From positions 15,030 through 79,029 of the forward strand of contig JZEL01000010.1 in the NCBI GenBank assembly GCA_001567365.1: DNA of 64,000 nucleotides, written 5' to 3'. Shown in pieces: positions 1-64,000 of this stretch. The translations under genes and the position numbers were made by a program. A model generated the notes under the pieces. That model was not told the origin of the DNA. It was given only the letters and a program-made list of their open reading frames with translations, and searched no databases. Source of the stretch: Parcubacteria bacterium OLB19. Its GTDB lineage: Bacteria; Patescibacteriota; Minisyncoccia; Phycocordibacterales; UBA918. Positions within the stretch are counted from its first letter, which is position 1. Each line of letters opens with the position of its first letter.

Positions 1-561
1 TGGGTAAAGACCAATTTGACGATTGAAATCAATTTTACCCCTCCCCATTTTTGATTTGACCTGATCTAATGGAGTTTTTGTATCATAGAATTTGAAAAGC
101 CTACGAACAATTTTTAATACTTCCTTAAATAGTGCGCCACTAGTAAAGGGTCCAAAGTCGTATCGGATTTGATCTTTTGTAAACTTTTCCGTAATGTCTT
201 TTTCTCTAACAACTAAAACCCTAGGCCATGTTTCATTTGTAATAATTAAATGGTTGTAACTTTTATCGTCCTTACTTTTTGTGTTGTAACGTGGCTTATG
301 TGTTCTAATGAGATTTGTTTCTAAGATCAAGGCTTCGAGAACACTTTCTGTGACAGTGAATTCTATCGATTTAGCCTCATAAACCATTTTTTTTATTAAT
401 TCCGAACGTTTCTCTTTTATATCACTAGAAAAATAGCTACCAATTCGATTCTTGAGAGAAGTTGCTTTGCCGATATATAAAATTTCTTTTCTGGTTCCTA
501 AGAAAAAGTAAACTCCGGGTGTGTCTGGAAATTTTTTCTTATCTAAATCTCTTTTTTCCAT
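1..561 (-). CDS. uvrC: Excinuclease ABC subunit C, N-terminal GIY-YIG part. The CDS starts at 561 and runs off the window edge.
   Basis: Reverse translation from ATG at 561..559 gives MEKRDLDKKKFPDTPGVYFFLGTRKEILYIGKATSLKNRIGSYF..., the canonical UvrC GIY-YIG signature. The start lies 8 nt downstream of the uvrA stop. It is absent from the ORF track only because the window truncates it. Confidence 0.75.
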   Translation of the reverse strand, partial: MEKRDLDKKKFPDTPGVYFFLGTRKEILYIGKATSLKNRIGSYFSSDIKEKRSELIKKMVYEAKSIEFTVTESVLEALILETNLIRTHKPRYNTKSKDDKSYNHLIITNETWPRVLVVREKDITEKFTKDQIRYDFGPFTSGALFKEVLKIVRRLFKFYDTKTPLDQVKSKMGRGKIDFNRQIGLYP

Positions 562-569
562 AGTAACAA

Positions 570-3227
570 CTAAAGAATTTTCTTTAGATATTGACCAGTG
601 TAGGAATTTGGGTTTTCGGCCACTTCTTCGGGTGTACCCTTGGCTACAATGTCTCCGCCTCCTACTCCACCCTCAGGACCAATATCAATAATGTAATCAG
701 CAGATTTAATTAAATCTAGATTATGTTCAATTACCATAACTGTATTGCCATGATTTACCAATTGTTGCAGTATTTCAATTAGCTTTTTCACATCCTCATA
801 GTGAAGTCCAATTGTGGGTTCGTCTAGTAAATAAATAGTTTTTTGTGTGTGGGGTTTATAGAGTTCGGAAGCAATTTTTACACGTTGCGCTTCCCCGCCA
901 GATAAGGTGGTAGCACTTTGTCCTAATTCTAGATAACCAAGACCAACTTCAAGTAACGTATGTAATCGTTCTTGTATAGCAGGAACATCGTTAAAGAATT
1001 CGTGGGCTTCCTCGATAGTCATATGTAGTACCTCATCAATATTTTTCTTTCGATATGTAACTTCTAGAGTTTCTTTGGTAAAGCGTTTACCGTCACAAAC
1101 ATCACAAGTTACATAAACCGTCGGTAAAAAATGCATTTCAACAGCTATTTCTCCATTGCCCTGGCAGGCTTCGCAACGTCCGCCCTTAACGTTAAAACTG
1201 AAACGACCTGGCTTCCAACCTCTAGCTCTGGCCTCGCTGGTGGCAGCGAACATGTCACGAATATGAGTAAATGAGCCGGTGTATGTGGCTGGATTGCTTC
1301 TTGGTGTACGACCAATTGGTGACTGATCGATTAAACAAGATCGACCCAAATATTCGGTACCAGTAAAAGTTTTACAATTGTAGGTATGTGGCGTACGGTA
1401 GCGCTTTTCTAAACGTGATTTTAGATTTTTATCTACAATTTCGTACATAAAAGTTGATTTACCGGATCCGGAAACACCGGTAACACAGATAAGTTTGCCG
1501 AGTGGTATATCAACATTTAAATTTTTTATATTAAACGCTTTACCACCTCGAATCTTGATAGAGCCTTTTTCTGAAGTTCTTCTTTCTGGCACAATGATTT
1601 TTTTGGTACCACGCAAATAATCCAAAGTAACTGATTTTGATGGATTGTCTTTGGCTGATAATAATTTATCCAAATAATCAGAAACAATCACTGTACCACC
1701 ATGCACGCCAGCCTTTGGTCCAATATCAACTAAGTAATCAGATGCAAAAATGGTGTCTTCATCATGTTCCACTACGATAATGGTATTACCTAAATCTCTG
1801 AGTTCAGTTAGGGTTCTAATTAATCGATCGTTATCTCTTTGGTGTAATCCAATTGTTGGTTCATCAAGTACGTACAGTGCACCCACCAAACCAGAACCAA
1901 GTTGCGAAGCTAGGCGGATACGTTGAGCTTCTCCTCCTGATAGAGTGTTGGCGCGACGATCTAGAGTTAAATATTCGATACCAACGTTATTCATGAACTG
2001 TAGTCGCTCAATAATTTCACGTAAGGCGGGCCAGGCGATATCTTGTTGTTTTTTGGTGAGTTGCAGTTGGTCAATGAATTCAGTAGCTTCCTTCACTGTC
2101 ATTTTTGTGAAATCCACTATGTTTATTCCTAAGTTTTTTCCATTGCCACCGAGATAAACACGTAAAGCTTCAGGTCGAAGTCTGGCTCCTTGGCATGAAG
2201 GACAGGTGTCGGTTTGGAAAATACCCACTACCCCAAGACCATTACACTCAGAACAAGCACCGTAAGGAGAGTTAAAAGAAAATAGTCTTGGTTCGACTTC
2301 CGGAAAAGAAGATCCATCAATTGGACAAATAAATTTAGCTGACAGTGTTCGCATCGAACCATCGGGACTTTCAATCTTAACCAAACCGTTTGCGATATTT
2401 AAAGCCAATTCAACGGCTTCAGAAAGGCGCTCTCTTGAACTTCGAGGATCGTCAGTAAATTCACTAACATAAATTTCGTCAATCAAGACATCAATATCAT
2501 GCCTTTTAGTTTTTGTGAGTATTATTTTTTCGCGAAGTTGCTTAATCTCACCATCGATTTTAACTGTTTCAAAACCTTTGGCCAGCAAATCATATAGCAA
2601 TTGGTAATACTCTCCTTTTCTGCCGACAACAACTGGAGCAAAAACTGCTACTCTACCTTTTGATAACTGGATACCTAAAACTTTCTGTGATTGTTTTTCA
2701 GTTGCTTCCCTAACCTCTCTAGTCTCAATAGATTTTAAAATTATATTAAGAATCTCATCTTGTGAAAGTTTTTGAATCGGAACGTCAACATCTAAACAAT
2801 AAGGTTGTCCAACACGAGCATATAATATACGTAGGTAGTCATATATTTCTGTAATAGTGGCGACTGTAGACCTTGGATTACGTGAGGCAGACTTTTGGTC
2901 AATTGAAATAGCCGGAGAAAGTCCACTAATTTCGTCAACATCAGGTTTTTGTAGTTTATTTAAAAATTGTCTAGCATAGGGGGATAATGATTCAACATAA
3001 CGTCTTTGTCCCTCAGCGAAGATTGTATCAAAAGCCAAGGATGACTTACCAGAACCAGAAGGTCCGGTGATGGCAATCATTTTGCCACGAGGCATGGAGA
3101 CATCAATGTTTTTCAGGTTATGGGTTCTAGCACCACGAACAATAATTTGATCATGGTTTTTTGAAGAACCGGTTACTTGCCAGGTTGTTTTGGTTTTTTC
3201 CTCTTTTTTATCTGGTTTTTTTGCCAT
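570..3227 (-). CDS. uvrA: Excinuclease ABC subunit A (UvrA)
   Basis: 885 aa. It has two ABC ATPase modules ([15 protein letters not shown]...; [10 protein letters not shown]...), LSGGEAQR signature motifs and zinc-finger Cys clusters ([14 protein letters not shown]). Confidence 0.92.
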
Positions 3228-3278
3228 ATTTTATCCAAACAAACAGTATAACGTTTTTATAGCAACTTGCAAAAAATA

Positions 3279-4601
3279 TCAATTAAGGTCGTTCTTAAAC
3301 CTAATTATCACATGCGTGCCAACCCCTTTAATTGATTCAACTGATATTTCACCTTTTAATTGTTCAACTATTTGTTTTGTGATCCACATACCCAAACCAG
3401 AACCTGTAATATTGTTTATTTGATCGTCAGTTCCAAATCTTGCAAATGGTGTGAACATTTTCTTCTGATCGTCGGCACTAATACCCTTTCCTGTGTCAGC
3501 AATTGTAAAGGTTGTATAGACTATATTTGTATTTATATCAACCGAAACTTCACCTTGATCGGTATATTTAATAGCGTTGTTGATGATATTAATAAGTATT
3601 TGTTCTAGTCGTTTAGCGTTTGTTTTTAGTAAAATTTTATCGCTAGTTTGTGTTGTTTTTAACAGAAGCTTTTTAACATCAGCTAAAGGTTTCATTTGAG
3701 AAATAACTTTATTTGCTATAGATACGACATCAGATTCGGCAATTTCAATTTTTGTTTTTCCAGATTGGATATGTGCTGCCTCTAAAAAGTCGTTAACCAG
3801 AGTTACCAGACGAGTAGATGCTTCTCTAATACGGGTGGAAAAACTTAATTCTTCACCTTGTAGACTCTCCTCTAATAAACTCGCATAACCCTTAATAGCT
3901 GTAAGTGGAGCTCTAAATTCATGGACTAAAGCATCAATAATTAAATCCCTTTCTTTAAGTTTGTTAAGAGTCGTATTGTAAAGTTTGTGATAGTTTATTT
4001 GGTTTGCTATCCAATAAGCTAAAGCAATTATGAAAAGAAATATTAATGAGAGAATAATATAGGACTTGAGAATTCTTCCATCTAAAAGTGCATTTATTTT
4101 TGAAAAATCATGTTGAGTAAATATGTAAACGTCATCCGCATTCTCATTGTTTACATATCTAAAGGCCTGCGTAACTGGTTTCTCATCAATTTTAATATTG
4201 AAGATCATGGTCTCACCATTACCCAGCAATGAAGCTCTAAATGGCTGTTGGTTTGGTTCAATTGTGCCTATTTTTGTTGAATCAAGATCGTAAATTATAA
4301 CTAAGTCCTCCCCTGTTTGTTTAACAATTCGAATTTTCTCTAAGTCTTCTTGATCACCTAGAAAACTAGAAATAACCGCTGGGTCAGTGATCAGATTACT
4401 GTCAACGGCAAATTCAATGGTGTCCTGAAGTATGTTGATTTTTTCTTGTAGAACTGTATTAGTGTTGGCCTTTGATACGTAGACGAATTGTTGAAAAGTG
4501 TAAATGAAAAGGAGGGGAAAAATGACGATTAATACTACTACGAGTATTAATTGATTGTTTTGTTTGATTATTCTTAGACCGGATTTAAGAATCTGAATCA
4601 T
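3279..4601 (-). CDS. Sensor histidine kinase: two TM segments with an extracytoplasmic loop, then HisKA and HATPase_c.
   Basis: H-box HEFRAPLTAIKGYASLLEE, and G-boxes GTGLGMWITKQIV / GVGTHVIIRF. There is an N-terminal TM and a second TM around ILSLIFLFIIALAYW. Confidence 0.8.
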   Translation of the reverse strand: MIQILKSGLRIIKQNNQLILVVVLIVIFPLLFIYTFQQFVYVSKANTNTVLQEKINILQDTIEFAVDSNLITDPAVISSFLGDQEDLEKIRIVKQTGEDLVIIYDLDSTKIGTIEPNQQPFRASLLGNGETMIFNIKIDEKPVTQAFRYVNNENADDVYIFTQHDFSKINALLDGRILKSYIILSLIFLFIIALAYWIANQINYHKLYNTTLNKLKERDLIIDALVHEFRAPLTAIKGYASLLEESLQGEELSFSTRIREASTRLVTLVNDFLEAAHIQSGKTKIEIAESDVVSIANKVISQMKPLADVKKLLLKTTQTSDKILLKTNAKRLEQILINIINNAIKYTDQGEVSVDINTNIVYTTFTIADTGKGISADDQKKMFTPFARFGTDDQINNITGSGLGMWITKQIVEQLKGEISVESIKGVGTHVIIRFKNDLN

Positions 4602-6963
4602 GTTGTTTAATTTCCTCTTCAGGACGAGTGCGTAAAGTGTGTCCTAGCATGAGCAGTATAAGTCCGAACGAGATGACTCCCATTGCTGCCACTGTGTTGT
4701 AGGAGTTTAATTCAGTCTCTTGATATATGTCTCTAGTTTCGACAACATCCTGGTTTTCTGCATCAACTGGGGTAAACGCCTCTGCGGTTTTTACGAATTG
4801 AAAAGGCTTACTTCTAGCGACGATATTCCCGATATTGTCGGTCATGGCTACATATACTTCGTGTTCCCCTTCTTCTAACTCCTTTTCAAGAGTGTAAACG
4901 AAGTTACCATCACTATCAGCCTTAACGGTTACTATGGTTGGACTACTAAAAATAAAGAGCGTAACAAAACTATTGGGTAGTGCCTTTCCTTTAATTTCAG
5001 CCATTAAAGGTTTATTTATGTCATTATCAAAAATTTCCACTACAGGTGTAATGGATTCAATTTGTAAATTATTTTCATCCACATAATTAACTTCTTTTGG
5101 TGATTGGAAATTAATAACTGCCTCACTATCACTGCTAAGTGGATTAAATCCCTTTGTTATTTCTACACTATCTATCACCCCGTCGCCATCTGTGTCTGGT
5201 AAATTAGGATCAGTTTTATAGAGATTAGTTTCGTCAAAATCAGTAACTCCATCCCCATCTGTGTCTTTGGCGATAAGTTCACTTCTCTCTCGTAATAGAG
5301 ATTCGTATTTTTCTACCTCCTCTAATAATTCAGTAAACTTATCAGTTAGGATCAAAGAAATTTTGTCTGAAATGTCCTTTGTTTCGATTTGTGTTTTTGC
5401 TTTAATTATTAATGAGTCACGTAGACGATTTACTTCGTTCAACGCTAATCGCTTGATGTTGTCATCATTACCCTGAACGCTTGATGCATATTTTTGTAGG
5501 AGAAGATTTAATTCATCATGAACTGCATTCAAGAGTTTATTGGCTTCCTTCCGCGCTTGCTCCTCAGTATTTAGAGTTGTTTTATTATGTTCTGAGTTGT
5601 CAAATACAGAATCTTCTGTTTTGTTTATGCTTTCCTCTAAGGTTTCATTTGACTCTTCTTCTGTGTCAAAATATGCCGAACGTTGTTCTATTGAATTATC
5701 AGCAATACTACTAGAATCAGCTTCTAAGCTTTCCTTCACTTTTTCAGTTAGTATCAGTGGTTCAATAATTTCTGCGTCGCTAGCTGATGTTTTGGTCAAA
5801 GCAATTCCCGTTTTTCTTATAGAAATATTGATAGGTTCAGTTTTACGTGTTGTGTCAGAATTAACAACCTTTGCAAACACATTGTAAGTATTTGCGGGTA
5901 ATAATGAACCATCTAGGAAATAGACCCAAATATCCCCCTTTTTGGTAGCCTTACCAAGAAAGATTGGTGTAGATGAGAAGGTTGGTAGTGCATACATTTC
6001 CACACGAAGATAGTCTGTAGCATTATGGGTTATAAATTTATATTTGCCCTCAATTATATTTTCAAGTTGTAGATGGGGCTTGTCGGTACTGATAGGTGTT
6101 GAATCTGGTGTAAATTCAAACGACAAATCAGATTCATGTGTAGATATTGTGGAAAAATCTGAGTCGGTCTTTGTAATAGTGAAATTTGGACCAGTAAAGT
6201 AATATTTAGAACCATCAACCGAAAGAGTTTTAAGTTTAAAATTGTAGGTTGCGGATTTCAAAATATCATAGGGGACCAGAAATGAGTATTTTGTTCCCTC
6301 CTGATTTTTGAGTGATAATACAATATCCTCACCTGTATCGACGGAATAGATTGATAAGTCAACGTCAGTTATGTCTGTAACATCTACCGTAAAAATAAAA
6401 TTCTCTTTTGGTTCTTTTGGAAAATCAGTTGGAAAGGTTATGTTTGGAACAACTTTCTCACTAAGATCTAGTGTGGAAGAGGTGTCAACAGTCATTGTGT
6501 CGGTGGTTGTAAATGAACTGGACTCCAAACAACCAGAGTCAACACAAGCTGTTGTTGCTAACAAATGTTCGGTTGGCTGTGGTTTGATGTCGGAGGTGGC
6601 TATAGTTAGGTATAGGCCGGTAATAATAAAAGAATACCCAGAAAAACTCGCAATCCCAGCAACAATTTTGGGGGTTTTCTTGTGTGAAATATAGCTTAAA
6701 TAATCAGCCTTATTAACTAATCGCAGTGGTGGTTCTTTGGGTAATGAAATCAAGGAGCCGTCGTCTGGACTAGTTGTTTTTTTTGATTTTGTATTTTTTT
6801 TCTTTGGTTTTAATTCAAGTAAAGAAACTTTTTTTATTTGAATACTATCCACCTCTTCAGAAATAGATTTATTGGGTTTTTTTGAACGTGAAGGTCGCTT
6901 AATAAGCAGTGTTTTTTTGTGTTCACTCTCCCTTACGGTTTCTTTTTTGGAAACTCTCGGCAT
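4585..6963 (-). CDS. Hypothetical membrane protein. It has a basic N-terminal tail, a TM, a large extracytoplasmic region with a coiled-coil, thrombospondin-type-3-like Ca-binding repeats, and a C-terminal TM.
   Basis: 792 aa. N-terminus is Lys-rich and the TM is IVAGIASFSGYSFIITGLYLTIA. DTDGDGVTDFDE...DTDGDGVIDSVE are TSP3-like Asp-box repeats. C-terminal TM is VAAMGVISFGLILLMLG. It overlaps the HK start by 17 nt, i.e. it is in the same operon. Confidence 0.5.
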   Translation of the reverse strand: MPRVSKKETVRESEHKKTLLIKRPSRSKKPNKSISEEVDSIQIKKVSLLELKPKKKNTKSKKTTSPDDGSLISLPKEPPLRLVNKADYLSYISHKKTPKIVAGIASFSGYSFIITGLYLTIATSDIKPQPTEHLLATTACVDSGCLESSSFTTTDTMTVDTSSTLDLSEKVVPNITFPTDFPKEPKENFIFTVDVTDITDVDLSIYSVDTGEDIVLSLKNQEGTKYSFLVPYDILKSATYNFKLKTLSVDGSKYYFTGPNFTITKTDSDFSTISTHESDLSFEFTPDSTPISTDKPHLQLENIIEGKYKFITHNATDYLRVEMYALPTFSSTPIFLGKATKKGDIWVYFLDGSLLPANTYNVFAKVVNSDTTRKTEPINISIRKTGIALTKTSASDAEIIEPLILTEKVKESLEADSSSIADNSIEQRSAYFDTEEESNETLEESINKTEDSVFDNSEHNKTTLNTEEQARKEANKLLNAVHDELNLLLQKYASSVQGNDDNIKRLALNEVNRLRDSLIIKAKTQIETKDISDKISLILTDKFTELLEEVEKYESLLRERSELIAKDTDGDGVTDFDETNLYKTDPNLPDTDGDGVIDSVEITKGFNPLSSDSEAVINFQSPKEVNYVDENNLQIESITPVVEIFDNDINKPLMAEIKGKALPNSFVTLFIFSSPTIVTVKADSDGNFVYTLEKELEEGEHEVYVAMTDNIGNIVARSKPFQFVKTAEAFTPVDAENQDVVETRDIYQETELNSYNTVAAMGVISFGLILLMLGHTLRTRPEEEIKQHDSDS

Positions 6964-7004
6964 TTATCTATTATACATTTATCAAATACTATAAAAGTGT
7001 ATTA

Positions 7005-7802
7005 TCAACTACTGTGTTTGTTGATAATCAGGGTAACAAGATCGTTTAAATCTGTCATGGCTTTTATTAAAAAATCGTCCACTCCGAGCATTTTAGCTTT
7101 TTTCTTATCCTCATCGTTGTCCTTATTTGAGAAAACCACCACTGGCGTTTCTCTAAACTCAGGTCGCTGTCTCATTTCATTTAGAACATCAATACCATTT
7201 TTTCCAGGTAGCATTAAATCTAAAATTACCAATGTGGGTTTGTAGTGTAAGGCTGTGTGAAGAACTTCGTTGCCATTGTGACAAAAATAATAAGGGATCT
7301 TACTCTTGGTTAATCTAACTGATAGAAGATTTCTAAGTAAAGGATCATCCTCGACAACCAAAACTCGTATTTCTTTTTGTGGTACAGAGCTTGTTTCGGC
7401 CTTTTTTTCTGTTATAACCAAAGATTCGTGACTGTGAATATTTGAGCTATCTTTTAGTAAATTTTCGATAGTGCGTATTAGACTGACTATATCAATATTG
7501 GTTTTTTGAATAATTTTTGTAACAGCTATATTGTTATTTGAATCGGTGTTGGTGTCGGCTATTAATATGAAAGGTATGTCACAATCATTTTGCGCATTTA
7601 TTTCTAAGATAATATTTTGTAACAAATCGCCATCTAAAGTGGATTCAAGCAAAATCAGATCTGGTTTTTGGGTTTTTATAGCCAGTGCACCTTTTTTAAA
7701 ATCATTAAATATTAAGATGTCTATTCCAGCATAGAGAAACATGAGTTCTATAGAATTAATAAAGGCTGAATCATCACCTATTACTAGCATTTTTTTACCC
7801 AA
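7005..7802 (-). CDS. Response regulator with two receiver domains and no output domain. The N-terminal REC is degenerate; the C-terminal REC is canonical.
   Basis: C-terminal REC: VLVVEDDPLLRN...LVILDLMLPGKNG...VVVFSN...FLIKA. N-terminal REC has GDD but reads LILLE where the phospho-acceptor DLILLD would be. Confidence 0.7.
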   Translation of the reverse strand: MGKKMLVIGDDSAFINSIELMFLYAGIDILIFNDFKKGALAIKTQKPDLILLESTLDGDLLQNIILEINAQNDCDIPFILIADTNTDSNNNIAVTKIIQKTNIDIVSLIRTIENLLKDSSNIHSHESLVITEKKAETSSVPQKEIRVLVVEDDPLLRNLLSVRLTKSKIPYYFCHNGNEVLHTALHYKPTLVILDLMLPGKNGIDVLNEMRQRPEFRETPVVVFSNKDNDEDKKKAKMLGVDDFLIKAMTDLNDLVTLIINKHSS

Positions 7803-7889
7803 AAAAGTTTGTTTTTATTTATCATAAGTATAACTCTAAACTTATGATAATTATGACATGATTTTTTCCTAAAAAACCATGATATTAAC

Positions 7890-9935
7890 TCATTTTGTTT
7901 TTTTCTTTTTATTCTTATCTAATGTTGCTTCTAATATTCTCATTTCGTCACGGATTATCGCTGCGGTTTCAAAATCGAGAATGGCCACAGCTTCTTCCAT
8001 CTGTTTTCTCTTTTCTTTTAGAATTTTTTTAGGATTTTGCTTAAGTAAATCAATGTCAATTTTTAAAAGTGAATCAACTGTTTCGTCGTGTTTAGTTCGT
8101 AATTGATCAGCGATTGACTTTATCTCCTTAGCAATTGTTTTTGGTGTTATGTTATGCTTTTTGTTGTATTCGAGTTGTAGTGTTCGTCGACGATTTGTCT
8201 CATTGACTGCTTTAGATAGTGAAGGAGTCATTTCATCGGCATAAAGAATAACTCGACCATTGACATTTCTCGCGGCTCGACCAATTGTTTGTATAAGAGC
8301 AGTTTCACTACGCAGAAATCCCTCCTTGTCAGCGTCAAGAATGGCTACTAGTTCGACTTCGGGCAAGTCCAAACCCTCACGAAGAAGATTAACACCGACT
8401 AAGCAATCAAATTTTCCTCTTCTGAAATCAGTTAAAATCTCTATTCGTTCAATGGTTTCAACGTCACTGTGGATGTATTTGGTACTGATTCCTCTTTCAG
8501 CTAAAAATTCAGCTAAATCCTCAGCCATTTTTTTGGTAAGGGTGGTAGTTAGAACTCTGGCTCCACCCGCTATAACCTTCACAGCCTCGTCAATAAAATC
8601 TTTGATTTGTCCCTTGTAATCCCCTGCTTCTGTTACTGGACGGATATTGATTTCGGGGTCAATTAAACCAGTTGGTCGTATAACTTGTTCTACCATCGCT
8701 ATTTTAGTTTTTTCTAATTGTTCATATTCATATTTACCAGGAGTAGCTGAGGTATAGATTCTCTGTCCAACTTGGTCTTCGAATTCATTAAACTTTAAAG
8801 GGCGATTGTCGATAGCGCTGGGTAAACGAAAACCATATTCAATCAAGGTGTTTTTTCTTGATCTGTCTCCGGCATACATACCATTCAGTTGCGGAATAGT
8901 CACATGTGACTCGTCAATAACAGTTAAAAAATCCGCCTTACCGTTTTCCTTGTGTGGAAAATATGAAAGTAATGTGTATGGAGCCTCGCCAGACTGACGT
9001 CGATCGAAATGACGAGAATAATTTTCAATACCGTTACAATATCCGACCTCACGGATCAGAGCTAAATCATGTTCTGTGCGCCTGCGTAAACGTTCAGCTT
9101 CAAGAAGCTTACCCTCTTTTTTGAAATGTTTTAATTGTTTATCCAATTCTTCTTTAATTTCAGTTATAGCAACTTTCCTTTCTTCTTCAGGAGTAACAAA
9201 GTGTTTTGCAGGAAAAAGAAAAAATGATTGCGGTTCATCTAGGATTTGTCTTGTTATTGCATCAATTTTGGTTATGTTTGAGACCGAGTTTGCGGTAAAA
9301 CTTAAACGGTAAATAACTCGTTCATTAGTTGGCATGATCTCTACAAAATTACCGACTGCTCGAAAATGAGCTGGGACCAAATCAGCGTTTGTTCTCTCAA
9401 ATTGCATGTCAATTAGAGTGCGAAGTATCTCTGTACGTGATGTGTTAAAACCTCGTGTGAATTTGATGTGTTTCTTTAAATATTCTTTTGGTGAACCAAG
9501 TCCATAGATACAAGAAACAGATGCTACGATAATAACATCACTTCTGGTTAGTAAAGCTTGTGTGGAGGCGTGACGTAACCGATCAATTTCCTCGTTTATT
9601 TGTGCTTCTTTTTCGATGTAAGTATCGCTGGTGGGCATGTAAGCTTCTGGCTGATAATAATCATAATACGACACAAAATAATGCACAGCGTTATTAGGAA
9701 AAAAGTCTCTGTACTCCTGTGCTAATTGTGCGGCTAAGGTCTTGTTGTGCGCAATTACCAGCGTTGGTTTTTGGATTTTTTCTATGACATTGGCAATGGT
9801 AAAGGTTTTACCTGAACCAGTTACACCCAAAAGTGTCTGGTGTGTATAACCTTTTTTAAGCCCATCCACCAACTGTTCTATGGCTTTAGGTTGGTCACCG
9901 GCTGGCTTTTTGTCAGTTTCGAGCTTGAATTTCAT
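7890..9935 (-). CDS. uvrB: Excinuclease ABC subunit B (UvrB)
   Basis: 681 aa. Walker A is GVTGSGKTFT, helicase motif VI is QTIGRAARN, and there is a C-terminal UVR domain (AAIIRDEMRILE). Confidence 0.92.
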   Translation of the reverse strand: MKFKLETDKKPAGDQPKAIEQLVDGLKKGYTHQTLLGVTGSGKTFTIANVIEKIQKPTLVIAHNKTLAAQLAQEYRDFFPNNAVHYFVSYYDYYQPEAYMPTSDTYIEKEAQINEEIDRLRHASTQALLTRSDVIIVASVSCIYGLGSPKEYLKKHIKFTRGFNTSRTEILRTLIDMQFERTNADLVPAHFRAVGNFVEIMPTNERVIYRLSFTANSVSNITKIDAITRQILDEPQSFFLFPAKHFVTPEEERKVAITEIKEELDKQLKHFKKEGKLLEAERLRRRTEHDLALIREVGYCNGIENYSRHFDRRQSGEAPYTLLSYFPHKENGKADFLTVIDESHVTIPQLNGMYAGDRSRKNTLIEYGFRLPSAIDNRPLKFNEFEDQVGQRIYTSATPGKYEYEQLEKTKIAMVEQVIRPTGLIDPEINIRPVTEAGDYKGQIKDFIDEAVKVIAGGARVLTTTLTKKMAEDLAEFLAERGISTKYIHSDVETIERIEILTDFRRGKFDCLVGVNLLREGLDLPEVELVAILDADKEGFLRSETALIQTIGRAARNVNGRVILYADEMTPSLSKAVNETNRRRTLQLEYNKKHNITPKTIAKEIKSIADQLRTKHDETVDSLLKIDIDLLKQNPKKILKEKRKQMEEAVAILDFETAAIIRDEMRILEATLDKNKKKKTK

Positions 9936-9983
9936 TTGTTCGAGTATAACGTGATTATCAAGATAAAAAAAGTGGTTAATTTA

Positions 9984-11252
9984 CTATAGTAATTGTTCAC
10001 GCATTTTCTTAGTAAAATTAACTATAGTATGCAAATTGTGAATTGACGCTAGCTGAGGACCTAACATTTCTTTGGCTTTAAATAAATGGGCTAAATAGGC
10101 TTTGGTGTAGGTTTGAGCAATATGACCGTCGCTTAACTCATCTACTTTGGAAAAATCATTTTGGTAGCACTGATTGTTGAGATTTATTTTTTTAAGTACG
10201 GGATAGTTTAGTGTGCCACAGGCAGTGGTTTTGGTTTGTCCAGTCTCAACGTAAATTGTTCCGGTTCTAGCGATACGGGTCGGGTTAACACAATCAAAAG
10301 TGTCGCAACCATTCAGAATTCCCAGCACAATATCTTCCGGTTCACCAATACCAAGGAGGTGACGTGGTTTGTTTTCAGGTAAAACTTCATTAACTACTCT
10401 AAGTGATTCGTTAAGATCATCTTTGGAAAAACTGCCACCAATGCCAAAACCGTCGAAATCCATAGCCGAAAGTACGTTTGCACTTTCAATGCGTAAATCC
10501 AAAAAGCGACCTCCTTGAACTACGCCATATAGACCTTGTTTTTTTAAGGCCTCGTAGTTTTGCTTGTGTGCCATGATACTTCGTTTAGCCCAACGGTGGG
10601 TTCGATCCATGGCTTCCTTTTGGTAAGAATAATCTGCTGTTGGGCTGGTACACTCATCAAAGGCGATAATTATATCAGCTCCGATTGCATGCTGAATTTC
10701 GATAGATCGCTCGGCTGTAAAGCGATGCATAGAACCATCAATATGTGAAGTAAAGGTTACTCCTTCTTCATCAATTATACAAAGTTTTCCATGATTACTA
10801 GCTAGCTCTTGACTGTAAACATTTAGTCCGTGATATTGATTTTGTGTTTCTGGTGAAATATCACCAGTGGCAAATTTAGTCACTCCCTTTCCAAAAGCAG
10901 CCCCTAATGAAAAAACTTGAAAACCACCAGAATCGGTAATGGTTGGCATTTGCCATTCTGCAAATTCATGTAAACCTCCTGCTTTTTTAATAATCTCATG
11001 CCCTGGTTGTAGAAATAAATGATAGGTATTAGCCAAAGTAACCTGATTACCTACATATTTGTGTAAATCATCAGATTTAATACCCTTTACTGTACCTTTA
11101 GTACCAACCACAACGAAAGCTGGTGTTTCGATTTTTCCGTGTGGAGTTTTAATAACACCAGCTCTAGCTAGATTTCTTGGATTTTTCTTTAGGACTTGAA
11201 AAGTTACAGGTTTGCTCATAACAATAAAATCAATGTCGGTAGATACCGACAT
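9984..11252 (-). CDS. tgt: Queuine tRNA-ribosyltransferase (tRNA-guanine transglycosylase)
   Basis: N-terminal ARAGVIKTPHGKIETPAFVVVGT...LANTYHLFLQPG matches Tgt. A C-terminal Zn-site region is present (CYQNDFS...HIAQ). Confidence 0.8.
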   Translation of the reverse strand: MSVSTDIDFIVMSKPVTFQVLKKNPRNLARAGVIKTPHGKIETPAFVVVGTKGTVKGIKSDDLHKYVGNQVTLANTYHLFLQPGHEIIKKAGGLHEFAEWQMPTITDSGGFQVFSLGAAFGKGVTKFATGDISPETQNQYHGLNVYSQELASNHGKLCIIDEEGVTFTSHIDGSMHRFTAERSIEIQHAIGADIIIAFDECTSPTADYSYQKEAMDRTHRWAKRSIMAHKQNYEALKKQGLYGVVQGGRFLDLRIESANVLSAMDFDGFGIGGSFSKDDLNESLRVVNEVLPENKPRHLLGIGEPEDIVLGILNGCDTFDCVNPTRIARTGTIYVETGQTKTTACGTLNYPVLKKINLNNQCYQNDFSKVDELSDGHIAQTYTKAYLAHLFKAKEMLGPQLASIHNLHTIVNFTKKMREQLL

Positions 11253-11267
11253 TGATTACTTCTTATT

Positions 11268-11853
11268 TTATTTAATTTCTAATAGTTCGATGGAAAAAAC
11301 CAAAGTTGAATTTGGAGGAATTGGACCAATTCCCTTCTCTCCATAACCCAATTCCGGCGGAATAACCAAAATTCTTTGTCCGCCAACTTTCATACCAACA
11401 ACTCCCTGTTCCCAACCTTCAATAACCATTCCTTGTCCAACTTTGAATACAAAAGGTTCACCGCGTTTTTTTTGAATTATCAAATTCCTCTCCAGTCTGT
11501 AGGGTACCTGCATAATGAACTACCACAGTGTCGCCACTCTTAACTTCGGCGCCGGTTCCAATTACAATATCGTCTATCACAAGCTTGTTTAAATTACCTT
11601 GAGCATCAGTCGCTTCAAGGAGAGCTTCTTCTCGCTCACTGTTAATATCTTCTCCTTCACCAACAATTACCACTTTAGAATCAAGAACAGCTGCTTTTTG
11701 TGCCTTCTCATTATCCCCTAAAATAGTGGTTTCAATTCTTATTAGGTATAAAGCCAAAGCCATAAAAACTATGCTGAGACCAATACCGACCATCTCAAAT
11801 TTGTTTAACATAACACTATTCTGCCATAATAGCGGTTTCTGTGGAAGTTGCAA
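11268..11853 (-). CDS. FKBP-type peptidyl-prolyl cis-trans isomerase with an N-terminal TM anchor. It is split into two ORFs by a frameshift in a T8/A8 run (11466..11473).
   Basis: The upstream ORF carries the TM plus GDTVVVHYAGTLQTGEEFDNS. The downstream ORF carries PFVFKVGQGMVIEGWEQGVVGMKVGGQRILVIPPELGYG. Together they make one complete FKBP domain. Confidence 0.7.
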
Positions 11854-12907
11854 GTGTTTTTTCTAGAGAGATCTTTCGATTATTTATGCTCTCAAAAAGA
11901 CTCGAGTCGCTTCTTTTTGCAAGTAAATTAAGGAAATTAACACTGTCAGTTTCGGTCATAAAATTTGGTTGTGCCAAATTGTTTTTACTGGAAATTGGCA
12001 AAAATTCTATTGCTAAATTTCCCTCTTTCTCTGTCAGTGCTAATACCAAACCTTCTCGCACTTCTTCACTAAAATATTGATCAAAAACAAAATTACCAAG
12101 TGAATAGAAAACTAGGTTGTCATTAATTCTTTCAATACCTTGTACTACATGAGGATGGTGACCAATGATTAAGTCAGCTCCAACTTCGACTAATTTTTTG
12201 GCATACTCACGTTGGGTATCTGATTGTTTTAAGGAATATTCGGTTCCCCAGTGCATGTAAGCAACTTGCAAATCGCTGTTATCCTCGGCCCAAGCAAAAA
12301 CTTGCTCCAGATCGGTGTCTGTTGGTTCAATAAATAATGTGTGTATACCAACGATGGCTATTTTATGTTTTTCTAATTCAAGAAATGTAACCGAACTGGT
12401 GGCTAGTTGTGTTGGATGACCAAAAGCATTTATTTTATTTTTTTCAAGATTACTAATTGCTTGCAAATAACCTTCCCTACCATAGTCAAAGGAATGATTG
12501 TTGGCTAATGATAAGTGAGTAAAACCAAACTCGCTAAGAGTGTTAATATACTTTGGATTGGTGGAAAATTGAAAATGAAAATTAGGAGTCTTTACGTGTT
12601 TTGGTGCTATGCTGGATTCAAAATTTCCAACTAAATATGAATTTTCAATATTAGGAATTTCAAGGTTTTCAAAAATATAATTCGTTCCGTAGGTGTTGAG
12701 AAGATGTTCAACATGCCTTGCTAGCATCACATCGCCAACAAAATAAATCGTGTCCTTGTATTTTTTTTCAACATCTAATTTTTGCTGAACGGCACTAAAT
12801 TCCCCGTGTTTTATCTCCTTAACGCTACTAAATGAATCAACGTTCAAAAAAGCTAGGGTTAAACTGCTAAGGGAAATTATGCCGACAAACCATAAACTCA
12901 CAGGCAT
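11816..12907 (-). CDS. CapA/PgsA-family metallophosphatase-like protein (poly-gamma-glutamate synthesis family)
   Basis: N-terminal signal/TM. Motifs YFVGDVMLAR, GADLIIGHHPHVVQG and YSLGNFVFDQ are typical of the CapA family. Confidence 0.7.
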   Translation of the reverse strand: MPVSLWFVGIISLSSLTLAFLNVDSFSSVKEIKHGEFSAVQQKLDVEKKYKDTIYFVGDVMLARHVEHLLNTYGTNYIFENLEIPNIENSYLVGNFESSIAPKHVKTPNFHFQFSTNPKYINTLSEFGFTHLSLANNHSFDYGREGYLQAISNLEKNKINAFGHPTQLATSSVTFLELEKHKIAIVGIHTLFIEPTDTDLEQVFAWAEDNSDLQVAYMHWGTEYSLKQSDTQREYAKKLVEVGADLIIGHHPHVVQGIERINDNLVFYSLGNFVFDQYFSEEVREGLVLALTEKEGNLAIEFLPISSKNNLAQPNFMTETDSVNFLNLLAKRSDSSLFESINNRKISLEKTLATSTETAIMAE

Positions 12908-13029
12908 GATAAAGGCTTATTTTAGGGTTACGGGATGGCTATAAAATAGACCTACATCGTATATATACATAGCAAACACCACACCAATGGAAGCTAAGCC
13001 AATGGCTGCCAAAACTATAGATGCATTAT

Positions 13030-13338
13030 TTATCCATGATGAGGTGTTTTGGCGCTTGGCAATTTTTCTCTTGGTAATTCGTCTACTGACACATCTATTC
13101 CTAATAATGCTGAAACTTCATCTGCATTCAATCTTTGGTTAGTTCTAAAAACTTTATGTAAACCCTCTATTCTTGAAACATGTGTTGTATTATTTTCACG
13201 TAAAATCATAATGGCTGTATCTACATCTGAACCCTTAAACGAAGCACTTAAAAGCACGGATCTAATTTCTTCCTCTGGAGAGGAAAGGTCAACCCCGTTA
13301 ACTCTCAATATCATTTCAATTTGCTTTTTTTGCAACAT
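13030..13338 (-). CDS. Hypothetical protein, 102 aa
   Basis: Clean ORF in the co-directional gene array. No recognisable motif. Confidence 0.4.
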   Translation of the reverse strand: MLQKKQIEMILRVNGVDLSSPEEEIRSVLLSASFKGSDVDTAIMILRENNTTHVSRIEGLHKVFRTNQRLNADEVSALLGIDVSVDELPREKLPSAKTPHHG

Positions 13339-13347
13339 GTTATTTTT

Positions 13348-14385
13348 TTAGCTTTTCTGTTGTCTTTTTACTATATACTGATCGTAAATTTCTAGCAAAA
13401 CGATAAAAAGCGTTACAATGACAGGACCAACAATGAAACCGATTGGTCCAAAAAGTGAAATACCGCCAAGAACTGACAACAATATTAGAAAAGGATGCAT
13501 GTTATGACCTCGACTCATTAGGTGTGGACCTAACATATTATCAATAAGTATAACTATAAGTAGCGCCCATACCGCCAAACCAGCAGCATTTACAACATCC
13601 CCAGTCACTGCTAGATAGATTATAGCTGGTACCATAATAGCGATAGTGCCAACACCAGGTATCATAGATAGAATTGCAGCTACAGCCCCCCATAAGACCG
13701 CTCGCTCGATGCCAAATATAGTAAAGCCAATAGCAGCTAAAATACCCTGAATTAGAGATACTAGAACAACACCCATCGTGACTCCACGTACAGCTTTAGC
13801 TAGACGTGAAAGTATAATTTGGTCTTCTTTGTCGGGTAAGGGACTGATTTTTGTAATAAATCCTAGAAGCTCCTTACCATCCCTGAAAAAATAAAAAGCA
13901 CCAATAAGAGCAATGAAGATTAAAAAGATAGTTGAGATCGTACCGGCAAAAATCGAACCTAGATTGAAAACAAACCATTCGGCGCTTTGTTTAAGTTGTT
14001 CGGTCAAATTTAATTCAAATTCTGGTACGTAAACCCTTATCGTGTTTTCAATCGTATTAATATGTTGTTCGATTGATAAATCCTGTCCATTGCCAAGAGT
14101 TTGATAGAAGCTTACAAGTTCTCGAACAAAAATCGTGGAAATAAAAACTAGAGGAATAATACCTACTAAAACCACAATTAAAGTGGTTAAAGCAGAAGCT
14201 AGTGACTTGTTATTTCTGTACACATAACGTTGGATAATTTCATATAGCGGATAACAAATAGTTACAATAATAACCGCTAGTGCTAAGGCTGAAATAAAGG
14301 GTGAGAAAACTTGCCACAACAAATAACCAGATCCAGCCAAGATCAAAAAGAAAAAGACATACTCAATCACCCTACCGATTGACAT
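13348..14385 (-). CDS. AI-2E family transporter (UPF0118/PerM-like permease)
   Basis: 345 aa with about 8 TM segments. The conserved C-terminal half reads LAKAVRGVTMGVVLVSLIQGILAAIGF...MIPGVGTIAIMVPAIIYLAVTGD. Confidence 0.75.
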   Translation of the reverse strand: MSIGRVIEYVFFFLILAGSGYLLWQVFSPFISALALAVIIVTICYPLYEIIQRYVYRNNKSLASALTTLIVVLVGIIPLVFISTIFVRELVSFYQTLGNGQDLSIEQHINTIENTIRVYVPEFELNLTEQLKQSAEWFVFNLGSIFAGTISTIFLIFIALIGAFYFFRDGKELLGFITKISPLPDKEDQIILSRLAKAVRGVTMGVVLVSLIQGILAAIGFTIFGIERAVLWGAVAAILSMIPGVGTIAIMVPAIIYLAVTGDVVNAAGLAVWALLIVILIDNMLGPHLMSRGHNMHPFLILLSVLGGISLFGPIGFIVGPVIVTLFIVLLEIYDQYIVKRQQKS

Positions 14386-14443
14386 ACTATTAACTATAAC
14401 ATCTAAAAAATGAAAATCTAGATGTATACCCAGTTTTATCTAA

Positions 14444-15710
14444 TTAGATTTGTCCGCGCAGACTCATGGCTTCAGCAATGCGTTTAACACCGATTTTATA
14501 AGCTGCTTCTCGATAAGTTTCGGTGTGTAACTTTTGCTCATGGATGGTTTTAAATGCGTCTAGCATCTTATCCTTTAATCTGTTAATGACTGTTTCATTA
14601 TCCCAGTACCATTGTTGTTTATTTTGTACCCATTCAAAATAAGAAACAACTACACCTCCGGCATTAACCAAAACATCCGGTATTATGTCTACACTCTTTC
14701 CGGTTAGAATATTCTCAGCCTCATGACTAACTGGATTATTAGCTAATTCTAAGATTGCAAAGGCTTTTATTTTATCAGCATTTTGACTGTTGATGACATT
14801 ATCGAGCGCAGCTGGTATTAAAATATCTACGTCAGTGAACAAAACTGCGTTTGAATCATTTGCAATCGTCAGATGTTCTTGTTTATTTTCGGTAGCGAAT
14901 TCCAACAAGGATTTATTAGCTGATTTAGCTTCAATTAGTGGTTCTGGATCGATACCTTTATAATTTGTTAATGTAGCACTACTATCAGAAACTGAAACAA
15001 TATTTGCTCCTCGAGCATGTAGTAATTTTGCTACTGTTGCCCCAGCATTACCAAACCCCTGAATGGCAATTTTTTAAACCTGAGAGTGATCGACCAGTGG
15101 TTTCAATATATTGCTCTAATACAAAAACCGCACCTTGGGCTGTGGCGATATCGCGTCCCTTACTACCACCGATACTAATTGGTTTTCCGGTGATTATACC
15201 CGGAGAACTAACACCAGTGATCTGTTCGTATTCATCAAGCATCCAGGCCATAGTTTTTGAGTTGGTATAAACATCTGGAGCTGGTATATCAACATCAACA
15301 CCGATATAAGGAAGAAAAGTTTTGATATAGGCACGCGAAACCTTCTCTAGGTCAGTATCATCGTACTTTTTAGCATCTATAACCACACCACCTTTGGCAC
15401 CACCAAAAGGTATATCAACGACGGCACACTTAATAGCCATAGTAGCAGCTAGAGCACTAACTTCTGATTCATCAGCTTTAGGATGAAAACGAATACCGCC
15501 CTTGAATGGACCTCTTGCATTATTAAACTGAACTCGATAAGCATTAAAAACCTCTTCACCAAATTTGGTGGAAACTTTTAAATTATGATTACGTACATAC
15601 TGTGGCTTAAGTAATTTTTCAATTTTATCATCACTCAATCCTAAGTTTTCCGCAGTTTTAATTATATGTTTTTTAACTTCAGAGAATGGGTCGTGATTCG
15701 TGTTTTCCAT
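14444..15710 (-). CDS. Glutamate (Glu/Leu/Phe/Val) dehydrogenase, interrupted by a 1-nt frameshift in a T6/A6 run (15070..15075)
   Basis: N-terminal domain: GGIRFHPKADESEVSALAATMAIKCAVVDIPFGGAKGG. The NAD-binding GFGNAG motif is restored exactly (LSGLKKIAIQGFGNAG) if the A6 run is read as A7. The C-terminal domain continues in ORF 14444..14908. Confidence 0.75.
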
Positions 15711-15721
15711 ACTGTAACTGT

Positions 15722-16279
15722 TTAATTATTTAATAATTCATCAATCCTACCCCCTACTATTTCCTCCTTAAAAGTTCCATGAATGTGTTCAATAATATTT
15801 CCTGTCTTATCATAAATTATGGTTTCAGGCATAGCATATCCACCAACGCTAGTGTAGAAATGATCATCGACATCGATAACAACCTCTATAGATGTCAATT
15901 CTGGCAAAGTGTTAACGAAACGTTGCGCTTGATCTTTTGACTCTTTTCTATTAATAGCTAAAAACACTACTTCGTTTGTATTATATTTTTCAGCTAATTT
16001 CTGTAATGAGGTCAATTCTGTAACTGAAAATGGAGACCAGCTAGCCCATGAATTGACCACCATGATTCTACCTAAATATTGCTCGAGTGAAACCTTGTTG
16101 CCTGCCAAATCAGTATAGTAAGTAGAATCATCTTCCTTATCGGAAAAAATTTCTCTGGTTGATTCGTTAACAAATGTGTGTTTATCAAAAATAATTTTCA
16201 GTGTTAAACCCGCCATCGTTATTAATATTACTGACAGAAATAGCAAAATTTTATAATTTTCTCTAAGTGTTGATTTCAT
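15722..16279 (-). CDS. TlpA/ResA-like thioredoxin-fold protein with an N-terminal TM. The CxxC active site is replaced by SxxS.
   Basis: VVNSWASWSPFS occupies the position where ResA/TlpA has WASWCxPC. The rest of the fold is conserved (AINRKESKDQAQRF...). Confidence 0.6.
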   Translation of the reverse strand: MKSTLRENYKILLFLSVILITMAGLTLKIIFDKHTFVNESTREIFSDKEDDSTYYTDLAGNKVSLEQYLGRIMVVNSWASWSPFSVTELTSLQKLAEKYNTNEVVFLAINRKESKDQAQRFVNTLPELTSIEVVIDVDDHFYTSVGGYAMPETIIYDKTGNIIEHIHGTFKEEIVGGRIDELLNN

Positions 16280-16281
16280 AA

Positions 16282-16401
16282 TTACTTAATTTGAAGGTTT
16301 TGACTTTTTATTTCCCCCGTTTTTAAATGAGTATAATAAATCATTCCAGCTACTAGTAGTGTAATGAGAAGAATAGCGGTCAGTATAGAGTGTTTGTTCA
16401 T
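16282..16401 (-). CDS. Candidate small membrane peptide of 39 aa: MNKHSILTAILLITLLVAGMIYYTHLKTGEIKSQNLQIK
   Basis: Unannotated ATG-initiated ORF filling the 16280..16424 gap. It has a single TM helix, and its stop lies 2 nt before the start of the TlpA-like gene. Confidence 0.3.
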   Translation of the reverse strand: MNKHSILTAILLITLLVAGMIYYTHLKTGEIKSQNLQIK

Positions 16402-16424
16402 ACCTTATTGGTTACATTATATAA

Positions 16425-18110
16425 CTACTCAGTAACAATATCACTGCCTAGGTAGATGATAATTGGTTCTTCCATCTTATCTTCATTTGTACCATCATTA
16501 AGGGAAATCAAAGCGTTACTTAGGTCAGCACTAATTTTTAAGGCATCAGTATCGTAATCTTCTTGATAGATAATAACTGTTCGCTTTTGTGTTGAAGTAA
16601 AATCTGCTTCCAGTTCGCTAACTTTGTAACCAGCTTTTTCTAATTTTAATTTAACTTCAGCTCCAACTCCAGGTATGCCACTACGATTTACTAAGGCAAT
16701 ATTCAGACTAGCGGTGGTTGAAGAGATATCGTTATTAGTATCTGTTTTTATAAGGTCTTCTTCAGCTGAATTTTTTAACTCATTGTAAATAATCTCCTCG
16801 GAATTGACACTCACTTTACTATCACTATTTATATATGTAACTTCGAAGGCTCGGTGTGAAGTGTTGGCATTTGTAACGTACCAAACAATTACAATCATAA
16901 AGGCAATTATCAAAATTATACCTAGGAAGAATAAGCGATTCTTTACACTAAAATTCCAAGCTGTTTTCAAGTATTCCGCATAACTCCTAGATGTAGATAG
17001 TTGCTCTTTTAGATCTAGAATACCAACCTTCACAGGAGTATGGAACTTGATGCCACTTTTATTTAAATATTTAGAGGTTAATTTCTTTTCTTTTGCTTTC
17101 AGAGCTTGATAATCAGCTATATCAAGACCAGCCATGGTTAGCATTTTTCTGACGTACAATCGAATTAACCACGTTACTAGAAAACCAAAGATAATTAGAC
17201 CAAACAATACTCCAAATACCAATTTGAAGGGAATAACCCAAAAGGTGGTTTTAGCACTAGTAAATTGTCTATTATCTGTACCGTAACCCAAGGCCACAGT
17301 GGCTGTATAACGGCCAATATCGGCTATAGACCATTCCCCTTTCCAAGTAAAAGTAAATTTTCTAATACCGTCGCTACCACCGGTTTTTTGAGGCACCTTT
17401 CCATATTGTGAATTCTGGTTTATAGGAATAATACCTCGTTCCTCACCCCACATATTTGTAATTTTTATTTCACCCTGTGGTTGCAAAAAAACATTCCCCT
17501 TGTTTTCGAATCTTAATTCAAAAGTGGCTTCAGGTCTACTAAGAAGTGTTTCAGTGGTTCTAAATTCACGTATGTCTCCTAACTCAATAATATCACCAGC
17601 AATTCTGGTGAAAATGAGCGATGTAACCATTTGTGAAGTTTGAACTTTAGTTTGTTTTTTATCGTCTTGAAGTGGTTTGGTACCAATTAAAATAGCTGCG
17701 TAATGACCACCTGGACTAGCGTCATCGGGTACTTTTATTGAAAATGGTACTTCGACCGTTTTTTCACTAGGAATAATTATTGGTTCGCTCGTGATAGTAA
17801 TCCATTCCGCTAATGTTGAGTTGTCACCATTTTCTGAATCGATTGGAACAAAGCCTACTTCACCACCCTCCCCTCTGGGTACAAAATTAACGACACTAGC
17901 GTAGACTGTAAGATCATAATTATTTACATTGATTACCTTAACATTACTCTGCCAAGCCTGTCCTTTCTCTGCGGACATATCAAACAAAGTCGGAGAAACA
18001 CTTAATGTTAATGATTCTTGGGCAAATATCAGATTCGGGGCAAAGAAAAATAGAAAAGAAGCAATGACAACGGAGAAATTACGTATCATTTTTCTTGAGA
18101 TTAATATCAT
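16425..18110 (-). CDS. Membrane protein with an extracytoplasmic DUF916/CscA-like beta-sandwich domain, a TM pair and a C-terminal LytR_C (LytR/CpsA/Psr C-terminal) domain
   Basis: Signal peptide is MIRNFSVVIASFLFFFAPNLIFAQE. Its N-domain is paralogous to 18079..19101 and 34003..34999 (EWITITSEPIIIPSEKTVEVPFSIKVPDDASPGGHYAAILIG). The C-terminus LNIALVNRSGIPGVGAEVKLKLEKAGYKV...RTVIIY...IIIYLGSD fits LytR_C. The start is placed at an internal Met (18110) to avoid a 107-nt overlap with the upstream gene. Confidence 0.5.
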   Translation of the reverse strand: MILISRKMIRNFSVVIASFLFFFAPNLIFAQESLTLSVSPTLFDMSAEKGQAWQSNVKVINVNNYDLTVYASVVNFVPRGEGGEVGFVPIDSENGDNSTLAEWITITSEPIIIPSEKTVEVPFSIKVPDDASPGGHYAAILIGTKPLQDDKKQTKVQTSQMVTSLIFTRIAGDIIELGDIREFRTTETLLSRPEATFELRFENKGNVFLQPQGEIKITNMWGEERGIIPINQNSQYGKVPQKTGGSDGIRKFTFTWKGEWSIADIGRYTATVALGYGTDNRQFTSAKTTFWVIPFKLVFGVLFGLIIFGFLVTWLIRLYVRKMLTMAGLDIADYQALKAKEKKLTSKYLNKSGIKFHTPVKVGILDLKEQLSTSRSYAEYLKTAWNFSVKNRLFFLGIILIIAFMIVIVWYVTNANTSHRAFEVTYINSDSKVSVNSEEIIYNELKNSAEEDLIKTDTNNDISSTTASLNIALVNRSGIPGVGAEVKLKLEKAGYKVSELEADFTSTQKRTVIIYQEDYDTDALKISADLSNALISLNDGTNEDKMEEPIIIYLGSDIVTE

Positions 18111-19101
18111 GTTCATACTCCTCGTGTTCATGGTGTTTTCTGACAAAAAGTGGGACTTCGACCGCTTCATCACTAGTGGAAGCATAATAATTATTTGGTT
18201 TGATAAGCCTTCGCAGAGCTAGAGTCAGCAAAAGCGGAATAATTATTAATACCGTTAATATTACAATTAAATGAAGTTTAGGTATAGAGTAGTAAAAGTT
18301 TATATCATATAAACTGGCTAAATTCTCATTTCCGTAGGTTAATGACAAATAGGCTTTATTTTTACCAAAACGATCTATTTCAGGTATAGGTGCAGAAAAC
18401 TCAACTTTTTCGTTAGGTCCGATACTTTTATTTTCCTTATTAACCTGAACAGAGGTGAGTTCATTTCCTCGTGAGTCATAGATAATAATCTCACCAGATG
18501 GTGTTTGTGGTAGTTCACCAAGATTCTCAAGTGTGAATGTAAAATTAGAGTCAGTATTTTCTAACACCAAAGGTTTTGCTTTGAAACCGTTTAATCTAAG
18601 TAATTCCACTTGCTTATCATTAATTGATACTCTAATTATCACGCCAGCAGCTTGATTTTCCATCACCTTCTTTTCAGCTTCATCTTGATTTGGTCCAATA
18701 CCGAAGCCAATATATGCGTGATACTCACCTGATTTAGCATTGGGATTAATCCTAATTGTTAGAGGCAGAACTTTCTCTTCACCTGGTTGCAAATCAATTC
18801 GAGCGCGAGAAATTTCAATCCAACTGGTTATAGACTCAGTTCTGTCACTCATAGAAGCTGGAACAAAAGCCTTAATTTCATTGTTTCCATCAAGTTCAAT
18901 CTCATGCACCGAGGCATAAGCTCGCAAATGAGTGGAGTGATTGTTTTTAATAGTTATACTATCGCTCAAGATGTCGCGGGCTTCAGTAGTGTGATCAATA
19001 ATGAGTGGGGTTACAGATACTGATCCAGCATAGGAAAAACTAAAACCAGACAGAAATATCGTTAATGTAATTAGAAAATGTTTACTGAAAGTTTTTAACA
19101 T
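18079..19101 (-). CDS. DUF916/DUF3324 (CscA)-like cell-surface protein: signal peptide, two beta-rich domains, a C-terminal TM and a short basic tail
   Basis: 340 aa. SWIEISRARIDLQPGEEKVLPLTIRINPNAKSGEYHAYIGFG. C-terminal TM is LHLIVILTVLIIIPLLLTLALRRLIK. The architecture matches CscA of Gram-positive WxL loci; this is inferred from pattern, not from a search. Confidence 0.45.
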   Translation of the reverse strand: MLKTFSKHFLITLTIFLSGFSFSYAGSVSVTPLIIDHTTEARDILSDSITIKNNHSTHLRAYASVHEIELDGNNEIKAFVPASMSDRTESITSWIEISRARIDLQPGEEKVLPLTIRINPNAKSGEYHAYIGFGIGPNQDEAEKKVMENQAAGVIIRVSINDKQVELLRLNGFKAKPLVLENTDSNFTFTLENLGELPQTPSGEIIIYDSRGNELTSVQVNKENKSIGPNEKVEFSAPIPEIDRFGKNKAYLSLTYGNENLASLYDINFYYSIPKLHLIVILTVLIIIPLLLTLALRRLIKPNNYYASTSDEAVEVPLFVRKHHEHEEYEHDINLKKNDT

Positions 19102-19111
19102 AACACTGTAC

Positions 19112-22100
19112 TTAATAGGATGGTATTGCTAAATAAACAACCTCTGTTTCATAATCACCTGCCTCTTGCAGTTCATTTACTTTGATTCTGTAAACTATAT
19201 CATGAGTATCGGTAGCTGGAGCTGAACTATACATAATTTCTGATGGAGTTGTATCTATACCCGAGTAAGTATCAACTGCCCCGAATCGAGTTGAACCGTT
19301 ACGAAGCGTAGCGTCAGTAGTGTGATAGCCGAAACAGCCAGTCGAAGAAGCGTTACATCCAGTAGACCAACTCGTAGGTGAAGCATTCGTGCCTGAAATT
19401 GATGGTATGCTTTCCCCGTATGAGTTTTGTAATTGTTGACGAGAAAACTTTAAAACCTGATAACCTTCCGTGGCATTAGTTTCAACCGCTATTCTGTGTG
19501 CAGCAATATATTCATCACCAAAAATAAGACTACCAAAACCAATAGCATCCGCGGTAGTGACGGTATCTGTTACCACCCCAGCTGTTGTGGTACCAGATGG
19601 TAAACCTGACACAGACAAAACCAAACTAGCACCTTCAATTACTAATGAAGGGTAGGTTGCTCCTTGGGCTAAAGTAACCGGTAAATCGTTTGTTACATCA
19701 TATAATCTAAAGTAATATACTGCGTTTACTCTAGATGCTTTGCTTTTAATATAAAAGCTATATTCCTGTGTAGTGCTAGCTTGATGGAAATGGGTGCTAC
19801 TGGAACTAGCATAGGTGTTGTGTGTACCACAACCAGCACCTACCCCTCCGACACAACTATCAGCTCCACTAACAACAGTTGTAGTGATAGTTTGGTTATC
19901 TATACCAGCACCGGCATCCTCATAACACCAAAGCGAAATATCAGTACAACTACTGGTGGCAACTACGTCACTAGATGAAGCAAAGGTAGCATCTTCAGAA
20001 AACTGTAGTTTAAATTTAATATTACTACCATCAACATTTCTCTTTTCAGCAATCACGACGCGCAAATTTAACGCCTTATCGACATTATCAATATTGTTTG
20101 GTGCAATCGATTCGCCTGCAAGATCGGCAGATGGAGTTTCGTTGTTTATATCTTCATACCATTGCCAATTTTTAATGGTGGGAGTAAAACCTGCAGTTCG
20201 AATTTGCGGATAATTATTATAGACATCTAGTGTATTACCATCATTTTTAACCATTCTAAAGCAATAAGTACTTTTAGCGTTTGCACCGTTGTGTTCTACA
20301 AACCAATCATATTCAACATTTTCTCCTTCCAACACAGTAAAAGGGTTAGCTGGAGATGGATTTTCCTCAATCAGAGATCCAGCGCGATCGGAAACAGATA
20401 TGAGTAGATCACCACCAGTTGGAGGATTGGTTGATAAATCCACACCGTCTGTGGTGCCGGTGGCAGAAAAACCACGCCATGCAGTTGAACTTGATGAGTC
20501 ACCTAAATCAAACCAATCATCTACAGCAATGGCGGAACATGTAGAAATACGAAGTCCATACTGTAATTTAAAGTCTTGAAATCCGGCCGGCATATTGGCG
20601 TTTGCTATCTGCATAGTCATACGTATCCTTAATCTTTCCCCCATCGCTAACGGTTCATCATTGGCGGTGATTGTGGTATTTTCACCGAGATCAGTAGCAC
20701 CTGATGGCCAAGGATCGGTCGGTGTAAGTTGATTATTGTCCACATAAAAACGATAATAATTTTGTCTTATAGACATATCAGCGACTGGCCACTCAATAAT
20801 TTCTGTACGATATGTCATAGCTGATCCAGTATCACTTCGCCAAATCTGGTAGGTGGTGGTGCTAGTCAAAGTGAAACCAGCCATCGGTCTTGGGTAAGTG
20901 GTGTTAGCACCAGCGGCTCGAGTATTGGCAGAGATTGAGGTGTTGTTGGTTGCTGATACAGCACTGGTTAGTGTGACTGATAGAGCAAAAGGAGTGGCTC
21001 CACCTGAAGTTAAGCCGTTAGATCTTTGTACTGCCATTTGTCCAACTCCAGTTTGAGTATTTTCTATCACCCACGCTACTGAGGTCTGTTCTACTGCTAC
21101 AGAAGCTCCCGATTGCAAAGCAAATGATATCGCCCCAATACTTGAAAGCCAAACTTCATGTCCATAATGCACAACGTTTGTAGTAGCACCCATTCGTTTT
21201 TGAACATGAAGAAAAGTTCTGGCCAAGCTATTTACTGCGGTGATTGATTCGGTTTCAGTTACACCAGCTGCACTATATGAATGTTGAGCTCTCTGAATAT
21301 TCCAATTCAGACCAACAAATTCAACCACCGCATAACTAACATCAGCAATACTCGCACCATTAGCCCCTCTCCTAAAAATTGGTGCTTGTAAACCCGTGTC
21401 CCATTCTGAAGTAATCTGACTGGCATAGTAATTTCTGGAGGCGTTACGGTTACTTGAACCAGTAACAAAAACAACAACATCGTTATCGTTATCTACATTA
21501 GATAAAATCGTACCAGTTGCCGATAAGGTCGAACTATTTAATTGAACAGTACCAATATTACGCACTACAATTTCGTTATCCGTTCCAGGTGAACCAATAA
21601 ATTCAATTATTTCCCAATCAACCCTAGTATTACTAGTAGCTGCTGGTGGTCTGGCAATCCTAAAGCTGGTAGTTAGGTTGCTAGCATCCTCGATATATGC
21701 TGTGACATCATCAGCGTTTTGTGCAGCTCCAGTGCCTGCATCATTACCAGCACCTGTACTTTGTGAGTTGGTAATTATTACAAAGGCTCTAGTGTTACTG
21801 GCAGGAGCGGTATAGTTTGTGCCAGCTAAAAGCGTAGTTGATGTTCCGCTAACTGTAGTTGAACCTCTCTGTATGAAGAAATCTCTTTTTGGTGCGGTCG
21901 TGACTTGTGCATAAGTGTCATAAGCTAAAAATGGTGTACCACCAGCACTAACTCTGAAACAATAAGTAGTATCGTAAGCCGCAAATTCATTTGAACTAAT
22001 GCTAAATTCCACGTCTAAGTGTTGTGTTGTGGATAAAGTGGTGGTGGCTGTTTGTGACTCGGTATCTCTCACTCCACCGTTATTGGTTACAAAAGAAGAG

Positions 22101-25100
22101 TTTTCATCAGTCACGCCACCATTGGCGACAGCGATATTTGTTGTTGTGTCACCATTAGTAACAAAGGTAGAGTCGTTCATTTCCCATCCATCACCTGTAG
22201 CGTCGATATCAGTCCAGACTGTCGCCATATCACAAGTAGTAATCATTGGTGCATACTCAAGACGAAAACGAGTTGCTATAGTGCTTACCAAACCGGTATT
22301 GGTGACACCTAAACGGAGACGAATATTACTATTTTGAGCAAAATCGGTGATAAGCGTATCTTCACTACCACCACTCGCTGAAGTGGCACCTGTCTCATTG
22401 CCATTGTCGTTTCGCCAATGATAGTGAGTTTGCGTTAAAATACCTCCACGTATTGTGGTTGAGCTAGCAATATCGATTTCCGTAGATGGTCCAATAGACC
22501 CTCCTCCTGACACTAAAACATCTGTTGGTGGAGAAGATATATTAATATCTATAGTTTCACCATTTTGTGCTAAGGAAGATATGTCGTAAACAACATAAAC
22601 ACACATCGAGGAAGTGGTATTTATAGCTACACTCCCAGTAAAAGTTGCTTTTTCACCGGTTTCAGAAAAACCACTGGTGCTAGTGGCACCAAACCTAGTA
22701 TCTGAAGCGCTATATGATTCACTAGCACAATTGTACGGAGCGGTAGTGTCTAAATCATAATGTAATCTAAGATTTGATATTCCACTATCACCTTCAACTG
22801 TGCCAGCTTCATAAATAGTAATACTGGTGACATTGCGACTTGATGAATTTTCAATAATAGAAAAACCTCCGCCAGAATGAGAATTGCTGGTGGGTATATC
22901 GACAGTGGAATTCAAACTACCAAAACTAGAAACAGTAACGTCAGCTGAAATAGTAACGCTTGGATAATTACCGTAAGTGTTTAAGGGTGTACCATTTTGT
23001 GTCATCCTAAAACAATAGGTTTGTCCTTCGATAACAGTAGAAGAAGCCATGATTGAATATTCAAGCTCTATAAATTGATTAACATCTATTGTTAAACTTC
23101 CTGTGTTAGCAGAGGTGTCGCGTATACCACCATTACTAGAAATAAAGGAAACCTCGCCGTCTGATACTCCACCAGAAGCAACAGAAATATTAGTAGTATT
23201 GTTACCGTCAGTTAAATTTATTGTGTCATACGTCGTAAATAGAGAACCAGACGCTCCGACAACCAACCAATTACTTATATCACCGCAAGTTGGTGTTGAA
23301 GTGCCATACTCTAATCTATAGGTACTTGATAATGTAGAAGTTGAGCCTTGGTTGGCTATGCCAAGACGCAAACGCATATTATCGTTGGCCTGCATGGCAG
23401 TAAGAGGTGTATTTTCTATTCCTCCTGTGGCTGAAGTGGCACCAGTCTCATTACCATTGTCATTTCGCCAATGGTAGGCGTTTTGATTTAAATTTTGATT
23501 TACAATAGCTGTGCTACTTGCAATCACTACATTTTCGTATGGATAAACATTTACTCCACCGGACACTTGAATATCATTTTTTGGGTTATTAACATAAACT
23601 TCAATTGTTTCACCGTCTCCAGCTGTACTTAATACATCCATGACTACATAAATACACATACTTTTATACTGAGATATTTCTAGTGGTGAAGCAGTGAAAG
23701 ATACAGTACCATTTGCACCATTAAATCCTCCAGCTTGTGTTGAACCAAATTGAGTCTCAGAGCCAGAATAAGATTCACTAACACAGTTATAAGGAGCAGA
23801 CGTATCTAAGTCATAGAAAAGTTTAATATTAGCTAAATTATTATCGGCATCAACGGTACCATTTTCGCTTAATACTATTGTGCTAACCGTTCGTGTAGCT
23901 ATGGTTTCCAAGAGAAAAGAACCACCAATCTCAAATGTGTTAGATCCCGACCTAACCTGGCTTTTTTGATTACCTAGAGCAGAAAGTGTGGCGTATGGGC
24001 TAATGTTAGCCATTGTATCTCCAATAATATCGCGCACGGCAGTAGTATTATCAAACCAACTAACATATATACGATCGTAAGACATGATATTCATGTCTAT
24101 ACCGTAATAATCACCAGCTACTGAATCAACAGGACCTTGTTCACTACCCCAGCTAGCCATGTCATCTGTAGATTTTTTCCAGTAGATTCTAGCTGTTGAA
24201 ACTGTGCCAATAGTGGAACGAATGCTGTAACCAACATAGATTTCACCAGTGTTTTGATCACGAGAAATGGCGGTTTGTAAAATTCCTCTACCGGCGATAT
24301 TTGTATGCACATTAGCTTTTGCTGTCCATGATCCAGCTGTATAAACTGCAGTCTTTATATCATGATCAGCTACCGTAAAAGTATCATTATCGGTCACATA
24401 TGCGATATAAAGATCCCCTGTCTCTGTATCGAGTGTAGCGGAAACTCCAACATCGTAGGTGGTGTTTCTAACTGCACTGGCATCAATATTATTCATTGAT
24501 GACCAATTGGTACCATTCCAAATACTATAGCGTAGGGTATTGGAAGTGCTACGATTGATTAGCATTACGTCGCCTGACGATAATGGCATAAGAAGACTCC
24601 AACTGTTGGCATTACCTTGTGGAGCGGTACCCACTGTTGACCAATTACCAGATACGTTACAGTTAGTACTACAAGAAACATTCATAGTACCATTACCGTC
24701 GTCTGCCTCATGTAAATTTTCCCATCAGTAGCCTTGGTAATAGTGTGACGGTTTGTAGCTACAGCATAAACGGCCGTTGAACCCAGGGTAGTACTGGTGG
24801 ATGTGGTTAATAATAAAGTATCATTTGAAGTATCTAACCTATTATAGAATAGATCATCTGCACTTGTATCCATGGTAGCTATGTGAATATAATTACCAGT
24901 ATCATCTGGTGTCCATCTGTCATACCACACCGAAACATCAATACAGTCTGTTTGCGAATCGACAGTTACGGGAGAACCCCATGAAGTACCGCCGTTGGTG
25001 GTTTTTCTATAAACACAAGCACCAGTACTAGTGACATAAAATTTATATCCAGTTTGATCATTAACGAATACTGTACCAGCTCCAGCTAAAGTATGAGCAG

Positions 25101-25278
25101 TAGCGGTAGTGTTTGGTGAACCTTCAATTACAACCACAGCCGCTTCGGCTAATCTGGGAGAAAAAATTATAGCCTCTATCAAAGCCAATCCCAGAAGTTC
25201 TATAAACAAGAGAAATATCATCAGTAATGATACTGGTTTTCTAGACACAAAAAACACGCTCAGGAATTTCACACTCAT
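19112..25278 (-). CDS. Giant (~2050 aa) membrane-anchored surface protein. ORFs 24682..25278 and 19112..24685 are joined by a frameshift near 24685..24720.
   Basis: The upstream ORF provides the signal/TM (MSVKFLSVFFVSRKPVSLLMIFLLFIELLGLALI) and the start of a propeller-like module (YRKTTNGGTSWGSPVTVDS). That module continues in the 1857-aa ORF (YSIWNGTNWSS), which itself has no signal peptide. Thr/Ser/Gly/Asn-rich, with a large internal duplication. Confidence 0.6.
21800..23900 (-). repeat. In-frame tandem duplication of ~1.05 kb (~350 aa) inside the giant CDS. Coordinates are approximate.
   Basis: Copies start at about 23815 (NLANIKLFYDLDTSAPYNCVSESYSGSETQFG...YHWRNDNGNETGATSATGG...TYCFRMTQNGTPLNTYGNYP) and about 22760 (ISNLRLHYDLDTTAPYNCASESYSASDTRFG...YHWRNDNGNETGATSASGG...TYCFRVSAGGTPFLAYDTYA). 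Confidence 0.6.
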
Positions 25279-25321
25279 TGCCTTTATTTTACATGATTTC
25301 TAGAGAAATGATGCTTTTCTT

Positions 25322-27041
25322 TTACACATTATCACCTAATTCGGTTGATGTAGACACTTCCTCATAAGGAGGGATAATGAGATCAGGAATATCAATATGA
25401 CTGTCATTTACTTCAACATCAGTACTTGTAGACTGACTGAGGTCTAGTGTCATATCTAACTCTGTATATGATTCTGTTATCACTGATTCTTCAGTACTGG
25501 TAGCTAAATTAAGAGTCAAAGGATCTTCGTTGTCATTATCAATAAAATCATCATCTGGTAGATCGGCCTCTATAATGGTCTTAACTTCTGGTTTAGATTG
25601 CACTAAAGCTTTTACTTCAGTTGTTGTCTCGCTGTCTGGAATATCGGGTAGTGGCTTAGGTAATGTATCCAATTGTATAAACTCACCAGTAAATATATCG
25701 TACCCCTTTGTGACAATGTCACCGTTTGGATGCAGTGAATCATAAACAAGTACCATGCGCGGATTGTCTACAGTTAAACCATCGGGGTCATTCACAGTAA
25801 CGTAACTACCACTGTCAATGTTGTACATTTCTATTGTTTTATCACCGTTAGTGTTTGTTCTATTCCATATAACCAACGAACCTTGAATATGTGGCGCGAG
25901 GTTATGATTATCATCATTAGTTATTTCTTTCTGTACAATACCGTCATAAAGGATAATGTTCCAACTATTATTAAGCCAGCTTTGCCAAACCGTATATTTA
26001 CCTTGTCTTGTGGGCTGCATGTTATTCACACTACCATCTGTTAATTGTGATTCTTCTCCGGATTCTAGATCATAACTAATGATTTGGAAACGGTCATCGA
26101 TTAATCTTTGCCACACAATAGTATTGGAAATATTATCAAAATATGGTGATGCATCATCCACTAAATTTTCTGTAATCTGTGCTTGTTTTCCATCTCTTAC
26201 TAAGAATATCTCTAGATCGCCATCTTGATCGCGGGCAGAAAAAAAGAGCATCTTCCAGACGTTCTTCTTCGATTTCACGACAATAAAATGATCCGTCTTC
26301 TAGTTTGGTACAATCATCTTTATCAAAAACCACAGCATCGTCACTTTCGGCCACAGAAACTGATTCGTAAGTTGTAGTTGCAGATTCGGTGGATGTAGAT
26401 GATTCGTAAATAATATTTTCGATTGTGTTATTTGTGATTTCTGCGTTTTCAATCACATTCTCGTTAATATCGACATCGGTATTACCTTCCTCAACATAGA
26501 CATCATCATTAATCACATCCTGATCGTTAATCATATTCTCAGTATTTGCTTCTGTTGTTGATGTAGATACTTCGGTAGCATCATCGGTTACTGAATCATT
26601 TCCGGTTATTATTTCGTTAATATCTGACTGTGATTCCTCTTCTATCTGAGTAACATCATTTGTACCCACTATTTCTGCGGAAACATCATTAAATACTGGT
26701 GATTCCTCCACTGAAGTCTCAGTAACAGTATCTGCACTCACCCCACCTTCCTCGACTTCACTAGCATAAGCAACATAAAAACCCTGCATTAGTAAAGATA
26801 CTAGCAGTACAAACACACACACCAAACTCAGTGCGCTATTATAAACGTAGTGATACAAAATCGATCTTTGTATAGGCTCTATGTTTTCGTTCGAACCAGG
26901 CGAACGAATAAAAGCACGACGCAAAGAAGCGTTTGTTTTACGAATGTCTGTTTTCGGTTTTTTAATAAGTTTTTTACTCATCAGACGACAGCCATTTGTA
27001 GCAGAGAGTAACGTAAACCCATCACAATATAATAATAGCAA
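25322..27041 (-). CDS. Membrane-anchored protein with an acidic stalk and a C-terminal TolB/WD40-like beta-propeller. It is split by a frameshift in a T7/A7 run (26238..26244).
   Basis: TM is ALSLVCVFVLLVSLLMQGFYVAY, followed by a D/E/T/V-rich low-complexity region. C-terminal repeats read DGDLEIFLVRDGKQ...YTVWQ...WNIILYDG...SLVIWNR. Removing one T from the run gives ...LEDALFSARDQDGDLEIF..., a continuous reading frame. Confidence 0.5.
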
Positions 27042-27158
27042 TGTAAATAGCTATTTTGCTATTAGTTATCAACAAACATCTATCTAGCCAAATCAAGGAA
27101 GGATTTTGTAAGAATTATGGAAAAATCAACAAAATTCATCTTTCCATCATCATTAAAA

Positions 27159-27833
27159 TCATAGGTAGTTTGCTTTGAGTTCCAACTTGCCAAAAAACGC
27201 GCCGATGTCATTTAAAGTGACTTTTCCGTCACCATCAATATCGGCATTTATGTTGATCTTCACACTAGCTGCAATTTTGGTAGGATCCTCATCTTGATCA
27301 TAAAAATAGAAACTGGTTTTTGAGTTAGTGTTATTTTTATCAATTACTATACTTGTACCTAGACCATCCCCTGCCAAAAGTTCAACGCTCTCAACAAAAA
27401 ATTCTGTGTTCCCGTTATATTTAGCCTTAGCGTTGATGGTACCAATCAGGTGTTCTCCCAAAAAACCGCGCTTAAAGGTTCCTCCGCTAAACACAACTTT
27501 ACCATTTTCAACTTTAGGTTCATGTGTCCAAATGGTCAAAACTGAATTACCAGTATTTATATTCTTAATTTCTACCATTTCAGAGGAAAACCCTACATTA
27601 ATACTTATTGCATTAACTGGAACATGAGCGCTCACGTAAACATCAATACTAAACTCTTCACCCTGAGCGACGATTTCCTTTGATGGAACTAATTTGATAT
27701 AAGATTTATCCGATGAAATAACACTAGAAAAAAACAAGACCAGTGTACCAATCATAAATGGAAACATATAACGCACTGTGGTACTGCCACTTCTGTAAGA
27801 AAATATTTTATTCCATACAGTTTTTCTGTTCAT
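27159..27833 (-). CDS. Small surface protein with a cohesin-like beta-sandwich domain and a single C-terminal dockerin-like Ca-binding segment
   Basis: The cohesin-like region is paralogous to the genes at 28553, 30280 and 61111 (KVVFSGGTFKRGFLG...AGDGLGTSIVID). C-terminus is NADIDGDGKVTLNDIGAFFGKL (D-x-D-x-DG-x-V-x-x-x-D). Confidence 0.5.
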   Translation of the reverse strand: MNRKTVWNKIFSYRSGSTTVRYMFPFMIGTLVLFFSSVISSDKSYIKLVPSKEIVAQGEEFSIDVYVSAHVPVNAISINVGFSSEMVEIKNINTGNSVLTIWTHEPKVENGKVVFSGGTFKRGFLGEHLIGTINAKAKYNGNTEFFVESVELLAGDGLGTSIVIDKNNTNSKTSFYFYDQDEDPTKIAASVKININADIDGDGKVTLNDIGAFFGKLELKANYL

Positions 27834-28408
27834 TATGTTGAAATGAGTGAAACACGTATACTCGACGCCTTCTCGGTGGCCTCACCTAATTTATTTTTTA
27901 TTTCTTGAGCTTCCTTCAGTAGATTGTTTACCTCTTCGGAATTAACATTTTTACCCGAAAGTAAAACATTTATTATTTCACCCTGAACACGCACCATATC
28001 CTGGAAAATCTTGCTAATTTCTTCCTCATTCCTTACCAACTCTTCCCATTTACTATAGTTTATTGAATTGTCGTCAAAATCTTCAAATTGATTTCTCATT
28101 TCAACAAGAGTTTTCAATTCATTGAATTCATCTTGCATCTGTAGGTACATACTAGTCCGCCTATTAGCAAAAACATGGCCACAATCGCCAAATAAATTGG
28201 TTAATCTACCCAACTCGTATTTGTTTAGTTCTGAGTTAAGTGATGCTAAAAGCGCTTCAAATTCTGACCTTTCCTCGGATCGACATTCTTTTACCAAAAT
28301 TTCAGCTCGATCATTGGAAGCCCCGCGTCCTGTCACTATTGCTAAATCACCTAAAGATTTTACTTGCTCTGCTATTTTATCATCTAAAAGAGTTTTATAG
28401 ACAGACAA
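27833..28408 (-). CDS. Hypothetical coiled-coil protein, 191 aa, no signal peptide
   Basis: ORF only. Its stop abuts the next gene (ATGA-type junction at 27833). Confidence 0.4.
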   Translation of the reverse strand: MSVYKTLLDDKIAEQVKSLGDLAIVTGRGASNDRAEILVKECRSEERSEFEALLASLNSELNKYELGRLTNLFGDCGHVFANRRTSMYLQMQDEFNELKTLVEMRNQFEDFDDNSINYSKWEELVRNEEEISKIFQDMVRVQGEIINVLLSGKNVNSEEVNNLLKEAQEIKNKLGEATEKASSIRVSLIST

Positions 28409-28552
28409 GCGTTTTTCCGTAACTAAAGAAGCGATCGCAAAAACAAGTAGAAAACCTATAAAAAGTACCGAGTATCAGATTTTTATTATTCGTAAGGAAA
28501 TTTTTCATAATTCTATTTTAACTGTAATTGCTAAAGAGTAACATTTTTATTG

Positions 28553-30277
28553 CTATTTTTGAACCAAATCACTAACATCACTTGCCTCCTTCTCAATTTT
28601 TTGTTGTGCCAAATCTATGGATGATGATAATGAATTAAACATTTCTTCTTCGGCTTTGGTTAATTTTTTGGTTTTCCTTGATTCAATAATATCTGTCTGA
28701 TATTTACTGATAATACTGCGTAAACCACTAAACTCATTTTTAACTATTCCGATCACCTCGCCCGATTCTGTCGAGACCTTCTTACGCATAGATCTAAAAC
28801 GTATTAAAGAGAACCAAGTTGCTACCACCATGAGTGCAGTCATAGCAATAAGAGGAATAACCACCGATAATAGGTCAATCAAAAATCCACCAACACGAAC
28901 ATAACCTGGTTGTTGAACGGCAATTCTGATAGTTTCTGATAAATCAGAGAGGGCTCCAAACTGATCTTTTGATCTAGCCTTTAATTCGTAAACACCAGTT
29001 GTAAACGTGCCTTCCGGTATAAAAGTGAAAACACCCTTGTCGTCGGCACTAGTCATATATGAAGCTGGTTCAGCGCCAATTTTTTGAACAAAAATTTCAA
29101 CTTCGGAATTTGGTCTAGTGTTTCCTCTGATTACTGGAATAACCTCCTCATTTATTTCACTCGGGTATTCTGTAAAGGTTGGTTTATCAAATGCCAGAAT
29201 GGTGAAACTGTGAGTAGATACTAAACTGTTTCCAGCTCTATCAATCGCCTCAATAACCAAGGAGTGGTAACCAGGCAAAAGTGGTGGTAATTCTAGGCTT
29301 CGAGTTTCTTTTTCATCAATAAATTCGTAAGGTTCTGATTCGTCAATTTTAACTTTATATTTTATTACACCTGAAGTTTTATCATTAACATCTAGTTTGA
29401 CGATCTGCACTGGATTGGTGTAATCAGTGTTTTCAATCGCCTTAATTTCAAAATTTTCTGGTTTTTCAGTGTCAATTTTTAATGCGAAATGAGATACTCG
29501 CCCCCACCCTTCGCTATTCTTGAATTGCAGGTGAAAATAAGAAGTGCCCTCATCTAAGTCATTTAAAGATATCTCGCTAATTGGATTTTCGTAAACCTTG
29601 GTTGGAATAGTGTTCGGTGAACTATCTAATGCGGTTCTTACAGCCACAACTCCGCTTGGTAAAGACCAATTTAATTTGACATCTTTGACAGTTGTCCACT
29701 CGCCTTCCTTATGTGTACTAGACTCAATCTTAGGTGCACCTGGTGTATTGGCTGGTGCCACGTACTCAATAACCTCTGGTGTTGGTTCAGAACTAGGAGC
29801 TTGAATTGTGAAATTGGCTCCACTCATTCCGGAGAGTATATTAGTACCCATACCGTCATTAGCCAAAACCGAACCATCCATAAATGACAACTTACCCGTT
29901 CCGGCCGATGTTGTACGAAAAGTGACATTAAAAATGTTACCAGATGTTCCCTTATAACCAGAGGGCATTCCACCACTAAAACTTATAGTTCCAGCAGAAT
30001 TTGAAAAGGTTGGCTCAGTCACCCAAAGATTAAAAATTGATGAAGATTTATCAATTGATACAACAGTCATCTCCTGAGGATTAAACTTTAATGATCCTTC
30101 AGCGGCATTAACAGATTTTCCATCAGTATTAATCACTACCTTAACTGTAAAAGTTTTGCCTGATACGTAAACACCCGTATTGGGTGAAATTGATAGTGAA
30201 GCTGCGAATACAGGAAATGGCAGTACGGAAATCAAACCACAACAAATCAATATTTTTTTGAGGTGAGAAAAATCCAT
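28553..30277 (-). CDS. Membrane-anchored cohesin-like scaffold protein: signal peptide, cohesin-like domain, Ig/FN3-like domains, a TM and a cytoplasmic coiled-coil tail
   Basis: SLSISPNTGVYVSGKTFTVKVVINTDGKSVNAAEGSLKFNPQEMTVVSI...FSNSAGTISFSGG...NIFNVTFRTTSAGTGKLSF...ANDGMGTNI. TM is LIDLLSVVIPLIAMTALMVVATWFSLI, followed by a K/E-rich C-terminus. Confidence 0.5.
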   Translation of the reverse strand: MDFSHLKKILICCGLISVLPFPVFAASLSISPNTGVYVSGKTFTVKVVINTDGKSVNAAEGSLKFNPQEMTVVSIDKSSSIFNLWVTEPTFSNSAGTISFSGGMPSGYKGTSGNIFNVTFRTTSAGTGKLSFMDGSVLANDGMGTNILSGMSGANFTIQAPSSEPTPEVIEYVAPANTPGAPKIESSTHKEGEWTTVKDVKLNWSLPSGVVAVRTALDSSPNTIPTKVYENPISEISLNDLDEGTSYFHLQFKNSEGWGRVSHFALKIDTEKPENFEIKAIENTDYTNPVQIVKLDVNDKTSGVIKYKVKIDESEPYEFIDEKETRSLELPPLLPGYHSLVIEAIDRAGNSLVSTHSFTILAFDKPTFTEYPSEINEEVIPVIRGNTRPNSEVEIFVQKIGAEPASYMTSADDKGVFTFIPEGTFTTGVYELKARSKDQFGALSDLSETIRIAVQQPGYVRVGGFLIDLLSVVIPLIAMTALMVVATWFSLIRFRSMRKKVSTESGEVIGIVKNEFSGLRSIISKYQTDIIESRKTKKLTKAEEEMFNSLSSSIDLAQQKIEKEASDVSDLVQK

Positions 30278-30279
30278 AA

Positions 30280-31315
30280 TTAATCAGTATCAATATTATC
30301 AGTAACCTCATCTTGTTGCTGCATCCTTTTTCGTCTTCGGCGTAGAACAAGGACGAAAATTATTATTATAATAATGACTAATAGCGCAGTACCCGCAATA
30401 GAATAGGTGATGATTTCATTTTGTGAAATAGTTCGTAGTGATTCTTCAGGAACTAAAGTAGCTATATATTCATTACCAGCTTTATCTAGAGCCTTTACTC
30501 TAACAATACTATTGAGCGATTGATCCTTTAGTACATAAGGACTATCGACTTCTATCCACGGAACTCCGACACCACCCCAATCAAAGCTATAGAATTTTGA
30601 AATTGGTTCCTCCATCACTTCATAATGACTAATTCCAGTTTGTTTGTCAGTAGTAATAAAATCGATATAATATTTGCCATTAAAATTTATACCGTTAGTA
30701 TCCTTGTTTAGATTTATACTAAACTGTTCCGGTGGTAAGTCGTCGGTTTTTACAAAATTTCGCCAATCGTCAACTATAGTCGCCCCAGCATTTTTTTTCT
30801 AGTTTAATACTGCTGTTAAAGGTTGCCAGCTGAGCCAAACTCCCTTGTCCGTCATTAAGCAAAGCTTGAGTCTCTGGTGCAAATTCAATTGATGCAATGT
30901 CTCCACTCTCAGACTGACCAACCTGCATTCCCGGTGATCGGAAAATAATTTCAGTCAGAACGTTAGTTAGCATTGGATCGCCATCCACTCGTCCACAATA
31001 ACCATTAGGAATACCTCCAGCGAAGGTGATTCTCCTGTTTTCCTTATCAATTACAGGCCTCTCCACCCAAATACTAAAAATCGACTTTCCTATTGAAACA
31101 TCAATTGGCTGAATATTGTCTGAATAATTAATAACAGCGTCAACTGCGTTTATACATTCACCCTGCTCCTTATCAGGCAATAAACGTACAGCTACGGTCA
31201 CCGCATCGCCACGATTTATAGTAGTAGAAGCTGGATCCATGTATAAGGTAGCAGCAGATACTGTTGGTGTATAAAAATAAAAAACACCCAACAAAATAAA
31301 CAGGAATCTAAACAT
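30280..31315 (-). CDS. Second cohesin-like membrane protein: signal, cohesin-like domain, TM and a basic tail. One frame is disrupted by a single-base insertion in an A8 run (30791..30798).
   Basis: ATLYMDPASTTINRGDAVTVAVRLL...ITFAGGIPNGY...LLNDGQGSLAQLA. Reading A8 as A7 joins ...SSIKLEKNAGATIVDDWRNFVKTDDLPPEQF... in frame with ORF 30280..30618. The C-terminus has a TM plus RRRRKRMQQQ. The downstream ORF begins at a GTG. Confidence 0.5.
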
Positions 31316-31368
31316 ATAAAAAGTATAACAGAGTACTTCGTAGCTTGATACAAATGTACACAGAAAAA

Positions 31369-31407
31369 CAAAAAACCCGTCTCGTGGTGGGAGATAGGGT
31401 TTTTTGT
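31369..31407 (-). terminator. Rho-independent terminator hairpin with flanking A/T tracts (usable in both orientations), downstream of the 382-aa secreted-protein gene
   Basis: AAAAACCCgTCTCgtggtggGAGAtaGGGTTTTTTG. GC-rich stem, and a U-run on the minus-strand transcript (GGGUUUUUUGUUUUU). Confidence 0.5.
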
Positions 31408-31435
31408 ATTAACTCCAAGCTTAGAGCCGAATATT

Positions 31436-32584
31436 TTAAAATACTGGCGTTGCTACGTATGTCAGCGTAGCTGTATAGTCTGTTGCAGCTTCCTGAAGAC
31501 CAGAAGTTTCTACGGTATAACCAACTCTGGCTATACCAACTCCATCAAGAGTACCGTTTGTTGGACCATTGTGACGGAAGATTTCAACTGGGGTAGTTGA
31601 AGCAGAAACGTAATCTTCGCCGTTTCCACTAACATCGAACTCATCGGTTAATCCAGAAGTTACAGTATCATCATTTGAAGTAATACCCCAGTGACCATAA
31701 GTATTTTCTTGACCAAGAGTTTGCGATGGTGCTACCCATTGTGTTGGTGAGCTTGTGTAAGCTCCGTCAATAAATCCATCAATATCAGAACCATTGGTTG
31801 AACTTAGCTGTTGATCTGTTTGTACAGTTACAACAAAGCCGTTGGCGGCGTTGGTACTAACTGAAAGATCTTGAGCCAAAGTTGCAGGAGTGTCTGCTAC
31901 CAATTGACCAAATGGAATTGCTGTTGATGTTGAAGTACCAGTGGTACTTGCTCCGTTAACAGATAGACCGTTGTTTACACCATTAACAGTAAAGTTAAAA
32001 ATGGTATCAACTGAGGCTGTCACTGTAACTGTGTTAACAATAGCAACCATTGACTGACCAGAATCACTATTTCCCACATCTACTGTGATCCAATATGAAC
32101 CAACAGCGGGATTGGTGATTTGACTGTCACCAGAAGTAGCAAACGTTGCGTTTGTACCAATTTCGATAGTTACGGTTGCGTTAGTACCAATTGTTGATGT
32201 ACCACTTGTGATGTCAATAACTTGACCAGCAGCGGTAACATTCCAGTTGGCGCCACTAGCAGCACCGTCAATTAAGCTCTGATCAGAACCGTTCACACTT
32301 AAGTCCAAATCCTCAGCTGTTAATGAAGCAATTCCAGTGAATCCAGTTTCGAATTCAAGAGAAATAGTTTCACCTGCAGCTAGACCGGTTGGTGTTACAA
32401 ACGTAATCGTGTGGTTCGATACGGTTGATGGTGCTGAGTCAGAAAGAGTGTCGCTAAATGATTTGACATTTGCAGCTTCCGCAAAGCGGATAGTTGGTAC
32501 TCCTAGCGACCATAAAATGATTGCGAAAGTACAAACTGCTGCTGTAGCTTGGAGCAATGAGAACGAATTTTGCGTTCTTAACAT
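31436..32584 (-). CDS. Secreted Thr/Ser/Gly-rich protein (382 aa) with its own promoter and terminator. Candidate abundant surface or fibre-subunit-like protein.
   Basis: Signal peptide is MLRTQNSFSLLQATAAVCTFAIILWSLGVPTIRFAEA. GC content is visibly higher than in its neighbours. C-terminus ...GLQEAATDYTATLTYVATPVF is related to the C-terminus of the 1857-aa giant (ELQEAGDYETEVVYLAIPSY). Confidence 0.5.
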   Translation of the reverse strand: MLRTQNSFSLLQATAAVCTFAIILWSLGVPTIRFAEAANVKSFSDTLSDSAPSTVSNHTITFVTPTGLAAGETISLEFETGFTGIASLTAEDLDLSVNGSDQSLIDGAASGANWNVTAAGQVIDITSGTSTIGTNATVTIEIGTNATFATSGDSQITNPAVGSYWITVDVGNSDSGQSMVAIVNTVTVTASVDTIFNFTVNGVNNGLSVNGASTTGTSTSTAIPFGQLVADTPATLAQDLSVSTNAANGFVVTVQTDQQLSSTNGSDIDGFIDGAYTSSPTQWVAPSQTLGQENTYGHWGITSNDDTVTSGLTDEFDVSGNGEDYVSASTTPVEIFRHNGPTNGTLDGVGIARVGYTVETSGLQEAATDYTATLTYVATPVF

Positions 32585-32789
32585 ATTGCTCTACGTTGTA
32601 TTTAGTCTACAGTTTGAATTGACATGTCGCGACTCCACGTCTGTTCAAATGGTTAAACCATGCGATGAACAGTCTCCACACCGTGCATCTTATAATGCAC
32701 TGTAAACATACTTGATTTTGTAATACTCGGCTGAAGTACCCAAGCTCCGCGACAAAGCCTGCAGTGAATCTAAAGGTTCACCTCCAAAA

Positions 32790-32876
32790 CAAGTACTCTT
32801 GTATTGTAACTTGCGATAAAAATTTTAGTGACAAGTTATACACAAAAATATTTTATAAAAAATATTTTTTTTATCC
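32790..32876 (-). promoter_or_regulatory. AT-rich promoter region for 31436..32584, followed by an unusually long (~200 nt) GC-richer leader
   Basis: Minus strand reads TTGTCA-(19 nt)-TTACAAT, and TGTGTATAAC (extended -10-like) lies just upstream. The exact -35/-10 pairing is uncertain because the spacing is not optimal. Confidence 0.3.
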
Positions 32877-33998
32877 TTATCCTGTCCAATTGAATAGTAA
32901 AATTGAAAAATCCTCGATACCAACCTTTCCATTACCATTAATATCAGCCGATGGATTTGAATTACCTCCATTAGAACCCCACCAGAAAATTAAAATAGAG
33001 AAGTCAGTTAAATTAACCTTTGCATCACGATTTAAATCTGAGCTAGTCGTAACTTTACCATTTACACCCACAAAGAGCTGTAAGGCGGTGCTGAAACTAC
33101 TTTGTGATGTAATCGGTGGTGTACCAGAAATTGATCTAGCCTTAAGAGTATGCTCAGCAACTTTTAACTTTTTGGTATCAAGCGCAATGCTCCAAGTTCC
33201 ATCAGAACTAGAAGTAGCCCTTTCAATCAATTCACTTTTATTTACATGAAGTTCTACAACTGCATTTGGAACTGACTGACCGCTAACCGTTACAATATCG
33301 CCAGGATTAACGTTTTGATTAGATAGTTTTATAGTTGGGGGCAATATAATACCTGTTATGTTAGTTATAGCTCCCTGAGTAACGTCAAAAGTGGTATTGA
33401 AGGTTATGGATCTAGTATCAAATTTATCAGTAGCCCAAAAACTTAATGACGCAGTGCCTGGTGACGCTTCTGTAGCAAAATCAAACTTACCCTCAGCATT
33501 TGCTTTCACAGTACCAACCTGCTCACTATCAAGTAAAATATTAATTGTCCTATTTGGATAGCCAGTGCCTTTAACACTAATTTCGGATTCTCCAAAATCC
33601 TTAGTAGAACCTCCACCACCTCCACCACCTCCACCGGAAGTACCACCGCCACCAGAGCCAGCGGGCTCTATTTTGCAGATAGCTGAACAGAAATCTCCAT
33701 TATCATTATTTCCATCATCACACTCTTCAGTTTGTGAAACCTGAAGAATACCATCACCGCAATACGGACCCCACTGACAATTAGCAGTACACTGTCTGCC
33801 AGCGATTGTTGTACTATACTCCCCCGTCTCACCAGGAACATCGCACTCCTCATTATTGTCAACTAGAGAATTACCACAAATACTAACGATAGCAGTGGTG
33901 GTGGAGGACCCCTCAGTAACTGCCTCTGTTTCAGTCGGTGTAAACGAAGCAAAGGCTATTAGTAGCAAATTAATACCAGCGAGAAATATTAATTTCAT
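32877..33998 (-). CDS. Secreted dockerin-bearing protein: signal peptide, two Myxococcus-type Cys-rich repeats, a poly-Gly linker, two Ig/carboxypeptidase-regulatory-like domains and a C-terminal double dockerin
   Basis: CGNSLVDNNEECD...CTANC and CGDGILQVSQTEECDDGNNDNGDFCSAIC. Linker is GGGGTSGGGGGGGGGS. C-terminus is DLNRDAKVNLTDFSILIFWW...DINGNGKVGIEDFSILLFNW, i.e. two F-hand Ca-binding dockerin segments. Confidence 0.6.
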   Translation of the reverse strand: MKLIFLAGINLLLIAFASFTPTETEAVTEGSSTTTAIVSICGNSLVDNNEECDVPGETGEYSTTIAGRQCTANCQWGPYCGDGILQVSQTEECDDGNNDNGDFCSAICKIEPAGSGGGGTSGGGGGGGGGSTKDFGESEISVKGTGYPNRTINILLDSEQVGTVKANAEGKFDFATEASPGTASLSFWATDKFDTRSITFNTTFDVTQGAITNITGIILPPTIKLSNQNVNPGDIVTVSGQSVPNAVVELHVNKSELIERATSSSDGTWSIALDTKKLKVAEHTLKARSISGTPPITSQSSFSTALQLFVGVNGKVTTSSDLNRDAKVNLTDFSILIFWWGSNGGNSNPSADINGNGKVGIEDFSILLFNWTG

Positions 33999-34002
33999 AT
34001 GG

Positions 34003-34999
34003 TTAATTAATTTGTTTTCTATTTCTTCTACGATTATGAATGATGTAAATAATTGAAATGATAACTACAAATATCGGTAGAAGAACGGATATTTTATGCG
34101 CAACAGAAAGACCGTTGAATCCAAAGCCAGCTTCCTGAAGAGTACCATATGGCAAGATACTTAGACTCACCTCACCTTCCTGTTTTACTTCTTCGTCATT
34201 ATAAATTTTATATTTAGCAATATAGTTGCCTGCGGGTAGTCGAGTTGGTATTTCTGCAAGCACTTCTTCTGTTGCATACGGTGCAATCTTTTTTTATTTT
34301 TCCTTTGTTTTCTGTTTCCTCTAGCAGAACATTACCGGAAAAATCAAAAATTCTAAACTCCACTCTCGAAGGTGAAATGTCAACATTTCCTGTATTTTCA
34401 AGAAGCATACCAAATTTTATTTTTCCAGGAAAATACAACCAACCCAACTTGTGTCCCTCGTTTAAATCGGACAAAGATACTTTTCTAACTCTAAAATCCT
34501 TTATCTCCTTATCAATAACAGTGAGATTGATATCAACTTGTGCACCAAGTGAAATACTAACAGCACCAGGAGCAACTTGGCTGTCATCAGGGAGAGTCTT
34601 AATTCGCATTACTCCTTTGTAGTCCTTAAATTCAGCATCGTCAGGTACCTTTACTCTTACTGTCATGGGTACTTTTTGTTCTCCTCTAGGAAGCTGTATA
34701 TTATTACCCTCAACAACCTCTATCCAGCTTTGTATTTCTGGCGCATCAATTGTAATTTCCGCCTTAAGAGGAACATCGGGATTTCCACGCACTAAAAGAA
34801 TTTGTTGTTCGTAAGTTGAATTTCTAATTAAACTAGTATTACGAACATATGGTGGAGTAATACCAAAGCCAGCTTGTGCTACTTCAATACCGACAATGAA
34901 AAAGAGTAGACAGAAAGCTACCAACTTATGTAGACTGCTAAAAAAACTAGTTTTCGACACGCTAATAATTATCAATAATAAAACAATAAAAAGCAACAA
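34003..34999 (-). CDS. Third DUF916/CscA-like membrane protein paralog, split by a frameshift in a T7/A7 run (34289..34295)
   Basis: GFGITPPYVRN...SWIEVVEGNNIQLPRGEQKVPMTVRVKVPDDAEFKDYKGVMRI is paralogous to 18079..19101. The downstream piece supplies the second beta domain and a C-terminal TM (ISVLLPIFVVIISIIYIIHNRRRNRK). Confidence 0.45.
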
Positions 35000-35049
35000 C
35001 CACTGTCTGGATAACAGTGGTTGTAATACTTTCTAATTAATTTCTTTTT

Positions 35050-36909
35050 TTACCAATCTGAAGCGTCAGAAGCAACCGCATAGAAGGTGTTTAATCCGGT
35101 ATACGCACCAGCAAGAGTGATGGTCGAGGGAACCTCTATACCCCAGTAAGTAATACCAGTATTAGGTGTGGTGGTAGATGTTGTCTTCTGCACTTTTAAC
35201 GCTAACAACTGTGGTGTAGAAGATGATAAATCCATACCACTGCCGTAGGACACAGAGCTTGTGGCAAATTCTTGCTTAAAGTCTGGAATGGTAGATGTAG
35301 ACGAATTCACACACGGACTACCAACTGAGAAGTTTGTACACATAGCCTCACCTTCTATATTTTGATTAAGTCCAGTGTTACCAACAGATCTGATCGTTGT
35401 TGTCGCAGTTAGACTACCAGTGTTATCACCTGGTTCAAGTGTCCCATAAGGTATTTCTGCTGTAATCAAATCGATTGCTGGGAAACTAATCAACTCAACC
35501 GGGCTTGAACCTATAGTCATGGTACCAGTAGCGTTATTGTCATCAATACCTGATATAGCTGCTACCCAAGTGTTAGTTGCGTAAAAGGCTGTAGCATCAG
35601 TCGGATCAGCCAGATACCAAAGCGGGAAGGTACAATTGAAGATTTTGGTTGGATCAGTAGCGCCAGTACAGCTAGTTGTTGAAGCGGTACAACTCAGATT
35701 CCAAGTAGTTGTAGCTAAGCCACTGCTCGGATAACAACTGTTAGGATTGTAGGAACTATATAAACCAGTACATGTAGAGGTACCGACACCACTTCTATGT
35801 AAAGATACTATGTAGTTCGTTATTTCTGGTGAACTAGCTGCATTCACACAACTATTCGCATCGGATAACTCAAAATCTAAGGTAAATCCGGTCGTCTCAG
35901 CACCGTCGACGGTTAGTGTGATGTTGCTTCCGCCATTAAGATCTATATCACCAGAAGCAATAGTTGGAGCAACGTTACCGACTGTGAAGCCAACATTAGT
36001 TCCATGAGCACCTCCAGACGCAGTGTGTCCATGACCATCTATTACGTAACCCCATGCATCATAAACATCATCTTGAATAACGCTAGGTAGAGTATAGCTT
36101 GTGGTGGCATTGGCGTGAACAGTTATGGTTGTACTAGCTATAGTTCCACCTGGACCACAATTCAAGGTAGTAGTACTAAAGTCATTTTCATTACAAACAA
36201 TAAGTTTGATAGGGTCAGACTCTGTCACAGTATCAGAATCCGATGAAGTTGAATAAAAAGTCAGAACTTCACCTGGATATTTAACAGAATCATTTGTAAA
36301 GGAGGTGAAAACGGGACGATGATTTACGTAGAATGGTGATGAATTAGTTGCAGAAAGTCCTTGTGAGTAAGTGTTATTACAACGAGGATTTACAGGGTCA
36401 TCATCGCAGATCCAAGCATACCAATCGTTTTGTTCTGCAAAAGCCTCCTGAGTAGTAGTAGAGACAGTTGCTACTGTATTTGAAGTTGTTGAAGCTGATA
36501 CACCCCACTGTGTACCACCATTACAATTTGGTGGAGCTGAACCTAGCACCAAAAGTGAGGGTGCGGCATTAGCAGTTGGTGTTGCACTAGTACTACATAC
36601 AATGAGGAAGTACGGAGCATTACTAGAATCCTCAGCTAAAGCAGCCCAGGTGACATTGGTGGTTGAGTTGGTTGGAGTGGAGGTAGATGACTCAGTTTGC
36701 TCATGAGCCATAGTCAACCATTGTGGAGGAGTGTTGAGAACAGTAAGCGTGGTAGTAGCAGACTGTGCCTCAACCTTCATTAACTCAGTTTTACCGGCAT
36801 TAAAAAGAAAAATGAAGGCAAAAATAAGCATTCCTGAAACAGCTGTGAAGATTGTAATCTTCCCTGCTGTTTGCAATTTGTTATTTTCTGATAATAAGTT
36901 GTACAACAT
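35050..36909 (-). CDS. Secreted/anchored Thr/Ser-rich protein (619 aa). Its C-terminal ~150-aa domain is shared with the 3747-aa giant protein.
   Basis: N-terminal TM is ITIFTAVSGMLIFAFIFLF. C-terminus ...SSSTPQLLALKVQKTTSTTTPNTGITYWGIEVPSTITLAGAYTGLNTFYAVAS aligns with the giant C-terminus ...SSSTPTAIDLNLSKPTTVAPPVETEVYWGIAVPFGTSNSTHTGLNTFTAVGI. Confidence 0.5.
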   Translation of the reverse strand: MLYNLLSENNKLQTAGKITIFTAVSGMLIFAFIFLFNAGKTELMKVEAQSATTTLTVLNTPPQWLTMAHEQTESSTSTPTNSTTNVTWAALAEDSSNAPYFLIVCSTSATPTANAAPSLLVLGSAPPNCNGGTQWGVSASTTSNTVATVSTTTQEAFAEQNDWYAWICDDDPVNPRCNNTYSQGLSATNSSPFYVNHRPVFTSFTNDSVKYPGEVLTFYSTSSDSDTVTESDPIKLIVCNENDFSTTTLNCGPGGTIASTTITVHANATTSYTLPSVIQDDVYDAWGYVIDGHGHTASGGAHGTNVGFTVGNVAPTIASGDIDLNGGSNITLTVDGAETTGFTLDFELSDANSCVNAASSPEITNYIVSLHRSGVGTSTCTGLYSSYNPNSCYPSSGLATTTWNLSCTASTTSCTGATDPTKIFNCTFPLWYLADPTDATAFYATNTWVAAISGIDDNNATGTMTIGSSPVELISFPAIDLITAEIPYGTLEPGDNTGSLTATTTIRSVGNTGLNQNIEGEAMCTNFSVGSPCVNSSTSTIPDFKQEFATSSVSYGSGMDLSSSTPQLLALKVQKTTSTTTPNTGITYWGIEVPSTITLAGAYTGLNTFYAVASDASDW

Positions 36910-36989
36910 AAAATTTAATAAATTAATAAAATATAACTACCAGAATATTGTAACTAATAGTTATCGCTATTGGTCAATAGTTATACACA

Positions 36990-38198
36990 TTATTCGTATC
37001 GAATCGCATCAAGCGGATTCAGGGTTGCAGCTCTTTTGGCAGGAAAAACTCCGGTCAAATATCCAACTGCGGCCGAGAAGAGCATAATAAACAATAAGAA
37101 TGCTAGTGGGAATGAAAACAATGCTACTGCCTGACCGCCAAATTGACTAGCCACAAGATTCAAGAAGAAGTTAACAGTTAAGCCAATAGTGACACCCATG
37201 ACAATACCGCTAACACCTCCTAAAAAACCTACGACAATTGATTCTGAAATAAATAAGTTCTTCACGTCGCTAGGTGAGGCACCGATTGTGCGCATAATCC
37301 CAATCTCTTTAGTTCTTTCAAGCAAGGTTACTGTCATAGTATTAAACATACCAATTGCTGATACAATCAAAGCAATACCACCAAAAGTAGCTAAAACAAC
37401 CTGAATTCCTTGGAAAATTTTTGAAGCTTGCTCAACTGTCTTTGATAAAGCAGTCACCCGATAACCTGACTCAATTAACTTAGCCTCAACTAATGGTAAA
37501 TTTTCATTTGAGTCAACTCTAACCTGTATACGCTCAAACTCCTCAATTCCCACATAATTACGTAATTCTGGAAGCATCATCATTGCATTCAAAACACCCT
37601 CTTCCTTAGTGATACCTCTGACTGTGTATTCCTTTTCTATCGGTATTTCCTGAATATCGCCAGACCCATCTGTTGCTGGAACCAAGAGTCTAAACGAGAC
37701 CTTCTCTCCTACAAAGGATTCAGGATCTTCTATACCGAATAATTTTAGTGTAGCGGGAGACAGCATAACAGAATTTGTATCGCCCGCATCGACATCAGTA
37801 AATACCTCACCAGCTGAAGCTGTGATACCAGCATAACGAAGATACGGAGGTTCGACTCCCTGAATAAAAACATTTCCGGTTAAACCCTTGTAGGTTACTA
37901 ATGCGGGAAAACGAGCCAAAGGAGAAGCATCTAGCACTTCAGGCATATTCTTAAACTCCTCAACTGTTTCGATATCTAATTTTAAACTTTGACTTCCAGT
38001 AGTTGAAACACCAAGCGATAACAGAGTCTCACCAAAAACGATTTGCTCCAAAATAATTTTTTGTAGACCAAAACCTAAACCTACCAACACCACCACAGCT
38101 CCAGTTCCTACTCCCATACCGAGAATAGTAAGCCAAGTACGAAGTGGGTTCGTTTTGAACATTCTGGTTGATAATTGTGCTAGGTCCTGAATTCGCAT
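36990..38198 (-). CDS. ABC transporter permease of the MacB/FtsX/LolE type, with 4 TM segments and a large extracytoplasmic domain
   Basis: 402 aa. There is an N-terminal TM, a ~230-aa periplasmic domain and three C-terminal TMs. The FtsX-like C-terminus reads GIMRTIGASPSDVKNLFISES...AKRAATLNPLDAIRYE. Confidence 0.75.
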   Translation of the reverse strand: MRIQDLAQLSTRMFKTNPLRTWLTILGMGVGTGAVVVLVGLGFGLQKIILEQIVFGETLLSLGVSTTGSQSLKLDIETVEEFKNMPEVLDASPLARFPALVTYKGLTGNVFIQGVEPPYLRYAGITASAGEVFTDVDAGDTNSVMLSPATLKLFGIEDPESFVGEKVSFRLLVPATDGSGDIQEIPIEKEYTVRGITKEEGVLNAMMMLPELRNYVGIEEFERIQVRVDSNENLPLVEAKLIESGYRVTALSKTVEQASKIFQGIQVVLATFGGIALIVSAIGMFNTMTVTLLERTKEIGIMRTIGASPSDVKNLFISESIVVGFLGGVSGIVMGVTIGLTVNFFLNLVASQFGGQAVALFSFPLAFLLFIMLFSAAVGYLTGVFPAKRAATLNPLDAIRYE

Positions 38199-38201
38199 AA
38201 A

Positions 38202-39523
38202 TTAACTCTTATAGCTAACATCAACGCCTTGAGCGATGATTTTTTCAAAATAGCGTGTCAGTTCATCCGCCTCCTTTTCATCAAGTCCAAGTCCATCGTT
38301 TTTAACAGTTTGCATGAGTGTTTGATTGAATTGATCCTCTTCAATCACACCAGTAACGCGATCAGCGATTAGTTCCACCAAATTGCTATTTTGCTCCTTA
38401 GTTAACCTTATATGAAACATACCAACCAAATGGTCTCGTAACCGCTCTGCCAACTTATCCTGACTGAAAAAAATATCATCATTATCCTTTCTAGCCCGAA
38501 AACGTCTAATATCATCCGATTGACTAATTAATTTCTCAGTAATACCAGCCATTTTCTTTGCTTCTGCCTCAGGAACCTCAACACCTCCCTTTTCATAGGG
38601 TAAAATTAAGCTTTTTATGAAAGCCTCTCTATCAATTTTACCCTTAATAAACAATACAATAGCGTGTTCTAATCTAGTAAGCTGGCGATAAGTATAATCT
38701 TGAGTTAGAAAATTAACCATACTTTTTACACGAAGTGTATCAACGGAATCATAAGGAAAAAGTCTGGCTAACTGTTCGAGTTCAGTCACAATAGTCTCCC
38801 CTTCTCTAACTGGTTTTATTTGTTTTCTCTGCGGATTTACCACCTCACGTACAATTAGACCATCCTTCAGATAATAAACACGGTGCGCATAACTAAGATG
38901 AGCAGCGTTATGAGAAACCATAATCACTGTTCGACGGTCAAATGTGTTAATTTCATCAATTTTATCCATCACCTGCTGTGTAGAAACTGAGTCAAGGTTT
39001 CCGGTCGGCTCATCAGCTAAAAGAATTTTTGGATCATTTACCATCGAACGAGCTACCGAACACGTTGTTGTTGTCCTCCGGATAGCATAGCAGGAATTTT
39101 ATGTGAGACATGACCGACACCAAATCGATCTAGCAGGGACTGAGCTCGACGATTTCTTGTACTTTTATCGGCGTCACAAAAAATCATTGGTAAAGCCACA
39201 TTATCAAGAACCGACAATGAACCAATAAGATTGAAGGATTGGAAGATAATACCCATCACGTACCGCTGAAAATAAACTCGCTCTTCTGGTGGATAAGAAT
39301 AAATATCGTCGCCACGTATAAGTAAAGTGCCGTCACCAGGAGGTAGCGAACCCTGGATTGCATACATCAATGTTGATTTACCAGAACCAGACGCGCCGAA
39401 AAGAATAATGTATTCACCTTCGTAAATATCAGTATTTACATTACTAAGAGCCCGAAATTCGTTAGATTTACCTTTATTATAAATGATGGACAAATCACGA
39501 CAAACAATCAGGGGTTTAGCCAT
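38202..39523 (-). CDS. ABC transporter ATP-binding protein with a ~200-aa C-terminal extension. It is interrupted by a 1-nt frameshift between the signature motif and Walker B (near 39053..39065).
   Basis: Walker A is GASGSGKSTL and the signature is LSGGQQQRV. The frame then switches into ...SVARSMVNDPKILLADEPTGNLD (Walker B), i.e. QQQRV-SVARSM-VNDPKILLADEPT if one base is restored. The 215-aa C-terminal domain is of unknown type. Confidence 0.75.
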
Positions 39524-39607
39524 ATCATTATTATGACATCTTCATGAAGATAAAGTGTGTATTTATATCCCCAACTAAATGTATCTCGAGAGATGTAAAT
39601 TTGTAGT

Positions 39608-41104
39608 TTAAGCGCCTATATTCTTAACCCAACCGAATGTGCTTTGGAAGTTCTCAATAATAAGATCAATAATGTTTTTTTCTTGAATTGGTGTAAATAG
39701 TACGAAATTCTCTGACTGAACCTTATTACCGGCTTCATCATCACAATTTAACCAAAACTGATAGACAGTGGTTGGTGCAAAATCCACCACCACTTCCACG
39801 TGTCGAGTATTGTACTCAACCTTTTCCTTTTCTCTCACAGTCGGCTCTGTACCACCAGCCACTCCTTCGCGATATGTCATTAGACAATACGCTGGCTCAT
39901 CGGTTGTCCATTCAACAATAGTTTGAATTCTTGATTCACTACCAGGAAAAATAGTAGATTCATTAGTTACATTAGAGATTATAGGTGAAGCAATATCGCG
40001 CACTGTTACAAACTGGATGGGTTGACTACGAACTCTGTCCCCTCCTGAGTTTTCCGAAATAACAAAGGCCACATATCTAGTACCTAAAGTAAGGTCAGAT
40101 AGGCGCATCTGATGCGTAGTAGTAAGCGTTGGGCGTCCTACTGAATTTTGTGCTCCAGTCGTCAAATCTTGGTATTCTACCAAAGCTTTTGCGGGTACAG
40201 TTGTGTCCCATGCCAGAGTAGCAGAATTCTCTTCCACCTTAACCACTCGTAAATTTTTAATATCAGGCAGAGAAGCCTTAGTTTTAAAGGTAAAATTACG
40301 ACTCTCACCCTTAATACTATATGAATCTTCAGAACTAACTTTAAAGCTATATTCAGTAAAAGGTTCGAGGCCAATTAGTTTTATTTCATGATCTGTAGTA
40401 GCGCCACCCGTAGAAGCTTGTGAGTAAGCGTAATTTGTACCATCAAAACCAGCACTAGGTGAGAAGAAAACTTCTGAGGTTGCGTCACGATCTGTTGTCC
40501 ATCTTACAATAGCAGTAGTTGTCTCCGGTATAACTGTTGGCGGTCCAACAATAGTCAAATCCTCAGTAATACCCTGAATAGCCTTAATAACCTCATTTAC
40601 AATTTCCTGGAGTTGCTTTGGGTCATTTATTTGATTTATTTGTTCCATAACCTCCTCCGTAGTTGGTGCTTGTGAACTTTGAGTGGTGGTATTAGTTGAT
40701 TCACTTGTACTCTGACTCGATCCATTATCAGTTGTACCACTGGTTTGAACCTTGTAATCCGCGGAAATACCTTGATTGCCATTAGCATCAGCTGAAACTA
40801 CTCGAAAATAGTAAACTCTCCCCTTTTCTAAATTTTGTAGAGTAATAGAATGTTTAGTTTTATCCGCCACTGGCACACGAACAATTCCTAAATCTGGCTG
40901 TAAACCAAAATTAACTAAAGAATCGGCTTCTTCGTCAGTTTCCCAAGTAATCGTGACATTAGTTTCAGTCACATCTTTAACTTGAACATTAGAAATCTCA
41001 GGTGATTCTTTATCACTTGATTGTGCCCAAACAAAGCCTGATAACGGTAAACATAAACTTAGAAGAAAAGCTGAGATTTTAATGAGGAGGGTATTTTCTT
41101 TCAT
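39608..41104 (-). CDS. Secreted protein with repeated fibronectin-type-III-like domains
   Basis: Signal peptide is MKENTLLIKISAFLLSLCLPLSGFVWAQS. FN3 hallmarks: VTITWETDEEADSLVNFG...YYFRVVSADANGNQG and further W/Y-containing repeats. Confidence 0.55.
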   Translation of the reverse strand: MKENTLLIKISAFLLSLCLPLSGFVWAQSSDKESPEISNVQVKDVTETNVTITWETDEEADSLVNFGLQPDLGIVRVPVADKTKHSITLQNLEKGRVYYFRVVSADANGNQGISADYKVQTSGTTDNGSSQSTSESTNTTTQSSQAPTTEEVMEQINQINDPKQLQEIVNEVIKAIQGITEDLTIVGPPTVIPETTTAIVRWTTDRDATSEVFFSPSAGFDGTNYAYSQASTGGATTDHEIKLIGLEPFTEYSFKVSSEDSYSIKGESRNFTFKTKASLPDIKNLRVVKVEENSATLAWDTTVPAKALVEYQDLTTGAQNSVGRPTLTTTHQMRLSDLTLGTRYVAFVISENSGGDRVRSQPIQFVTVRDIASPIISNVTNESTIFPGSESRIQTIVEWTTDEPAYCLMTYREGVAGGTEPTVREKEKVEYNTRHVEVVVDFAPTTVYQFWLNCDDEAGNKVQSENFVLFTPIQEKNIIDLIIENFQSTFGWVKNIGA

Positions 41105-41130
41105 ACTGATTAAGACATCATATCATTTAA

Positions 41131-44100
41131 CTATATACCAACCGCAGTAAAGGTGTTGAGACCGGTGTGTGTAGAATTACTAGTGCCAAATGGTACCGCT
41201 ATACCCCAATAAACTTCGGTTTCAACTGGTGGTGCCACGGTTGTTGGCTTACTTAGATTTAAATCAATTGCCGTAGGTGTACTTGATGACAAGGTGTAAC
41301 AACTCACACAAGCACTATAAGTAAAGGTACTAGTAGCAAGTTTTTGCTGATCAGCTGGTATGTATGAAGTAGCACCATCACTTAAATCAGTCGCTTCAAC
41401 ATCGATGTCTATTGGTGAATTTCCAAGATTTGTCACTGTTGTAGTTGGATTATATGACCCTGTATCAGATTCAACGAGTAAAGAACCATAATTAATCAAA
41501 GAATCAACTTCAAGAGCACGGATAGTGAGGAGTTCGACTCCGGGTGCTGAGGCAAATTCATAACCATCAGTTTGATCTTCAGCCTCTAGATAAGCCAACC
41601 ATTCTTGTCCTTCATATGTATCAGCATCTGTTGCATCAGCATGGAAGTACACATCAGCCAAACAAGACAAGGTACAAGTATTACCTGAACAATCCGTAAA
41701 GCTACAGGCACCATTGGTGGTACTAAGGACATAACAATTATTATTATCTGGTGTACAACTTGGTCCTACTCCACTACGGTAAATAGTGGTGGTGGCATGT
41801 GCCAAATCTGAATAACCATTCATATCAGTCACAGTTCCTGTTGCATAAACCTCAGTTGTAGTACCTGGTGTTAAACTTATGTCTTGACCACCGTTTAACG
41901 ACACTGCCCCAAACACAGGTATAAACCTAGGAGACAACTCTGCTACCTCGGCATAGAAGTCAAGCTCAGTACCAGCATTTGTTACTCGGAAACAATAAGA
42001 ATCGTCGGCATTAATGGTGGTTTTAATTACATACTCAAGTTCTGTATAATAATTTTGTAAGACATCCGTGGCTGTAGTTTCGCTTGAAGGACTTTCAACC
42101 ATCTTACCAGTCACAAATTCACCACTCACATCAGTTAAATGATCTGATGTAGCATCATCATCAGCTATTTGCGAAGAAGTGGCCATACAAACTGGTGATG
42201 TACCACAAGATGCTTGATTCGGTACGGTAGCATAGTTGACAGCATCAACAGAACCACAACTTGGCGCAGAATCCTTAGCAGCATACTCTAAACGGAATTG
42301 TTGACTAGTAATATCAAGACCTGAGTTTTCAATAGAAACACGTAATCTAACATTTTCACCAACATCAGCTGATCCAGCTGTATCTTGGACAGCAACCCAT
42401 GTTGCACCTCCTGTAGTCTGTTCTGATCCCACATAAATTGTCGGAGCTGTATCTACTCTTGGTCTAGAGGTAAAACTATCCCAAGTTCCATTTTGGTACC
42501 AAAAAGCATAACCATAACCACCAGAAGTGTAATTAGTATCATTAGCTGAAACACTGGTTACCAGTGAACCACTACTGTTATATAAGTAAACATCAATATC
42601 GTCATTAGTTTGCCAATCAACGACCACCTCATACCAACCAGTCGAATAGGTAACGGTTGAAGTTGCTAGTACTGTTCCCGACGTATCATTATTTGCCACA
42701 TTCCTTGATAGTGAAATTCTGTCCGTACCAAACTGTTCCAAACAAACCGCATAGTTCTGATTATTAGTTCCTGGTGATTGTACTCCAAACAGTGTACAAG
42801 GTTCATCACTTGTGCCCGATGTGTTAACGTACTGCATATAACGGATAATTTCTCCTTGACTGATGGTTTGATCAAACCTAAAGATACCATCAGTGGTTTT
42901 ACCACTTGTGTTTGTAGGCTTGAGTGAATAGCTACCACCATATACTGGTGTACCAACTGTATTAAATAAAGTTGTATCACCACTATACTCAGCAATATCA
43001 TTGTCTTCAAAATCATCAAAAGCTGTAAACACTTGTTCACCATCACTAATAGATGAAGCAGTTGTACTACCATAATACATTTGCAGTACAGCTTGACCAT
43101 TAGCCGGAAGGCTTGGGATCAATACCCAGACATCGGCTTCAGTGCTAGCAGTGTACTTTTCAACCCAGAATGGAATTGCAGTAACACCATCATCATCAGT
43201 AAAACGAAGATCGGAGAAATCTGATTTCATATCACTATCGTATGTTATAGTAACCTTCACTGAAGTAGAGGCGTAAGTTTGATTGTCATTGTTTTCAACC
43301 CGTATACGCTTTCGCAAATCAAAACTAGTGTCAGCATACCATTCACTGGCCACACCACCTTCTCCACCATCATCATTACGCCAACGATAATGTGTTTGTT
43401 CGGTAATAAGACATGAACTATCATCAAATCTTACTGAACCACAGGCATCTAGACCATCAATATCAAAACCTTCACCGCCGATATTGCCGTAATTATTGGT
43501 GAAGCGCCACGCATTACTGGTTTCCCCTACCAAGGAAACGTTATAACCAGAGATACCTGTAGTAGCGTGGAAACCAACATTATCAAATATCATTGAAGGA
43601 TTAGCATTTAATGTAGTTGAAGACAGTGTAATTAAAGCTCCGGTATCAACCGCTAGATCAAAGTAACCGTCTGACAAATTAGTAATCGAGGAGATATTTG
43701 CTAGCTGTAAACCATTAATATCCAGATCATAGAAAGCATATTGGTTAGCATTTAATTCACCGCCAAGTACTTTAATGGTGTAATTACCATTATCTTGACC
43801 CTGAATATTTGTCACATTACCTGATCCCCCAAGAATTTGCAGAACCCCGCTATTAACAGTTGTGGTGGCTGAAGTTGCCATATAAACATTAACTTGTCTT
43901 TCACTACCAAACAAACTAGTGCCATCAAAATCAGTAGCATAATTCCAATATTCAGTGGTTGTACTGATAGAAAAATCACCGTACACATATAGATTTCCAT
44001 TTACATTGGCATGATCCTGAGAGTAAAGTGAACCAGAACTTGACACTGTGGTACTAGACGCACTGCTGTACCACATCCTTACGTCTGTATTATCACCTAC

Positions 44101-47100
44101 AATCAAAGTCCCATAAGCATCACCGGTAGTAGTTCGTCCATTAACACTAAATGATGAACCATAATTTAACCTGAGAGTTGAGCCAGTCCAAGTTGTATTT
44201 GCACCACCTACAGAATTTGTAAATACACCACCAACAGTAATATTAGCTCCAGACTGTACAGTTAAACTACTGACGTTGGCGATAGTAAAATTATTAGTTG
44301 TGGTGGCACTTTCAAAAGTATAACCACCGGCCGGCGCACCAATTTGTAGATTATAGAAAGCGTTATTACCTACATTAATTGTTCTACCGGTAGTAGTTGA
44401 GTTAAGAAGTACAGTACCAGATGAATGAGTAAACACTCCTGAAGAAGCGAGTAATGAACCGCCAATTGAAGTGGTACCTGTAGCCATTATTACTGTACCA
44501 GTGCTTATAGTTAGTGATTCCAGTAAACTTAGATTAACATCCGAAATAGTAAATGTACCGTTTCCTACAAACTTAACACCGTACAAGTCTGACGAGCTGG
44601 CATGCAATGTAGCAGTTGAGGTAGCAGTAAGAATCAAATCTGATGTATTGTGTGTGATTGCACCACCTGTATTAATAAAATTACTTCCAATAGATAAACT
44701 ACCGGTCGGCAGAGTAACAGTACCGGAATTTATCATCACCTGACCAGTTGCGGTTGCGTTAGTGTCGGTCATATTAAATGAACCAGAACCATTGAAGTAA
44801 AGATTTGCTACATTTGAGCCATTGAACCTGACTGTATTTCCAGCTCCTGTACTAGTAAATACAATTGGACTACCATTAACTGTAAACGAACCTCCCGTTA
44901 CATTAAACGCACCGCCAATAGTGGTGGTAGCAGTTGGTAAGGTAGCGCTACCGCTTGATTGAGAATATGAACCATTAACAGAAAGCGTTGTATCTGTTAT
45001 ATTCCAACTTCCTGATCCAGATAGGGTTAGATTATGGAAACTATTTTCATTAACATCAATCGTTCGTCCTGCCCCAGTAGTAGTGAGAGTAAAAGTAGAA
45101 CTGGCCGATACCAGCTCAGCACTATTACCAAATATCATACTTCCACCTACACTATGAGTTTCGGTAGTCTTGGCTCGGAAACGGCCACTACTTTGTACCT
45201 CCAACGTACCATCTTGAGCTCCACCAGCACCACCACCACTTAGAGTTACATTTCCATTTGGTTCAAATGTCTTTCCAGTCCAAACCAAAAGTTTAGTATT
45301 AGCAGGTAATGTTAAAGTGTCAGGACTACCACTAACAGCTGTAAAAGGTATATCAGCATCATCACTACTATCCCAAACCGCCATATTATCAATAGTAAGC
45401 GGGTCGGTATTCTCATGTCGGACAATTACTCGATTTTCATACAAGTGCATATTAGCAATTGATGATACTGGGGAAACACTGACATTAGCAGCTTTTTCAG
45501 TCTCTCCGTTTATATAAAGAGTTAGCGTATCAGCCGGACTAAAAGCAATATTACTTATGGAATAAGCTCCTGTACCCGCATTACAGGTAGTGTCATACAT
45601 AGTAAGTCCAGCCACTACCAAACGAATATTGCTAGTAGCTCCATCACAAGCTCCAGATACAGTTGAACCTTCATCACTATAAACATTACCAGCAATAGTT
45701 ATTAGAGCGGCTGAATCATCCCAAACCACATAACCTGGATCACCATCAGGATCACTATCAAATCCTTCACCAGCAATATTTCCAATATGGTTAGTGAAGC
45801 GCCATGACGAAACCGATGTGCCAGTAGCAGTCACGTTAATAGCGCCAGTTACCCCACCTCCGGCCTCAAACTTATTATGAGTGAAATTTTTAGCTTGATT
45901 TGCGTCAATTACAGTACCTCCAACAGTCACAGCGGTAGCACTATTTATAGCTACTAAATGATCAGTATAGGAGAAATCGTTAACTGTTGGTGTACCAGAA
46001 AATACTATACCATTGGAATTAACATCTCTAACTTGAACCCGACTCCAAGTGGTTGAAGCGGATGTTCCTATAGTTAAACCAAAGGTTCCACTACCTTGAT
46101 TTTGAATAGTTGTAGTAGCTCCACTTCCACCCACTACTGACAATGAAGCACCTGCCCAAGTTGCACTAGCTCCACTAGCAAGGTAAACATTGGCAACTCT
46201 TTCACTTCCAGACAAACTTGTGCCATCAAAATCTGTAGCGTAACTCCAATAATCACTACCACTAGTACGTAGTAGCTGACCCCAAATATACAAACTTCCA
46301 TTCACATCAGCATGATCTTGTGAGTAAAGTGAACCAGTACTATTCACATTATAAGCAGCTGCATCTGAGCTCCACATTCTAATTTGTGTACCAGCACCCA
46401 CGTTCAAATTAGCATAACTGTCACTAGTGGTTGAGCTATTAATTAGATAAGTACTATTTCCGTATAAATACAATGTTGAACCAGTCCAGGTAGTCTTTGC
46501 TCCACCAAGTCCATTTTCAAACTGTCCACCAACCGCTAAAGTTTGACCGCTACTTAAAGTAAAATCATCATGATTTTGCAGTCTCCAAGTGGTAGCAGTA
46601 GCGTTATTTGTCACATTAAAATCACCGGTACCGTTAATTAAAACTGTACCAAAACTAGAATTACCAGCATTAATATTAGTATTACCAGTTCCAGTAAAAC
46701 GCACAGTTCCGGAATTATTGGTAAAGATACCACCATTAGTCCAATCACCCAGAACTGTAAGGTTGGAACTATTACTTGCTTCAAGTGTACCATTGCTTGT
46801 AATTAACACATCACCACGTATTTCCAAGGTTGGATCATTGGTATTGACATTAAAAGTAGAATTAGCTGAACCACCAATGGTCAAATCATTCAAAACCAAA
46901 ATTCCACTACCAGTACCCGTATAGGTTGGTGAACCAGCACCAGCGTTGAGAATTAAATTATAATAATTTGTACTCGGAACATTAGCACCTGCACCACTAA
47001 AACGAATTGTGCTTGTATCCTCAAGTAAAGTTCCAGTTTCTGTAAAAACAGTTCCACTACCAGCTAAATCCCAAACAGAACTACCGGCATCCAAGAAATG

Positions 47101-50100
47101 GGCGTTACTAATAGTTAATGTGCCAAGAATAGAGGTGGTGGCAGTAGATACCGGGGTTGTTGTTCCAACAATCGAACCATTACCTAAAACTAAATTATTA
47201 AAAGTCCAAGCACTAGTACCACCAAGAGTATTGGTCTTATTAAGGAGAACTGTTCCGCTTCCCATAGACAACACTCCGTTACCACTAATAGAACCATTAG
47301 TCATAACTATATTTCCAGTACCAGTAACTGTTCCTGATGCGACTTGCATATCACCATGGACAGTTAAGTTTGCGCCAATATTCCAACCACCACCGGTTCC
47401 GGAAAATACCAAATTATTGAAAGTAGTGGTAGCAACTGAAGTTATACTCTTACCAGTAGTAGTAGCATTGAAGGTAAAAGTGGAAGAAGCGGTGGTAAAG
47501 GTGGCATTCCCTCCAACAACAAGACGCCCAGACAAAGTATGTGATTCTGTACCTTGTGCTACAAAACTAGATGAAGTGGCTAGAGCTAAAGTTCCTTCAT
47601 AACTATTACTATTTCCATTTCCACCAAGAGTTAAATTACCGTTCGGAGTAAAGGTAGTGCTAGCAAAGACATAAAGTTCAGTATTTGCTTCTGTTGATAG
47701 TGTATTCGGTGATCCAAGAGTGGCAGTAAAACTAATATCCGTGTCATCATCATGGTCATACATACTCATATCAACAATCGCTAAATCATCAACATCCTCA
47801 TGTCGAAGAATAACTCTATTGGCGTATATATCCATATCCGTTACATCGCCAGTTAAGGTTTTTGTAACCACGCTACCCTTTTCACCTCCATTAGTATCTA
47901 GATATACCACCACTCTTGGATCACCAATATACGCCACATTGCTAAAACTATAAGCGCCAGTACCAGCATTACATGAAGTAGAGGAAGCATAGGTTCCGCC
48001 ATCAACAACAATTCGAACATTAGCAGTTGAACCATCACAAACCGGCGCACCCATAGGTGTCAAACCAGCATCACTATAAACTGTACCAGATACAGTAACA
48101 ATGAAAGAAGAATCATCAAAACGTACAGATCCAGGATCAGTATCATTAGCATCATAAGCCTCACCATAAATACCACCAACACCGTCACGGAACCAAATAT
48201 ATGAACTTGGTGTACCAGACAAAGTTACGTTACTGGCTGTGCCTGAGGAAGTGGTAGCAAAACCGATACGATAAAATTGTCCAGACGGATTGGTATCAAT
48301 AGTGGTCGCATCAACCGTCATACCGGTAAGCCCTGGCGCTACATTAAGATAGCCATCACTAAAGGTAGTCAGAGTGGTAGATGAAGTTAGATTTAGTCCA
48401 TAACCATCAGTCCCACTTATAGTAAAATATTGATTATTTAAGGTGGAGTTAGTTGTTGTGAGGGTGTAAGTACCACTAATAGCACTGATGGTTGATGATG
48501 CGGTTGAAGTTCCTATCATTGATAACGAAGCACCAGTCAAGCTAATACTAGAACTTGAAGCCACTTTAACATCAACCTGTCTATTAGCCCCAGTTAAAGC
48601 TACGCCATCAAAATCTGTTGCGACGCTCCAGTATTCAGTACCAGTAGTACGAGCATAATTCCCGTAAATATTTAGATCACCATCAACACCAGCATGATCT
48701 TGAGAATAAATCGCACCAGTAGCTCCACTTGTTACATAGTTGTCGGCACTAGAATTCCACATCTTCACTAAAGTACTGCTAGCTGCCTCTAAAGTTCCAT
48801 AGCTATCACCAGCGTGAGTTTTGGCATTTAAAGTAATCGTACCACCATTCAATAATCTAAGAGTAGACCCTGTCCAGGTGGTATTGGTTCCAGTTGCAGT
48901 GTGAGTAAACGAACCAGAAACAGACAATGTTTTACCACTACCTAGAGTAAATTGCTGGACACTGGCCAAAGTCACCGCTCCAGTAGCTGTGGCATTTTCA
49001 GTAATTGTAAAATCACCGGTAGCACTATTGAAATCCAAACTAACAAATGGTGAATTTCCAGCATTAATTGTTTCACTACCAGCTGTTGAATTAAATCTGA
49101 CTGTACCATTATTTGCATTAAAGTTGGCACTGTTAGTTAATGAACCACCGATATATAGAATGCCACTTGGGAATGTGGTGGTACCATTTCCCAGCAAATT
49201 TAAATTACCGAGCACTGTTACATTAGTATCTGAAAGCGTCCTTGTTGAGGTTGAAGATTCACCATAGACACGTAGATTATTGAAAGATGAACTATTGGTT
49301 CTTACCTCGTTTGCATTTTGTATCAAAAGTACGACTTCACCATTATTATGACTAAATGCGCCGGAACCAGTCACATTCATATCACCAGCTACAGTTAATT
49401 GACCACTAGGTAAGGTCACAGTACCAGACTGAATTCTTAATGTTCGAGAGGTAGTAGCATTAGTATCGGCATAAGACCATGAACCTGAACCTGAAAAGAC
49501 TAGGTCGTAAAATGCATTTAGGAAGGCTGTACCATTTTGCAAAACACTTCTGCCAGCTGAAGTACTAGTCATTCTTACTTCACCGTTATTATGAGCAAAA
49601 GTACCACCAGTATTAAGGAATGAACCCGCAATAGTTGTAGTACCAGTTGGCAGCGTTACAGTACCAGTAGCAATAGTTAGGTTACCATTTAATGCTAGAG
49701 TGGCGGTAGTGAAGGACCATGTACCACCAGTTCCAGCAAAAGTTAAATTATTAAACGCTGAACTACCACGGTTAATCGCCGCACTAGACGTACCTACAAA
49801 CGTTACAGTACCAGTTTGAGGAATAAAGGAATTATTGTTAGTCCATGAACCGTAAACATTTATATTATAGCCAGAACCAGATGCGTTTAAAGTATCATCG
49901 GCTCCTATAGTTACCGACTGCGCTGCTACATTACCACCAAGAGTAATTGTTTTGGTTGTACCATCTACCACCACATAACCCACATTACTACTGCTACTGG
50001 TGGCCTTTGCATCACTCCAAGTATAACTACCAGAGCCATTAAAAGTGGTGGTGGCCAAACCAGACGTATAACCCGAACTGCCTAGTTGCAGATTACCACC

Positions 50101-52374
50101 AATACTTAAAGTAGAAGTACCTCTAGCCAATGTTCCGTAACTAACAACCAATGAACCTTCTGTAGCAACAGATTTATTAGGAGTCCATGTCGCTCCACCA
50201 CTTGTTTCACCAAAAGTAAGGTTATAGAAATTAAGTGATGAAGTAGACGTTTGTAGAGTTAAGCTAGAAGTGGTAGCTGTAAATATAATAGTTGAGGCTC
50301 CAACTGTAAAAGTACCATCTTGTCTCCAATTACCAGAAACACGAAGCGTATTGGTTGCTGGTGTAAAAGTACCATAGTTTTCAAAGTTTATAACAACACC
50401 GTTTGTATTTGGCTGATATGTGGTGCCAGATAAAATTCTAAACTTAGCATCTGTACAAGCACTCTCAGCACACAAAGTCAAAACATTACTACCATCAACA
50501 CTAAAGAATAAATCTTCACCATTACCGTTATCGTAATAATTCAAATCTGAGTTTGTAAGAGTTGGTGCATCACCAGAACCTAAAGTTAGATTTCGCTTAG
50601 CTAATTGCATAGCAGAAATGTTTCCGTTTCCGTCATATTTAGTTATCGCCACAGACTCATCCGTATCTGAAGCTCCAGTGATAAACACGGTAATAATATC
50701 GTCCTCAAACATGGTTACATTTGGTATAGACCAACTTCCGTCACCACCAATAGATGCTGTTTTTCCGGTTTGAATAACACCATTTACAGCAATAGCTACT
50801 GTACCGCTATTGATAGTTGTACTGGCATCATATTCGTAAGCCGTACCAGACACAGTAATACCCTCAGACCAAGCTACTGACCAATCTTCAAGCGTTGGGC
50901 AATCACCAGCTACACAGTTAAATTGTGCATCTAAAGCCAAGGTGTTGTATACAGTTTTGTCGAGTTCTGATAGATCAATCGGACTGGTTGTAAAACCTGA
51001 ACTATTACCTGCCAAAGCACTGTCTGGCACTAAGGCATATTCAGAAGTAGAAGCTAGATAGTAGAGTCGATATTCAACATAGCTAGTTCCAGAAGTGGTA
51101 TCGTTCCAAGTCACAGCTTCCCAGCGTGGTCCAGAGCCATCATCGAAATCTATTGGTGTTGAACGAATTGAGCCTGAGATAAAATCTGGATATATGCGGG
51201 CCACCATATCTAAAGAACCATCAAATGGAGTTCCGGTTATCGATGGTGAAGAACTGATAGCTTGACGAGTCGACCAACTACTTCCATCCCAATTACTTAC
51301 ATCATAACGGTCGTTTACATCATCAAAGAAAGCAGTGTGTATTTTACCATCACCAGCTCTCACCGTAATAACTCGCCAAGAGTCTAAAATTGTGTCCAAT
51401 GTTAATTCACCGCCAAAAGTAGTAGTTGCAGCAGTTTGATAACGACCATTAGTACCATCAGAATACGTAGCTATAGTATAGCCATCGCGACCACTAGAAG
51501 TCTCGAATTCACAATCAACTGCATGACCAGCCTTACCATTACCAATTTGTTCTATTTCACTGTAAGCTGTCCAACTACTACCACCCCATTTTGCAACACC
51601 AATGTTTATATCATTATCAATGTAACAAAGTATAACCTCATCGGTTCCAACATCTCTTTTAAGGGTAGCCCATTCAATATGGTCACCAATCGCATAAGTC
51701 GAAGTTGACCAGGTAGCACCATTCCATGTTGCATACAGCAAAGTAGTAGCTAAGTTATTACTTAAAGCGACAATCGCTTGATTTCCAGATTCTTCATAAA
51801 CAGCTGCCGCTCCTGCATTAGCATCTTCATTCATATTACTTAGAGCCATAGCATTACCCCAAGCATTACCACTCCAAACCATGAGTTCATAATCTATAGC
51901 ACTGGTATTAGTATGCTTAAATACAGCCACAATTTCATCCGTGGTAGGATCGGATGCCAATTCCACATAAACACAATTGTTAGTATTGGCCAATGTGATT
52001 GATGATGTCGCAGACCATGAAGTACCATTCCAAATACTATAAACAGCATCATTCCCACTACAAGAAACAGCTAACAAATCACCCGAACTCATCTCGTAAG
52101 CTACATCAAAACCTCTTTGCAAAGTGTTTGGAATATTGTTATTTAATTCATTTACACTACCCCACGAGTCAGTTTCGGTGTTATAAATTTGCACGTTCAT
52201 ATCTGCATCAGTACCAACTGTAGCCAAGGCGTACTCAGGACGAGTAGGCGCAGCTTCTAGTTCCATCCAACGAATTTGAGCATCAACACTTTCAGCAGAG
52301 GCAGCTGTACTCCAACTAGTTCCATTCCATTTTCGATAGCGTGGTGCTTGATTTGTACCTTCACCATAAGCCAT
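41131..52374 (-). CDS. Giant Thr/Ser/Gly/Asn-rich surface protein (3747 aa) with no signal peptide of its own. It has an N-terminal propeller-like module, about three ~800-aa beta-helix-like super-repeats and a conserved C-terminal domain. Probably the downstream half of one ORF that is interrupted at 52374.
   Basis: It starts MAYGEGTNQAPRYRKWNGTSWS with no hydrophobic N-terminus. Repeated LTxxGxxTxxG beta-helix-like units are present. The blocks ...YSQDHAGVDGDLNIYG, ...YSQDHADVNGSLYIWG and ...YSQDHANVNGNLYVYG lie ~2.3-2.4 kb apart. The C-terminus is YWGIAVPFG...TGLNTFTAVGI. Confidence 0.7.
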   Translation of the reverse strand: MAYGEGTNQAPRYRKWNGTSWSTAASAESVDAQIRWMELEAAPTRPEYALATVGTDADMNVQIYNTETDSWGSVNELNNNIPNTLQRGFDVAYEMSSGDLLAVSCSGNDAVYSIWNGTSWSATSSITLANTNNCVYVELASDPTTDEIVAVFKHTNTSAIDYELMVWSGNAWGNAMALSNMNEDANAGAAAVYEESGNQAIVALSNNLATTLLYATWNGATWSTSTYAIGDHIEWATLKRDVGTDEVILCYIDNDINIGVAKWGGSSWTAYSEIEQIGNGKAGHAVDCEFETSSGRDGYTIATYSDGTNGRYQTAATTTFGGELTLDTILDSWRVITVRAGDGKIHTAFFDDVNDRYDVSNWDGSSWSTRQAISSSPSITGTPFDGSLDMVARIYPDFISGSIRSTPIDFDDGSGPRWEAVTWNDTTSGTSYVEYRLYYLASTSEYALVPDSALAGNSSGFTTSPIDLSELDKTVYNTLALDAQFNCVAGDCPTLEDWSVAWSEGITVSGTAYEYDASTTINSGTVAIAVNGVIQTGKTASIGGDGSWSIPNVTMFEDDIITVFITGASDTDESVAITKYDGNGNISAMQLAKRNLTLGSGDAPTLTNSDLNYYDNGNGEDLFFSVDGSNVLTLCAESACTDAKFRILSGTTYQPNTNGVVINFENYGTFTPATNTLRVSGNWRQDGTFTVGASTIIFTATTSSLTLQTSTSSLNFYNLTFGETSGGATWTPNKSVATEGSLVVSYGTLARGTSTLSIGGNLQLGSSGYTSGLATTTFNGSGSYTWSDAKATSSSSNVGYVVVDGTTKTITLGGNVAAQSVTIGADDTLNASGSGYNINVYGSWTNNNSFIPQTGTVTFVGTSSAAINRGSSAFNNLTFAGTGGTWSFTTATLALNGNLTIATGTVTLPTGTTTIAGSFLNTGGTFAHNNGEVRMTSTSAGRSVLQNGTAFLNAFYDLVFSGSGSWSYADTNATTSRTLRIQSGTVTLPSGQLTVAGDMNVTGSGAFSHNNGEVVLLIQNANEVRTNSSSFNNLRVYGESSTSTRTLSDTNVTVLGNLNLLGNGTTTFPSGILYIGGSLTNSANFNANNGTVRFNSTAGSETINAGNSPFVSLDFNSATGDFTITENATATGAVTLASVQQFTLGSGKTLSVSGSFTHTATGTNTTWTGSTLRLLNGGTITLNAKTHAGDSYGTLEAASSTLVKMWNSSADNYVTSGATGAIYSQDHAGVDGDLNIYGNYARTTGTEYWSVATDFDGVALTGANRQVDVKVASSSSISLTGASLSMIGTSTASSTISAISGTYTLTTTNSTLNNQYFTISGTDGYGLNLTSSTTLTTFSDGYLNVAPGLTGMTVDATTIDTNPSGQFYRIGFATTSSGTASNVTLSGTPSSYIWFRDGVGGIYGEAYDANDTDPGSVRFDDSSFIVTVSGTVYSDAGLTPMGAPVCDGSTANVRIVVDGGTYASSTSCNAGTGAYSFSNVAYIGDPRVVVYLDTNGGEKGSVVTKTLTGDVTDMDIYANRVILRHEDVDDLAIVDMSMYDHDDDTDISFTATLGSPNTLSTEANTELYVFASTTFTPNGNLTLGGNGNSNSYEGTLALATSSSFVAQGTESHTLSGRLVVGGNATFTTASSTFTFNATTTGKSITSVATTTFNNLVFSGTGGGWNIGANLTVHGDMQVASGTVTGTGNIVMTNGSISGNGVLSMGSGTVLLNKTNTLGGTSAWTFNNLVLGNGSIVGTTTPVSTATTSILGTLTISNAHFLDAGSSVWDLAGSGTVFTETGTLLEDTSTIRFSGAGANVPSTNYYNLILNAGAGSPTYTGTGSGILVLNDLTIGGSANSTFNVNTNDPTLEIRGDVLITSNGTLEASNSSNLTVLGDWTNGGIFTNNSGTVRFTGTGNTNINAGNSSFGTVLINGTGDFNVTNNATATTWRLQNHDDFTLSSGQTLAVGGQFENGLGGAKTTWTGSTLYLYGNSTYLINSSTTSDSYANLNVGAGTQIRMWSSDAAAYNVNSTGSLYSQDHADVNGSLYIWGQLLRTSGSDYWSYATDFDGTSLSGSERVANVYLASGASATWAGASLSVVGGSGATTTIQNQGSGTFGLTIGTSASTTWSRVQVRDVNSNGIVFSGTPTVNDFSYTDHLVAINSATAVTVGGTVIDANQAKNFTHNKFEAGGGVTGAINVTATGTSVSSWRFTNHIGNIAGEGFDSDPDGDPGYVVWDDSAALITIAGNVYSDEGSTVSGACDGATSNIRLVVAGLTMYDTTCNAGTGAYSISNIAFSPADTLTLYINGETEKAANVSVSPVSSIANMHLYENRVIVRHENTDPLTIDNMAVWDSSDDADIPFTAVSGSPDTLTLPANTKLLVWTGKTFEPNGNVTLSGGGAGGAQDGTLEVQSSGRFRAKTTETHSVGGSMIFGNSAELVSASSTFTLTTTGAGRTIDVNENSFHNLTLSGSGSWNITDTTLSVNGSYSQSSGSATLPTATTTIGGAFNVTGGSFTVNGSPIVFTSTGAGNTVRFNGSNVANLYFNGSGSFNMTDTNATATGQVMINSGTVTLPTGSLSIGSNFINTGGAITHNTSDLILTATSTATLHASSSDLYGVKFVGNGTFTISDVNLSLLESLTISTGTVIMATGTTSIGGSLLASSGVFTHSSGTVLLNSTTTGRTINVGNNAFYNLQIGAPAGGYTFESATTTNNFTIANVSSLTVQSGANITVGGVFTNSVGGANTTWTGSTLRLNYGSSFSVNGRTTTGDAYGTLIVGDNTDVRMWYSSASSTTVSSSGSLYSQDHANVNGNLYVYGDFSISTTTEYWNYATDFDGTSLFGSERQVNVYMATSATTTVNSGVLQILGGSGNVTNIQGQDNGNYTIKVLGGELNANQYAFYDLDINGLQLANISSITNLSDGYFDLAVDTGALITLSSTTLNANPSMIFDNVGFHATTGISGYNVSLVGETSNAWRFTNNYGNIGGEGFDIDGLDACGSVRFDDSSCLITEQTHYRWRNDDGGEGGVASEWYADTSFDLRKRIRVENNDNQTYASTSVKVTITYDSDMKSDFSDLRFTDDDGVTAIPFWVEKYTASTEADVWVLIPSLPANGQAVLQMYYGSTTASSISDGEQVFTAFDDFEDNDIAEYSGDTTLFNTVGTPVYGGSYSLKPTNTSGKTTDGIFRFDQTISQGEIIRYMQYVNTSGTSDEPCTLFGVQSPGTNNQNYAVCLEQFGTDRISLSRNVANNDTSGTVLATSTVTYSTGWYEVVVDWQTNDDIDVYLYNSSGSLVTSVSANDTNYTSGGYGYAFWYQNGTWDSFTSRPRVDTAPTIYVGSEQTTGGATWVAVQDTAGSADVGENVRLRVSIENSGLDITSQQFRLEYAAKDSAPSCGSVDAVNYATVPNQASCGTSPVCMATSSQIADDDATSDHLTDVSGEFVTGKMVESPSSETTATDVLQNYYTELEYVIKTTINADDSYCFRVTNAGTELDFYAEVAELSPRFIPVFGAVSLNGGQDISLTPGTTTEVYATGTVTDMNGYSDLAHATTTIYRSGVGPSCTPDNNNCYVLSTTNGACSFTDCSGNTCTLSCLADVYFHADATDADTYEGQEWLAYLEAEDQTDGYEFASAPGVELLTIRALEVDSLINYGSLLVESDTGSYNPTTTVTNLGNSPIDIDVEATDLSDGATSYIPADQQKLATSTFTYSACVSCYTLSSSTPTAIDLNLSKPTTVAPPVETEVYWGIAVPFGTSNSTHTGLNTFTAVGI
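43100..49200 (-). repeat. About three in-frame tandem super-repeats of ~2.3-2.4 kb each inside the 3747-aa CDS. Boundaries are approximate.
   Basis: Anchor motif YSQDHA is found at about 48700, 46310 and 44015 on the + coordinate scale. The flanking ~800-aa blocks align residue by residue (NNGTVRFNSTAGSETINAGNSPF... / NNSGTVRFTGTGNTNINAGNSSF... / SSGTVLLNSTTTGRTINVGNNAF...). Confidence 0.6.
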
Positions 52375-55300
52375 CAGACTTCGGTTATTGTGGTGGTAAT
52401 TTGTGCTCCACCGGCGGAAGTTTCGATATCTGTTAAGGTGTCAGTATCAAATTGTTCGCCAGTAGTTTGGTGCCATGTAGATACAGTAATTGCAGTATCG
52501 ACAGTAAAACTTCTTTGATCTGAGTATTTAGACCAAATATTGTCCCCACCAGGATCTCTAGCTCGCACTCGCCACCAGTAAGTATTTCCGTTAGTCAAAG
52601 CTGCTTGGGCTGTATAACTAACAGTGTTGCCAGAAATAAATGGTGAAATATCAGTACTAGAAGCAGTGTTTGCAAAACCAGCATTCGTACCAGATGTAAA
52701 TGTAGAAGATGACGTAAAATCATAGGTGCTAGATATTTGTAATTGGTACTGAATATCGTCACTTTCAGGGTCTGTAGTGTAAAAAGTAAAGGTTGGTGTC
52801 GTAGTAGCCACTTTAGCATTATCAAAATATTGAACTAAAGTTGGAACTTCAATCGTTTCATCCCAAGTTACAGTCCAATCCAGAAGTCTTGGTAAAGTGC
52901 TATTACCACTAAATACTGCCCTTATTCTAATTTCATTATAAGTCTCTGGATTAACTGTGCTTAGAGACACTGGCGATGATGTAAAACCGGTACTATTCCC
53001 AGACAAAGCACTATCTGGAATCAAAGAGTAATTTTCGCCTGACACACGATATTCAACATAATATCTAATACTACCGGAAGTTACATTATGAGTGAACAAT
53101 AAAGCCCCCCAAGCATTTCCAACCGTACCATCATCAAAATCAATCACAGATGAAGTAGTGGTACCGGCAGTAAAGCTTGAATCTATACCAACATCATTTG
53201 TACTAGTTGAATTGATTGTATCTAGAAGAGTATCAGTATTAAATTGATCACCTGTTGTTTGATACCAAGTAGAAATCAGAGTCCCAGTATCAATAGTAAA
53301 ACTCTCTGGTGTAGACCAATCTCCATACTCACCTGACCCTGATATATCTTGACCGCGTACTCGCCACCAATAAGTATTACCGTTAGTTAGACTAGTAGTT
53401 GGAGTATACTTAATTCTTTGTCCACTCGTAAACTCACTCTTCATATCGGGATCTAGAGTGTTTTCAAATAGAGTGAAGTTGGTCACCGAATCATTATCAA
53501 TCACAGTACTACCAAAATTAACATCAGTAGAAATTTGAATTTGGTAAGCAACATCATCACCTAATTCATCAATGGACGCGAACTCAAACCATGGCGTAGT
53601 TGAAGCTAGTTTTTCATTATCAAATGGAGCATAGAGATCCGGAGCTAAAGGTGGTGCATTCGTAATAAGTCTTGGGTAATTAGTATAAGTATTAAAAACA
53701 GAACCATCTGAATAAACCATTCGGAAACAGTAATTTGTACTACTGGTGGCATTATTATTTTGAATAGCAAAATCCCATTCAGTATCATCATCTACTGGCA
53801 AGGAATTTTGATTTTCTTCAGTTGGATTTATTTCCTCATAAGTTTCAAAAGTATCAGAATCAGTCAAAAGTGTTGACGTTAACGACAAACCATCACCTAT
53901 ATATTCCTCAGCCGAAACAGCGTAGAAACCGGTTGGATTTGATTGGTTATTAAACTCAGTAGCTATCCAACCGTTACTGCGACGCACATTAGAGAAGCGC
54001 AATTCATCAAGTCGACCGACAAATCCTTCAGTTGTTTCACCACCGAAGTTTTGCCAATCTGAAGTACCACTCTGAGCCACATCACTAAACAATCTTGTGG
54101 TTGTACCATTTATATGTATATCAACTTTATTACTACTATCACGCGTTAAAACTACATGATTCCATTGTGAGTGTGCTGGATAATCAACACTTGAATCAGA
54201 TGAAGAAATTACTCGAGCAAATAATTTTCCTGATGGTGAGCTCCAAGGTCCTAATTTTTCGTTAGCACCACTAGGTCCTGCAATAGCATATCCAGTAGAA
54301 GAAGAATACCACCACATCGATGCAGTAAATTCACCAGTATACGCCAGTGCAGTTTGGAACACACCACCGTCGTTACCATCAAGATCAATAGCATTACCAA
54401 TTTTTCCAACTATAACATCTCCAGACGTCATACCAGCACGAGCTACCGCATGATTAGCATTACTGGTACTGTCTCTAAATTGTGGACTAGATCCAGCTGG
54501 GTTATTACCCATTTGATAACGCAAAGAATAACCGTTCGTCCACACATTTCTCGAACCATAAGTAGCACTAACTGAATACCCTGACGCACTTGGATTGTCG
54601 TAATAAATATAATATTCCTTGTCTGTTGTTGATGATAAAGTAGCCTTAAAATGTAACTCTCCGGTTTCGCTACCAGTATTGATGAAAACTAATTCATAAG
54701 GTACCTCAGTCAAACCGTCATCTTGCGTGACACGAATATCATCGCCATCGCTTTGTACATTTTGGAAGAAAGTGGATGGTAAATCAGCTAAGTCAACATA
54801 AACTGGAAAATTAGTCACATCATCCTCCACCACATCGCTTTCTACTGTTATCTTAATGCGTTTACCCCATCCACTAGCAAGCCAATCACTACCGGCAATA
54901 GAATTTTCATGACCACGCCACACAGCTGTAGTAGATGCCGGATCACCAACATCATGCCATGTTAGCGATGGACTACAGTTTGAACCCTCTGCATATTGTA
55001 ATTTGAAGGCTTCGGAAAAAGCTGGCAATGTAACATTAGCTCCTTTAAGTGACATTCTCAGTCTAATCGCAGATCCTGAATTGATTGCATAAGATGAACT
55101 AATAGCCGTATTTTCAGCTATATCAATCACTCCAGATGGCCAAGGATCAGTTGGGGTTAGGAAACTTCCATTTACATACCAACGATAATTACTCTGTGTA
55201 ATTTTTGGTTCACGCATCCATGACAATGTCCAGTCATCCAAACTAGCAGATTGACTACCAACCGTAGTAATGGTTGCTTCAAGACAGATTTGATTGTAAG

Positions 55301-58300
55301 TACTGGTTGACAATCCGGTCAAATCAATCGGCGTGTCACTCACATCAAAACCAGTGCTGTTGCCAGACAACACACCATCAGGCACTAAAGTATCACAAGC
55401 TGTAGTACTTGAATATAAAACACTAACCTTTACATCTGTTCCTAAAGGTTCTGTAGTTGAAAAACTCACATCTCCCCAAGTTGGTTGATTTGGTACCCAA
55501 TCAAAATCAATTACTGGTGTTGTTACTACACCTTCAGAATACTGAAAACGTTTAGCCACCATGTCAAACATCTCATATGGCGCAGCTATAACTGAGGAAG
55601 GACTGGTTTCAATTGTATCTTTAGTTGACCAACTGGTACCATTCCAATACGCGGATTCAAGATCATCTGAAGTATCATCGAGAGTGACAGCCACCACTAC
55701 ACCATCATCTGCCCTTTCAGTCTGTACCCAGAATGAGTCTGATATTGTACTAACAGTAGCCTCAGTACTCCAACTGGTTGTAGTAGTACCGTGGCGATAT
55801 CTTGTGTCAGTAGTGTCACTATATATAACCATATGATAGTCAGTACGACCAACTACATCTTCGTAGGTACATTCAACTGGTCTACCAGTTGTGCCATTAG
55901 CAGTAGTTTCAACCTCTTGAAAAGTATTCCAAGCACCACCGTCCCATTCCAAAATTCCAATATCAGTACTTGCATCTACGTAGCATAGAAGTATTTTATC
56001 TGTATCTTTATCAGCCGTCATACGTCCAAACAGAAAATCATTACCTATAGCTTGTGTAGTATTTGGACTTAATTCTGTACCATCCCAAACAGTGTAAGCA
56101 ATACTATTAGCAGTACCATTACCTACCGCTATAACTGCCTGGTCACCAGAGCTTTCAAACATCACTGACATAGCCTCAACTCCAGCTGATGCTGGCGAAC
56201 CGATCACTCGACTATCCACCCAAGCTGTACCGTCCCAAACAAAGGTTTCATATTGAGTACCTGTGTCACGCACAATCAAAATAATTTCATCTGAAGCTGG
56301 GTTTGATGCAATCTCAAGCATATTACATGCGTTTGCCGAAGCAACGGTGATGCTAGTTGTTGCAGACCAACTAGTTCCATTCCAAATACTATAAACAGCA
56401 TCATTTCCATCACAAGATACAGCCATTGCATCTCCAGATAAACTTTCGTATGTTATTGCGATACCTCTATATGTGTTAGTAGTTAGTGCTGGCGATAAAA
56501 GCTTTTGATTACCCCAAGAACTACTAGAGGCACTAAAAATCTGTGCGTAAGCGTCATTACTTTGATCTAGAGTTATAAGTGCATATTCATCACGCGTAAC
56601 TCCTGAGGCTGTGCGCACCCAGTTTATGGTATTACTTACCGCAACAGCACTCCCTTCCACTCCCCAAGCTGAACCATTCCAAAGCCTGTATCTTGGTGAT
56701 GTGTTTGAACCCTCACCATAAACAATCAACATCTCTGTTGCCTCGGTTGCATCAACCTGCACCTTATCTGATGCATTCGATACTGTACCAACCAACGTAT
56801 CACCATCAAACTGATCACTGTATGTCTGATACCAGTTTGGTGCTTGAGCGGACATGTCGACAGTTAGACTTTGTGTTGTAGACCATTCTCCATACTCATT
56901 TGAACCACCAGTATCACGAGCCCGCACCCTCCAATAGTAAGTTTGTAAGTCTGTTAGAGCATCTGCTGATTGTAATTGATATCTAATTTTATTACCTTCA
57001 ACAAATGGTGACGTATCTGTACTTGAGGCTGTATTTGAAAATCCAGAGTGTGTACCTGAAACACGAGTAGTTGAGGCAGTAAAGCTAGAAGTGGTAGAAA
57101 TTGAGAATTGATATTGTATATCTGAAGTTCCATCCGGATCTGAGGCGGAAAAGTCAAAATACGGTGTAGTTGAAGCAAATCTAATATTATTGAAAGGCGC
57201 ATCATAAAGAGTTGGTGCCACAGGGCGCTCATTGAGTTGTGTTTTTTGCCACACCATCAGTAAAGCAGGCGTAGTATCATCCAATGTTCCAGCACCAGCC
57301 TCTTGTATTGAAGTAACGCTAATAATATCATTTGCACTTAGATTCTCTAACAGATACACTAACGAACCTGATGAATTAGTATGTCCGCTTTGGTTTCTTA
57401 TATAATGTGACTTTACTTGTGCTCCCGAAACCTCAGATCCGTTGACCAAGATTTTAACTGTAGTATTAGAACGATTAACAGTACCATTCAGCGCATCATT
57501 ATAAACAACAAAATAACTTCCTGCTTCATCTACCGTAATTTGATGACTATTGCTAGAGGTGGAATGTGTGAAAACTGAAGTATCATAAACTCTCTGCGTT
57601 GCCCACTGTACTGAACTCGCCGCTGCAGGATTCCAGTTCGTACCACTAACCAAACGCACGCCCTCAAGTACAATCATGTCACTTGTGGACAATTTCTCAA
57701 CAAAAATTGAACCTACAAAGCCGGTAGAAACAGTACTAGTACCAGCCGCCGCTTCACGTTCTGTCGTTATAGTCAAAACCTGATTAGTAGTAGTAGCCAC
57801 CACAATACCAGACCAATGTATTGAACTGTCACCATCATCTTCATTTGCAGTTGATTGAGTATAACCTTGAGCAAAAATACCACCGTTCACCTGAACCCCG
57901 TCTAACCTCACACGTCCAAGCACACTTTGTTGCGCTGTACCACCAGTTAAAGGAACATTAACTGTCACCATATAAGTACCAGCGTTAGCAATAATTATAT
58001 TTTCAGGATTTACTGAATCAGAATGAGTAAAACCAGAATCTTGACGAGTTTCAGTCCATTGCAAAGAATAAGCTGTGGTTTGATTTAAATTAGTAGAGTT
58101 TGTTGTTCTGGTGGTTGTAGCAGAAAAAACATCTCTGGTTGAAGCAATATATTCCATATACAAACCAGCTTTCCCTGTTACATTCACAACATCACCAGCA
58201 TCGATAGTGGTTAAACCTACAGTGTAAACTTCCACATAATCATTTGGTGAAATATCCTTAAGTAGAAAGGTTGTATGAGTAGAGGATTCACTATGACTAC

Positions 58301-61025
58301 CAAAATTGCGAATATAACCACTACGGCCAAGACCATCAGGAACCGCAGTGCCATTTACTCTCACCTCAACACCTATACGAGTACGACTACTATTACCGTC
58401 AGTTCTCTGTTGTGGTACAGTTACAGCCAAGAGATAATCACCACTTTGTTTTAATGTGACCTTATGTGTATCTGTTGTAGTTGAATGAGTGAAATAGTAG
58501 GAATCAACAGTTGAAGTACTCCACTGGAGAGGACTTGGTGAAGCATTAAGATTTGTACCACCTACAGTTCTAGTACCAGTAAACCAACCAATTCCTGTTA
58601 ATGCGTCGGAAGCTATTTGCCATTGCCTTAACTCTCTAAAACCATCCATATTAAGTGGACCCAAAAGATACATATACGGACTAATATCTGGTGCGTCAAA
58701 CTTATATCTAAATTGTACTGACTTACCTTCTTCAAGATTAACATTTCGCCAAACAAGCTCGGTATAATCTGGTAAAGTGATAATTTCGGCACCACCAGTA
58801 TCCTCTATCACAAATCCTCTTGGTAATCTCTCTACCACATCACCATCATAGATGCGGTTTGCTTTTACGTTAATTGTAACTTCATATGGCGAAGGGGGAT
58901 AGATACGTGTTGGGGCGGTTCTCTCAATATCGTAAGGAATATACTCTCGCACCTCAAAAGTGTCACGGATATTATGAACCACACTTCCATCAGCATTTAA
59001 ATGCTGTAGCTGTATTGTATAAAGGCCAATCTTATCTGTTTTATCAAAATCAGCTAAATAATCTGGTACATCAGTGACGTTATTCTTACCACAATGTCCA
59101 GACTGACTTACTGGTGTCTCATATATATTATTTTCCGGATCAACAATTTTTAGCTGTAAATTAGCATCACAAATAGTGTCTCCCTTGTCCGTCAAAGCTG
59201 CCAAATTAAGTTTTACTTTTTCGTTTGGTAGATACATTGTCTTGGTAGTATTTACTGCTAAGACACCCCAATAGAATTCAAAACTATCAGTGTATAGTGT
59301 TTCATTTTCATTCACCACCACCTCGATTTTGTATTTACCTGGTAATAGTTTTTGTGGTTGCTCTAAGAACTTTATTGTCCAGGTTTTATCATCCTGATAA
59401 ATAAAATCAACTGGTACAGTTATGGCGACTCCATTTTGATCAATCACACTAACAGCATCAATTTTATATACATTCTCACTGAAGATTGAGTTGAAGATAC
59501 GTTTAAAGAAGTTTTGTTGCGGTGAATAATTTAAAGTAAATGTTGGTAGTGAGCTTAACGTAAAATCTAATTCCGTATCATTGAGTTCGTGGAATTTTGG
59601 CTCTAACAAACTTCTCTCGTAAGTAATTTGATTAGTCAAATCATTTGGATCTGGTTTTTCATAGAATGAGGATGATTCTACCTCTAACCACAAACTTTCA
59701 ACATAAGCACGTTCTAGATTATCAATATTACCTTGATATGAAACTCTTACCTGCAACTTAGCAATATCACCCTGATTAGCTGGATCTTCCAAAGAAACAA
59801 GGAAATAACCTCCATTAATACTGTTGGATACTTCGTCCTCTATATCAATAACAGTGGCTGTTTGCCAACCCTTACCATCGCCATAATCATATTCCACGAC
59901 AAACCGTTGTAACTCTGACTCATTAAGATTCTTAGTTTGACCAGCCAATGAAAGACGAAGCTGCGCTGAGGTAATAAATTTACCTGATTCAAATTCTGGC
60001 ATCATAAAACCAGAGAAGACCATATCGTAGGTTTTACAATTTGGCGAAGCATTACATTCTTCTTTTACAGTTGGTGGTGGTACATAGTTATCATTTTCCG
60101 TATCTGTAGTCACCTCCTCAGTAGCATCCTCAGTCTCTGCCACAGTTTCAACAATGTCACTTTCGGTATTATCAACTTGCAAATCTTGATTCTCTTCACT
60201 AGCCACATCACTAACATCAACTGTTTCTGTTTCTGATTGATTCACATCACTCGAAGATTCAACTTCAATTGCTTCATCCGTAGTAGAGACATCATTTTGA
60301 TCAACATTAGATTCAACAGAATTTTCCTCCTCTACAACATCATTGCTTTCTGTATTACTTTCAGTTGTGGTCACATAAGTAGTAATTGATTCTTGCAACA
60401 ATGGATAAGTTTTTTGAGATTGTGTAAACACACCCCAATTCACGTCATTTTTAAAATTAAAAGATGTTTCATTTTGAGGAGCAACTTCAGTGTTATCCGC
60501 TTCTGGCTCACTACTACTATCTGTAGCTTCAACCTCTTCAACTGTTGGGTCAGAATTTTCACTTTCCACTTCAACCTCCTCTACAGGTGACTGTGGAGAT
60601 AAATCTGTAGGAGTAGACTCTGAGTTTACAGACTCATCAACCGTTTCCGTTGAAGTGGTGTCGTTCAATCCATCCACAGGAGACATATCACCTTCAGTTT
60701 CGATTACTGATGAGGTATCAGTAACACTATCAATCACAGGCAACGGGGCTGGTGCAACAACAACAGAATCAATAAAGGCAGAGTTCTCTGGTGAAAAATT
60801 CTGGAAAAGTGATTCTGAAGAAATATCCTGACCTAGAGTCTTTTCTGGTTGTGACCAAGTATTCGAAGTTACAGAATCAGGAATAATTACTAGTTGTTCG
60901 GAAACAATTTCAGTTCTATCTACCGTAGCATACACAAAAATACCCACAAGCAACACAAAAATTGCCAGCATCCATAAAGAAATTCTACGGAAAAAAGCCT
61001 TAAAAATCATTACATAACAACCCAC
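52374..61025 (-). CDS. Giant membrane-anchored surface protein (2883 aa): N-terminal TM, an acidic stalk, Ig-like domains, three ~115-aa FTHS repeats, three FN3-like YYWRVRARD modules, a propeller-like module and a LamG/ConA-like domain. Probably the upstream half of one ORF continuing into 41131..52374.
   Basis: N-terminal TM is ISLWMLAIFVLLVGIFVYA. A D/E/S/T/V-rich region of ~300 aa follows. FN3-like modules end in YYWRVRARDTGGSNEYGEWST / YWWRVRGQDISGSGEYGDWST / YWWRVRARDPGGDNIWSKYS. LamG-like stretch: NAIDLDGNDGGVFQ...FTASMWWY...GRLDELRFSNVRRSNGW. The stop TGA overlaps the next ATG (ATGA at 52372..52376). Confidence 0.7.
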   Translation of the reverse strand: MGCYVMIFKAFFRRISLWMLAIFVLLVGIFVYATVDRTEIVSEQLVIIPDSVTSNTWSQPEKTLGQDISSESLFQNFSPENSAFIDSVVVAPAPLPVIDSVTDTSSVIETEGDMSPVDGLNDTTSTETVDESVNSESTPTDLSPQSPVEEVEVESENSDPTVEEVEATDSSSEPEADNTEVAPQNETSFNFKNDVNWGVFTQSQKTYPLLQESITTYVTTTESNTESNDVVEEENSVESNVDQNDVSTTDEAIEVESSSDVNQSETETVDVSDVASEENQDLQVDNTESDIVETVAETEDATEEVTTDTENDNYVPPPTVKEECNASPNCKTYDMVFSGFMMPEFESGKFITSAQLRLSLAGQTKNLNESELQRFVVEYDYGDGKGWQTATVIDIEDEVSNSINGGYFLVSLEDPANQGDIAKLQVRVSYQGNIDNLERAYVESLWLEVESSSFYEKPDPNDLTNQITYERSLLEPKFHELNDTELDFTLSSLPTFTLNYSPQQNFFKRIFNSIFSENVYKIDAVSVIDQNGVAITVPVDFIYQDDKTWTIKFLEQPQKLLPGKYKIEVVVNENETLYTDSFEFYWGVLAVNTTKTMYLPNEKVKLNLAALTDKGDTICDANLQLKIVDPENNIYETPVSQSGHCGKNNVTDVPDYLADFDKTDKIGLYTIQLQHLNADGSVVHNIRDTFEVREYIPYDIERTAPTRIYPPSPYEVTINVKANRIYDGDVVERLPRGFVIEDTGGAEIITLPDYTELVWRNVNLEEGKSVQFRYKFDAPDISPYMYLLGPLNMDGFRELRQWQIASDALTGIGWFTGTRTVGGTNLNASPSPLQWSTSTVDSYYFTHSTTTDTHKVTLKQSGDYLLAVTVPQQRTDGNSSRTRIGVEVRVNGTAVPDGLGRSGYIRNFGSHSESSTHTTFLLKDISPNDYVEVYTVGLTTIDAGDVVNVTGKAGLYMEYIASTRDVFSATTTRTTNSTNLNQTTAYSLQWTETRQDSGFTHSDSVNPENIIIANAGTYMVTVNVPLTGGTAQQSVLGRVRLDGVQVNGGIFAQGYTQSTANEDDGDSSIHWSGIVVATTTNQVLTITTEREAAAGTSTVSTGFVGSIFVEKLSTSDMIVLEGVRLVSGTNWNPAAASSVQWATQRVYDTSVFTHSTSSNSHQITVDEAGSYFVVYNDALNGTVNRSNTTVKILVNGSEVSGAQVKSHYIRNQSGHTNSSGSLVYLLENLSANDIISVTSIQEAGAGTLDDTTPALLMVWQKTQLNERPVAPTLYDAPFNNIRFASTTPYFDFSASDPDGTSDIQYQFSISTTSSFTASTTRVSGTHSGFSNTASSTDTSPFVEGNKIRYQLQSADALTDLQTYYWRVRARDTGGSNEYGEWSTTQSLTVDMSAQAPNWYQTYSDQFDGDTLVGTVSNASDKVQVDATEATEMLIVYGEGSNTSPRYRLWNGSAWGVEGSAVAVSNTINWVRTASGVTRDEYALITLDQSNDAYAQIFSASSSSWGNQKLLSPALTTNTYRGIAITYESLSGDAMAVSCDGNDAVYSIWNGTSWSATTSITVASANACNMLEIASNPASDEIILIVRDTGTQYETFVWDGTAWVDSRVIGSPASAGVEAMSVMFESSGDQAVIAVGNGTANSIAYTVWDGTELSPNTTQAIGNDFLFGRMTADKDTDKILLCYVDASTDIGILEWDGGAWNTFQEVETTANGTTGRPVECTYEDVVGRTDYHMVIYSDTTDTRYRHGTTTTSWSTEATVSTISDSFWVQTERADDGVVVAVTLDDTSDDLESAYWNGTSWSTKDTIETSPSSVIAAPYEMFDMVAKRFQYSEGVVTTPVIDFDWVPNQPTWGDVSFSTTEPLGTDVKVSVLYSSTTACDTLVPDGVLSGNSTGFDVSDTPIDLTGLSTSTYNQICLEATITTVGSQSASLDDWTLSWMREPKITQSNYRWYVNGSFLTPTDPWPSGVIDIAENTAISSSYAINSGSAIRLRMSLKGANVTLPAFSEAFKLQYAEGSNCSPSLTWHDVGDPASTTAVWRGHENSIAGSDWLASGWGKRIKITVESDVVEDDVTNFPVYVDLADLPSTFFQNVQSDGDDIRVTQDDGLTEVPYELVFINTGSETGELHFKATLSSTTDKEYYIYYDNPSASGYSVSATYGSRNVWTNGYSLRYQMGNNPAGSSPQFRDSTSNANHAVARAGMTSGDVIVGKIGNAIDLDGNDGGVFQTALAYTGEFTASMWWYSSSTGYAIAGPSGANEKLGPWSSPSGKLFARVISSSDSSVDYPAHSQWNHVVLTRDSSNKVDIHINGTTTRLFSDVAQSGTSDWQNFGGETTEGFVGRLDELRFSNVRRSNGWIATEFNNQSNPTGFYAVSAEEYIGDGLSLTSTLLTDSDTFETYEEINPTEENQNSLPVDDDTEWDFAIQNNNATSSTNYCFRMVYSDGSVFNTYTNYPRLITNAPPLAPDLYAPFDNEKLASTTPWFEFASIDELGDDVAYQIQISTDVNFGSTVIDNDSVTNFTLFENTLDPDMKSEFTSGQRIKYTPTTSLTNGNTYWWRVRGQDISGSGEYGDWSTPESFTIDTGTLISTWYQTTGDQFNTDTLLDTINSTSTNDVGIDSSFTAGTTTSSVIDFDDGTVGNAWGALLFTHNVTSGSIRYYVEYRVSGENYSLIPDSALSGNSTGFTSSPVSLSTVNPETYNEIRIRAVFSGNSTLPRLLDWTVTWDETIEVPTLVQYFDNAKVATTTPTFTFYTTDPESDDIQYQLQISSTYDFTSSSTFTSGTNAGFANTASSTDISPFISGNTVSYTAQAALTNGNTYWWRVRARDPGGDNIWSKYSDQRSFTVDTAITVSTWHQTTGEQFDTDTLTDIETSAGGAQITTTITEV

Positions 61026-61062
61026 CTACCATTTTCAGGTAGAAAGGGTTCAAGAATATTAT

Positions 61063-61097
61063 AACCCGCTATCTTACGATAGGCGGGTTATTTTTCC
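61063..61097 (-). terminator. Intergenic hairpin with adjacent T-tract; candidate (bidirectional) terminator between 61111..62649 and the giant gene
   Basis: AACCCGCTATC-ttac-GATAGGCGGGTT followed by ATTTTTCC on the + strand. On the minus strand the stem is followed by AUAAUAUUCUU. Confidence 0.35.
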
Positions 61098-61110
61098 TCA
61101 TTGTGTGGAT

Positions 61111-62649
61111 TTACTTAAGGATAGCTTTTACGTCATTTATTTCCTTCTCAATGAGTGTTTCGGACACTTCGAGAGCTTGATTTAATCCCTCTACAGCATC
61201 CTTCTCATTTTTAGATAAGCGCTTCCGTTTCGTAATCATGTTGATTTGATCATATATTTCATCACGGAGAGCAGAGAAGATTTTTTCCATCTGATCCTGA
61301 ACCTCTCTAGTTTCCCTTCGTAATTTATCTTCCTTAATCTTGATTTGCTTTCGCTCATACCAAATGTAGATAAATTGAAGAATTATGATTGTAATCAGGA
61401 AGAAGATAAATATGTTGGTAGCGGTAAGGAAACTCCAAAATGATTTTTCTTCTTCAATTTCAACTGGTTTTACCCAACCGGCAGTAATCAGTACAGCCTT
61501 GGTACTTTCTCTAATATTACCAGCCTTATCGTATGCAACCACTTTAACTGTATAAGTACCATCTTCTAATTCCTTTAAAAGATATCCTAATTTAGCCTCA
61601 TCTGGAGTAACTCTTATCGGTTCTTTATCAGCAATTGTAAGCTCGTAATAATCTATGCCCGATGTTTTATCATTTGCCTCAAACACAATCATTGGGAATG
61701 AGGATGGAGTTGTTCCGGTTCTCACCACCACTTCAAATTGTTCTGGTGGAGTAGTATCAATTTGTATTTTTCTATTTAACACCGCTCCCCAACCAACTTG
61801 ATTTTTAAACTTAATGCTTAGGTACTGAATACCATCACCTATCAAATCTTTTGTCACTCTAAATTCATCTATTGGTGGTTCAAGTATAGCTTTTTTATTC
61901 AATTCAGGTTGATTTTCACTTGAAGTAGCTATTTCAATTGCTACTGCATTCACATCAAATGGTAAAGTCCAATTAAATATTCCTTCGGTGGTATTGTACC
62001 AGACTTCAGAATCAAGGAAGACCTGTGAACCGACTTCTGGCGCTCTAGGTGGATCACCAAACACAATCGCCTCTTCGGTTTCTGGTTTTTTAGGTTTTTC
62101 TTCCTCCACCTCTGCTACCGGTGTTGGTGTCGGTGTCACAGTTGCCTCACCGATAGTAAACGAAGCGGGTGCAGAAGATTGGTAAACATCTGTCCCTTGA
62201 CCATCGTTAAGTAAAACTGAGGCGTTTGAAAAAGAAACTGATGCACTACCTACTTTTGTCGCTCGCCAAGTTATGGAAAAAAGGTTTGAAGCGGAAGAAA
62301 ACGGTGTTTGACTACCACCACCAAAAGTTACAGTACCAGCTGAATTTGAAAAAGTAGGTTCTACTGTCCAAAGTGTAAACGCAGAACCGGTTTTACTAAT
62401 ACTGACCACGGTAATAACAGAAGGATCAAACTTTAGAGTAGCTTCAACTGCATTGATACTCTTTCCATCTGGCTGTACCCTAACATTAGTAGTGAAAGTC
62501 TGACCAGAACTATAAGAACCACTACCGGGATTCAACTGTAAAGTTGCCGCCTCTGCCACTGACGAAACAAAAAAAATAAAAAGTAGCGAGCACAGTAAAA
62601 AAGTGATTTTTGTTATTTTTATAATATTTGTTAATCGACTAATGAACAT
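61111..62649 (-). CDS. Membrane-anchored cohesin-like scaffold protein (paralog of 28553..30277): signal, cohesin-like domain, Pro/Thr linker, Ig-like domains, TM and a cytoplasmic coiled-coil
   Basis: ATLQLNPGSGSYSSGQTFTTNVRVQPDGKSINAVEATLKFDPSVITVVSI...FSNSAGTVTFGGG...LLNDGQGTDV. Linker is TPTPTPVAEVEEEKPKKPE. TM is FLTATNIFIFFLITIIILQFIYIW. The C-terminus is K/E-rich coiled-coil. Confidence 0.5.
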   Translation of the reverse strand: MFISRLTNIIKITKITFLLCSLLFIFFVSSVAEAATLQLNPGSGSYSSGQTFTTNVRVQPDGKSINAVEATLKFDPSVITVVSISKTGSAFTLWTVEPTFSNSAGTVTFGGGSQTPFSSASNLFSITWRATKVGSASVSFSNASVLLNDGQGTDVYQSSAPASFTIGEATVTPTPTPVAEVEEEKPKKPETEEAIVFGDPPRAPEVGSQVFLDSEVWYNTTEGIFNWTLPFDVNAVAIEIATSSENQPELNKKAILEPPIDEFRVTKDLIGDGIQYLSIKFKNQVGWGAVLNRKIQIDTTPPEQFEVVVRTGTTPSSFPMIVFEANDKTSGIDYYELTIADKEPIRVTPDEAKLGYLLKELEDGTYTVKVVAYDKAGNIRESTKAVLITAGWVKPVEIEEEKSFWSFLTATNIFIFFLITIIILQFIYIWYERKQIKIKEDKLRRETREVQDQMEKIFSALRDEIYDQINMITKRKRLSKNEKDAVEGLNQALEVSETLIEKEINDVKAILK

Positions 62650-62672
62650 AAGGAACTGTAGAAAAATTAATC

Positions 62673-63137
62673 TTACTTTGTAACCGACCTTCGATCCTGC
62701 TTTATTCTTAATCTAACCCTCTCTTTTTCTGAAGCCTTAAGCAAAGGGAGAATCAAGATAAGAACTCCGTTTTTTATTTTAGCTTCCGCTTTTTCTATAT
62801 CAACACTTTCAGGCAAGATAATTCGTCTATAGAAATCTCCCCAAACACACTCCTGAGCAAAGAATGCACCTTGTTCCTTCTTTTTTGAGAAAACTAAATA
62901 TTCCGGTCTTATTCTCCTTCCTTCAATCAAAACTATATCAGCATCGCCTTCAATTGAAACATTAACGTCATTCATATCAGCTCCTGCTGATTGAGCATAA
63001 ATCACAATCATTTTTTCGGTTTGGTAAACATCTACATCAAGCTGAGCAACCTTATCCGCTGCTGTCTCTTCTGAATCTGATTGCAATGCTTGACCCGATC
63101 TTACACCACGATTTTTTAATCTTTGCAGGAATGACAT
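62673..63137 (-). CDS. Hsp20/alpha-crystallin family small heat-shock protein
   Basis: ACD hallmarks: LDVDVYQTEKMIVIYAQSAG...FYRRIILPESVDIEKAEAKIKNGVLILILP. Confidence 0.75.
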   Translation of the reverse strand: MSFLQRLKNRGVRSGQALQSDSEETAADKVAQLDVDVYQTEKMIVIYAQSAGADMNDVNVSIEGDADIVLIEGRRIRPEYLVFSKKKEQGAFFAQECVWGDFYRRIILPESVDIEKAEAKIKNGVLILILPLLKASEKERVRLRIKQDRRSVTK

Positions 63138-63188
63138 ACTATTAATATTATATATATTGTATTTATGATTTTAGTGACATACCCACAG

Positions 63189-64000
63189 CTAGCCAGTCCA
63201 GTTAAAGAGCAAGATTGAGAAGTCAGTTAGGTTAACCTTCGTGTCGACATTAATATCAGCAGATGGATCTGATGTTCCTCCATCAGTGTTCCACCAAAAA
63301 AGTAGAATTGAGAAGTCCGTTAGATTAACCTTCCCATCACGATTCAAATCTGCTGTTCGTGGCTTCACTGCCTTTTGTCCAACTCCGTATAAAAGATAAT
63401 TTGAGAAGTTGGTAAAAATAGTTCCTGACGTTTGTTTAGATTTAGCTCTGATTTTGTAAGTTCCAACCGAAAATCCATTAGTAGCGATTGTAGTACTCCA
63501 AAAACCGTCTGAGTTAGCACTAGCTGTGAAAGCTTTAAGAGTAACCGGGGAGTTTTCTTTCATATTTTCTAAGTTTACTTCAGAATTAGGTAAAGCATAA
63601 CCACTAACTGACAATTCTTGTCCAGGATCTACCGGATCGGGGGTTACAACTATTGTTGGCGCAATATTAATATTCGTCAAAGTCGAGGTTCTTGCCCCTG
63701 CCACAGTAAAGGAAGTACTGAATGTGGATGATTTTATTTTTTTTGAGTCAATTGCATAGACACCAAAAGTATATGCACCTCTAGCAATTTCATCAATAGT
63801 AATTGAGTATAATCCGTTTCTGTCAGCTCTTCCCTTCACACTTTCCTTACCATCAACTAATGAAACAATTTCACTATTAGGGTATGCGTAGCCACTAATA
63901 ACAACACGTCCATCGCCACTACGATAGGGAGCATCATCAGATTCAAATCCTCCACCCGCTGTACTACCACTATCTTCTCCATCTCCTCCTCCTCCTCCTC
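63189..64000 (-). CDS. Dockerin-bearing secreted protein (paralog of 32877..33998). The N-terminus lies beyond the window: the frame is open to the edge through a poly-Gly linker.
   Basis: C-terminus DLNRDGKVNLTDFSILLFWW...DINVDTKVNLTDFSILLFNWTG is a double dockerin. The upstream frame continues ...GGGGGDGEDSGSTAGGGFESDDAPYRSGDGRVVISGYAYPNSEIV... with no stop up to position 64000. The listed M at 63839 is actually a GTG codon. Confidence 0.55.
   Translation of the reverse strand, partial: GGGGGDGEDSGSTAGGGFESDDAPYRSGDGRVVISGYAYPNSEIVSLVDGKESVKGRADRNGLYSITIDEIARGAYTFGVYAIDSKKIKSSTFSTSFTVAGARTSTLTNINIAPTIVVTPDPVDPGQELSVSGYALPNSEVNLENMKENSPVTLKAFTASANSDGFWSTTIATNGFSVGTYKIRAKSKQTSGTIFTNFSNYLLYGVGQKAVKPRTADLNRDGKVNLTDFSILLFWWNTDGGTSDPSADINVDTKVNLTDFSILLFNWTG

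Follow-up and report, generated by a model that had tools for sequence, protein, structure and literature searches.

Genes for dockerin-bearing and membrane-anchored cohesin proteins in a conserved cluster of a Paceibacteria-type CPR bacterium: a probable non-cellulosomal system

Cohesin–dockerin pairs that function outside cellulosomes are established (Peer et al. 2009, FEMS Microbiol Lett 291:1, as cited in PMC9012536). These non-cellulosomal modules (Peer, Smith, Bayer, Lamed & Borovok 2009), including the Archaeoglobus fulgidus cohesin (PDB 2xdh) and those of ANME archaea (Chadwick et al. 2022, PMC9012536), are, as far as those accounts describe them, the closest known kind to the locus analysed here. 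The locus differs from them in three respects: a single operon, strictly conserved throughout an entire CPR class, encodes both members of the pair; the cohesin proteins have type-I membrane topology and a cytoplasmic tail that is conserved; and the dockerin proteins share a fixed cassette in which a Gly tract leads to a pair of Ig-like domains and a dockerin (Gly-Ig-Ig-dockerin). With the clostridial and ruminococcal cellulosome (PDB 1ohz, 2vn5, 6kgf, 4uyp) it shares a secreted protein whose C-terminus is a dockerin of two 22-residue Ca-loop segments, a cohesin fold closest to type I, and the logic of anchoring cohesin, adaptor (cohesin plus dockerin) and cargo; unlike the cellulosome, it has TM-helix anchoring instead of SLH domains or sortase, and no glycoside hydrolases, carbohydrate-binding modules (CBM) or multi-cohesin scaffoldin. 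The FIVAR-Doc cohesin/dockerin modules of Clostridium perfringens (GH33/GH84; PDB 2vo8, 2jh2, 2w1n, 2o4e) link secreted glycoside hydrolases into complexes, whereas here there is no enzyme and the cohesins are membrane-anchored. Within the CPR, the saccharibacterium Southlakia epibionticum possesses SEML1_0315, an essential dockerin-domain envelope protein for which a role in adhering to the host or targeting glycans has been proposed (Wang et al. 2023, Cell, PMC10633639). As described there, it resembles the protein studied here in being a dockerin-bearing envelope protein of a CPR bacterium, but S. epibionticum belongs to another CPR class, and that description includes no cohesin partner or operon. 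The literature searched contained no description of a cohesin–dockerin operon of this kind in Paceibacteria or Parcubacteria; the kind of system is already known (Peer 2009), and the TM-anchored, CPR-wide operon appears to be undescribed in that literature.

The window, that is, the whole 64,000-nucleotide stretch of DNA that was analysed, has a GC content of about 38%, and named homologues belong to Ca. Nomurabacteria, Paceibacterota and Kaiserbacteria, one of them being encoded on a complete genome of 1.09 Mb. The source is a Paceibacteria/Nomurabacteria-type CPR bacterium of low GC content, which agrees with an earlier note on this DNA, made from the sequence alone, that had assumed a low-GC and probably minimal-genome organism. 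The gene under study (32877..33998, minus strand, as are all features of the gene cluster given below) is an ORF encoding a dockerin-bearing protein of 373 aa that is predicted to be secreted. A signal peptide at its N-terminus precedes Cys-rich repeats (TIGR02232/DUF4215), which are followed by a Gly tract, a pair of Ig-like domains and, at the C-terminus, a double dockerin. According to the hydropathy profile, the N-terminal signal is its sole hydrophobic segment, so that the protein itself carries nothing to anchor it in the membrane or wall. More than 1600 homologues with identities of 63–98% and lengths of about 370 aa were found, and a peptide-pattern search for similar proteins in genome contigs, performed with over-specific patterns, revealed only distant Cys-repeat proteins (Peribacteria, Polyangiaceae).

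The C-terminal double dockerin (32880..33044, aa 319–373) matched the Pfam family Dockerin_1 (PF00404) with a score of 28.8 bits (E 1.4e-6) against a gathering cut-off of 22.9. The earlier note had recognised a canonical double dockerin at 32877..33045, corresponding to residues 319–373 plus the stop codon, and had proposed such a Pfam scan as the test; the peptide that it quoted is the exact C-terminus, and its reading was borne out. The Ca loops occupy D321–D332 (DLNRDAKVNLTD) and D352–D363 (DINGNGKVGIED), with a spacing of 31 residues between the segments, and each precedes a DFSIL(I/L)F(W/N)W stretch, so that FSIL.F.W follows both. Asp or Asn is present at loop positions 1, 3, 5 and 12 in both segments, with Asn at position 5 of segment 2; the only departure from D/N at positions 1, 3, 5, 9 and 12 is position 9 of that segment, which is Gly. 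In 32 homologues the loop positions are invariant or nearly so, and the mean column conservation of the dockerin is 0.90. Among the ORFs in all six frames of the window, the 12-residue Ca-loop pattern was counted five times, compared to 0.14 expected from shuffles (maximum 1), and all five occurrences fall inside the three dockerin genes. In an AF2 model of the whole protein, built from a shallow, nearly invariant alignment and with no Ca2+ modelled, the pLDDT was below 50 over aa 317–373, with short strands where helices are expected, and the fold is therefore assigned from sequence. Judged in this way, the C-terminus appears to be a genuine type-I-like dockerin, which probably binds Ca2+. 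It is hydrophobic at loop positions 10–11 (L-T/I-E) and helix positions 17–18 (I-F/L-F), unlike the C. thermocellum dockerins with their S-T/K-R at these positions. The near-symmetry of its segments (DFSILIFWW, DFSILLFNW) is reminiscent of dual binding by type I dockerins. A weak dockerin-HMM match elsewhere in the window, in a 586-aa protein (16428..18218), was rejected, as it corresponds to a TM helix.

The Cys-rich head (33669..33884, aa 39–110) comprises two TIGR02232/DUF4215-type repeats, with scores of 46.3 bits for the NCBIfam model TIGR02232 ‘cysteine-rich acidic repeat’ (cut-off 20.8) and 38.1 bits for Pfam DUF4215 (cut-off 27). Both of the repeats proposed earlier are recognisable, the first (C41...C74) having the same CGN-x-EECD...C-x3-C frame as the second but carrying an insertion; only the second (aa 78–112) scores independently. 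Eight Cys residues are invariant or near-invariant in 32 homologues, and the AF2 pLDDT of the head is below 50. The family profile matches residues 864–897 of human PAPP-A (E 1.4e-5; PDB 8a7d, 7y5n), and with its motif CGDG-x-EECDDGN-x-DGC-x-C the head resembles the TIGR02232/DUF4215 ‘Myxococcus cysteine-rich repeat’ proteins and the repeat in PAPP-A; the relatives of myxobacterial type are giant proteins with 10–40 tandem copies, whereas here two copies are fused to the dockerin cassette.

The head is followed by a Gly/Ser tract, EPAGSGGGGTSGGGGGGGGGS (33606..33668, aa 111–131), which is nearly invariant across the family and includes the Gly linker that had already been pointed out, GGGGTSGGGGGGGGGS, at aa 116–131. 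Its conservation of 0.93 is the highest in the protein, the tract being the sole region to exceed the dockerin. Across 53 loci, it is encoded by 49 distinct DNA versions using all four Gly codons, while its length stays at 16–20 residues. The stalk (33063..33596, aa about 135–312) consists of two Ig-like beta-sandwich domains; it matched Big_6 with 41.5 bits (Pfam cut-off 27.6; E 1.6e-10) and CarboxypepD_reg/Big_13 below the Pfam threshold, and it was modelled by AF2 as all-beta with a pLDDT of 83–96.

Four cohesin-type modules, overlooked earlier, are encoded in the window, two of them 2.6–4 kb downstream of the dockerin gene in the same conserved operon. The protein coh574 (28553..30277) consists of a signal peptide, a cohesin module (29798..30205), a beta-rich middle part, a Big_13 domain, a TM helix (28817..28873) and a charged cytoplasmic tail of 87 aa; its cohesin scored 31.8 bits with Pfam Cohesin (PF00963; cut-off 24.1) and is its most conserved region (0.77). 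The same architecture was found in coh512 (61111..62649), a second TM-anchored single-cohesin protein with the cohesin at 62146..62553 (29.6 bits, same cut-off), for which an exact-sequence look-up found no identical record. The cytoplasmic tails of the two proteins are homologous (alignment score 80 vs 33.6 ± 5.8 for shuffles). The other two modules have no Pfam Cohesin match of their own and were detected by hhalign against the family of coh574 and coh512: that of g350 (30800..31255) with a probability of 99.6% (E 6e-25) and that of p251 (27324..27707) with a probability of 98.6% (E 5e-16). The g350 gene (30280..31315) encodes a signal peptide, the cohesin-like module, a second Ig-like domain, a TM helix and an Arg-rich tail; in the window it is split into ORFs of 181 and 112 aa by an A8/A7 homopolymer indel near 30791, and intact orthologues are 338–405 aa long.

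Hydropathy profiles of the cohesin proteins show a signal peptide and, at the C-terminal end, a TM helix with a K/R-rich segment behind it, and each protein bears one cohesin only, with no CBM or SLH matches in any of them. When profiles of the cohesin families were compared with the PDB, only Big_13-like and EF-hand/dockerin matches were obtained and no solved cohesin was reached (best cohesin match 5g5d, E 0.39); the fold was therefore checked by structure prediction based on an alignment of database homologues. The predicted model displays the nine-stranded beta-sandwich (jelly-roll) of cohesins and is closest to the type I cellulosomal ones. According to the earlier note, the dockerin reading would have to be given up if the repeats belonged to an EF-hand-like family with no cohesin partner; the four cohesin-type modules in the window, two of them in the same operon, speak against this. 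One could still suppose that the repeats are no more than a pair of EF-hand-like Ca2+-binding sites which stabilise the protein or attach it to a glycan or wall polymer, that the cohesin folds nearby bind something else, and that no pairing takes place; we regard this as improbable.

The p251 gene (27080..27833) encodes an adaptor-like protein with an N-terminal TM segment, the cohesin-like module and a double dockerin (27083..27242). In the window the 3' end of the gene is disrupted at a T6 run near 27195, where a 1-nt frameshift moves the second dockerin segment, DFNDDGKMNFVDFSIILTK, into the frame of 27083..27211. Intact orthologues (247–256 aa) have the full double dockerin, for which the one in locus L004 scored 25.4 bits with Dockerin_1 (cut-off 22.9), and the single dockerin-like segment formerly seen at the end of 27159..27833 is thus an artefact of the frameshift. 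The third dockerin protein, a paralogue at 63189..64000 whose N-terminus is cut off by the window end, indeed resembles the 373-aa protein, as had been stated, in its Gly-rich linker and dockerin (63192..63356; Dockerin_1 40.4 bits), and also in its two Ig domains with a Big_6 match, but the likeness does not extend to the Cys-rich head: full-length relatives of the paralogue have a different N-terminal head with neither the Cys repeat nor PF13948. The dockerins of the two proteins are 73% identical and the cohesins of coh512 and coh574 50% identical, with lower identities to the other modules (about 40% for dockerins and 25–38% for cohesins).

The genes for the 373-aa dockerin protein, a 382-aa protein, two TM-anchored cohesin proteins and the cohesin-plus-dockerin protein follow one another in this order, which is kept, with all genes co-oriented, in every related locus with enough flanking sequence among about 80 loci. 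Orthologues of coh574 are present in 38 loci, and 33 loci extend at least 3 kb downstream. CP060227.1, a complete genome, and GCA_021733565.1 have this order as well. The 382-aa protein (g382, 31436..32584), located between the dockerin and cohesin genes, is secreted, Thr/Ser-rich and conserved, with an orthologue on the same strand in 53 loci and no family match in Pfam or NCBIfam. On the other side, g318 (34003..34960) stops 5 nt short of the start codon of the dockerin gene; it encodes a signal peptide, an extracellular domain, a TM helix at the C-terminal end and a basic tail, and an A7/A6 indel near 34289 splits it in the window. Conserved genes for a secreted protein (g619), a MacB/FtsX permease, an ABC ATPase (split) and an fn3/purple-acid-phosphatase-N protein lie further upstream (35050..41104). 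The whole co-oriented cluster spans roughly 45 kb, between window positions 63.9 kb and about 19 kb; beginning at the paralogue end, it comprises the dockerin paralogue, HSP20, coh512, a giant DUF2341 protein of roughly 6,600–7,000 aa, the fn3 protein, the MacB-type ABC transporter, g619, g318, the 373-aa dockerin protein, g382, g350, coh574, g191/224, p251 and more large proteins. A second, self-contained dockerin–HSP20–cohesin module is thereby present, which offers an independent clue to pairing and is also syntenic elsewhere, its gene order being kept in locus L095. Promoter and terminator scans revealed no enrichment over shuffles and no operon boundaries. Phase variation was considered as the origin of the homopolymer frameshifts and judged unlikely, since housekeeping genes in the window (the ABC ATPase and glutamate dehydrogenase) are split too and near-identical contigs are intact.

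This gene set bears on an alternative in which the dockerin of the 373-aa protein plugs into the cohesin of p251 or g350, and the p251 dockerin docks onto a TM-anchored cohesin, either in a two-tier assembly such as that of the Acetivibrio/Ruminococcus adaptor scaffoldins or with p251 forming a head-to-tail polymer. The p251 orthologues do join a cohesin-like module to a full dockerin, the defining layout of an adaptor scaffoldin, and all components are equally co-conserved. On the other hand, p251 has its own N-terminal hydrophobic anchor and so needs no dockerin to stay on the cell, the paralogue module (dockerin–HSP20–coh512) is self-contained with no adaptor, and the class-A dockerins are each other's closest relatives, as are the class-A cohesins. 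We consider an adaptor role rather unlikely, though more probable than the absence of any pairing.

No glycoside hydrolase, CBM, protease or other enzyme domain was found in the three dockerin proteins or the cluster among the window ORFs scanned, in line with the earlier remark that glycoside hydrolases are not obvious here. Ten relatives sharing the Gly-Ig-Ig-dockerin cassette likewise contained no enzyme domains, their heads being MG2, InlB-repeat, Ig-like or unannotated. The dockerins of a cellulosome are carried by glycoside hydrolases or other carbohydrate-active enzymes, which is not the case in the 64-kb window, and instead of a multi-cohesin scaffoldin with CBM and SLH or sortase anchoring there are single cohesins and a C-terminal TM helix. 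A true degradative cellulosome-like complex, with its dockerin-bearing enzymes encoded elsewhere in the genome, would accord with the resemblance of the cohesin model to type I cellulosomal cohesins and with the fact that the window covers 64 kb of the genome; given the enzyme-free window, the non-catalytic or unannotated heads of the ten relatives, the single cohesin per protein, which leaves no multi-cohesin scaffoldin, and the size of about 1 Mb of the genomes of the host lineage, such a complex seems very improbable.

Taken with the cohesins in the operon, the lack of enzymes supports the non-cellulosomal use of cohesin–dockerin pairing that the first reading of this DNA had suggested, and we think it likely that the locus encodes a non-cellulosomal system which tethers adhesin-like, non-enzymatic surface proteins to the membrane. 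The 373-aa protein is built as a head, a tether, a stalk and a plug: the head being the disulfide-rich TIGR02232 module, probably ligand- or host-binding, the tether the length-constrained Gly tract, the stalk the two Ig-like domains and the plug the dockerin. The single-cohesin proteins are fixed in the cytoplasmic membrane by their C-terminal TM helix and have the cohesin at their outer tip. Most probably the dockerin docks in a Ca2+-dependent, non-covalent manner onto one of the operon-encoded cohesins, which would keep the Cys-rich head at the cell surface. The result would be a small cellulosome-style assembly without enzymes, serving surface display or adhesion. By analogy and gene adjacency, the most probable pairing is that of the 373-aa protein with coh574, its proposed membrane anchor, of the paralogue with coh512, and of the p251 dockerin, which represents a second class, with a cohesin of the g350 or p251 type; since the region encodes three to four cohesins and three dockerins, other combinations agree just as well with the data. 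More tentatively, the cluster could represent a Paceibacteria-wide surface organelle, a cohesin–dockerin ‘adhesome’ for host attachment in episymbiotic, minimal-genome bacteria, in which interchangeable heads on the Gly-Ig-Ig-dockerin cassette would plug into membrane-embedded cohesin receptors, whose conserved cytoplasmic tails might couple the assembly outside to the cell interior.

Little is known about host attachment and interaction in CPR/Patescibacteria, whose envelope proteins mostly lack annotation; in the present case automatic public names (‘DUF4215 domain-containing’, ‘hypothetical protein’) mask a coherent system. The locus provides a testable parts list, present in hundreds of Paceibacteria genomes, of a plug (the dockerin), sockets (the membrane-anchored cohesins) and variable heads. 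If the proposed binding is true, it would supply new orthogonal cohesin–dockerin pairs with hydrophobic recognition residues for protein engineering, the set of displayed cargo proteins could be found by scanning genomes for the Gly-Ig-Ig-dockerin cassette, and cohesin–dockerin pairing would be a general surface-display system in minimal-genome bacteria.

The interval 32877..33045 forms the 3'-terminal part of the minus-strand ORF 32877..33998, which encodes a protein of 373 aa, hereafter the target; its translation exactly contains the peptide strings given in an earlier note. The canonical double dockerin described there was confirmed by Pfam: Dockerin_1 matches aa 320–367 with 28.8 bits (E 1.4e-6, cut-off 22.9), and Ca loops are present in both segments, DLNRDAKVNLTD-FSILIFWW and DINGNGKVGIED-FSILLFNW, which are spaced by 31 residues. 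Loop positions 1, 3, 5, and 12 are D/N in both segments; position 9 is N in the first and G in the second. A Ca-loop regular expression applied to all six-frame ORFs of the window found 5 matches, all confined to three genes, versus 0.14 expected from shuffles; therefore, the dockerin observation is real and not a chance match. Judged by its sequence, the target C-terminus is a dockerin, which would presumably bind Ca2+. Nothing supports the plus-strand ORF of 161 aa (32764..33249) that overlaps the dockerin-coding region on the other strand; it is almost certainly a shadow ORF.

Matches over the curated Pfam cut-offs were also obtained for DUF4215 (aa 69–109, 38.1 bits) and Big_6 (aa 135–203, 41.5 bits), and a further Ig-like domain gave a sub-threshold match. 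In the AlphaFold2 model of the whole target, two Ig domains have pLDDT values of 83–96, while the Cys-rich head and the dockerin are below 50. The sole hydrophobic segment in the hydropathy profile is N-terminal and signal-like, so the target has no anchor of its own. The likeness of the head to TIGR02232 repeats also held (NCBIfam "cysteine-rich acidic repeat", 46.3 bits, cut-off 20.8). In addition, the family profile matches residues 864–897 of human pappalysin-1 (PAPP-A) with E 1.4e-5 at target aa 77–110 (33669..33770), the common motif being ycGDGi-q-eeCDD-N-nGD-Cs--C. Thus, this "myxobacterial" repeat is also present in a human metalloprotease, and PAPP-A structures (8a7d, 7y5n) could help to model the head.

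More than 1600 homologues of the target were found in databases, the best 120 of which are 64–98% identical to it and uniformly about 370 aa long; the named sources among the matches listed are Ca. Nomurabacteria, Ca. Paceibacterota, and "Patescibacteria group", and one homologue is located on a complete 1.09-Mb genome (CP060227.1). By mean column conservation, the Gly/Ser tract EPAGSGGGGxSGGGxGGGGGS (aa 111–131, 33606..33668, minus strand; 0.93) ranks first in the family, ahead of the dockerin (0.90), the Cys-rich head (0.84), and the Ig domains (0.73–0.77). The tract keeps a length of 16–20 residues across 49 distinct DNA versions using all four Gly codons, which indicates that the constraint acts on the protein. 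Such a constraint is unusual and unexpected for a passive linker; possible explanations include the need for an exact tether length and a role in processing or glycosylation.

The earlier note recognised the dockerins and missed the cohesins encoded in the same window. The gene of coh574 (28553..30277, minus strand), a membrane-anchored single-cohesin protein of 574 aa, lies 2.6 kb downstream of the target; its product matches Pfam Cohesin (31.8 bits, cut-off 24.1) and Big_13, and the cohesin module is its most conserved region (0.77). A second such protein, coh512 (61111..62649, minus strand; 512 aa; Cohesin 29.6 bits), adjoins the target's paralogue (63189..64000, minus strand). Homologues of coh574 occur in Ca. 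Kaiserbacteria, Pacebacteria, and Nomurabacteria, one being annotated "cohesin domain-containing protein" by NCBI. Parts of two more minus-strand genes, g350 (30280..31315; part 30770..31315) and p251 (27080..27833; part 27159..27833), align with coh574 and coh512 over the cohesin module, and hhalign with orthologue alignments from related loci linked both to the cohesin family (g350, 99.6% probability, E 6e-25; p251, 98.6%, E 5e-16).

Since the cohesin-family sequence profiles reached no solved cohesins, the fold was tested by structure prediction. The AlphaFold2 model of coh574 aa 1–175 (mean pLDDT 89.2, pTM 0.76) retrieved cohesins as all of its top 50 PDB matches in Foldseek (best E 1.5e-11, target-normalised TM-score up to 0.77); type I cellulosomal cohesins lead the ranking, and the matches include the non-cellulosomal Archaeoglobus cohesin 2xdh and C. 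perfringens cohesins. An unlikely rival reading is that the target dockerin is only a dockerin-like EF-hand pair that does not bind cohesin.

Comparison with near-identical public contigs (98–99.8% identity to the window) revealed single-base differences in homopolymer length. An A7 versus A6 run near 34289 splits the 318-aa gene g318 into ORFs of 261 and 86 aa, and A8 versus A7 near 30791 splits the approximately 350-aa g350 into 181 and 112 aa. Likewise, an ABC ATPase (38202..39523; 156 + 280 aa, 440 intact), glutamate dehydrogenase (14444..15710; 220 + 154 aa), and g670 (25322..27041; 295 + 318 aa) are split in the window and intact elsewhere. In p251, the 3' end of the 224-aa ORF 27159..27833 is frameshifted at a T6 run near 27195, and the second dockerin segment DFNDDGKMNFVDFSIILTK lies in another frame (27083..27211). 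In intact orthologues (247–256 aa), an N-terminal TM segment is followed by a cohesin-like module and a complete double dockerin, and one of them (locus L004) passes the Dockerin_1 cut-off with 25.4 bits; the "single dockerin-like segment" reported for this ORF is therefore an artefact. In an 85%-identical NCBI genome, all split cluster genes within its 21-kb locus are intact. Assembly indels are the likeliest cause; the pattern resembles homopolymer errors of long reads rather than pseudogenes or phase variation. Two abutting giant minus-strand ORFs (41131..61025), of 3747 aa with DUF2341 and 2883 aa with Ig_Rha78A_N and MG2, match one gene of 7004 aa in the complete genome CP060227.1 (Nomurabacteria), and the split near 52374 may be a further case.

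Gene order was compared across 81 related loci, comprising 80 metagenome contigs and the complete-genome locus. As far as the flanks reach, neighbour genes always have the same strand and offsets: an fn3 protein, ABC ATPase, MacB/FtsX, the secreted protein g619, and g318 precede the target, and the secreted protein g382, g350, coh574, g191/224, p251, g670, and an approximately 2000-aa protein follow it. Thirty-eight loci contain an orthologue of coh574, while just 33 have at least 3 kb of downstream DNA, so linkage to the target is effectively complete. The giant ORFs lie between the two cohesin–dockerin modules and belong to the conserved cluster. An unrelated contig likewise preserves the second module, which runs from the paralogue through HSP20 and coh512 to the DUF2341 giant gene. 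Oddly, a small heat-shock protein, presumably cytoplasmic, is thus conserved within a surface-protein module; this HSP20/alpha-crystallin gene (62673..63137, minus strand) occupies the same position in locus L095 (2114..2614). Within the operon core, the only site strongly resembling a terminator is a perfect 12-bp stem-loop with a T-rich tail between g619 and g318 (34996..35024, minus strand), which may serve in attenuation or transcript processing; overall, terminator-like sites are no more frequent than in shuffles. Elsewhere, a 586-aa envelope protein (16425..18185, minus strand), surrounded by mostly minus-strand surface-protein genes, has LytR_C and a sub-threshold WxL-interacting-protein peptidoglycan-binding domain (25.3 versus 27.3 bits); its weak dockerin-HMM match proved to be a TM helix.

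Hydropathy profiles of coh574 and coh512 show a signal peptide and, towards the C-terminus, a TM helix followed by a charged tail of 81–87 aa; by the positive-inside rule, the K/R residues at the start of this tail make it cytoplasmic. Signal peptides, C-terminal TM helices, and short basic tails were found in g350 and g318, and the single TM segment of p251 is N-terminal. The long tails (28556..28816 and 61114..61356, minus strand) are homologous (alignment score 80 versus 33.6 +/- 5.8 for shuffles), sharing the motifs (S/T)(R/K)K.K(K/R)L(T/S)K.E and IEKE..DV. Classical scaffoldins are not known to have a cytoplasmic part, and the homologous tails hint at an intracellular partner.

The paralogue has the Gly-rich linker and dockerin of the target, as had been claimed, together with the two Ig domains; its N-terminal head is different, and its family has no DUF4215 match. 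When 1.84 billion representative proteins were searched exhaustively, 286 matched at E <=1e-30, and many proteins of 250–900 aa match the target only at aa ~112–373, a Gly-Ig-Ig-dockerin cassette standing C-terminal to differing, mostly unannotated heads (representative proteins P0399–P0497). In a Pfam scan of 10 cassette proteins, nine had Dockerin_1 and none an enzyme domain; the heads were MG2, InlB B-repeat, Ig-like, or unannotated. The recurrence of the cassette suggests a family of surface proteins that carry a dockerin tag and are interchangeable. The window ORFs scanned contain no glycoside hydrolase, in agreement with the earlier note, and no CBM or SLH domain. A true degradative complex with its enzymes encoded elsewhere in the genome would agree with the lead of type I cellulosomal cohesins in the structural ranking, but with these non-catalytic or unannotated heads it is very improbable.

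Cohesin and dockerin modules outside cellulosomes are well known across all three domains of life; the reference is Peer et al. (2009), as summarised in PMC9012536, which also reports an extensive set of such proteins in ANME archaea. A cellulosome-like system that does include enzymes is present in Cloacimonadota (PMC8542988), and in the saccharibacterium Southlakia a dockerin-domain protein was found essential, with a proposed role in adhesion (PMC10633639). The kind of system is thus already known, and the proteins are in public databases under automatic names. In the dockerin and cohesin literature searched for Patescibacteria, the candidate phyla radiation, and Parcubacteria, mostly outside subscription journals, the operon is not described. 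What appears undescribed is the arrangement: single cohesins anchored by a TM helix and bearing conserved cytoplasmic tails, a cohesin-plus-dockerin protein, the common Gly-Ig-Ig-dockerin cassette with non-catalytic heads, and an operon strictly conserved throughout a CPR class.

The modules form two similarity classes: identity between the target and paralogue dockerins is 73%, compared with about 40% to the p251 dockerin, and between the cohesins of coh574 and coh512 it is 50%, compared with 25–38% to the other two. Because of these classes and the self-contained paralogue module, the favoured pairings are target with coh574 and paralogue with coh512; the p251 dockerin would then bind a g350-type or p251-type cohesin. 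The combination of cohesin-like module and dockerin in p251 would also suit an adaptor arrangement, which is possible but, given the two classes, rather doubtful. Overall, the best-supported and probable reading is a non-cellulosomal cohesin–dockerin display system. The secreted target would be built as a head, a tether, a stalk, and a plug, the plug docking in a Ca2+-dependent manner onto a membrane-anchored single-cohesin protein of the same operon; docking would keep the target on the cell, where its Cys-rich head may have an adhesive role.

What the first reader, a model, noticed from the sequence alone, without database searches (positions are those of the whole stretch)
41131..61025. The 2883-aa and 3747-aa ORFs abut at an ATGA junction and look like one interrupted ~6630-aa ORF
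The downstream 3747-aa ORF has no signal peptide or TM although it is plainly extracellular-type. Its first residues MAYGEGTNQAPRYRKWNGTSWS align with an internal propeller-like module of the upstream ORF (LIVYGEGSNTSPRYRLWNGSAWG). The last residues of the upstream ORF (WHQTTGEQFDTDTLTDIETS...ITEV) align with the segment that precedes that internal module (WYQTYSDQFDGDTLVGTVSN...). Domain order therefore continues straight across the junction at 52372..52376 (gtc TGA overlapping ATG). Restoring one base (e.g. GTCTTGATG) would fuse the frames into a single ~6630-aa protein with one N-terminal TM anchor.
Basis: partly seen in the sequence, partly recalled or inferred. Interest (0 to 1): 0.75.

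Follow-up and report, generated by a model that had tools for sequence, protein, structure and literature searches.

The report
Giant surface-protein gene split by one-base deletion
The two huge adjacent reading frames are one roughly 6,630-codon surface-protein gene of a Parcubacteria-type bacterium, broken by one missing base that is most likely a sequence-assembly error, so the split is ordinary rather than new biology.

Summary
On the minus strand the 2883-codon ORF (61025..52374) ends in TGA, which overlaps by one base the ATG of the 3747-codon ORF (52374..41131).

**One gene.**
- A roughly 700-aa module runs straight across the junction. It is 40% identical to an internal copy (E 2e-143) and gap-free at the junction if one residue is added.
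- 37 of 39 related loci read through this point in one frame.
- Seven relatives carry complete single ORFs of 6130-6490 codons in conserved synteny.
- The closest relative has GAA GTG TTG ATG GCC where the window has GAA GTC -TG ATG GCT.

**Probable cause: a consensus indel error in this record.**
- Three other window genes are verified as frameshifted: ABC ATPase, glutamate dehydrogenase and FKBP. Three more look frameshifted on sequence continuity alone.
- Independent short-read contigs of the same species (96-99.8% identical) carry an intact 440-aa ABC ATPase. They also have a perfect hairpin where the window lacks one base.
- None of those contigs reaches the junction, so a real strain-specific mutation is not excluded (about 0.2).

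**Rejected.** Programmed frameshifting and a natural two-gene arrangement both fail their tests.

Interest is low.

The parts
52374..61025 (-). 5' portion (2883 codons + TGA) of the single giant gene. The likely true start is ATG at 61010, six codons inside the GTG-started ORF.
   Evidence: The N-terminus matches the closest orthologue L023 (GGCYVMQIKVFF...).
60915..60989 (-). The only hydrophobic segment of the whole protein (approx. residues 13-37, RRISLWMLAIFVLLVGIFVYA). Inferred to be a signal-anchor or signal peptide.
   Evidence: Hydropathy scan. The anchor function is inferred, not shown.
55179..57260 (-). Intact internal copy of the module (upstream residues ~1256-1949): FN3-like domain, short beta segment, seven-bladed propeller and beta-sandwich.
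   Evidence: BLASTP. AlphaFold model with mean pLDDT 78. Best PDB matches are Photorhabdus PLL/PHL propeller lectins.
50830..52886 (-). Second copy of the same module. The frame break cuts it at the first strand of its propeller.
   Evidence: The junction-equivalent residues MLIVY form strand E53-57 of the model, where pLDDT is about 88.
52372..52379 (-). Break point: GTC TGA TG. One base is missing from the codon between Val and Met; relatives have TTG or ATG there.
41131..52374 (-). 3' portion (3747 codons + TAG) of the same gene. It contains the propeller, long Gly/Thr/Ser/Asn-rich repeats, DUF2341 and C-terminal domains.
42994..43221 (-). DUF2341 domain (downstream residues 3052-3127).
   Evidence: Pfam PF10102, E 1.5e-21, 77 bits against a cut-off of 23.4.
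61063..61089 (-). Terminator-like hairpin between the cohesin-domain gene and the giant gene. The window lacks one G of the 3' arm.
   Evidence: Same-species contigs L042 and L043 have the perfect stem AACCCGCCTATC-GTAA-GATAGGCGGGTT.

Best explanation
The two ORFs are the halves of one gene of about 6,630 codons. It encodes a giant cell-surface protein of a Parcubacteria/Paceibacterota bacterium with a hydrophobic N-terminal anchor.

The protein has an acidic spacer, Ig/FN3-like domains, two lectin-like seven-bladed propeller modules, DUF2341/LamG-type modules and very long Gly/Thr/Ser-rich repeats. Its role is inferred to be attachment to surface glycans of a partner cell.

In this record one base is missing from the codon between Val2883 and the next Met (ancestral GTN-[T/A]TG-ATG; here GTC-TG-ATG). 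The loss creates TGA and moves the rest of the gene into the -1 frame. That this is one gene broken by a one-base deletion is shown.

The most likely cause is a consensus or assembly indel error in this sequence record, which carries about one indel per 8-9 kb. That step is inferred. The confidence given is for the whole statement, including the artefact origin; 'one gene, not two' on its own is about 0.97.
For: **One gene**
- A module alignment crosses the junction (E 1.9e-143) and is gap-free at the junction with one added residue.
- 37 of 39 related loci are in one frame there.
- Complete orthologous ORFs of 6130-6490 codons exist, colinear with the repaired protein.
- The neighbourhood dockerin protein, HSP20, cohesin protein, giant gene, fn3 protein, ABC ATPase is conserved.
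- The closest relative has GTG TTG ATG at the site.
- The only hydrophobic segment lies at the far N-terminus.
- The break falls at the first strand of a confidently modelled propeller.

**Artefact origin**
- Other genes in the same 64 kb are frameshifted:
  - ABC ATPase at ~39058.
  - Glutamate dehydrogenase at an A6 run, 15065-15080. Relative P0020 reads QGLKIAVQGFGNAG in one frame.
  - FKBP at an A8 run, 11461-11475.
- Three more are probable on sequence continuity, at T7/A7/A8 runs.
- Four independent short-read contigs of the same species (96.9-99.0% identical) all have an intact 440-aa ABC ATPase. They read GTT TCG GTA where the window has GTT -CG GTA.
- Two such contigs have a perfect hairpin where the window lacks a G. 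That makes two window-specific one-base deletions in 16.1 kb of independently covered sequence.
- All three one-base deletions are of the same type, one base lost from a short run: TTT to TT and GG to G (both confirmed) and TT to T (the junction, inferred from L023).
- No interrupted gene shows any further damage. The downstream 3747 codons are stop-free.
Against: - No reads were available, and no independent same-species contig reaches position 52374.
- The window's own giant proteins are not in the protein collection.
- The junction is not in a long homopolymer, unlike five of the seven frame breaks.
- The deletion happens to produce a stop-start overlap (UGAUG) that would permit reinitiation.
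- Orthologues in four other assemblies also have frame breaks, at other positions. This gene may therefore tend to be truly disrupted, or merely hard to assemble.
Confidence: 0.75

Rival explanations
1. The one-base deletion is a real, recent mutation in this strain. The gene is then a fresh pseudogene, or yields a truncated 2883-aa anchored protein, and the 3747-aa remainder is either untranslated or stranded in the cytoplasm without an export signal.
For: - The sequence as given has the deletion.
- Giant surface-protein genes are large mutational targets.
- Four orthologues in other assemblies also show frame breaks at other sites.
- No reads were available to exclude it.
Against: - It would require at least three, and probably six, further real frameshifts in the same 64 kb, including in ABC ATPase, GDH and FKBP genes.
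- Those genes carry no nonsense mutations or second lesions.
- The ABC break is absent from 4 of 4 independent same-species assemblies.
- 11.2 kb of downstream frame remains stop-free.
Confidence: 0.2
2. The split is real and tolerated. The downstream half is made by termination-reinitiation at UGAUG, and the two polypeptides function together.
For: - The stop and start overlap by one base.
- A natural gene pair in the window uses the same kind of overlap: TAATG at 27833.
Against: - The downstream product has no signal peptide or transmembrane segment.
- The cut lies at the first strand of a propeller, inside a module, not between modules.
- No relative has the split.
- A tight stop-start junction is not remarkable. 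16% of all possible one-base deletions in this gene give ORF pairs overlapping by 1-4 nt, and 20% fall within -4..+10 nt.
Confidence: 0.03
3. Programmed -1 ribosomal frameshifting, or UGA recoding, joins the two frames during translation.
For: A -1 slip after GUC would read CUG AUG GCU. That gives V-L-M-A, the same length as in relatives.
Against: - There is no X XXY YYZ slippery heptamer at C GAA GUC UGA.
- The 126 nt from the site fold no better than shuffles, z = -0.17.
- The shift site is not conserved. Relatives are in one frame, and other broken orthologues break elsewhere.
- Homology continues in a different frame, not after UGA in the same frame.
- TGA ends 9 of the 35 tabulated window ORFs: six ordinary genes, the giant 5' ORF, and two that are frameshift products (FKBP, 30770..31315).
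Confidence: 0.01

Closest known systems
Genes fragmented by single-base indel errors in error-prone (homopolymer-sensitive, long-read) assemblies
   Same: - One-base indels split otherwise intact genes into abutting or overlapping ORFs in different frames.
- Five of the seven frame breaks in the window sit in A/T runs of 6-8.
- Same-species short-read contigs lack the two window indels they cover: the ABC ATPase frame break and a deletion in an intergenic hairpin.
- PMC9262707 and PMC12007338 describe this class of error.
   Different: The sequencing platform of this record is unknown. The junction deletion and the two confirmed deletions are in very short runs (TT, TTT, GG), not long homopolymers.
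Large beta-rich repeat proteins of Parcubacteria (OD1) interpreted as adhesins (Nelson and Stegen 2015, PMC4508563)
   Same: - The lineage is the same: the related loci are titled Parcubacteria, Paceibacterota or Kaiserbacteria.
- The protein is very large, rich in beta structure and internally repeated.
[quoted passage not shown]
   Different: This family is four times larger (about 6400 aa). It is positionally conserved next to cohesin- and dockerin-domain genes. No experiment links it to adhesion.
Photorhabdus PLL/PHL seven-bladed propeller fucose lectins (PDB 8q81, 6t96, 6rgr, 5c9l)
   Same: They are the best structural matches of the propeller module. Foldseek E is 6e-11 to 2e-10, and the TM-score is 0.66 normalised to the lectin. 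The module also has Trp-rich repeated blades (WNGTSW motif).
   Different: Sequence identity is only 12-16%. Sugar-binding residues were not examined. Here the propeller is one module inside a 6,600-aa anchored protein, not a free soluble lectin. This is a fold resemblance, not family membership.
Programmed frameshift genes (dnaX -1, prfB +1)
   Same: Two frames must be joined to make the full-length product.
   Different: There is no slippery site, no stimulatory structure and no conservation of the shift in relatives.
Giant surface-protein genes in other bacteria (Apilactobacillus kunkeei Giant1-5, PMC12863079; Omnitrophota giant genes, bioRxiv 10.1101/2023.11.21.568195)
   Same: Multi-thousand-residue extracellular proteins. 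[quoted passage not shown]
   Different: No sequence relationship was tested. The domain content is different.

Membership tests
Frameshift-interrupted single gene | Homology to one protein continues across the break in a different reading frame. | tested here: met
   A paralogous module (E 1.9e-143) and 37 of 39 related loci align through the junction. The window needs a shift of one base.
Frameshift-interrupted single gene | Orthologues in conserved synteny are uninterrupted and have the summed length. | tested here: met
   Single ORFs of 6130-6490 codons against 6631 for the repaired window gene. HSP20 and the cohesin gene lie upstream, and fn3 and the ABC ATPase downstream.
Frameshift-interrupted single gene | The indel can be located to specific bases. 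| tested here: met
   GAA GTG TTG ATG GCC in L023 and GAA GTA ATG ATG GCT in L028, against GAA GTC -TG ATG GCT in the window.
Assembly/consensus indel artefact | Independent data from the same organism lack the indel. | tested here: inconclusive
   Met for two other indels of this record: the ABC ATPase in 4 of 4 contigs and the hairpin in 2 of 2 contigs. No independent contig covers 52374.
Assembly/consensus indel artefact | Read pile-up contradicts the consensus at the site. | not testable with these tools
   No reads are available.
Assembly/consensus indel artefact | Excess of frame-breaking indels across the record, concentrated in homopolymers, without other gene decay. | tested here: met
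   Four verified and three probable frame breaks in 64 kb, five of them in A/T runs of 6-8. No in-frame stops or second lesions were seen.
Programmed -1 ribosomal frameshift | Slippery heptamer X XXY YYZ at the shift site. | tested here: not met
   The site is C GAA GUC UGA UGG.
Programmed -1 ribosomal frameshift | Stimulatory downstream RNA structure. | tested here: not met
   MFE -28.5 kcal/mol against a shuffle mean of -27.9; z = -0.17.
Programmed -1 ribosomal frameshift | Shifted arrangement conserved in relatives. | tested here: not met
   Relatives are in one frame at this position. Other broken orthologues break elsewhere.
Natural two-gene operon with overlapping stop/start | Orthologues also have two genes, and the second has its own export signal. 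| tested here: not met
   (single ORFs). (no hydrophobic segment in the downstream ORF).
UGA-sense genetic code (tables 4/25) | Homology continues in the same frame after UGA, and UGA is not used as a stop elsewhere. | tested here: not met
   The same-frame read-through gives unrelated sequence and a stop after 38 codons. TGA ends 9 of the 35 tabulated window ORFs, six of them ordinary genes.
DUF2341 (PF10102)-containing surface proteins | Pfam model above the gathering score. | tested here: met
   77 bits against 23.4, residues 3052-3127 of the downstream part.
PLL/PHL-type propeller lectins | Seven-bladed propeller fold. | tested here: met
   The model has mean pLDDT 78, with 10-residue block means of 77-94 from about residue 51 to 320, lower beyond. 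The top 21 PDB matches are PLL/PHL lectins, TM 0.61-0.67 normalised to the target.
PLL/PHL-type propeller lectins | Conserved sugar-binding residues and demonstrated sugar binding. | not tested
   Only 12-16% identity. Binding sites were not compared, so this is not filed as a member.

The most novel reading that the evidence does not exclude
The deletion and the other frame breaks are real in this population. The organism then lives with a giant adhesin expressed as a 2883-aa anchored fragment plus a reinitiated 3747-aa fragment. Several housekeeping genes carrying poly(A) frame errors would be rescued by transcriptional slippage, as proposed for AT-rich endosymbionts (from my own knowledge, not checked here).
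Probability: 0.04. Interest if true: 0.5.

Novelty: new member of a known kind. Interest (0 to 1): 0.13.

Why it matters
Mostly as a quality flag. This record should be annotated with one ~6,630-codon gene, not two. Its other split genes (ABC ATPase, glutamate dehydrogenase, FKBP and probably three more) should be treated as consensus errors until reads say otherwise. Gene counts, pseudogene calls and largest-protein statistics drawn from it would otherwise be wrong.

The gene itself belongs to a positionally conserved family of ~6,400-aa surface proteins in Parcubacteria/Paceibacterota. The family lies next to cohesin- and dockerin-domain genes and is a reasonable candidate for host attachment. 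Orthologues are already in public assemblies, so this copy adds little.

Tried and rejected
- **Exact look-ups of window proteins.**
  - The downstream giant protein, the cohesin protein, TGT, the AI-2E transporter and the 102-, 185-, 198-, 224- and 363-aa neighbours were not on record.
  - Only HSP20 and FtsX were found. Their contigs stop 5.6 kb and 7.1 kb short of the junction.
- **Collection scans.** Scans of genome contigs and metagenome contigs found no contig of the same species. The best were about 70% aa identity.
- **Stop-start overlap as evidence of selection for coupling.** Rejected. 16% of random one-base deletions in this gene give 1-4 nt overlaps.
- **Shine-Dalgarno test for an independent start.** Uninformative. 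Essentially no gene in the window has an SD motif.
- **ORF 63189..63839 as another frameshift** (Pfam domain truncated at its N-terminus). Rejected. It is the 3' part of a 637-aa gene that runs off the window end.
- **Overlapping pairs 18079..19101/16425..18185 and 4585..6963/3279..4601, and the 1-nt overlap at 27833, as frameshifts.** Rejected. The downstream ORFs have plausible later starts with signal or transmembrane sequences.
- **Conserved split GDH in the lineage.** Many ~200-aa N-domain-only hits appeared. Rejected. They end at different positions, and close relatives such as P0020 read through.
- **First 42 residues of the structure model** (the W-QT--QF segment). Their pLDDT is below 50. 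My idea that the propeller is inserted into a beta-sandwich, so that the break splits that sandwich, remains an inference from sequence comparison with the propeller-less copy at upstream residues ~2590-2723. It was not shown.

Full report
**1. The observation**

Both ORFs lie on the minus strand: 52374..61025 (2883 codons) and 41131..52374 (3747 codons). The minus-strand sequence at the junction is ACC GAA GTC TGA TG GCT TAT GGT. The TGA (52376..52374) shares its last base with the ATG (52374..52372). The overlap is therefore 1 nt (TGATG), not the 4-nt ATGA of the title.

- A junction-spanning piece matches upstream residues 1250-1949 at 39.7% identity over 705 columns, E 1.9e-143.
- The alignment has no gap at the junction once one residue is inserted there: TEVxMAYGEG against TEMLIVYGEG.
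- The downstream frame is open for only 22 codons before the ATG and has no other start codon there.
- Inserting one T gives a stop-free frame of 6631 codons.
- The only hydrophobic segment of the combined protein is at upstream residues ~7-41. The downstream ORF has none.

**2. One gene or two: relatives**

A protein search with a fused 1101-aa query found Parcubacteria homologues that cover the junction without interruption. P0001 is 50% identical with 100% coverage, and P0002, P0003 and P0005 also cover it.

Scans of one-genome-per-species contigs and of JGI metagenomes gave 39 related loci. Of these, 37 read through the junction-equivalent position in one frame. The two exceptions are a propeller-less paralogue and an archaeal propeller-only hit.

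Stop-to-stop ORFs that lie completely inside the fetched DNA are as follows.

| Locus | Codons |
|---|---|
| L003 | 6375 |
| L004 | 6368 |
| L005 | 6394 |
| L011 | 6431 |
| L012 | 6490 |
| L019 | 6375 |
| L020 | 6130 |

L002, L009 and L023 exceed 6730, 6386 and 5712 codons before running off the locus.

The repaired window protein is colinear with these orthologues.
- Residues 2376-6628 align with 2088-6372 of L003 in one HSP (46% over 4327 columns).
- Residues 12-3426 align with 18-3397 of L002 (51%).
- Residues 2335-3922 align with L023 (69%).

All three HSPs span position 2884.

Synteny is conserved: dockerin-domain protein, HSP20, cohesin-domain protein, giant gene, fn3 protein, ABC ATPase.

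At the DNA level the closest relatives read GAA GTG TTG ATG GCC (L023) and GAA GTA ATG ATG GCT (L028). The window reads GAA GTC -TG ATG GCT. The window therefore lacks one base of a Leu/Met codon, and the loss itself creates the TGA.

**3. Real break or artefact**

I could not see reads, so I asked whether the record as a whole is indel-prone.

Three other genes in the window are broken by one-base frame changes, verified through domain models or relatives.
- An ABC ATPase is cut just after its LSGGQQQRV signature, at ~39058.
- A glutamate dehydrogenase is cut between its two Pfam domains at an A6 run, 15065-15080. Relative P0020 reads QGLKIAVQGFGNAG in one frame.
- An FKBP isomerase is cut at an A8 run, 11461-11475.

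Three more ORF pairs show seamless sequence continuity across a frame change. They sit at a T7 run (26234-26248), an A7 run (34283-34297) and an A8 run (30785-30801). These three rest on sequence continuity only.

Exact look-ups of the window's HSP20 and FtsX proteins recovered nine independent short-read contigs of the same species (Logan and ENA MEGAHIT), 95.6-99.8% identical in DNA.
- All four contigs that cover the ABC ATPase encode one 440-aa protein. They read GTT TCG GTA where the window reads GTT -CG GTA.
- Both contigs that cover the hairpin upstream of the giant gene have a perfect 12-bp stem. The window lacks one G of it.

That is two window-specific one-base deletions in 16.1 kb of independently covered sequence. 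The rate matches about seven frame breaks in 64 kb. The type matches too: one base lost from a short run, as inferred at the junction (TTG to TG).

None of the interrupted genes shows a second lesion, and the 11.2-kb downstream frame is stop-free.

The simplest reading is a consensus error. It is not proven for this site, because no independent contig reaches 52374.

**4. Alternatives tested**

*Programmed -1 frameshifting.* A -1 slip would give V-L-M-A, the right length. But there is no slippery heptamer. The downstream RNA folds no better than shuffles, z = -0.17. The arrangement is not conserved. Frame breaks in other assemblies' orthologues (L017 twice, L021, L018, L001) are at other positions.

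*UGA as a sense codon.* Same-frame read-through gives unrelated sequence. TGA ends 9 of the 35 tabulated window ORFs, six of them ordinary genes.

*Selection for a coupled two-gene state.* The stop-start overlap is not remarkable. 16% of all distinct one-base deletions in the repaired gene produce ORF pairs overlapping by 1-4 nt. The genome has no Shine-Dalgarno motifs, so that test is uninformative.

*Position of the break in the fold.* The break falls at the first strand of a propeller. The equivalent residues MLIVY form strand E53-57, with pLDDT about 88, in the model of the intact copy. That is not a natural domain boundary.

**5. What the gene encodes** (inference apart from the cited results)

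The protein has the following parts.
- A hydrophobic N-terminal anchor.
- An acidic Ser/Thr/Asp/Glu-rich spacer.
- MG2/Ig-like and FN3-like domains.
- Two copies of a module containing a seven-bladed propeller. Its best solved-structure matches are the Photorhabdus PLL/PHL fucose lectins: Foldseek E about 1e-10, TM 0.66, 12-16% identity.
- DUF2341.
- About 2,500 residues of Gly/Thr/Ser/Asn-rich repeats.

Large beta-rich repeat proteins of Parcubacteria have been read as adhesins before (PMC4508563). Binding to glycans on a partner cell is the most likely role. Nothing here tests it.

**6. Verdict**

The two ORFs are one gene with one base missing. I put the cause at about 0.75 for an error in this record and about 0.2 for a real strain-specific mutation. 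Anything involving recoding or a functional split is below 0.05.

This is an ordinary finding with value for annotation quality, and its interest is low.

Noticed in passing
window 38202-39523 (break at ~39058): The ABC-transporter ATPase is split into 156-aa and 280-aa ORFs by a missing T (GTT TCG GTA becomes GTT CGG TAG), just after the LSGGQQQRV signature. Four independent same-species contigs (L045-L048) encode one 440-aa protein.
   Followed up: yes
window 14444-15710 (A6 run at 15065-15080): Glutamate dehydrogenase is split between its dimerisation domain and its NAD-binding domain by a frame change at an A6 run. The GxGxxG motif IAIQGFGNAG is in the other frame. Relative P0020 reads through in one frame.
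   Followed up: yes
window 11268-11853 (A8 run at 11461-11475): An FKBP-type peptidyl-prolyl isomerase is split at an A8 run. Pfam FKBP_C stops at profile position 31 of 94, and the rest (RGEPFVFKVGQGMVIEGW...) continues in the next frame.
   Followed up: partly
window 26234-26248 (T7), 30785-30801 (A8), 34283-34297 (A7): Three more ORF pairs read seamlessly across a frame change at a homopolymer: ...EDALFF|SARDQDGDLEIF..., ...IKLEKK|NAGATIVDD..., ...NKGKIKK|IAPYATEEV.... They are probably further one-base indels. No homologues were checked.
   Followed up: partly
window 61063-61089: A terminator-like hairpin lies between the cohesin-domain gene and the giant gene. Same-species contigs L042 and L043 have a perfect 12-bp stem, and the window lacks one G of the 3' arm.
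   Followed up: yes
window 61111-63839, 28553-30277, 32877-33998; loci L002-L023: Cohesin-domain and dockerin-domain proteins are encoded next to the giant gene and elsewhere in the window. The block dockerin protein, HSP20, cohesin protein, giant gene is conserved in about 18 related genomes. This hints at a cohesin-dockerin surface assembly in these bacteria.
   Followed up: partly
whole window: Every credible gene in the 64 kb is on the minus strand. Plus-strand ORFs of at least 100 aa lie wholly or, for 32764..33249, partly inside minus-strand genes.
   Followed up: no
whole window, 25 nt upstream of 35 starts: There is essentially no Shine-Dalgarno motif upstream of any gene. The leaders are simply A/T-rich.
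   Followed up: no
L017 (4510/4534 and ~6255), L021 (~10152), L018 (~9853), L001 (~3900): Orthologues of the giant gene in four other public assemblies also change frame in mid-gene, each at a different place. P0001 and P0002 end in out-of-frame Arg-rich tails.
   Followed up: partly
L024-L027: The PRYRxWNG propeller module also occurs at 28-32% identity in large proteins of archaeal MAGs (Bathyarchaeota, Nanobdellati/DPANN, Woesearchaeota, Methanosarcinales).
   Followed up: no
window 19112-24685: A second large ORF (1857 aa) has no Pfam match. It overlaps the preceding 198-aa ORF by 4 nt.
   Followed up: no
whole window: No A or T run is longer than 8, although there are 81, 25 and 9 runs of length 6, 7 and 8. 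The abrupt cut-off might reflect homopolymer compression by the sequencing method. No statistic was computed.
   Followed up: no

Follow-up and report, generated by a model that had tools for sequence, protein, structure and literature searches.

The lectins RSL and AAL carry a W-D-G-x-G-W motif, and Asp-boxes occupy the hairpin that links strands 3 and 4. The Photorhabdus lectins PLL and PHL (PDB 5C9L, 5MXE, 6RG2, 8Q81) are free soluble proteins with seven blades; PHL, which contains a disulfide, holds fucose between blades through two Trp and galactose through Arg91, Glu93, Ser, Gly and Trp (PMC5584973). Propellers are also borne by type IV pilus proteins. PilY1 of Pseudomonas has a modified seven-bladed propeller, and PilX2 of TM7x (Nanosynbacter lyticus) a heptabladed RCC1-repeat propeller. 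PilX2, a minor pilin of a Saccharibacteria strain and so found in Patescibacteria, is required by TM7x to bind its host and is similar to PLL lectins (PMC11623550).

The stretch of 64,000 nucleotides analysed here (the window) comes from a Patescibacteria (Parcubacteria/Kaiserbacteria-like) bacterium, and the module described below, of about 395 residues, finds its best structural match in PLL/PHL. Both consist of four-stranded, Trp-rich "W-motif" blades of about 50 aa and both are, for the module presumably, extracellular. They differ in blade number, seven against a probable eight in the module (eight W-motifs; seven full blades plus a split eighth by DSSP), and in context, the module forming a nested part of giant proteins or a fusion partner of pilins. 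Relatives of the module resemble PilX2 and PilY1 in being carried on type IV pilus proteins, whereas the window module lies in a giant non-pilin protein. Taken jointly, the evidence makes it reasonably probable that this is an uncatalogued propeller, inserted twice in a membrane-anchored surface protein and serving as an extracellular ligand-binding unit.

Two propeller copies nested in one split giant gene

Copy 2 of the WNGxxW propeller occupies positions 51190..52374 on the minus strand (ORF A aa 1-395; family HMM 418 bits), and copy 1 occupies 55542..56726 on the same strand (ORF B aa 1434-1828; 397 bits over model positions 1-389). The two align with 40% identity over 398 columns (BLASTP with composition-based statistics, E 6e-94) and share the blade motifs PRYRxWNG, AVYSIWNGTSWSAT, W.G.AW and WNG..WS, all of which the first-pass annotation had listed correctly. 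Given this E value, the motifs and both HMM scores, the likeness of the two sequences is far above what chance or composition would yield.

ORF B (2883 aa) and ORF A (3747 aa) look separate because a 1-nt deletion splits a single gene of about 6,630 aa, reconstructed at 41131..61025 on the minus strand. The deletion lies at 52377..52378 (minus strand), where the window reads GAAGT-CTGATGG and relatives read GAAGTNYTGATGG. It gives ORF B its TGA stop, and this stop overlaps the ATG with which ORF A starts. The deletion shows as a gap in a DNA alignment with three related genomes and recurs in a Logan contig that was called independently. A duplication of about 700 aa (40% identity, E 2e-152) runs continuously over the stop of B and the start of A. 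In related genomes a single frame stays open there; it covers about 2,850-2,920 aa before the module and more than 3,730 aa after it, and the junction reads "..EVLMAYGEG". Four relatives of 6,513-7,456 aa bear two modules each, at positions near those of the window protein in three of the four (P0046, P0053, P0055). The N-terminal position in the 3747-aa ORF that was assigned to the module earlier is thus an artefact of the deletion, and copy 2 corresponds to aa ~2884-3279 of the reconstructed protein. That protein begins with a membrane anchor or signal, a plain hydrophobic anchor without a pilin motif, and also contains Ig/MG2/TNF-like domains, two propeller-bearing units, long repeats of about 250 aa and DUF2341. 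It may not be made intact in this genome, since the gene is frameshifted and the 3,747-aa downstream part has no export signal of its own.

Within the giant protein, each propeller sits in a repeated unit. Host unit 1 (55161..57260, minus strand; B aa 1256-1955), supported by the duplication alignment and an excision test, comprises in order an Ig-like Rha78A_N-type domain (Pfam Ig_Rha78A_N at ORF B aa 1280-1388), a "WYQT..QFD.DTL" segment, the inserted propeller and a beta-rich segment of about 125 aa. Host unit 2 (52806..53705, minus strand; B aa 2441-2740), likewise recognised by Ig_Rha78A_N, is propeller-less and marks the insertion point. Host unit 3 (50815..52886, minus strand; B aa 2714-2883 plus A aa 1-520) holds copy 2 and has the frameshift inside it. 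When the propeller was excised in silico, unit 1 aligned through the cut to unit 2 with 37% identity (E 2e-49), and unit 3 did so with 43% identity (E 1e-60). The propeller is therefore a cassette nested within a repeated unit of about 290 aa, a position that replaces the N-terminal head proposed before.

The first-pass annotation had assigned the module to all three giant proteins and placed a third copy at 24000..25150. Two copies are real, yet only two ORFs bear the module and both belong to one gene; the third copy was rejected. The family HMM gave no match on 24000..25150 at E<=10, and hhalign recovered a single 43-column blade (probability 78%) against the module profile. This region, at 23984..25140 on the minus strand, belongs to a different propeller family, of BNR_2/sialidase type, and forms the N-terminal part of the first giant gene. 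That gene is itself frameshift-split near 24705-24712 into C1 (24682..25278) and C2 (19112..24685). The corrected sequence is covered end to end by homologues (64% identity), and Pfam BNR_2 matches 15 of the 42 aligned propeller sequences (41 homologues plus the corrected window sequence). An AlphaFold2 (AF2) model of one homologue, P0193, is a propeller whose top structural matches are a neuraminidase and sialidases.

Fold, blades and conserved faces

The AF2 model of the module is confident and all-beta (pLDDT 91.9, pTM 0.92), and DSSP assigns 27 strands in seven four-stranded sheets plus ordered N-terminal strands. Foldseek placed PLL/PHL propeller lectins first (E 4.5e-12; query TM 0.60, target TM 0.70), followed by sialidases (E about 1e-9, TM 0.40-0.46), GH145 and AAL-type fucose lectins. 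The beta-propeller class proposed from the sequence therefore stands. The suggestion of six or seven blades does not, as eight repeats were counted from W-motifs, model strands and autocorrelation.

In the 398-aa domain, eight W-motifs are spaced about 50 aa apart, and the autocorrelation of the profile is strongest at 99-100 aa (z 4.6), with further peaks at 199 aa and 247 aa. In nearly every blade, the third and fourth strands are joined by a hairpin of the form W-[NDSG]-G-x-x-W, and odd blades ("W..L...P.R/D.E") alternate with even ones ("FD.AYE..SGD"). This periodicity, read with the DSSP assignment, implies eight blades of about 50 residues arranged as four two-blade super-repeats. Three strands from the N-terminus and one from the C-terminus probably make up the eighth blade, closing the ring. 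Such a closure would bring both termini side by side and would allow the cassette to be placed in a loop of another domain.

Conservation differs between the two faces. Across 121 domains, the A-B and C-D loops average 2.18 bits per column, and the B-C and D-A loops 1.29 and 1.26 bits. Conserved residues include R45-x-E47, Y93-E94, S/G and W. Close homologues all keep Cys 105, 134, 250 and 288, which would form two probable disulfides. We propose that these disulfides, together with the motifs conserved in the A-B and C-D loops, make a rigid scaffold, and that the hypervariable opposite face, formed by the B-C and D-A loops, would set binding specificity. The conserved face itself could instead house repeated binding pockets.

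A widespread family linked to type IV pilins

The module defines a family with 1,098 cluster representatives at E<=1e-3 and 701 at E<=1e-10. A genome scan returned 230 loci, mainly in Patescibacteria and also in Methanosarcinales, Bathyarchaeota, DPANN and Planctomycetes. The family is uncatalogued as a domain in any library: Pfam has no whole-domain model for it, and NCBIfam and PDB sequences gave no match. The only Pfam model recognising part of it is DUF2510 (PF10708), which picks up 12 out of 40 members of the family, with a best E of 9.4e-6. It gave no match at E<=0.1 to ORFs A and B, and none at E<=1 when copy 2 was scanned by itself. DUF2510, a short model with a "RYWDGxxWT"-type motif, probably matches single module blades. 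It is a stand-alone motif of about 35 aa, chiefly of actinobacterial proteins, with no propeller, and it does not span the 395-aa module.

The module is present in giant proteins of Patescibacteria, is repeated 11-13 times in tandem in some proteins and follows a pilin-like N-terminus in others. It had been described as the family-defining domain of adhesin-like giants; it does recur in such giants of Patescibacteria, but it is not specific to them, as many relatives of only about 550 aa carry it behind a pilin-like N-terminus. A prepilin motif (G|FSxxE or G|FxxxE) is present in P0009, P0011, P0016, P0017, P0021, P0024, P0039 and P0044, and Pfam N_methyl matches 8 of the 40 members. The N-termini are similar to GspI/PilV/ComGE or to UpsA of archaea, though only the match of TIGR02532 to P0016 passes its curated cut-off. 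On the two contigs examined, one bacterial (L075) and one archaeal (L077), the module gene lies in a type IV filament operon, adjoining genes for a T2SSE ATPase, a T2SSF platform and small pilins. With a prepilin motif and, on these two contigs, T2SSE/T2SSF neighbours, the relatives of about 550 aa are type IV pilin-like. Within the window, the ORFs scanned with Pfam, several of which gave no match at all, included no pilus genes.

Competing readings and the likely role of the module

That the copies are alike through composition only, a possibility the first-pass annotation itself had raised, has a negligible chance of being right. The giants are indeed rich in T, S, G and N, and the match of the third region is short, resembling the module in one blade motif only. 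For copies 1 and 2 this explanation is refuted by the composition-adjusted E values of 6e-94 and 2e-152, the invariant Trp, Gly and Cys columns, the 701 representatives at the stricter threshold and the confident AF2 fold. It is improbable, too, that the module is a BNR/Asp-box propeller of sialidase type and possibly an active glycosidase, as its earlier Asp-box/BNR-like label would have it. The pattern Y-x-x-W-[ND]-G-x-[ST]-W keeps the Asp-box G and [ST]-W register in the same strand 3-4 hairpin, so that W-N-G-T-S-W falls in register with the D-x-G-x-T-W core; sialidases, moreover, are among the Foldseek matches. The module and BNR_2 propellers (PF13088) share a fold class and a G-x-[ST]-W-ending hairpin between strands 3 and 4. 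However, Trp replaces the defining Asp, the first Ser is not conserved, and neither BNR, BNR_2 nor BNR_4 is among the 25 Pfam families listed for 40 members at E<=1. When ORFs A and B were scanned at E<=0.1, none of these models (PF02012, PF13088, PF15892) matched, in contrast to the BNR_2 matches in the neighbouring C-gene propeller. It is this third region, a true BNR_2-type member in the same window, that the BNR label fits. Sialidases have six blades against the probable eight here, and their TM values, only about 0.44, compare poorly with 0.60-0.70 for PLL lectins. The B-C and D-A loops, which form the active-site face of propeller enzymes, are the least conserved part of the module, which therefore gives no sign of a conserved catalytic centre and has no conserved active-site face.

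Two further readings concern what the propeller would bind. A strict multivalent lectin, with up to eight inter-blade sugar pockets and the conserved face as its binding face, seems unlikely. Each pocket would pair a Trp of W-x-G-x-x-W with R-x-E or Y-E of the neighbouring blade, as in PLL/PHL and AAL/RSL; PLL/PHL are the best structural matches, and the module's R45-x-E47, Y93-E94, S/G and W are of the same kinds as the PHL pocket residues. Against this, no lectin family in Pfam or PDB matches the module by sequence, its Arg/Glu positions are unlike those of RSL, and a structural hairpin would account equally well for the motif conservation. Identity to PLL/PHL in the Foldseek alignments is 11-14%, and phmmer and profile searches of PDB sequences found no PLL/PHL match at E<=10. 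That the propeller (WD40-, PilY1- or RCC1-like) instead mediates contacts between proteins or acts as a structural spacer, and has nothing to do with carbohydrates, is decidedly unlikely. Propellers do serve generally as platforms for interaction, PilY1 and TM7x PilX2 show that pilus proteins can bear them, and a survey of archaeal type IV filaments mentions PilY-like adhesins in loci organised like that on L077 (10.64898/2026.04.22.720090). Yet no propeller repeat family, RCC1 included, is among the 25 Pfam families most frequently matched by the 40 members at E<=1 (14 further families had very few members each), although one member has a weak WD-type propeller match (E 0.012). PilY1/Neisseria PilC (PF05567) is absent from the families listed for ORFs A and B and for the 40 members. 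The best 50 Foldseek PDB matches, mostly carbohydrate-active propellers, include no PilY1.

We return to the extracellular ligand-binding unit. Occurrence both as an insertion in a giant, presumably cell-surface protein and in pilus subunits suggests that the module is probably a binding module. Its most likely role is surface ligand binding as a lectin-like adhesin, most probably with glycans as ligands; the ligand-binding role suggested earlier is plausible. As the nearest solved structures have TM 0.6-0.7 and seven blades, the analogy with lectins holds only at the level of fold. In the pilin-fused relatives, the module would be displayed on the filament.

A broader reading, which we offer tentatively as a possibility, takes the module as an ancient, uncatalogued eight-bladed family for receptor recognition on type IV filament subunits of Bacteria and Archaea. 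Episymbiotic Patescibacteria would have taken it up again and again into giant surface proteins, as a nested cassette and in up to 13 copies in tandem. If this is true, the hypervariable face would govern the choice of host or surface glycan for attachment by these ultra-small cells.

Module copies and the genes that carry them

Translation of 51085..52374 contained the motifs quoted in the first-pass annotation (PRYRKWNGTSW, AVYSIWNGTSWSAT, VWSGNAWG and TWNGATWS), spaced roughly 50 residues apart. BLASTP of residues 1-400 of ORF A (41131..52374, minus strand, 3747 aa) against all four ORFs returned a single strong match, residues 1434-1827 of ORF B (52374..61025, minus strand, 2883 aa). The two copies (51190..52374 and 55542..56726) share 40% identity over 398 columns (E = 6e-94, composition-based statistics). 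A family HMM of 40 homologues, searched against the six-frame translation of the whole window, identified these two copies and no other domain at E<=10, with scores of 418 and 397 bits. Together, the BLASTP and HMM matches establish both copies as real, well past chance or composition. Purely compositional similarity is ruled out by the composition-based E value, by the E of 2e-152 for the longer duplication described below, and by the conserved columns. The module had been proposed in three regions; two of these are upheld, while 24000..25150 is not.

Nor does the ORF A copy begin a protein, as had been supposed from its N-terminal place there; it lies inside a gene split by a 1-nt deletion. 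Sliding self-comparison of concatenated B+A revealed that B residues 1256-1950 are repeated at concatenated positions 2714-3398. In pairwise alignment this duplication (40% identity, 705 columns, E = 2e-152) runs unbroken across the B stop and A start, where '…QITTTITEV|MAYGEGTNQ…' aligns with '…DATEATEMLIVYGEGSNT…'. In the closest genomes, which include Candidatus Parcubacteria ND3_Bin_27 (71% identity) alongside MAGs of Kaiserbacteria and Paceibacteria, the module's frame remains open over about 2,850-2,920 codons on its upstream side and >3,730 on its downstream side, and several of the closest relatives read '…EVLMAYGEG…' at the junction. DNA alignment showed one base absent from the window at 52377..52378 (GAAGT-CTGATGG versus GAAGT[GT][TC]TGATGG). 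The duplication across the junction, the open frame in relatives and the 1-nt gap indicate that A and B are one gene of ~6,630 aa, broken at 52377/52378. Full-length relatives (6,513-7,456 aa) likewise carry two modules, at positions near those in the window in three of four (P0046, P0053 and P0055). The break may be either a genuine mutation or a read-level error; a Logan contig of run SRR1797694, which was called independently, has the identical gap. At the deletion, which also falls at about 90..100 of L079, the stop created (TGA) shares bases with an ATG, reading TGATG.

The region at 24000..25150, at the start of the first giant gene, belongs to another propeller. BLASTP matched only 43 of its residues, around SSGDVMLINRSTSNTLRYSIWNGTNWSS, and profile-profile comparison with the module recovered the same one blade only (43 columns, 78% probability). 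This gene is itself divided into ORF C1 (24682..25278, minus strand, 198 aa), which bears an N-terminal membrane segment, and the following ORF C2 (19112..24685, minus strand, 1857 aa); the two meet in an ATGA overlap, with the shift near 24705-24712 (window 24682..24730) beside a GGGAAAATTT run. Once the frameshift is corrected, C1/C2 yields an N-terminal region of ~415 aa with end-to-end homologues, among them P0193 (64% identity, 100% query coverage), which is continuous over the C1/C2 junction. In an alignment of 41 homologues with the corrected window sequence, 15 of the 42 entries matched Pfam BNR_2, and the AF2 model of P0193 (pLDDT 84.5) is a membrane-anchored propeller whose top Foldseek matches are a putative neuraminidase and sialidases. 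The BNR_2 matches and this fold assign 24000..25150 to a propeller of the sialidase/Asp-box family; as a third module copy it is rejected, with no HMM match at E<=10, a one-blade profile alignment and BNR_2 relatives. Two propeller families alike by eye can thus be told apart in the window, and its gene model is corrected: the three 'giants' reduce to two genes, both broken by a frameshift.

Other features of the window were recorded alongside. A glutamate dehydrogenase seems broken at 14444..15710, into an N-terminal-domain ORF (15048..15710, 220 aa), a gap and a C-terminal-fragment ORF (14444..14908, 154 aa). Three disrupted genes in 64 kb (A/B, C and glutamate dehydrogenase) hint at pseudogenisation or assembly indel errors. 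Two ORF pairs overlapping by >100 nt (16425..18185 with 18079..19101, and 25322..26278 with 26154..27041) may reflect additional genes split by frameshifts, or start codons called wrongly. Every ORF of at least 200 aa in 1..64000 lies on the minus strand. Outside 6001..10000, all 2-kb segments show negative GC skew, so the cumulative value declines with little interruption and reaches -2.49. A tRNA search of the 64 kb yielded no genes. Much of ORF A residues ~770-2990 (within 41131..50000) is filled by ~250-aa tandem repeats at 40-46% identity, and a DUF2341 domain occupies residues 3052-3127. C1+C2 contains an internal duplication of its own (residues 426-776 versus 777-1127, about 46% identity).

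Fold of the module and its insertion in a host unit

The AF2 model of the module (40-sequence alignment) is all-beta and confident (pLDDT 91.9, pTM 0.92), and its top Foldseek matches in the PDB are the seven-bladed Photorhabdus lectins PLL/PHL (E = 4.5e-12, TM 0.60/0.70), bearing out the propeller fold suspected from the motifs. Sialidases (TM about 0.44), GH145 hydrolases and six-bladed AAL-type fucose lectins rank next; a viral fold search (BFVD) returned generic phage propellers only, and neither single-sequence nor profile searches of PDB sequences recovered a propeller. DSSP groups the strands of residues 34-374 into seven sets of four. Residues 1-30 (pLDDT 94-97) add three strands homologous in sequence to strands B, C and D of other blades, and residues 384-393 (FDGSLDMVARIY) resemble an even-blade A strand. 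Eight W-motifs occur within 398 aa, and profile autocorrelation peaks at 99-100 aa (z 4.6), 199 aa and 247 aa. Strand groups, W-motifs, length and periodicity together point to eight blades, probably arranged as four two-blade super-repeats with a 3+1 'velcro' closing blade.

The propeller sits within a duplicated unit of ~700 aa comprising, in order, an Ig-like Rha78A_N-type domain, a 'W-QT…QF-.DTL' segment, the propeller and a ~125-aa beta-rich segment. Unit 2 (B residues 2441-2740) has the flanking parts without the propeller. When the propeller was deleted in silico from units 1 and 3, their alignments to unit 2 passed over the excision site without a break; identity was 37% for unit 1 (E = 2e-49) and 43% for unit 3 (E = 1e-60). 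This continuity identifies the propeller as a discrete cassette that occupies a single, defined site in the repeated host unit, consistent with a closure that places both propeller termini together.

An uncatalogued family linked to type IV filaments

Membership in the BNR family, suggested earlier for the module, is not borne out: among the Pfam families listed for 40 members, the sole signal for the module is the short DUF2510 model (12 of 40), and BNR_2 fits the 24000..25150 region instead. Pfam holds no whole-domain model for the module, and NCBIfam and PDB sequences gave zero matches. An exhaustive phmmer search over 1.84 billion cluster representatives returned 1,098 proteins at E<=1e-3; of these, 701 pass E<=1e-10 and 142 pass E<=1e-30, and the set includes giants of 3,000-7,900 aa. 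Tandem matches number 11 in P0065 (6719 aa), 13 in P0080 (7926 aa) and 5 in P0052 (2681 aa); in these metagenomic proteins the cassette itself serves as a repeating unit, spaced about 500-600 aa apart. Scanning GTDB representative genomes with the motifs of the first-pass annotation and a close 9-sequence alignment confirmed 230 loci. The closest 45 are Patescibacteria; remoter loci fall in Methanosarcinales (including the cultured Methanolobus profundi), Bathyarchaeota, DPANN, Planctomycetota and others. Our literature search found no account of the module, the nearest being RCC1-type PilX2 and unspecified 'PilY-like' archaeal adhesins. The module represents a real domain family that domain catalogues lack; its fold is known and its architecture is new.

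Many relatives of ~550 aa start with a prepilin G|FSxxE motif. At this end the proteins are similar to minor pilins (GspI, PilV, ComGE) or to archaeal UpsA, in matches below curated cut-offs. In the two contigs read, the genes for bacterial P0021 and archaeal P0008 come directly after those for the T2SSE ATPase, the platform (one or two T2SSF proteins) and a small pilin. The gene order of these compact operons (L075 4885..11140; L077 4279..9662), which end in the ~550-aa propeller protein, is identical in bacterium and archaeon, and the archaeal locus, L077, is similar to the 'subsystem 4A' layout (10.64898/2026.04.22.720090). No pilus genes were found among the window ORFs scanned against Pfam.

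M. profundi Mob M (NZ_FOUJ01000004.1) encodes a 1,843-aa Sec-signal protein with the module (L059 6899..12430). The module lies between two regions judged by eye to be vWA-like, and flanking small genes have N-termini like class-III (pilin-type) signals. As a cultured methanogen, this organism is tractable for experiments. In the alignment built on the C-gene propeller (P0241 and others), 2 of 42 sequences are BNR_2-type propeller fusions with the prepilin methylation motif N_methyl. Pilins and giant surface proteins of these lineages thus both draw on two unrelated propeller families.

Conservation and a probable role in attachment

Conservation across 121 aligned domains differs between loops. 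The A-B and C-D loops, which contain P.R.E, YE..SGD and WNG..W, average 2.18 bits per column, against 1.29 bits for B-C and 1.26 bits for D-A loops, and four cysteines are invariant across close homologues. One face of the module is rigid and conserved, and the other is hypervariable. Propellers usually bind ligands at the face made by the B-C and D-A loops. The conserved motifs may be scaffold alone, as Asp-box-like hairpins, or may themselves build a series of sugar pockets like those of PHL (PMC5584973).

Carbohydrate-active propellers dominate the module's structural neighbours. The A+B giant is membrane-anchored, with Ig, MG2 and DUF2341 domains, and has cohesin/dockerin proteins on either side, a context that would place the module outside the cell. 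Small secreted-looking proteins flanking the giant genes carry cohesin (61111..62649 and 28553..30277) and dockerin domains (63189..63839 and 32877..33998), suggesting a surface cohesin-dockerin assembly system in a Patescibacteria cell. Structural neighbours, extracellular context, pilin-like N-termini and the two-face pattern converge on a surface ligand-binding module, probably lectin-like and used for attachment, as the best-supported reading. The binding role originally envisaged is plausibly right, and the propeller reading is confirmed. Functional precedent comes from TM7x PilX2, a PLL-lectin-like, propeller-bearing minor pilin required for host binding, although its propeller family differs (RCC1) (PMC11623550).

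For host recognition and attachment by Patescibacteria and DPANN-like cells, the one tested case is the propeller-bearing pilin PilX2 of TM7x. The module offers a concrete, expressible domain of ~45 kDa for glycan- and host-binding assays, and a candidate annotation marker for thousands of 'hypothetical' giant proteins. It represents a large propeller family for which Pfam, NCBIfam and PDB sequences offer no whole-domain model, and which occurs in pilin-like subunits as well as in the largest surface proteins of these cells.

Follow-up and report, generated by a model that had tools for sequence, protein, structure and literature searches.

Gene content of the locus

The window (a stretch of 64,000 nucleotides from Parcubacteria bacterium OLB19, an ultra-small CPR bacterium of the Paceibacteria) ends in three genes, for which an initial annotation had proposed cohesin-like, Hsp20 and dockerin products. 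All three open reading frames (ORFs) are present, on the minus strand:

61111..62649, minus strand: cohesin anchor gene, 512 aa, ORF confirmed
62673..63137, minus strand: Hsp20 gene, 154 aa, ORF confirmed
63189..>64000, minus strand: dockerin adaptor gene, C-terminal 270 codons of 637 aa, running past the window edge

The full length of the adaptor (637 aa) was taken from a near-identical contig, L001. The proposed domain assignments were correct, as cohesin, Hsp20 and dockerin plus Big_6 passed the curated Pfam cutoffs. Moreover, the transmembrane (TM) segment and helical tail claimed for the anchor were visible in a hydropathy scan and an AF2 model, and the claimed poly-Gly run sits at the window edge in 63189..>64000.

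Downstream of the anchor lies what had been described as a giant gene pair:

41131..61025, minus strand: giant secreted protein gene, ~6,630 aa, comprising ORFs 52374..61025 and 41131..52374

This is one gene, split here by a 1-nt deletion at ~52374-52377: the alignment is collinear across the junction, and the giant ORF is uninterrupted in 52 of 55 relatives. Its true start is likely the ATG at 61010. Domain scans detected no dockerin, cohesin or Pam-type acceptor domain in the giant protein, and nothing physically ties it to the cohesin.

A single-cohesin membrane anchor

The 512-aa protein contains one cohesin domain (PF00963: E 9.1e-7, 29.6 bits vs a cutoff of 24.1, residues 42-150) in the following layout:

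N-terminal part: signal peptide (cleavage at about AEA-A); cohesin 35-167; disordered TP-rich linker 171-195
C-terminal part: two FnIII-like domains ~200-390; TM helix ~410-432; cytoplasmic helical hairpin 433-512

In the AF2 model (pLDDT 83.6 overall and ~90 across residues 35-167) the cohesin is a nine-stranded beta-sandwich (jelly-roll) that superposes on solved cohesins. Foldseek aligned it with the type-I cohesins 6kgf, 2vn5, 1g1k and 4dh2 at TM 0.70-0.75 and rmsd 2.3-2.9 A over ~150 columns, a fold in common with type-I cellulosomal cohesins; the best match was the cohesin-FnIII module 2w1n from the non-cellulosomal GH84C of C. perfringens, in which FnIII directly follows the cohesin, as in the anchor. 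Conservation within the anchor is highest in the cytoplasmic helices (0.88-0.94), and comparison of anchor sequences by eye found no recognisable conserved copy of an I-x-I motif in the tail.

The protein is a single-cohesin type-I membrane anchor and not the scaffold it was initially taken for: a scaffoldin identity was rejected for its one cohesin and lack of a CBM, and a cellulosomal scaffoldin is further disfavoured as neither dockerin protein of the window has a catalytic domain. Whereas cellulosomal scaffoldins are SLH- or sortase-anchored, the anchor cohesin is carried on a TM protein with a cytoplasmic tail, and the locus, unlike cellulosomes, has no glycoside hydrolases, CBMs or multi-cohesin scaffoldins.

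A dockerin adaptor with a pilin-like N-domain

The full-length adaptor is organised as follows:

N-terminal part: signal peptide/anchor; pilin-like N-domain and linker strand; FnIII-like domain
C-terminal part: ~80-aa Gly-rich linker; two Big_6 Ig domains; two-segment dockerin

The dockerin (PF00404: E 3.5e-10, 40.4 bits vs a cutoff of 22.9, in two stretches) is the most conserved region of the adaptor (0.91). It consists of two 22-residue Ca-loop/helix segments (residues 585-606 and 616-637) whose helices are near-identical, a trait also found in the two segments of dual-binding-mode type-I dockerins. The EF-hand-like Ca-ligand positions (1/3/5/9/12) were scored in 46 orthologs: the segment 1 ligands D, N, D, N and D were present in 46, 45, 46, 46 and 46 of them, and the segment 2 ligands D, N, D, N/S and D in 46, 45, 46, 31+14 and 46. 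AF2, predicting without Ca2+ or partner, gave the dockerin strands rather than helices at a pLDDT of ~45-55.

At the other end, residues 26-215 match the N-terminal domain and linker of the pilin-like proteins (hhalign 98.3%, E 1.6e-14), and the same comparison found no counterpart of the pilin C-terminal acceptor domain. The linker region 206-234 was modelled with low confidence yet is conserved at 0.80, and thus fits a strand ordered only in the groove of a partner. The pair also differs from known cohesin-dockerin pairs in that the cargo is pilin-like and Ig-rich and an sHSP gene is coupled to the cohesin gene.

A canonical Hsp20

The product of 62673..63137 matches HSP20 (PF00011: E 6.9e-11, 42.6 bits vs a cutoff of 20.8). 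Its NGVL motif is invariant in 32 sequences, its first eight residues (MSFLQRLK) are invariant, and its C-terminal motif V-R-L-R-I follows a conserved pattern, V141-x-L143-x-[VI], in which V141 and L143 are invariant. The nearest solved relatives are the small heat-shock proteins (sHSPs) 5j7n, 1gme and 1shs, and neither a signal peptide nor a TM segment was detected in the protein. The alpha-crystallin domain, the G-V-L motif, the C-terminal V/I-x-L/I-x-V/I anchoring motif and the short N-terminal arm are those of known sHSPs (IbpA/B-type holdases; 3gla, Xanthomonas HspA; 1gme, wheat Hsp16.9; 1shs, M. jannaschii Hsp16.5). Judged by its sequence, Hsp20 is a canonical cytoplasmic small heat-shock protein.

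Conservation of gene order

Synteny was surveyed in 80 different species, plus six more distant contexts. The triplet genes are decisively not scattered in related genomes, and the proposal that they stay together beside the giant gene held: in the 80-species survey Hsp20 directly precedes the cohesin gene in 75/75 loci (median gap 14 nt), the dockerin gene lies upstream, neighbouring the cohesin gene, in 59/60, and the giant gene comes after the anchor in 69/69 close relatives (median spacer 104 nt). In nearly all loci the triplet is found together with pilin-like and chaperone-like genes. Across the 80 species and six distant contexts, the shared gene order is far beyond chance.

In the distant contexts Hsp20 adjoins the anchor gene in 6/6 (Hsp20 identity 36-52%, gaps of 0-37 nt), and the cohesin and dockerin genes are neighbours in 5/6. 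At one distant locus (L093) p135, Hsp20 and the anchor alone are left between housekeeping flanks, the dockerin, pilin and giant genes being absent from the locus; at another (L097) the triplet is present and the giant gene is not downstream. What follows the triplet differs in deeper relatives, where it is either a 686-1,500-aa protein or unrelated genes; in others the anchor pair is found on its own. Hsp20 and the cohesin anchor thus show the tightest and oldest linkage of the locus, whereas the link between the triplet and the giant gene is clade-specific. The C-terminal ~300-420 aa of the giant protein are common to the same-position 686-1,500-aa proteins of distant relatives, and the giant is a clade-specific expansion of such a protein.

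Hsp20 is also the most conserved gene of the cluster (median identity 79% across species). All eight representatives sampled at 36-52% identity were in anchor context and none elsewhere, and the family has no sharp boundary with ordinary sHSPs (491 representatives at E<=1e-10; 5,427 at E<=1e-3). No terminator lies between the Hsp20 and anchor genes in the window; gaps of 0-37 nt together with a terminator after the anchor mark the two as an obligate bicistronic unit. Unlike ordinary sHSPs, this one has stayed paired with a surface-anchor gene in a two-gene unit over deep divergence, has the invariant MSFLQRLK start and has no known heat-shock operator upstream (neither CIRCE nor HAIR in 79 Hsp20 upstream regions). 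An Hsp20 embedded among surface genes had been called unusual; we agree, and find it strongly conserved as well. Literature searches returned no sHSP devoted to a membrane protein that bears a cohesin or anchors a pilus, and we know of none described.

Non-coding elements of the cluster

Four conserved elements flank the two-gene unit:

63179..63187, minus strand: conserved upstream element TGTGGGTAT, 42 nt before the Hsp20 ATG
63147..63152, minus strand: -10-like TATAAT box, 26 nt downstream of the element and 9 nt upstream of the Hsp20 ATG
61104..61111, minus strand: conserved motif AATCCACA, overlapping the anchor stop codon
61061..61091, minus strand: GC-rich stem-loop ATAACCCGCCTATC-GTAA-GATAGCGGGTTAT, just 3' of the anchor gene

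The upstream element (consensus TGTGGGTAA[C]) has 61 exact occurrences in 80 loci vs ~10 expected by chance; 49 of the 61 are at a fixed position before Hsp20, and the element is present even in the distant locus L093. Across loci the median spacer is 27 nt from element to TATAAT and 8 nt from TATAAT to ATG. Hsp20 translation appears to start near-leaderless, behind a promoter-like element of its own.

In the stem-loop, 92.3% of cells are paired vs 66.5% when shuffled and 26-46% with partners slid, and compensatory double changes number 151 vs 47 in shuffles; no Rfam family was matched. Its 3' arm overlaps a TATAAT box at 61058-61063, and canonical terminators occupy its place in L095 and L097. 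The stem-loop is probably a terminator/attenuator combined with the promoter of the giant gene. An alignment of 62 sequences shows no variation in columns 3, 4, 7 and 8 of AATCCACA.

A paralogous set at 27-34 kb

On the other side of the giant gene lie further cohesin and dockerin genes:

28553..30277, minus strand: paralogous cohesin anchor, 574 aa, with one extra Ig-like domain
30280..31315: frameshifted short cohesin-anchor paralog
31436..32584, minus strand: Pam-pilin-like gene, 382 aa, paralog of p360
32877..33998, minus strand: paralogous dockerin protein, 373 aa (Cys-rich DUF4215, poly-Gly, Big_6, dockerin)

The anchors 61111..62649 and 28553..30277 are 36% identical (E 6e-67; paralog Cohesin 31.8 bits), the dockerin proteins 63189..>64000 and 32877..33998 are 38% identical (E 6e-48), and 31436..32584 is 46% identical (E 1e-83) to p360, the gene at the start of the conserved cluster, just beyond the window edge. 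The window thus contains duplicated cohesin and dockerin genes, on both sides of the giant gene, as had been noted. The triplet was further said to be mirrored at 27-34 kb, which is only partly right: the anchor and dockerin paralogs follow the same order, and between them lie the pilin-like gene and the short anchor paralog instead of an Hsp20. The triplet itself is therefore not duplicated, and Hsp20 is not required in cis for every anchor. The protein encoded by 32877..33998 has no pilin-like N-domain, so dockerin cargo is sometimes not pilin-like.

Relation to the Pam pilus and WxL systems

Two systems resemble the locus: the Pam pilus of CPR bacteria and the WxL system of Firmicutes. Among the pilin-like proteins, 26/39 matched the NCBIfam model CPR_Pam_pilin_C (NF058581), all below cutoff (best E 2.4e-7, model positions 4-148 of 148; the scores shown were 21.1 and 24.4 bits vs the 55-bit cutoff); with a best E of 2.4e-7, no member reaches the 55 bits. 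The C-terminus of a 1857-aa protein is the same domain, also sub-cutoff. No other family was matched by the pilin-like proteins, whose similarity to Pam pilins is remote. The chaperone-like family (p357 and the window genes 16425..18185, 18079..19101 and 34003..34999) has a C-terminal TM helix in the manner of p357; its profile matched EfmWxLIP1 (PDB 9i25_C) at E 1.7e-6, its Pfam WxLIP_PGBD matches were weak, and Pfam scans of the window proteins found no WxL domain.

Pam is a CPR-specific, Sec-dependent Ig-like pilin locus of Candidatus Mycosynbacter amalyticus, reported mainly in Saccharimonadia and Microgenomatia; its pilins consist of an N-domain, a linker strand and, C-terminally, an acceptor domain of the truncated-Ig type, its chaperone-like proteins PamC/D are membrane-anchored and PapD/FimC-like with a C-terminal TM helix, and PamR (strand, 2xFnIII and TM) is the proposed filament terminator and tether (bioRxiv 10.64898/2026.03.03.709456). 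That paper makes no mention of cohesin, dockerin, Hsp20 or Paceibacteria (bioRxiv 10.64898/2026.03.03.709456). In layout the present locus resembles Pam in its pilin-like proteins (sub-threshold), its chaperone-like proteins with a C-terminal TM and its anchor with two FnIII-like domains and a TM. Unlike PamR, the anchor begins with a cohesin and not a strand, the strand-bearing part being on the dockerin adaptor; the tether would here consist of two proteins, a pilin-like adaptor with the dockerin and an anchor with the cohesin; further differences from Pam are the sHSP gene fixed before the anchor and the conserved cytoplasmic tail of the latter. The likeness of anchor and PamR is one of architecture.

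Firmicute WxL clusters include WxLIP, a DUF916-DUF3324-TM protein (PMC10599100; PDB 9i25/9i1y) for which insertion of a beta-hairpin into the partner has been proposed (PMC10599100). The chaperone-like family has the same layout and C-terminal TM helix; unlike in WxL clusters its partners are Pam-like pilins, and WxL clusters as described include no cohesin, dockerin or Hsp20.

Proposed assembly and its alternatives

With slightly better than even confidence, we propose that the triplet is the conserved core of a Paceibacteria surface assembly locus, in which the adaptor docks onto the anchor through dockerin and cohesin, with Hsp20 as a dedicated partner of the anchor. From the observed domain identities, folds, homologies, gene order and conserved non-coding elements we infer cohesin-dockerin binding, strand donation and any contact between Hsp20 and the anchor. 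Genetic linkage supports the binding: the two would be a cognate pair, since their genes are neighbours (59/60; 5/6 distant contexts) and were duplicated together in the window.

The anchor would be Sec-exported and retained by its one C-terminal TM helix, displaying its cohesin on a flexible stalk formed by the linker and both FnIII domains, and leaving the helical hairpin in the cytoplasm. The 637-aa protein would be a secreted adaptor with a pilin-type N-domain and donor strand, no acceptor domain and a Ca2+-type dockerin; docking of the latter in the anchor cohesin would hold the adaptor at the membrane. Were the adaptor also to donate its linker strand to the final pilin, a donor-strand-exchange filament would likewise be tethered at its base, and the job of PamR would here be divided between two polypeptides via a cohesin-dockerin joint. 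Hsp20 and the anchor would be transcribed as a two-gene unit, from the conserved promoter-like element to the hairpin/terminator. Hsp20 may act as a holdase that keeps a very stable beta-sandwich ectodomain export-competent (to our knowledge, these bacteria are thought to lack SecB), or it may bind the invariant cytoplasmic tail of the anchor. The fullest version, that a Pam-like filament is fastened via cohesin-dockerin and that the co-transcribed sHSP is obligatory for anchor assembly or regulation, is offered tentatively, and we think it doubtful.

Possible but rather improbable is that Hsp20 is a general stress sHSP whose position reflects inherited order or shared regulation, with no tie specific to anchor, dockerin or giant. 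It is canonical in every sequence feature, its family grades continuously into ordinary sHSPs (491 and 5,427 representatives), it has its own promoter-like element, the paralogous anchor 28553..30277 lacks an Hsp20, and 79% conservation is expected of a cytoplasmic housekeeping protein; if it is the sole sHSP of these genomes, it may simply be the stress sHSP. However, the adjacency holds down to 36% Hsp20 identity while the surroundings were rearranged, inserted or lost, in 75/75 plus 6/6 contexts with 0-37-nt gaps and a terminator after the anchor; the eight sampled 36-52% representatives are all in anchor context, and the 79 upstream regions contain no CIRCE/HAIR.

The anchor and dockerin protein could also be a plain surface-display pair without a pilus, adhesin- or S-layer-like, the pilin likeness being a shared Ig-like module; we regard this too as unlikely. 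Consistent with it, Foldseek of the whole dockerin-protein model gave S-layer proteins and adhesin Ig-strings, the second dockerin protein (32877..33998) has no pilin-like N-domain, L097 has the triplet without the giant downstream, and non-cellulosomal cohesin-dockerin display pairs are known, e.g. 2w1n, the top structural match. Yet the pilin homology ends exactly where the linker strand ends, the low-confidence linker 206-234 is conserved (0.80) as fits a groove-ordered strand, and pilin-like and chaperone-like genes occur with the triplet in nearly all loci. A cellulosome-like scaffold that carries or assembles giant adhesins, its genes being placed on both sides for that, is very improbable, for although the giant follows the anchor in 69/69 close relatives (median spacer 104 nt) and cohesin and dockerin paralogs flank it in the window, the anchor carries just one cohesin and lacks a CBM, no dockerin loop, cohesin or Pam acceptor domain occurs in the giant, both dockerin proteins lack a catalytic domain, and deeper relatives pair the triplet with a 686-1,500-aa protein or no such gene.

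Implications for CPR cell surfaces

CPR/Patescibacteria may be a large share of bacterial diversity and live host-attached, and how they build and anchor surface structures has so far been almost unknown. As sHSPs are regarded as generalist holdases, an sHSP-anchor pair kept across deep divergence is unexpected; if the fullest version of the proposal is true, this would be the first sHSP dedicated to one client and linked to a surface structure, and cohesin-dockerin would have a new use in the anchoring of an organelle. Pam, the first CPR-specific pilus, was described only in 2026, not for Paceibacteria (bioRxiv 10.64898/2026.03.03.709456), and the locus offers a plug-and-socket variant, in which a pilin-like subunit would be joined to a membrane anchor by cohesin-dockerin. 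This suggests a previously undescribed means of fastening surface filaments or proteins to Paceibacteria cells. The ideas are testable with recombinant modules, with no need to grow the organism. Moreover, the series formed by the neighbouring surface protein (686, ~1,500 and ~7,000 aa) informs the origin of giant genes.

Conserved linkage of cohesin anchor, Hsp20 and dockerin adaptor

An ORF scan of the window found the three ORFs of the cohesin-Hsp20-dockerin triplet exactly where the initial annotation had placed them (61111-64000), on the minus strand that carries every gene of the window. The cohesin protein is called here the anchor and the dockerin protein the adaptor; the latter runs past the window edge, and its full length (637 aa) was read from the near-identical contig L001. 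The anchor matches a protein of Parcubacteria bacterium OLB19 at 100% identity.

Cohesin and dockerin genes of the window
61111..62649, minus strand: cohesin anchor, 512 aa; Pfam Cohesin above the curated cutoff (E 9e-7), weaker Ig/fn3 matches
62673..63137, minus strand: Hsp20, 154 aa; Pfam HSP20 (E 7e-11)
63189..window edge, minus strand: dockerin adaptor; Pfam Big_6 and Dockerin_1 (E 3.5e-10, two stretches), Gly-rich run at the edge
28553..30277, minus strand: paralogous cohesin anchor; 36% identity to the anchor (E 6e-67)
30280..31315, minus strand: short third cohesin-anchor paralog with signal peptide, cohesin-like module, FnIII and TM
32877..33998, minus strand: paralogous dockerin protein; 38% identity to the adaptor (E 6e-48)
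27159..27833, minus strand: 224-aa protein; cohesin-like module (E 6e-8 to the anchor) and C-terminal single dockerin-like Ca loop DIDGDGKVTLND

The arrangement at 27-34 kb had been described as a mirror of the triplet. Cohesin-anchor and dockerin paralogs are indeed present there, but no Hsp20 lies between the two: the genes found between them encode a 382-aa pilin-like protein (p382) and the short third anchor paralog. The latter is frameshifted at an A8 run near 30790-30799 into 181-aa and 112-aa ORFs, for which sequencing error and slipped-strand phase variation are candidate explanations.

For synteny, one genome per species was scanned with the cohesin-anchor alignment, which yielded 80 loci (55-81% identity) whose ORFs were scored against the window's proteins. 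Hsp20 was directly upstream of the anchor in 75/75 loci with enough sequence (median gap 14 nt), a dockerin protein was upstream in 59 of 60, and a homolog of the window's giant gene followed the anchor in 69/69 (median gap 104 nt). The triplet is conserved next to the giant gene in these related genomes, where its genes are not scattered. In full, the conserved gene arrangement reads p360 - p357 - p135 - variable segment - dockerin - Hsp20 - anchor - giant (p360, p357 and p135 being named by length in aa). Hsp20 is the most conserved gene, with a median identity across species of 79%, vs 63% for the anchor and 57% for the dockerin protein. At a Kaiserbacteria locus (L006:3538-9408), a 1,956-aa FG-GAP repeat protein sits between the dockerin gene and Hsp20; Hsp20 still adjoins the anchor gene despite this insertion on its dockerin side.

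The Hsp20-anchor pair as an ancient core

The first Hsp20 homolog search was filled by orthologs of at least 80% identity and was uninformative on distant relatives. Via an exhaustive search of representatives combined with gene-context look-ups, a second tier of relatives was found at 36-52% identity; contexts were looked up for eight of them, six with usable downstream DNA. In all six, a full-length anchor homolog followed Hsp20 by 0-37 nt, and in five of the six a dockerin protein was directly upstream of Hsp20. In two deep relatives (L093 and L094) the entire surface island was missing: the housekeeping genes that also flank the window's island, S24/IMS at one end and AI-2E, PGA_cap, FKBP and TGT at the other, enclosed only p135-like - Hsp20 - anchor. 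Over its entire length, the anchor there shares 33% identity with that of the window (E 5e-88), and the cytoplasmic tail is the same. In L093:1-12733, the ~50-kb island is absent between IMS (DinB-like) and AI-2E/PGA_cap/FKBP/TGT (compare window 9984-14385 and L001:83-3087). Therefore the island was gained or lost en bloc around that core. Moreover, since deep relatives keep Hsp20-anchor without the giant gene, the association with the giant, universal in close relatives, is a clade-specific expansion, while Hsp20-anchor is the ancient core.

Domain architecture of anchor and adaptor

In a structure model of the anchor, built from 46 sequences (pLDDT 83.6), the signal peptide forms a helix and residues 35-167 a beta-sandwich. 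A disordered Thr/Pro linker then leads to two FnIII-like domains and a TM helix, which continues as a long cytoplasmic helix as far as residue 473; a second helix spans 480-511. The N-module is type-I cohesin-like (Foldseek: 6kgf, 2vn5, 1g1k and 4dh2; TM 0.70-0.75, rmsd 2.3-2.9 A), and the best match was 2w1n, the non-cellulosomal cohesin-FnIII module of C. perfringens GH84C. Therefore, with a single cohesin, a TM helix and a cytoplasmic tail, the protein is a single-cohesin type-I membrane anchor and not a scaffoldin, which replaces its initial reading as a "cohesin-like scaffold". Conservation is highest in its cytoplasmic helical tail, at a column mean of 0.88-0.94 vs 0.78 for the cohesin module.

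In the adaptor, the most conserved region is the dockerin (0.91): two 22-residue segments in which Ca-ligand positions 1/3/5/9/12 vary little or not at all among 46 orthologs. In the adaptor model (pLDDT 71), residues 35-205 form an N-terminal beta-sandwich; after it come a linker (208-234) that is conserved yet of low confidence, another beta domain, a Gly-rich linker of ~80 residues, two Big_6 domains and the poorly modelled dockerin. Foldseek with the whole model returned generic Ig-domain strings only and was uninformative.

A Pam/WxL-like locus

Beyond the window edge, upstream of the triplet, are the genes of p360, p357, p135 and an ABC exporter. The pilin-like p360 is a paralog of the window's p382 (46% identity, E 1e-83), and their family matched a single NCBIfam model, CPR_Pam_pilin_C, in 26 of 39 members (best E 2.4e-7, below the 55-bit cutoff); its profile had no significant match among PDB sequences, a set from which Pam structures are apparently absent. 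In Pam, a CPR pilus system, the pilins have an N-domain, then a donor strand in the linker, and an acceptor domain at the C-terminus. TM-anchored chaperones are also part of the system, as is PamR, a 2xFnIII terminator held by a TM anchor (bioRxiv 10.64898/2026.03.03.709456). Cohesin, dockerin, Hsp20 and Paceibacteria are not mentioned in that preprint. As for the chaperone-like p357, it and its three window paralogs carry C-terminal TM helices, and the family profile matched E. faecium WxLIP1 (PDB 9i25, E 1.7e-6).

Candidate second filament module in the window
19112..24685, minus strand: 1857-aa protein ending in a Pam-pilin acceptor-like domain (family HMM E 1e-22)
18079-19101 and 16425-18185, minus strand: WxLIP-like TM proteins after the 1857-aa gene

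Together these three look like a tip adhesin with its chaperones.

Adaptor residues 26-215 are homologous to the pilin-family N-domain plus linker strand (profile-profile, probability 98.3%, E 1.6e-14), and the homology stops at the point where the pilin acceptor domain would start, so that the adaptor could serve as strand donor but not as acceptor. A strand donor without an acceptor domain is what a filament-terminating subunit requires, and the adaptor, judged by this homology, could be one.

Transcription signals around Hsp20 and anchor

Signals flanking the Hsp20-anchor genes
63179-63187, minus strand: element upstream of Hsp20, window version TGTGGGTAT
63147-63152, minus strand: TATAAT box before Hsp20
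61104-61111, minus strand: AATCCACA motif after the anchor gene
61061-61091, minus strand: GC-rich stem-loop between anchor and giant, conserved in 62 sequences
61058-61063, minus strand: TATAAT box overlapped by the 3' arm of the stem-loop

Upstream of Hsp20 a near-leaderless arrangement is conserved: TGTGGGTAA(C), ~27 nt, TATAAT, ~8 nt and ATG. Its geometry resembles that of an activator site centred near -41. Exact copies of TGTGGGTAA numbered 61 in the 80 loci (about 10 expected), 49 of them at the Hsp20 upstream spot, and the few others were inside genes; the element is specific to the Hsp20 upstream region. It was rejected as a regulon-wide motif, with 19 matches in the window vs 18.6 expected by chance. 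Control via CIRCE or HAIR heat-shock operators was likewise rejected: 79 Hsp20 upstream regions held no HAIR and one CIRCE-like match, with 4 mismatches.

The stem-loop after the anchor covaries, with 92% of cells paired (66% in shuffles, 26-46% when slid) and 151 compensatory double changes vs 47. No Rfam family was found for the hairpin region; rimP leader, at E 0.7, was taken as chance. Since its 3' arm overlaps a -10-like box, the stem-loop may have two functions, terminating or attenuating the Hsp20-anchor unit and contributing to the giant's promoter. Canonical intrinsic terminators follow the anchor in the distant L095 and L097, a strong hairpin does so in L091, and no terminators were found between the triplet's three genes in the window. 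Thus the upstream element, the post-anchor hairpin or terminators and the lack of an internal terminator define Hsp20 and anchor as a discrete two-gene unit.

Proposed roles of adaptor and Hsp20

The reading of anchor and adaptor as cognate cohesin-dockerin partners within a surface-assembly locus of Pam/WxL-like type is well supported, and so is co-expression of Hsp20 with the anchor. The adaptor would act as the filament-terminating subunit, and its dockerin would attach to the anchor's cohesin; by domain logic, it is plausible that it both terminates and tethers a donor-strand-exchange filament, as a "split PamR".

Hsp20 has neither signal peptide nor TM segment. It shows a standard alpha-crystallin domain, an NGVL motif and a C-terminal V-x-L-x-V/I motif, and its closest solved relatives are ordinary sHSPs. 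Its residues 1-8, MSFLQRLK (63114-63137, minus strand), are invariant in 32/32 sequences, down to 64% overall identity; such an octapeptide is unusual among sHSP N-termini and may reflect a binding motif or a leaderless-mRNA constraint. Hsp20 could be a dedicated anchor partner, either as a holdase that acts before export on its very stable beta-sandwich ectodomain or as a partner of the anchor's invariant cytoplasmic tail. The main rival explanation, that Hsp20 is the cell's general sHSP merely in a conserved position, is consistent with the paralogous anchor that has no adjoining Hsp20; a dedicated role, as holdase or tail partner, is favoured because the Hsp20-anchor linkage is deep and tight.

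Non-cellulosomal cohesin-dockerin pairs, the Pam pilus and WxL clusters (of Firmicute surface proteins) are known separately. No prior description of cohesin/dockerin or Hsp20 in CPR surface systems was found in the literature searched, nor was the combination of cohesin-dockerin, Pam/WxL-like genes and a fixed sHSP gene.

The giant gene and other split genes

What had been taken for a giant gene pair is a single gene split by a 1-nt frameshift. The window's two ORFs (2883 and 3747 aa) differ from 52 of 55 relatives by a 1-nt deletion at 52374-52377; relatives have uninterrupted ORFs of 7,004-7,750 aa that are collinear across the junction, where the frame alone changes ("...NEV-LMAYGEG..." in relatives, the window being one base short). 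Therefore the two ORFs are one gene of ~6,630 aa, and the frameshift could be a real pseudogene/split or an assembly error. The giant was rejected as a dockerin cargo or Pam subunit, having no dockerin loop and no Pam CTD.

Other genes present as two adjacent ORFs
14444-15710: glutamate dehydrogenase
34003-34999: WxLIP-like gene
38202-39523: ABC ATPase

Counting the giant and the third cohesin-anchor paralog, at least five genes are split in 64 kb of this MAG, which suggests assembly errors or gene decay.

Proteins downstream of the anchor
L099:7977-10037: 686 aa
L091:10159-14667 and L095:4683-9173: about 1,500 aa
window 41131-61025, with relatives: 6,600-7,750 aa

In the other deep relatives the gene after the anchor was unrelated (L097) or missing (L093). 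The giant has internal repeats (giantA 1434-1949 matches giantB 1-515, 38% identity), and the 686-aa and 1,500-aa proteins share with it only the C-terminal ~300-420 residues. The three sizes form a natural series for the origin of the giant gene.
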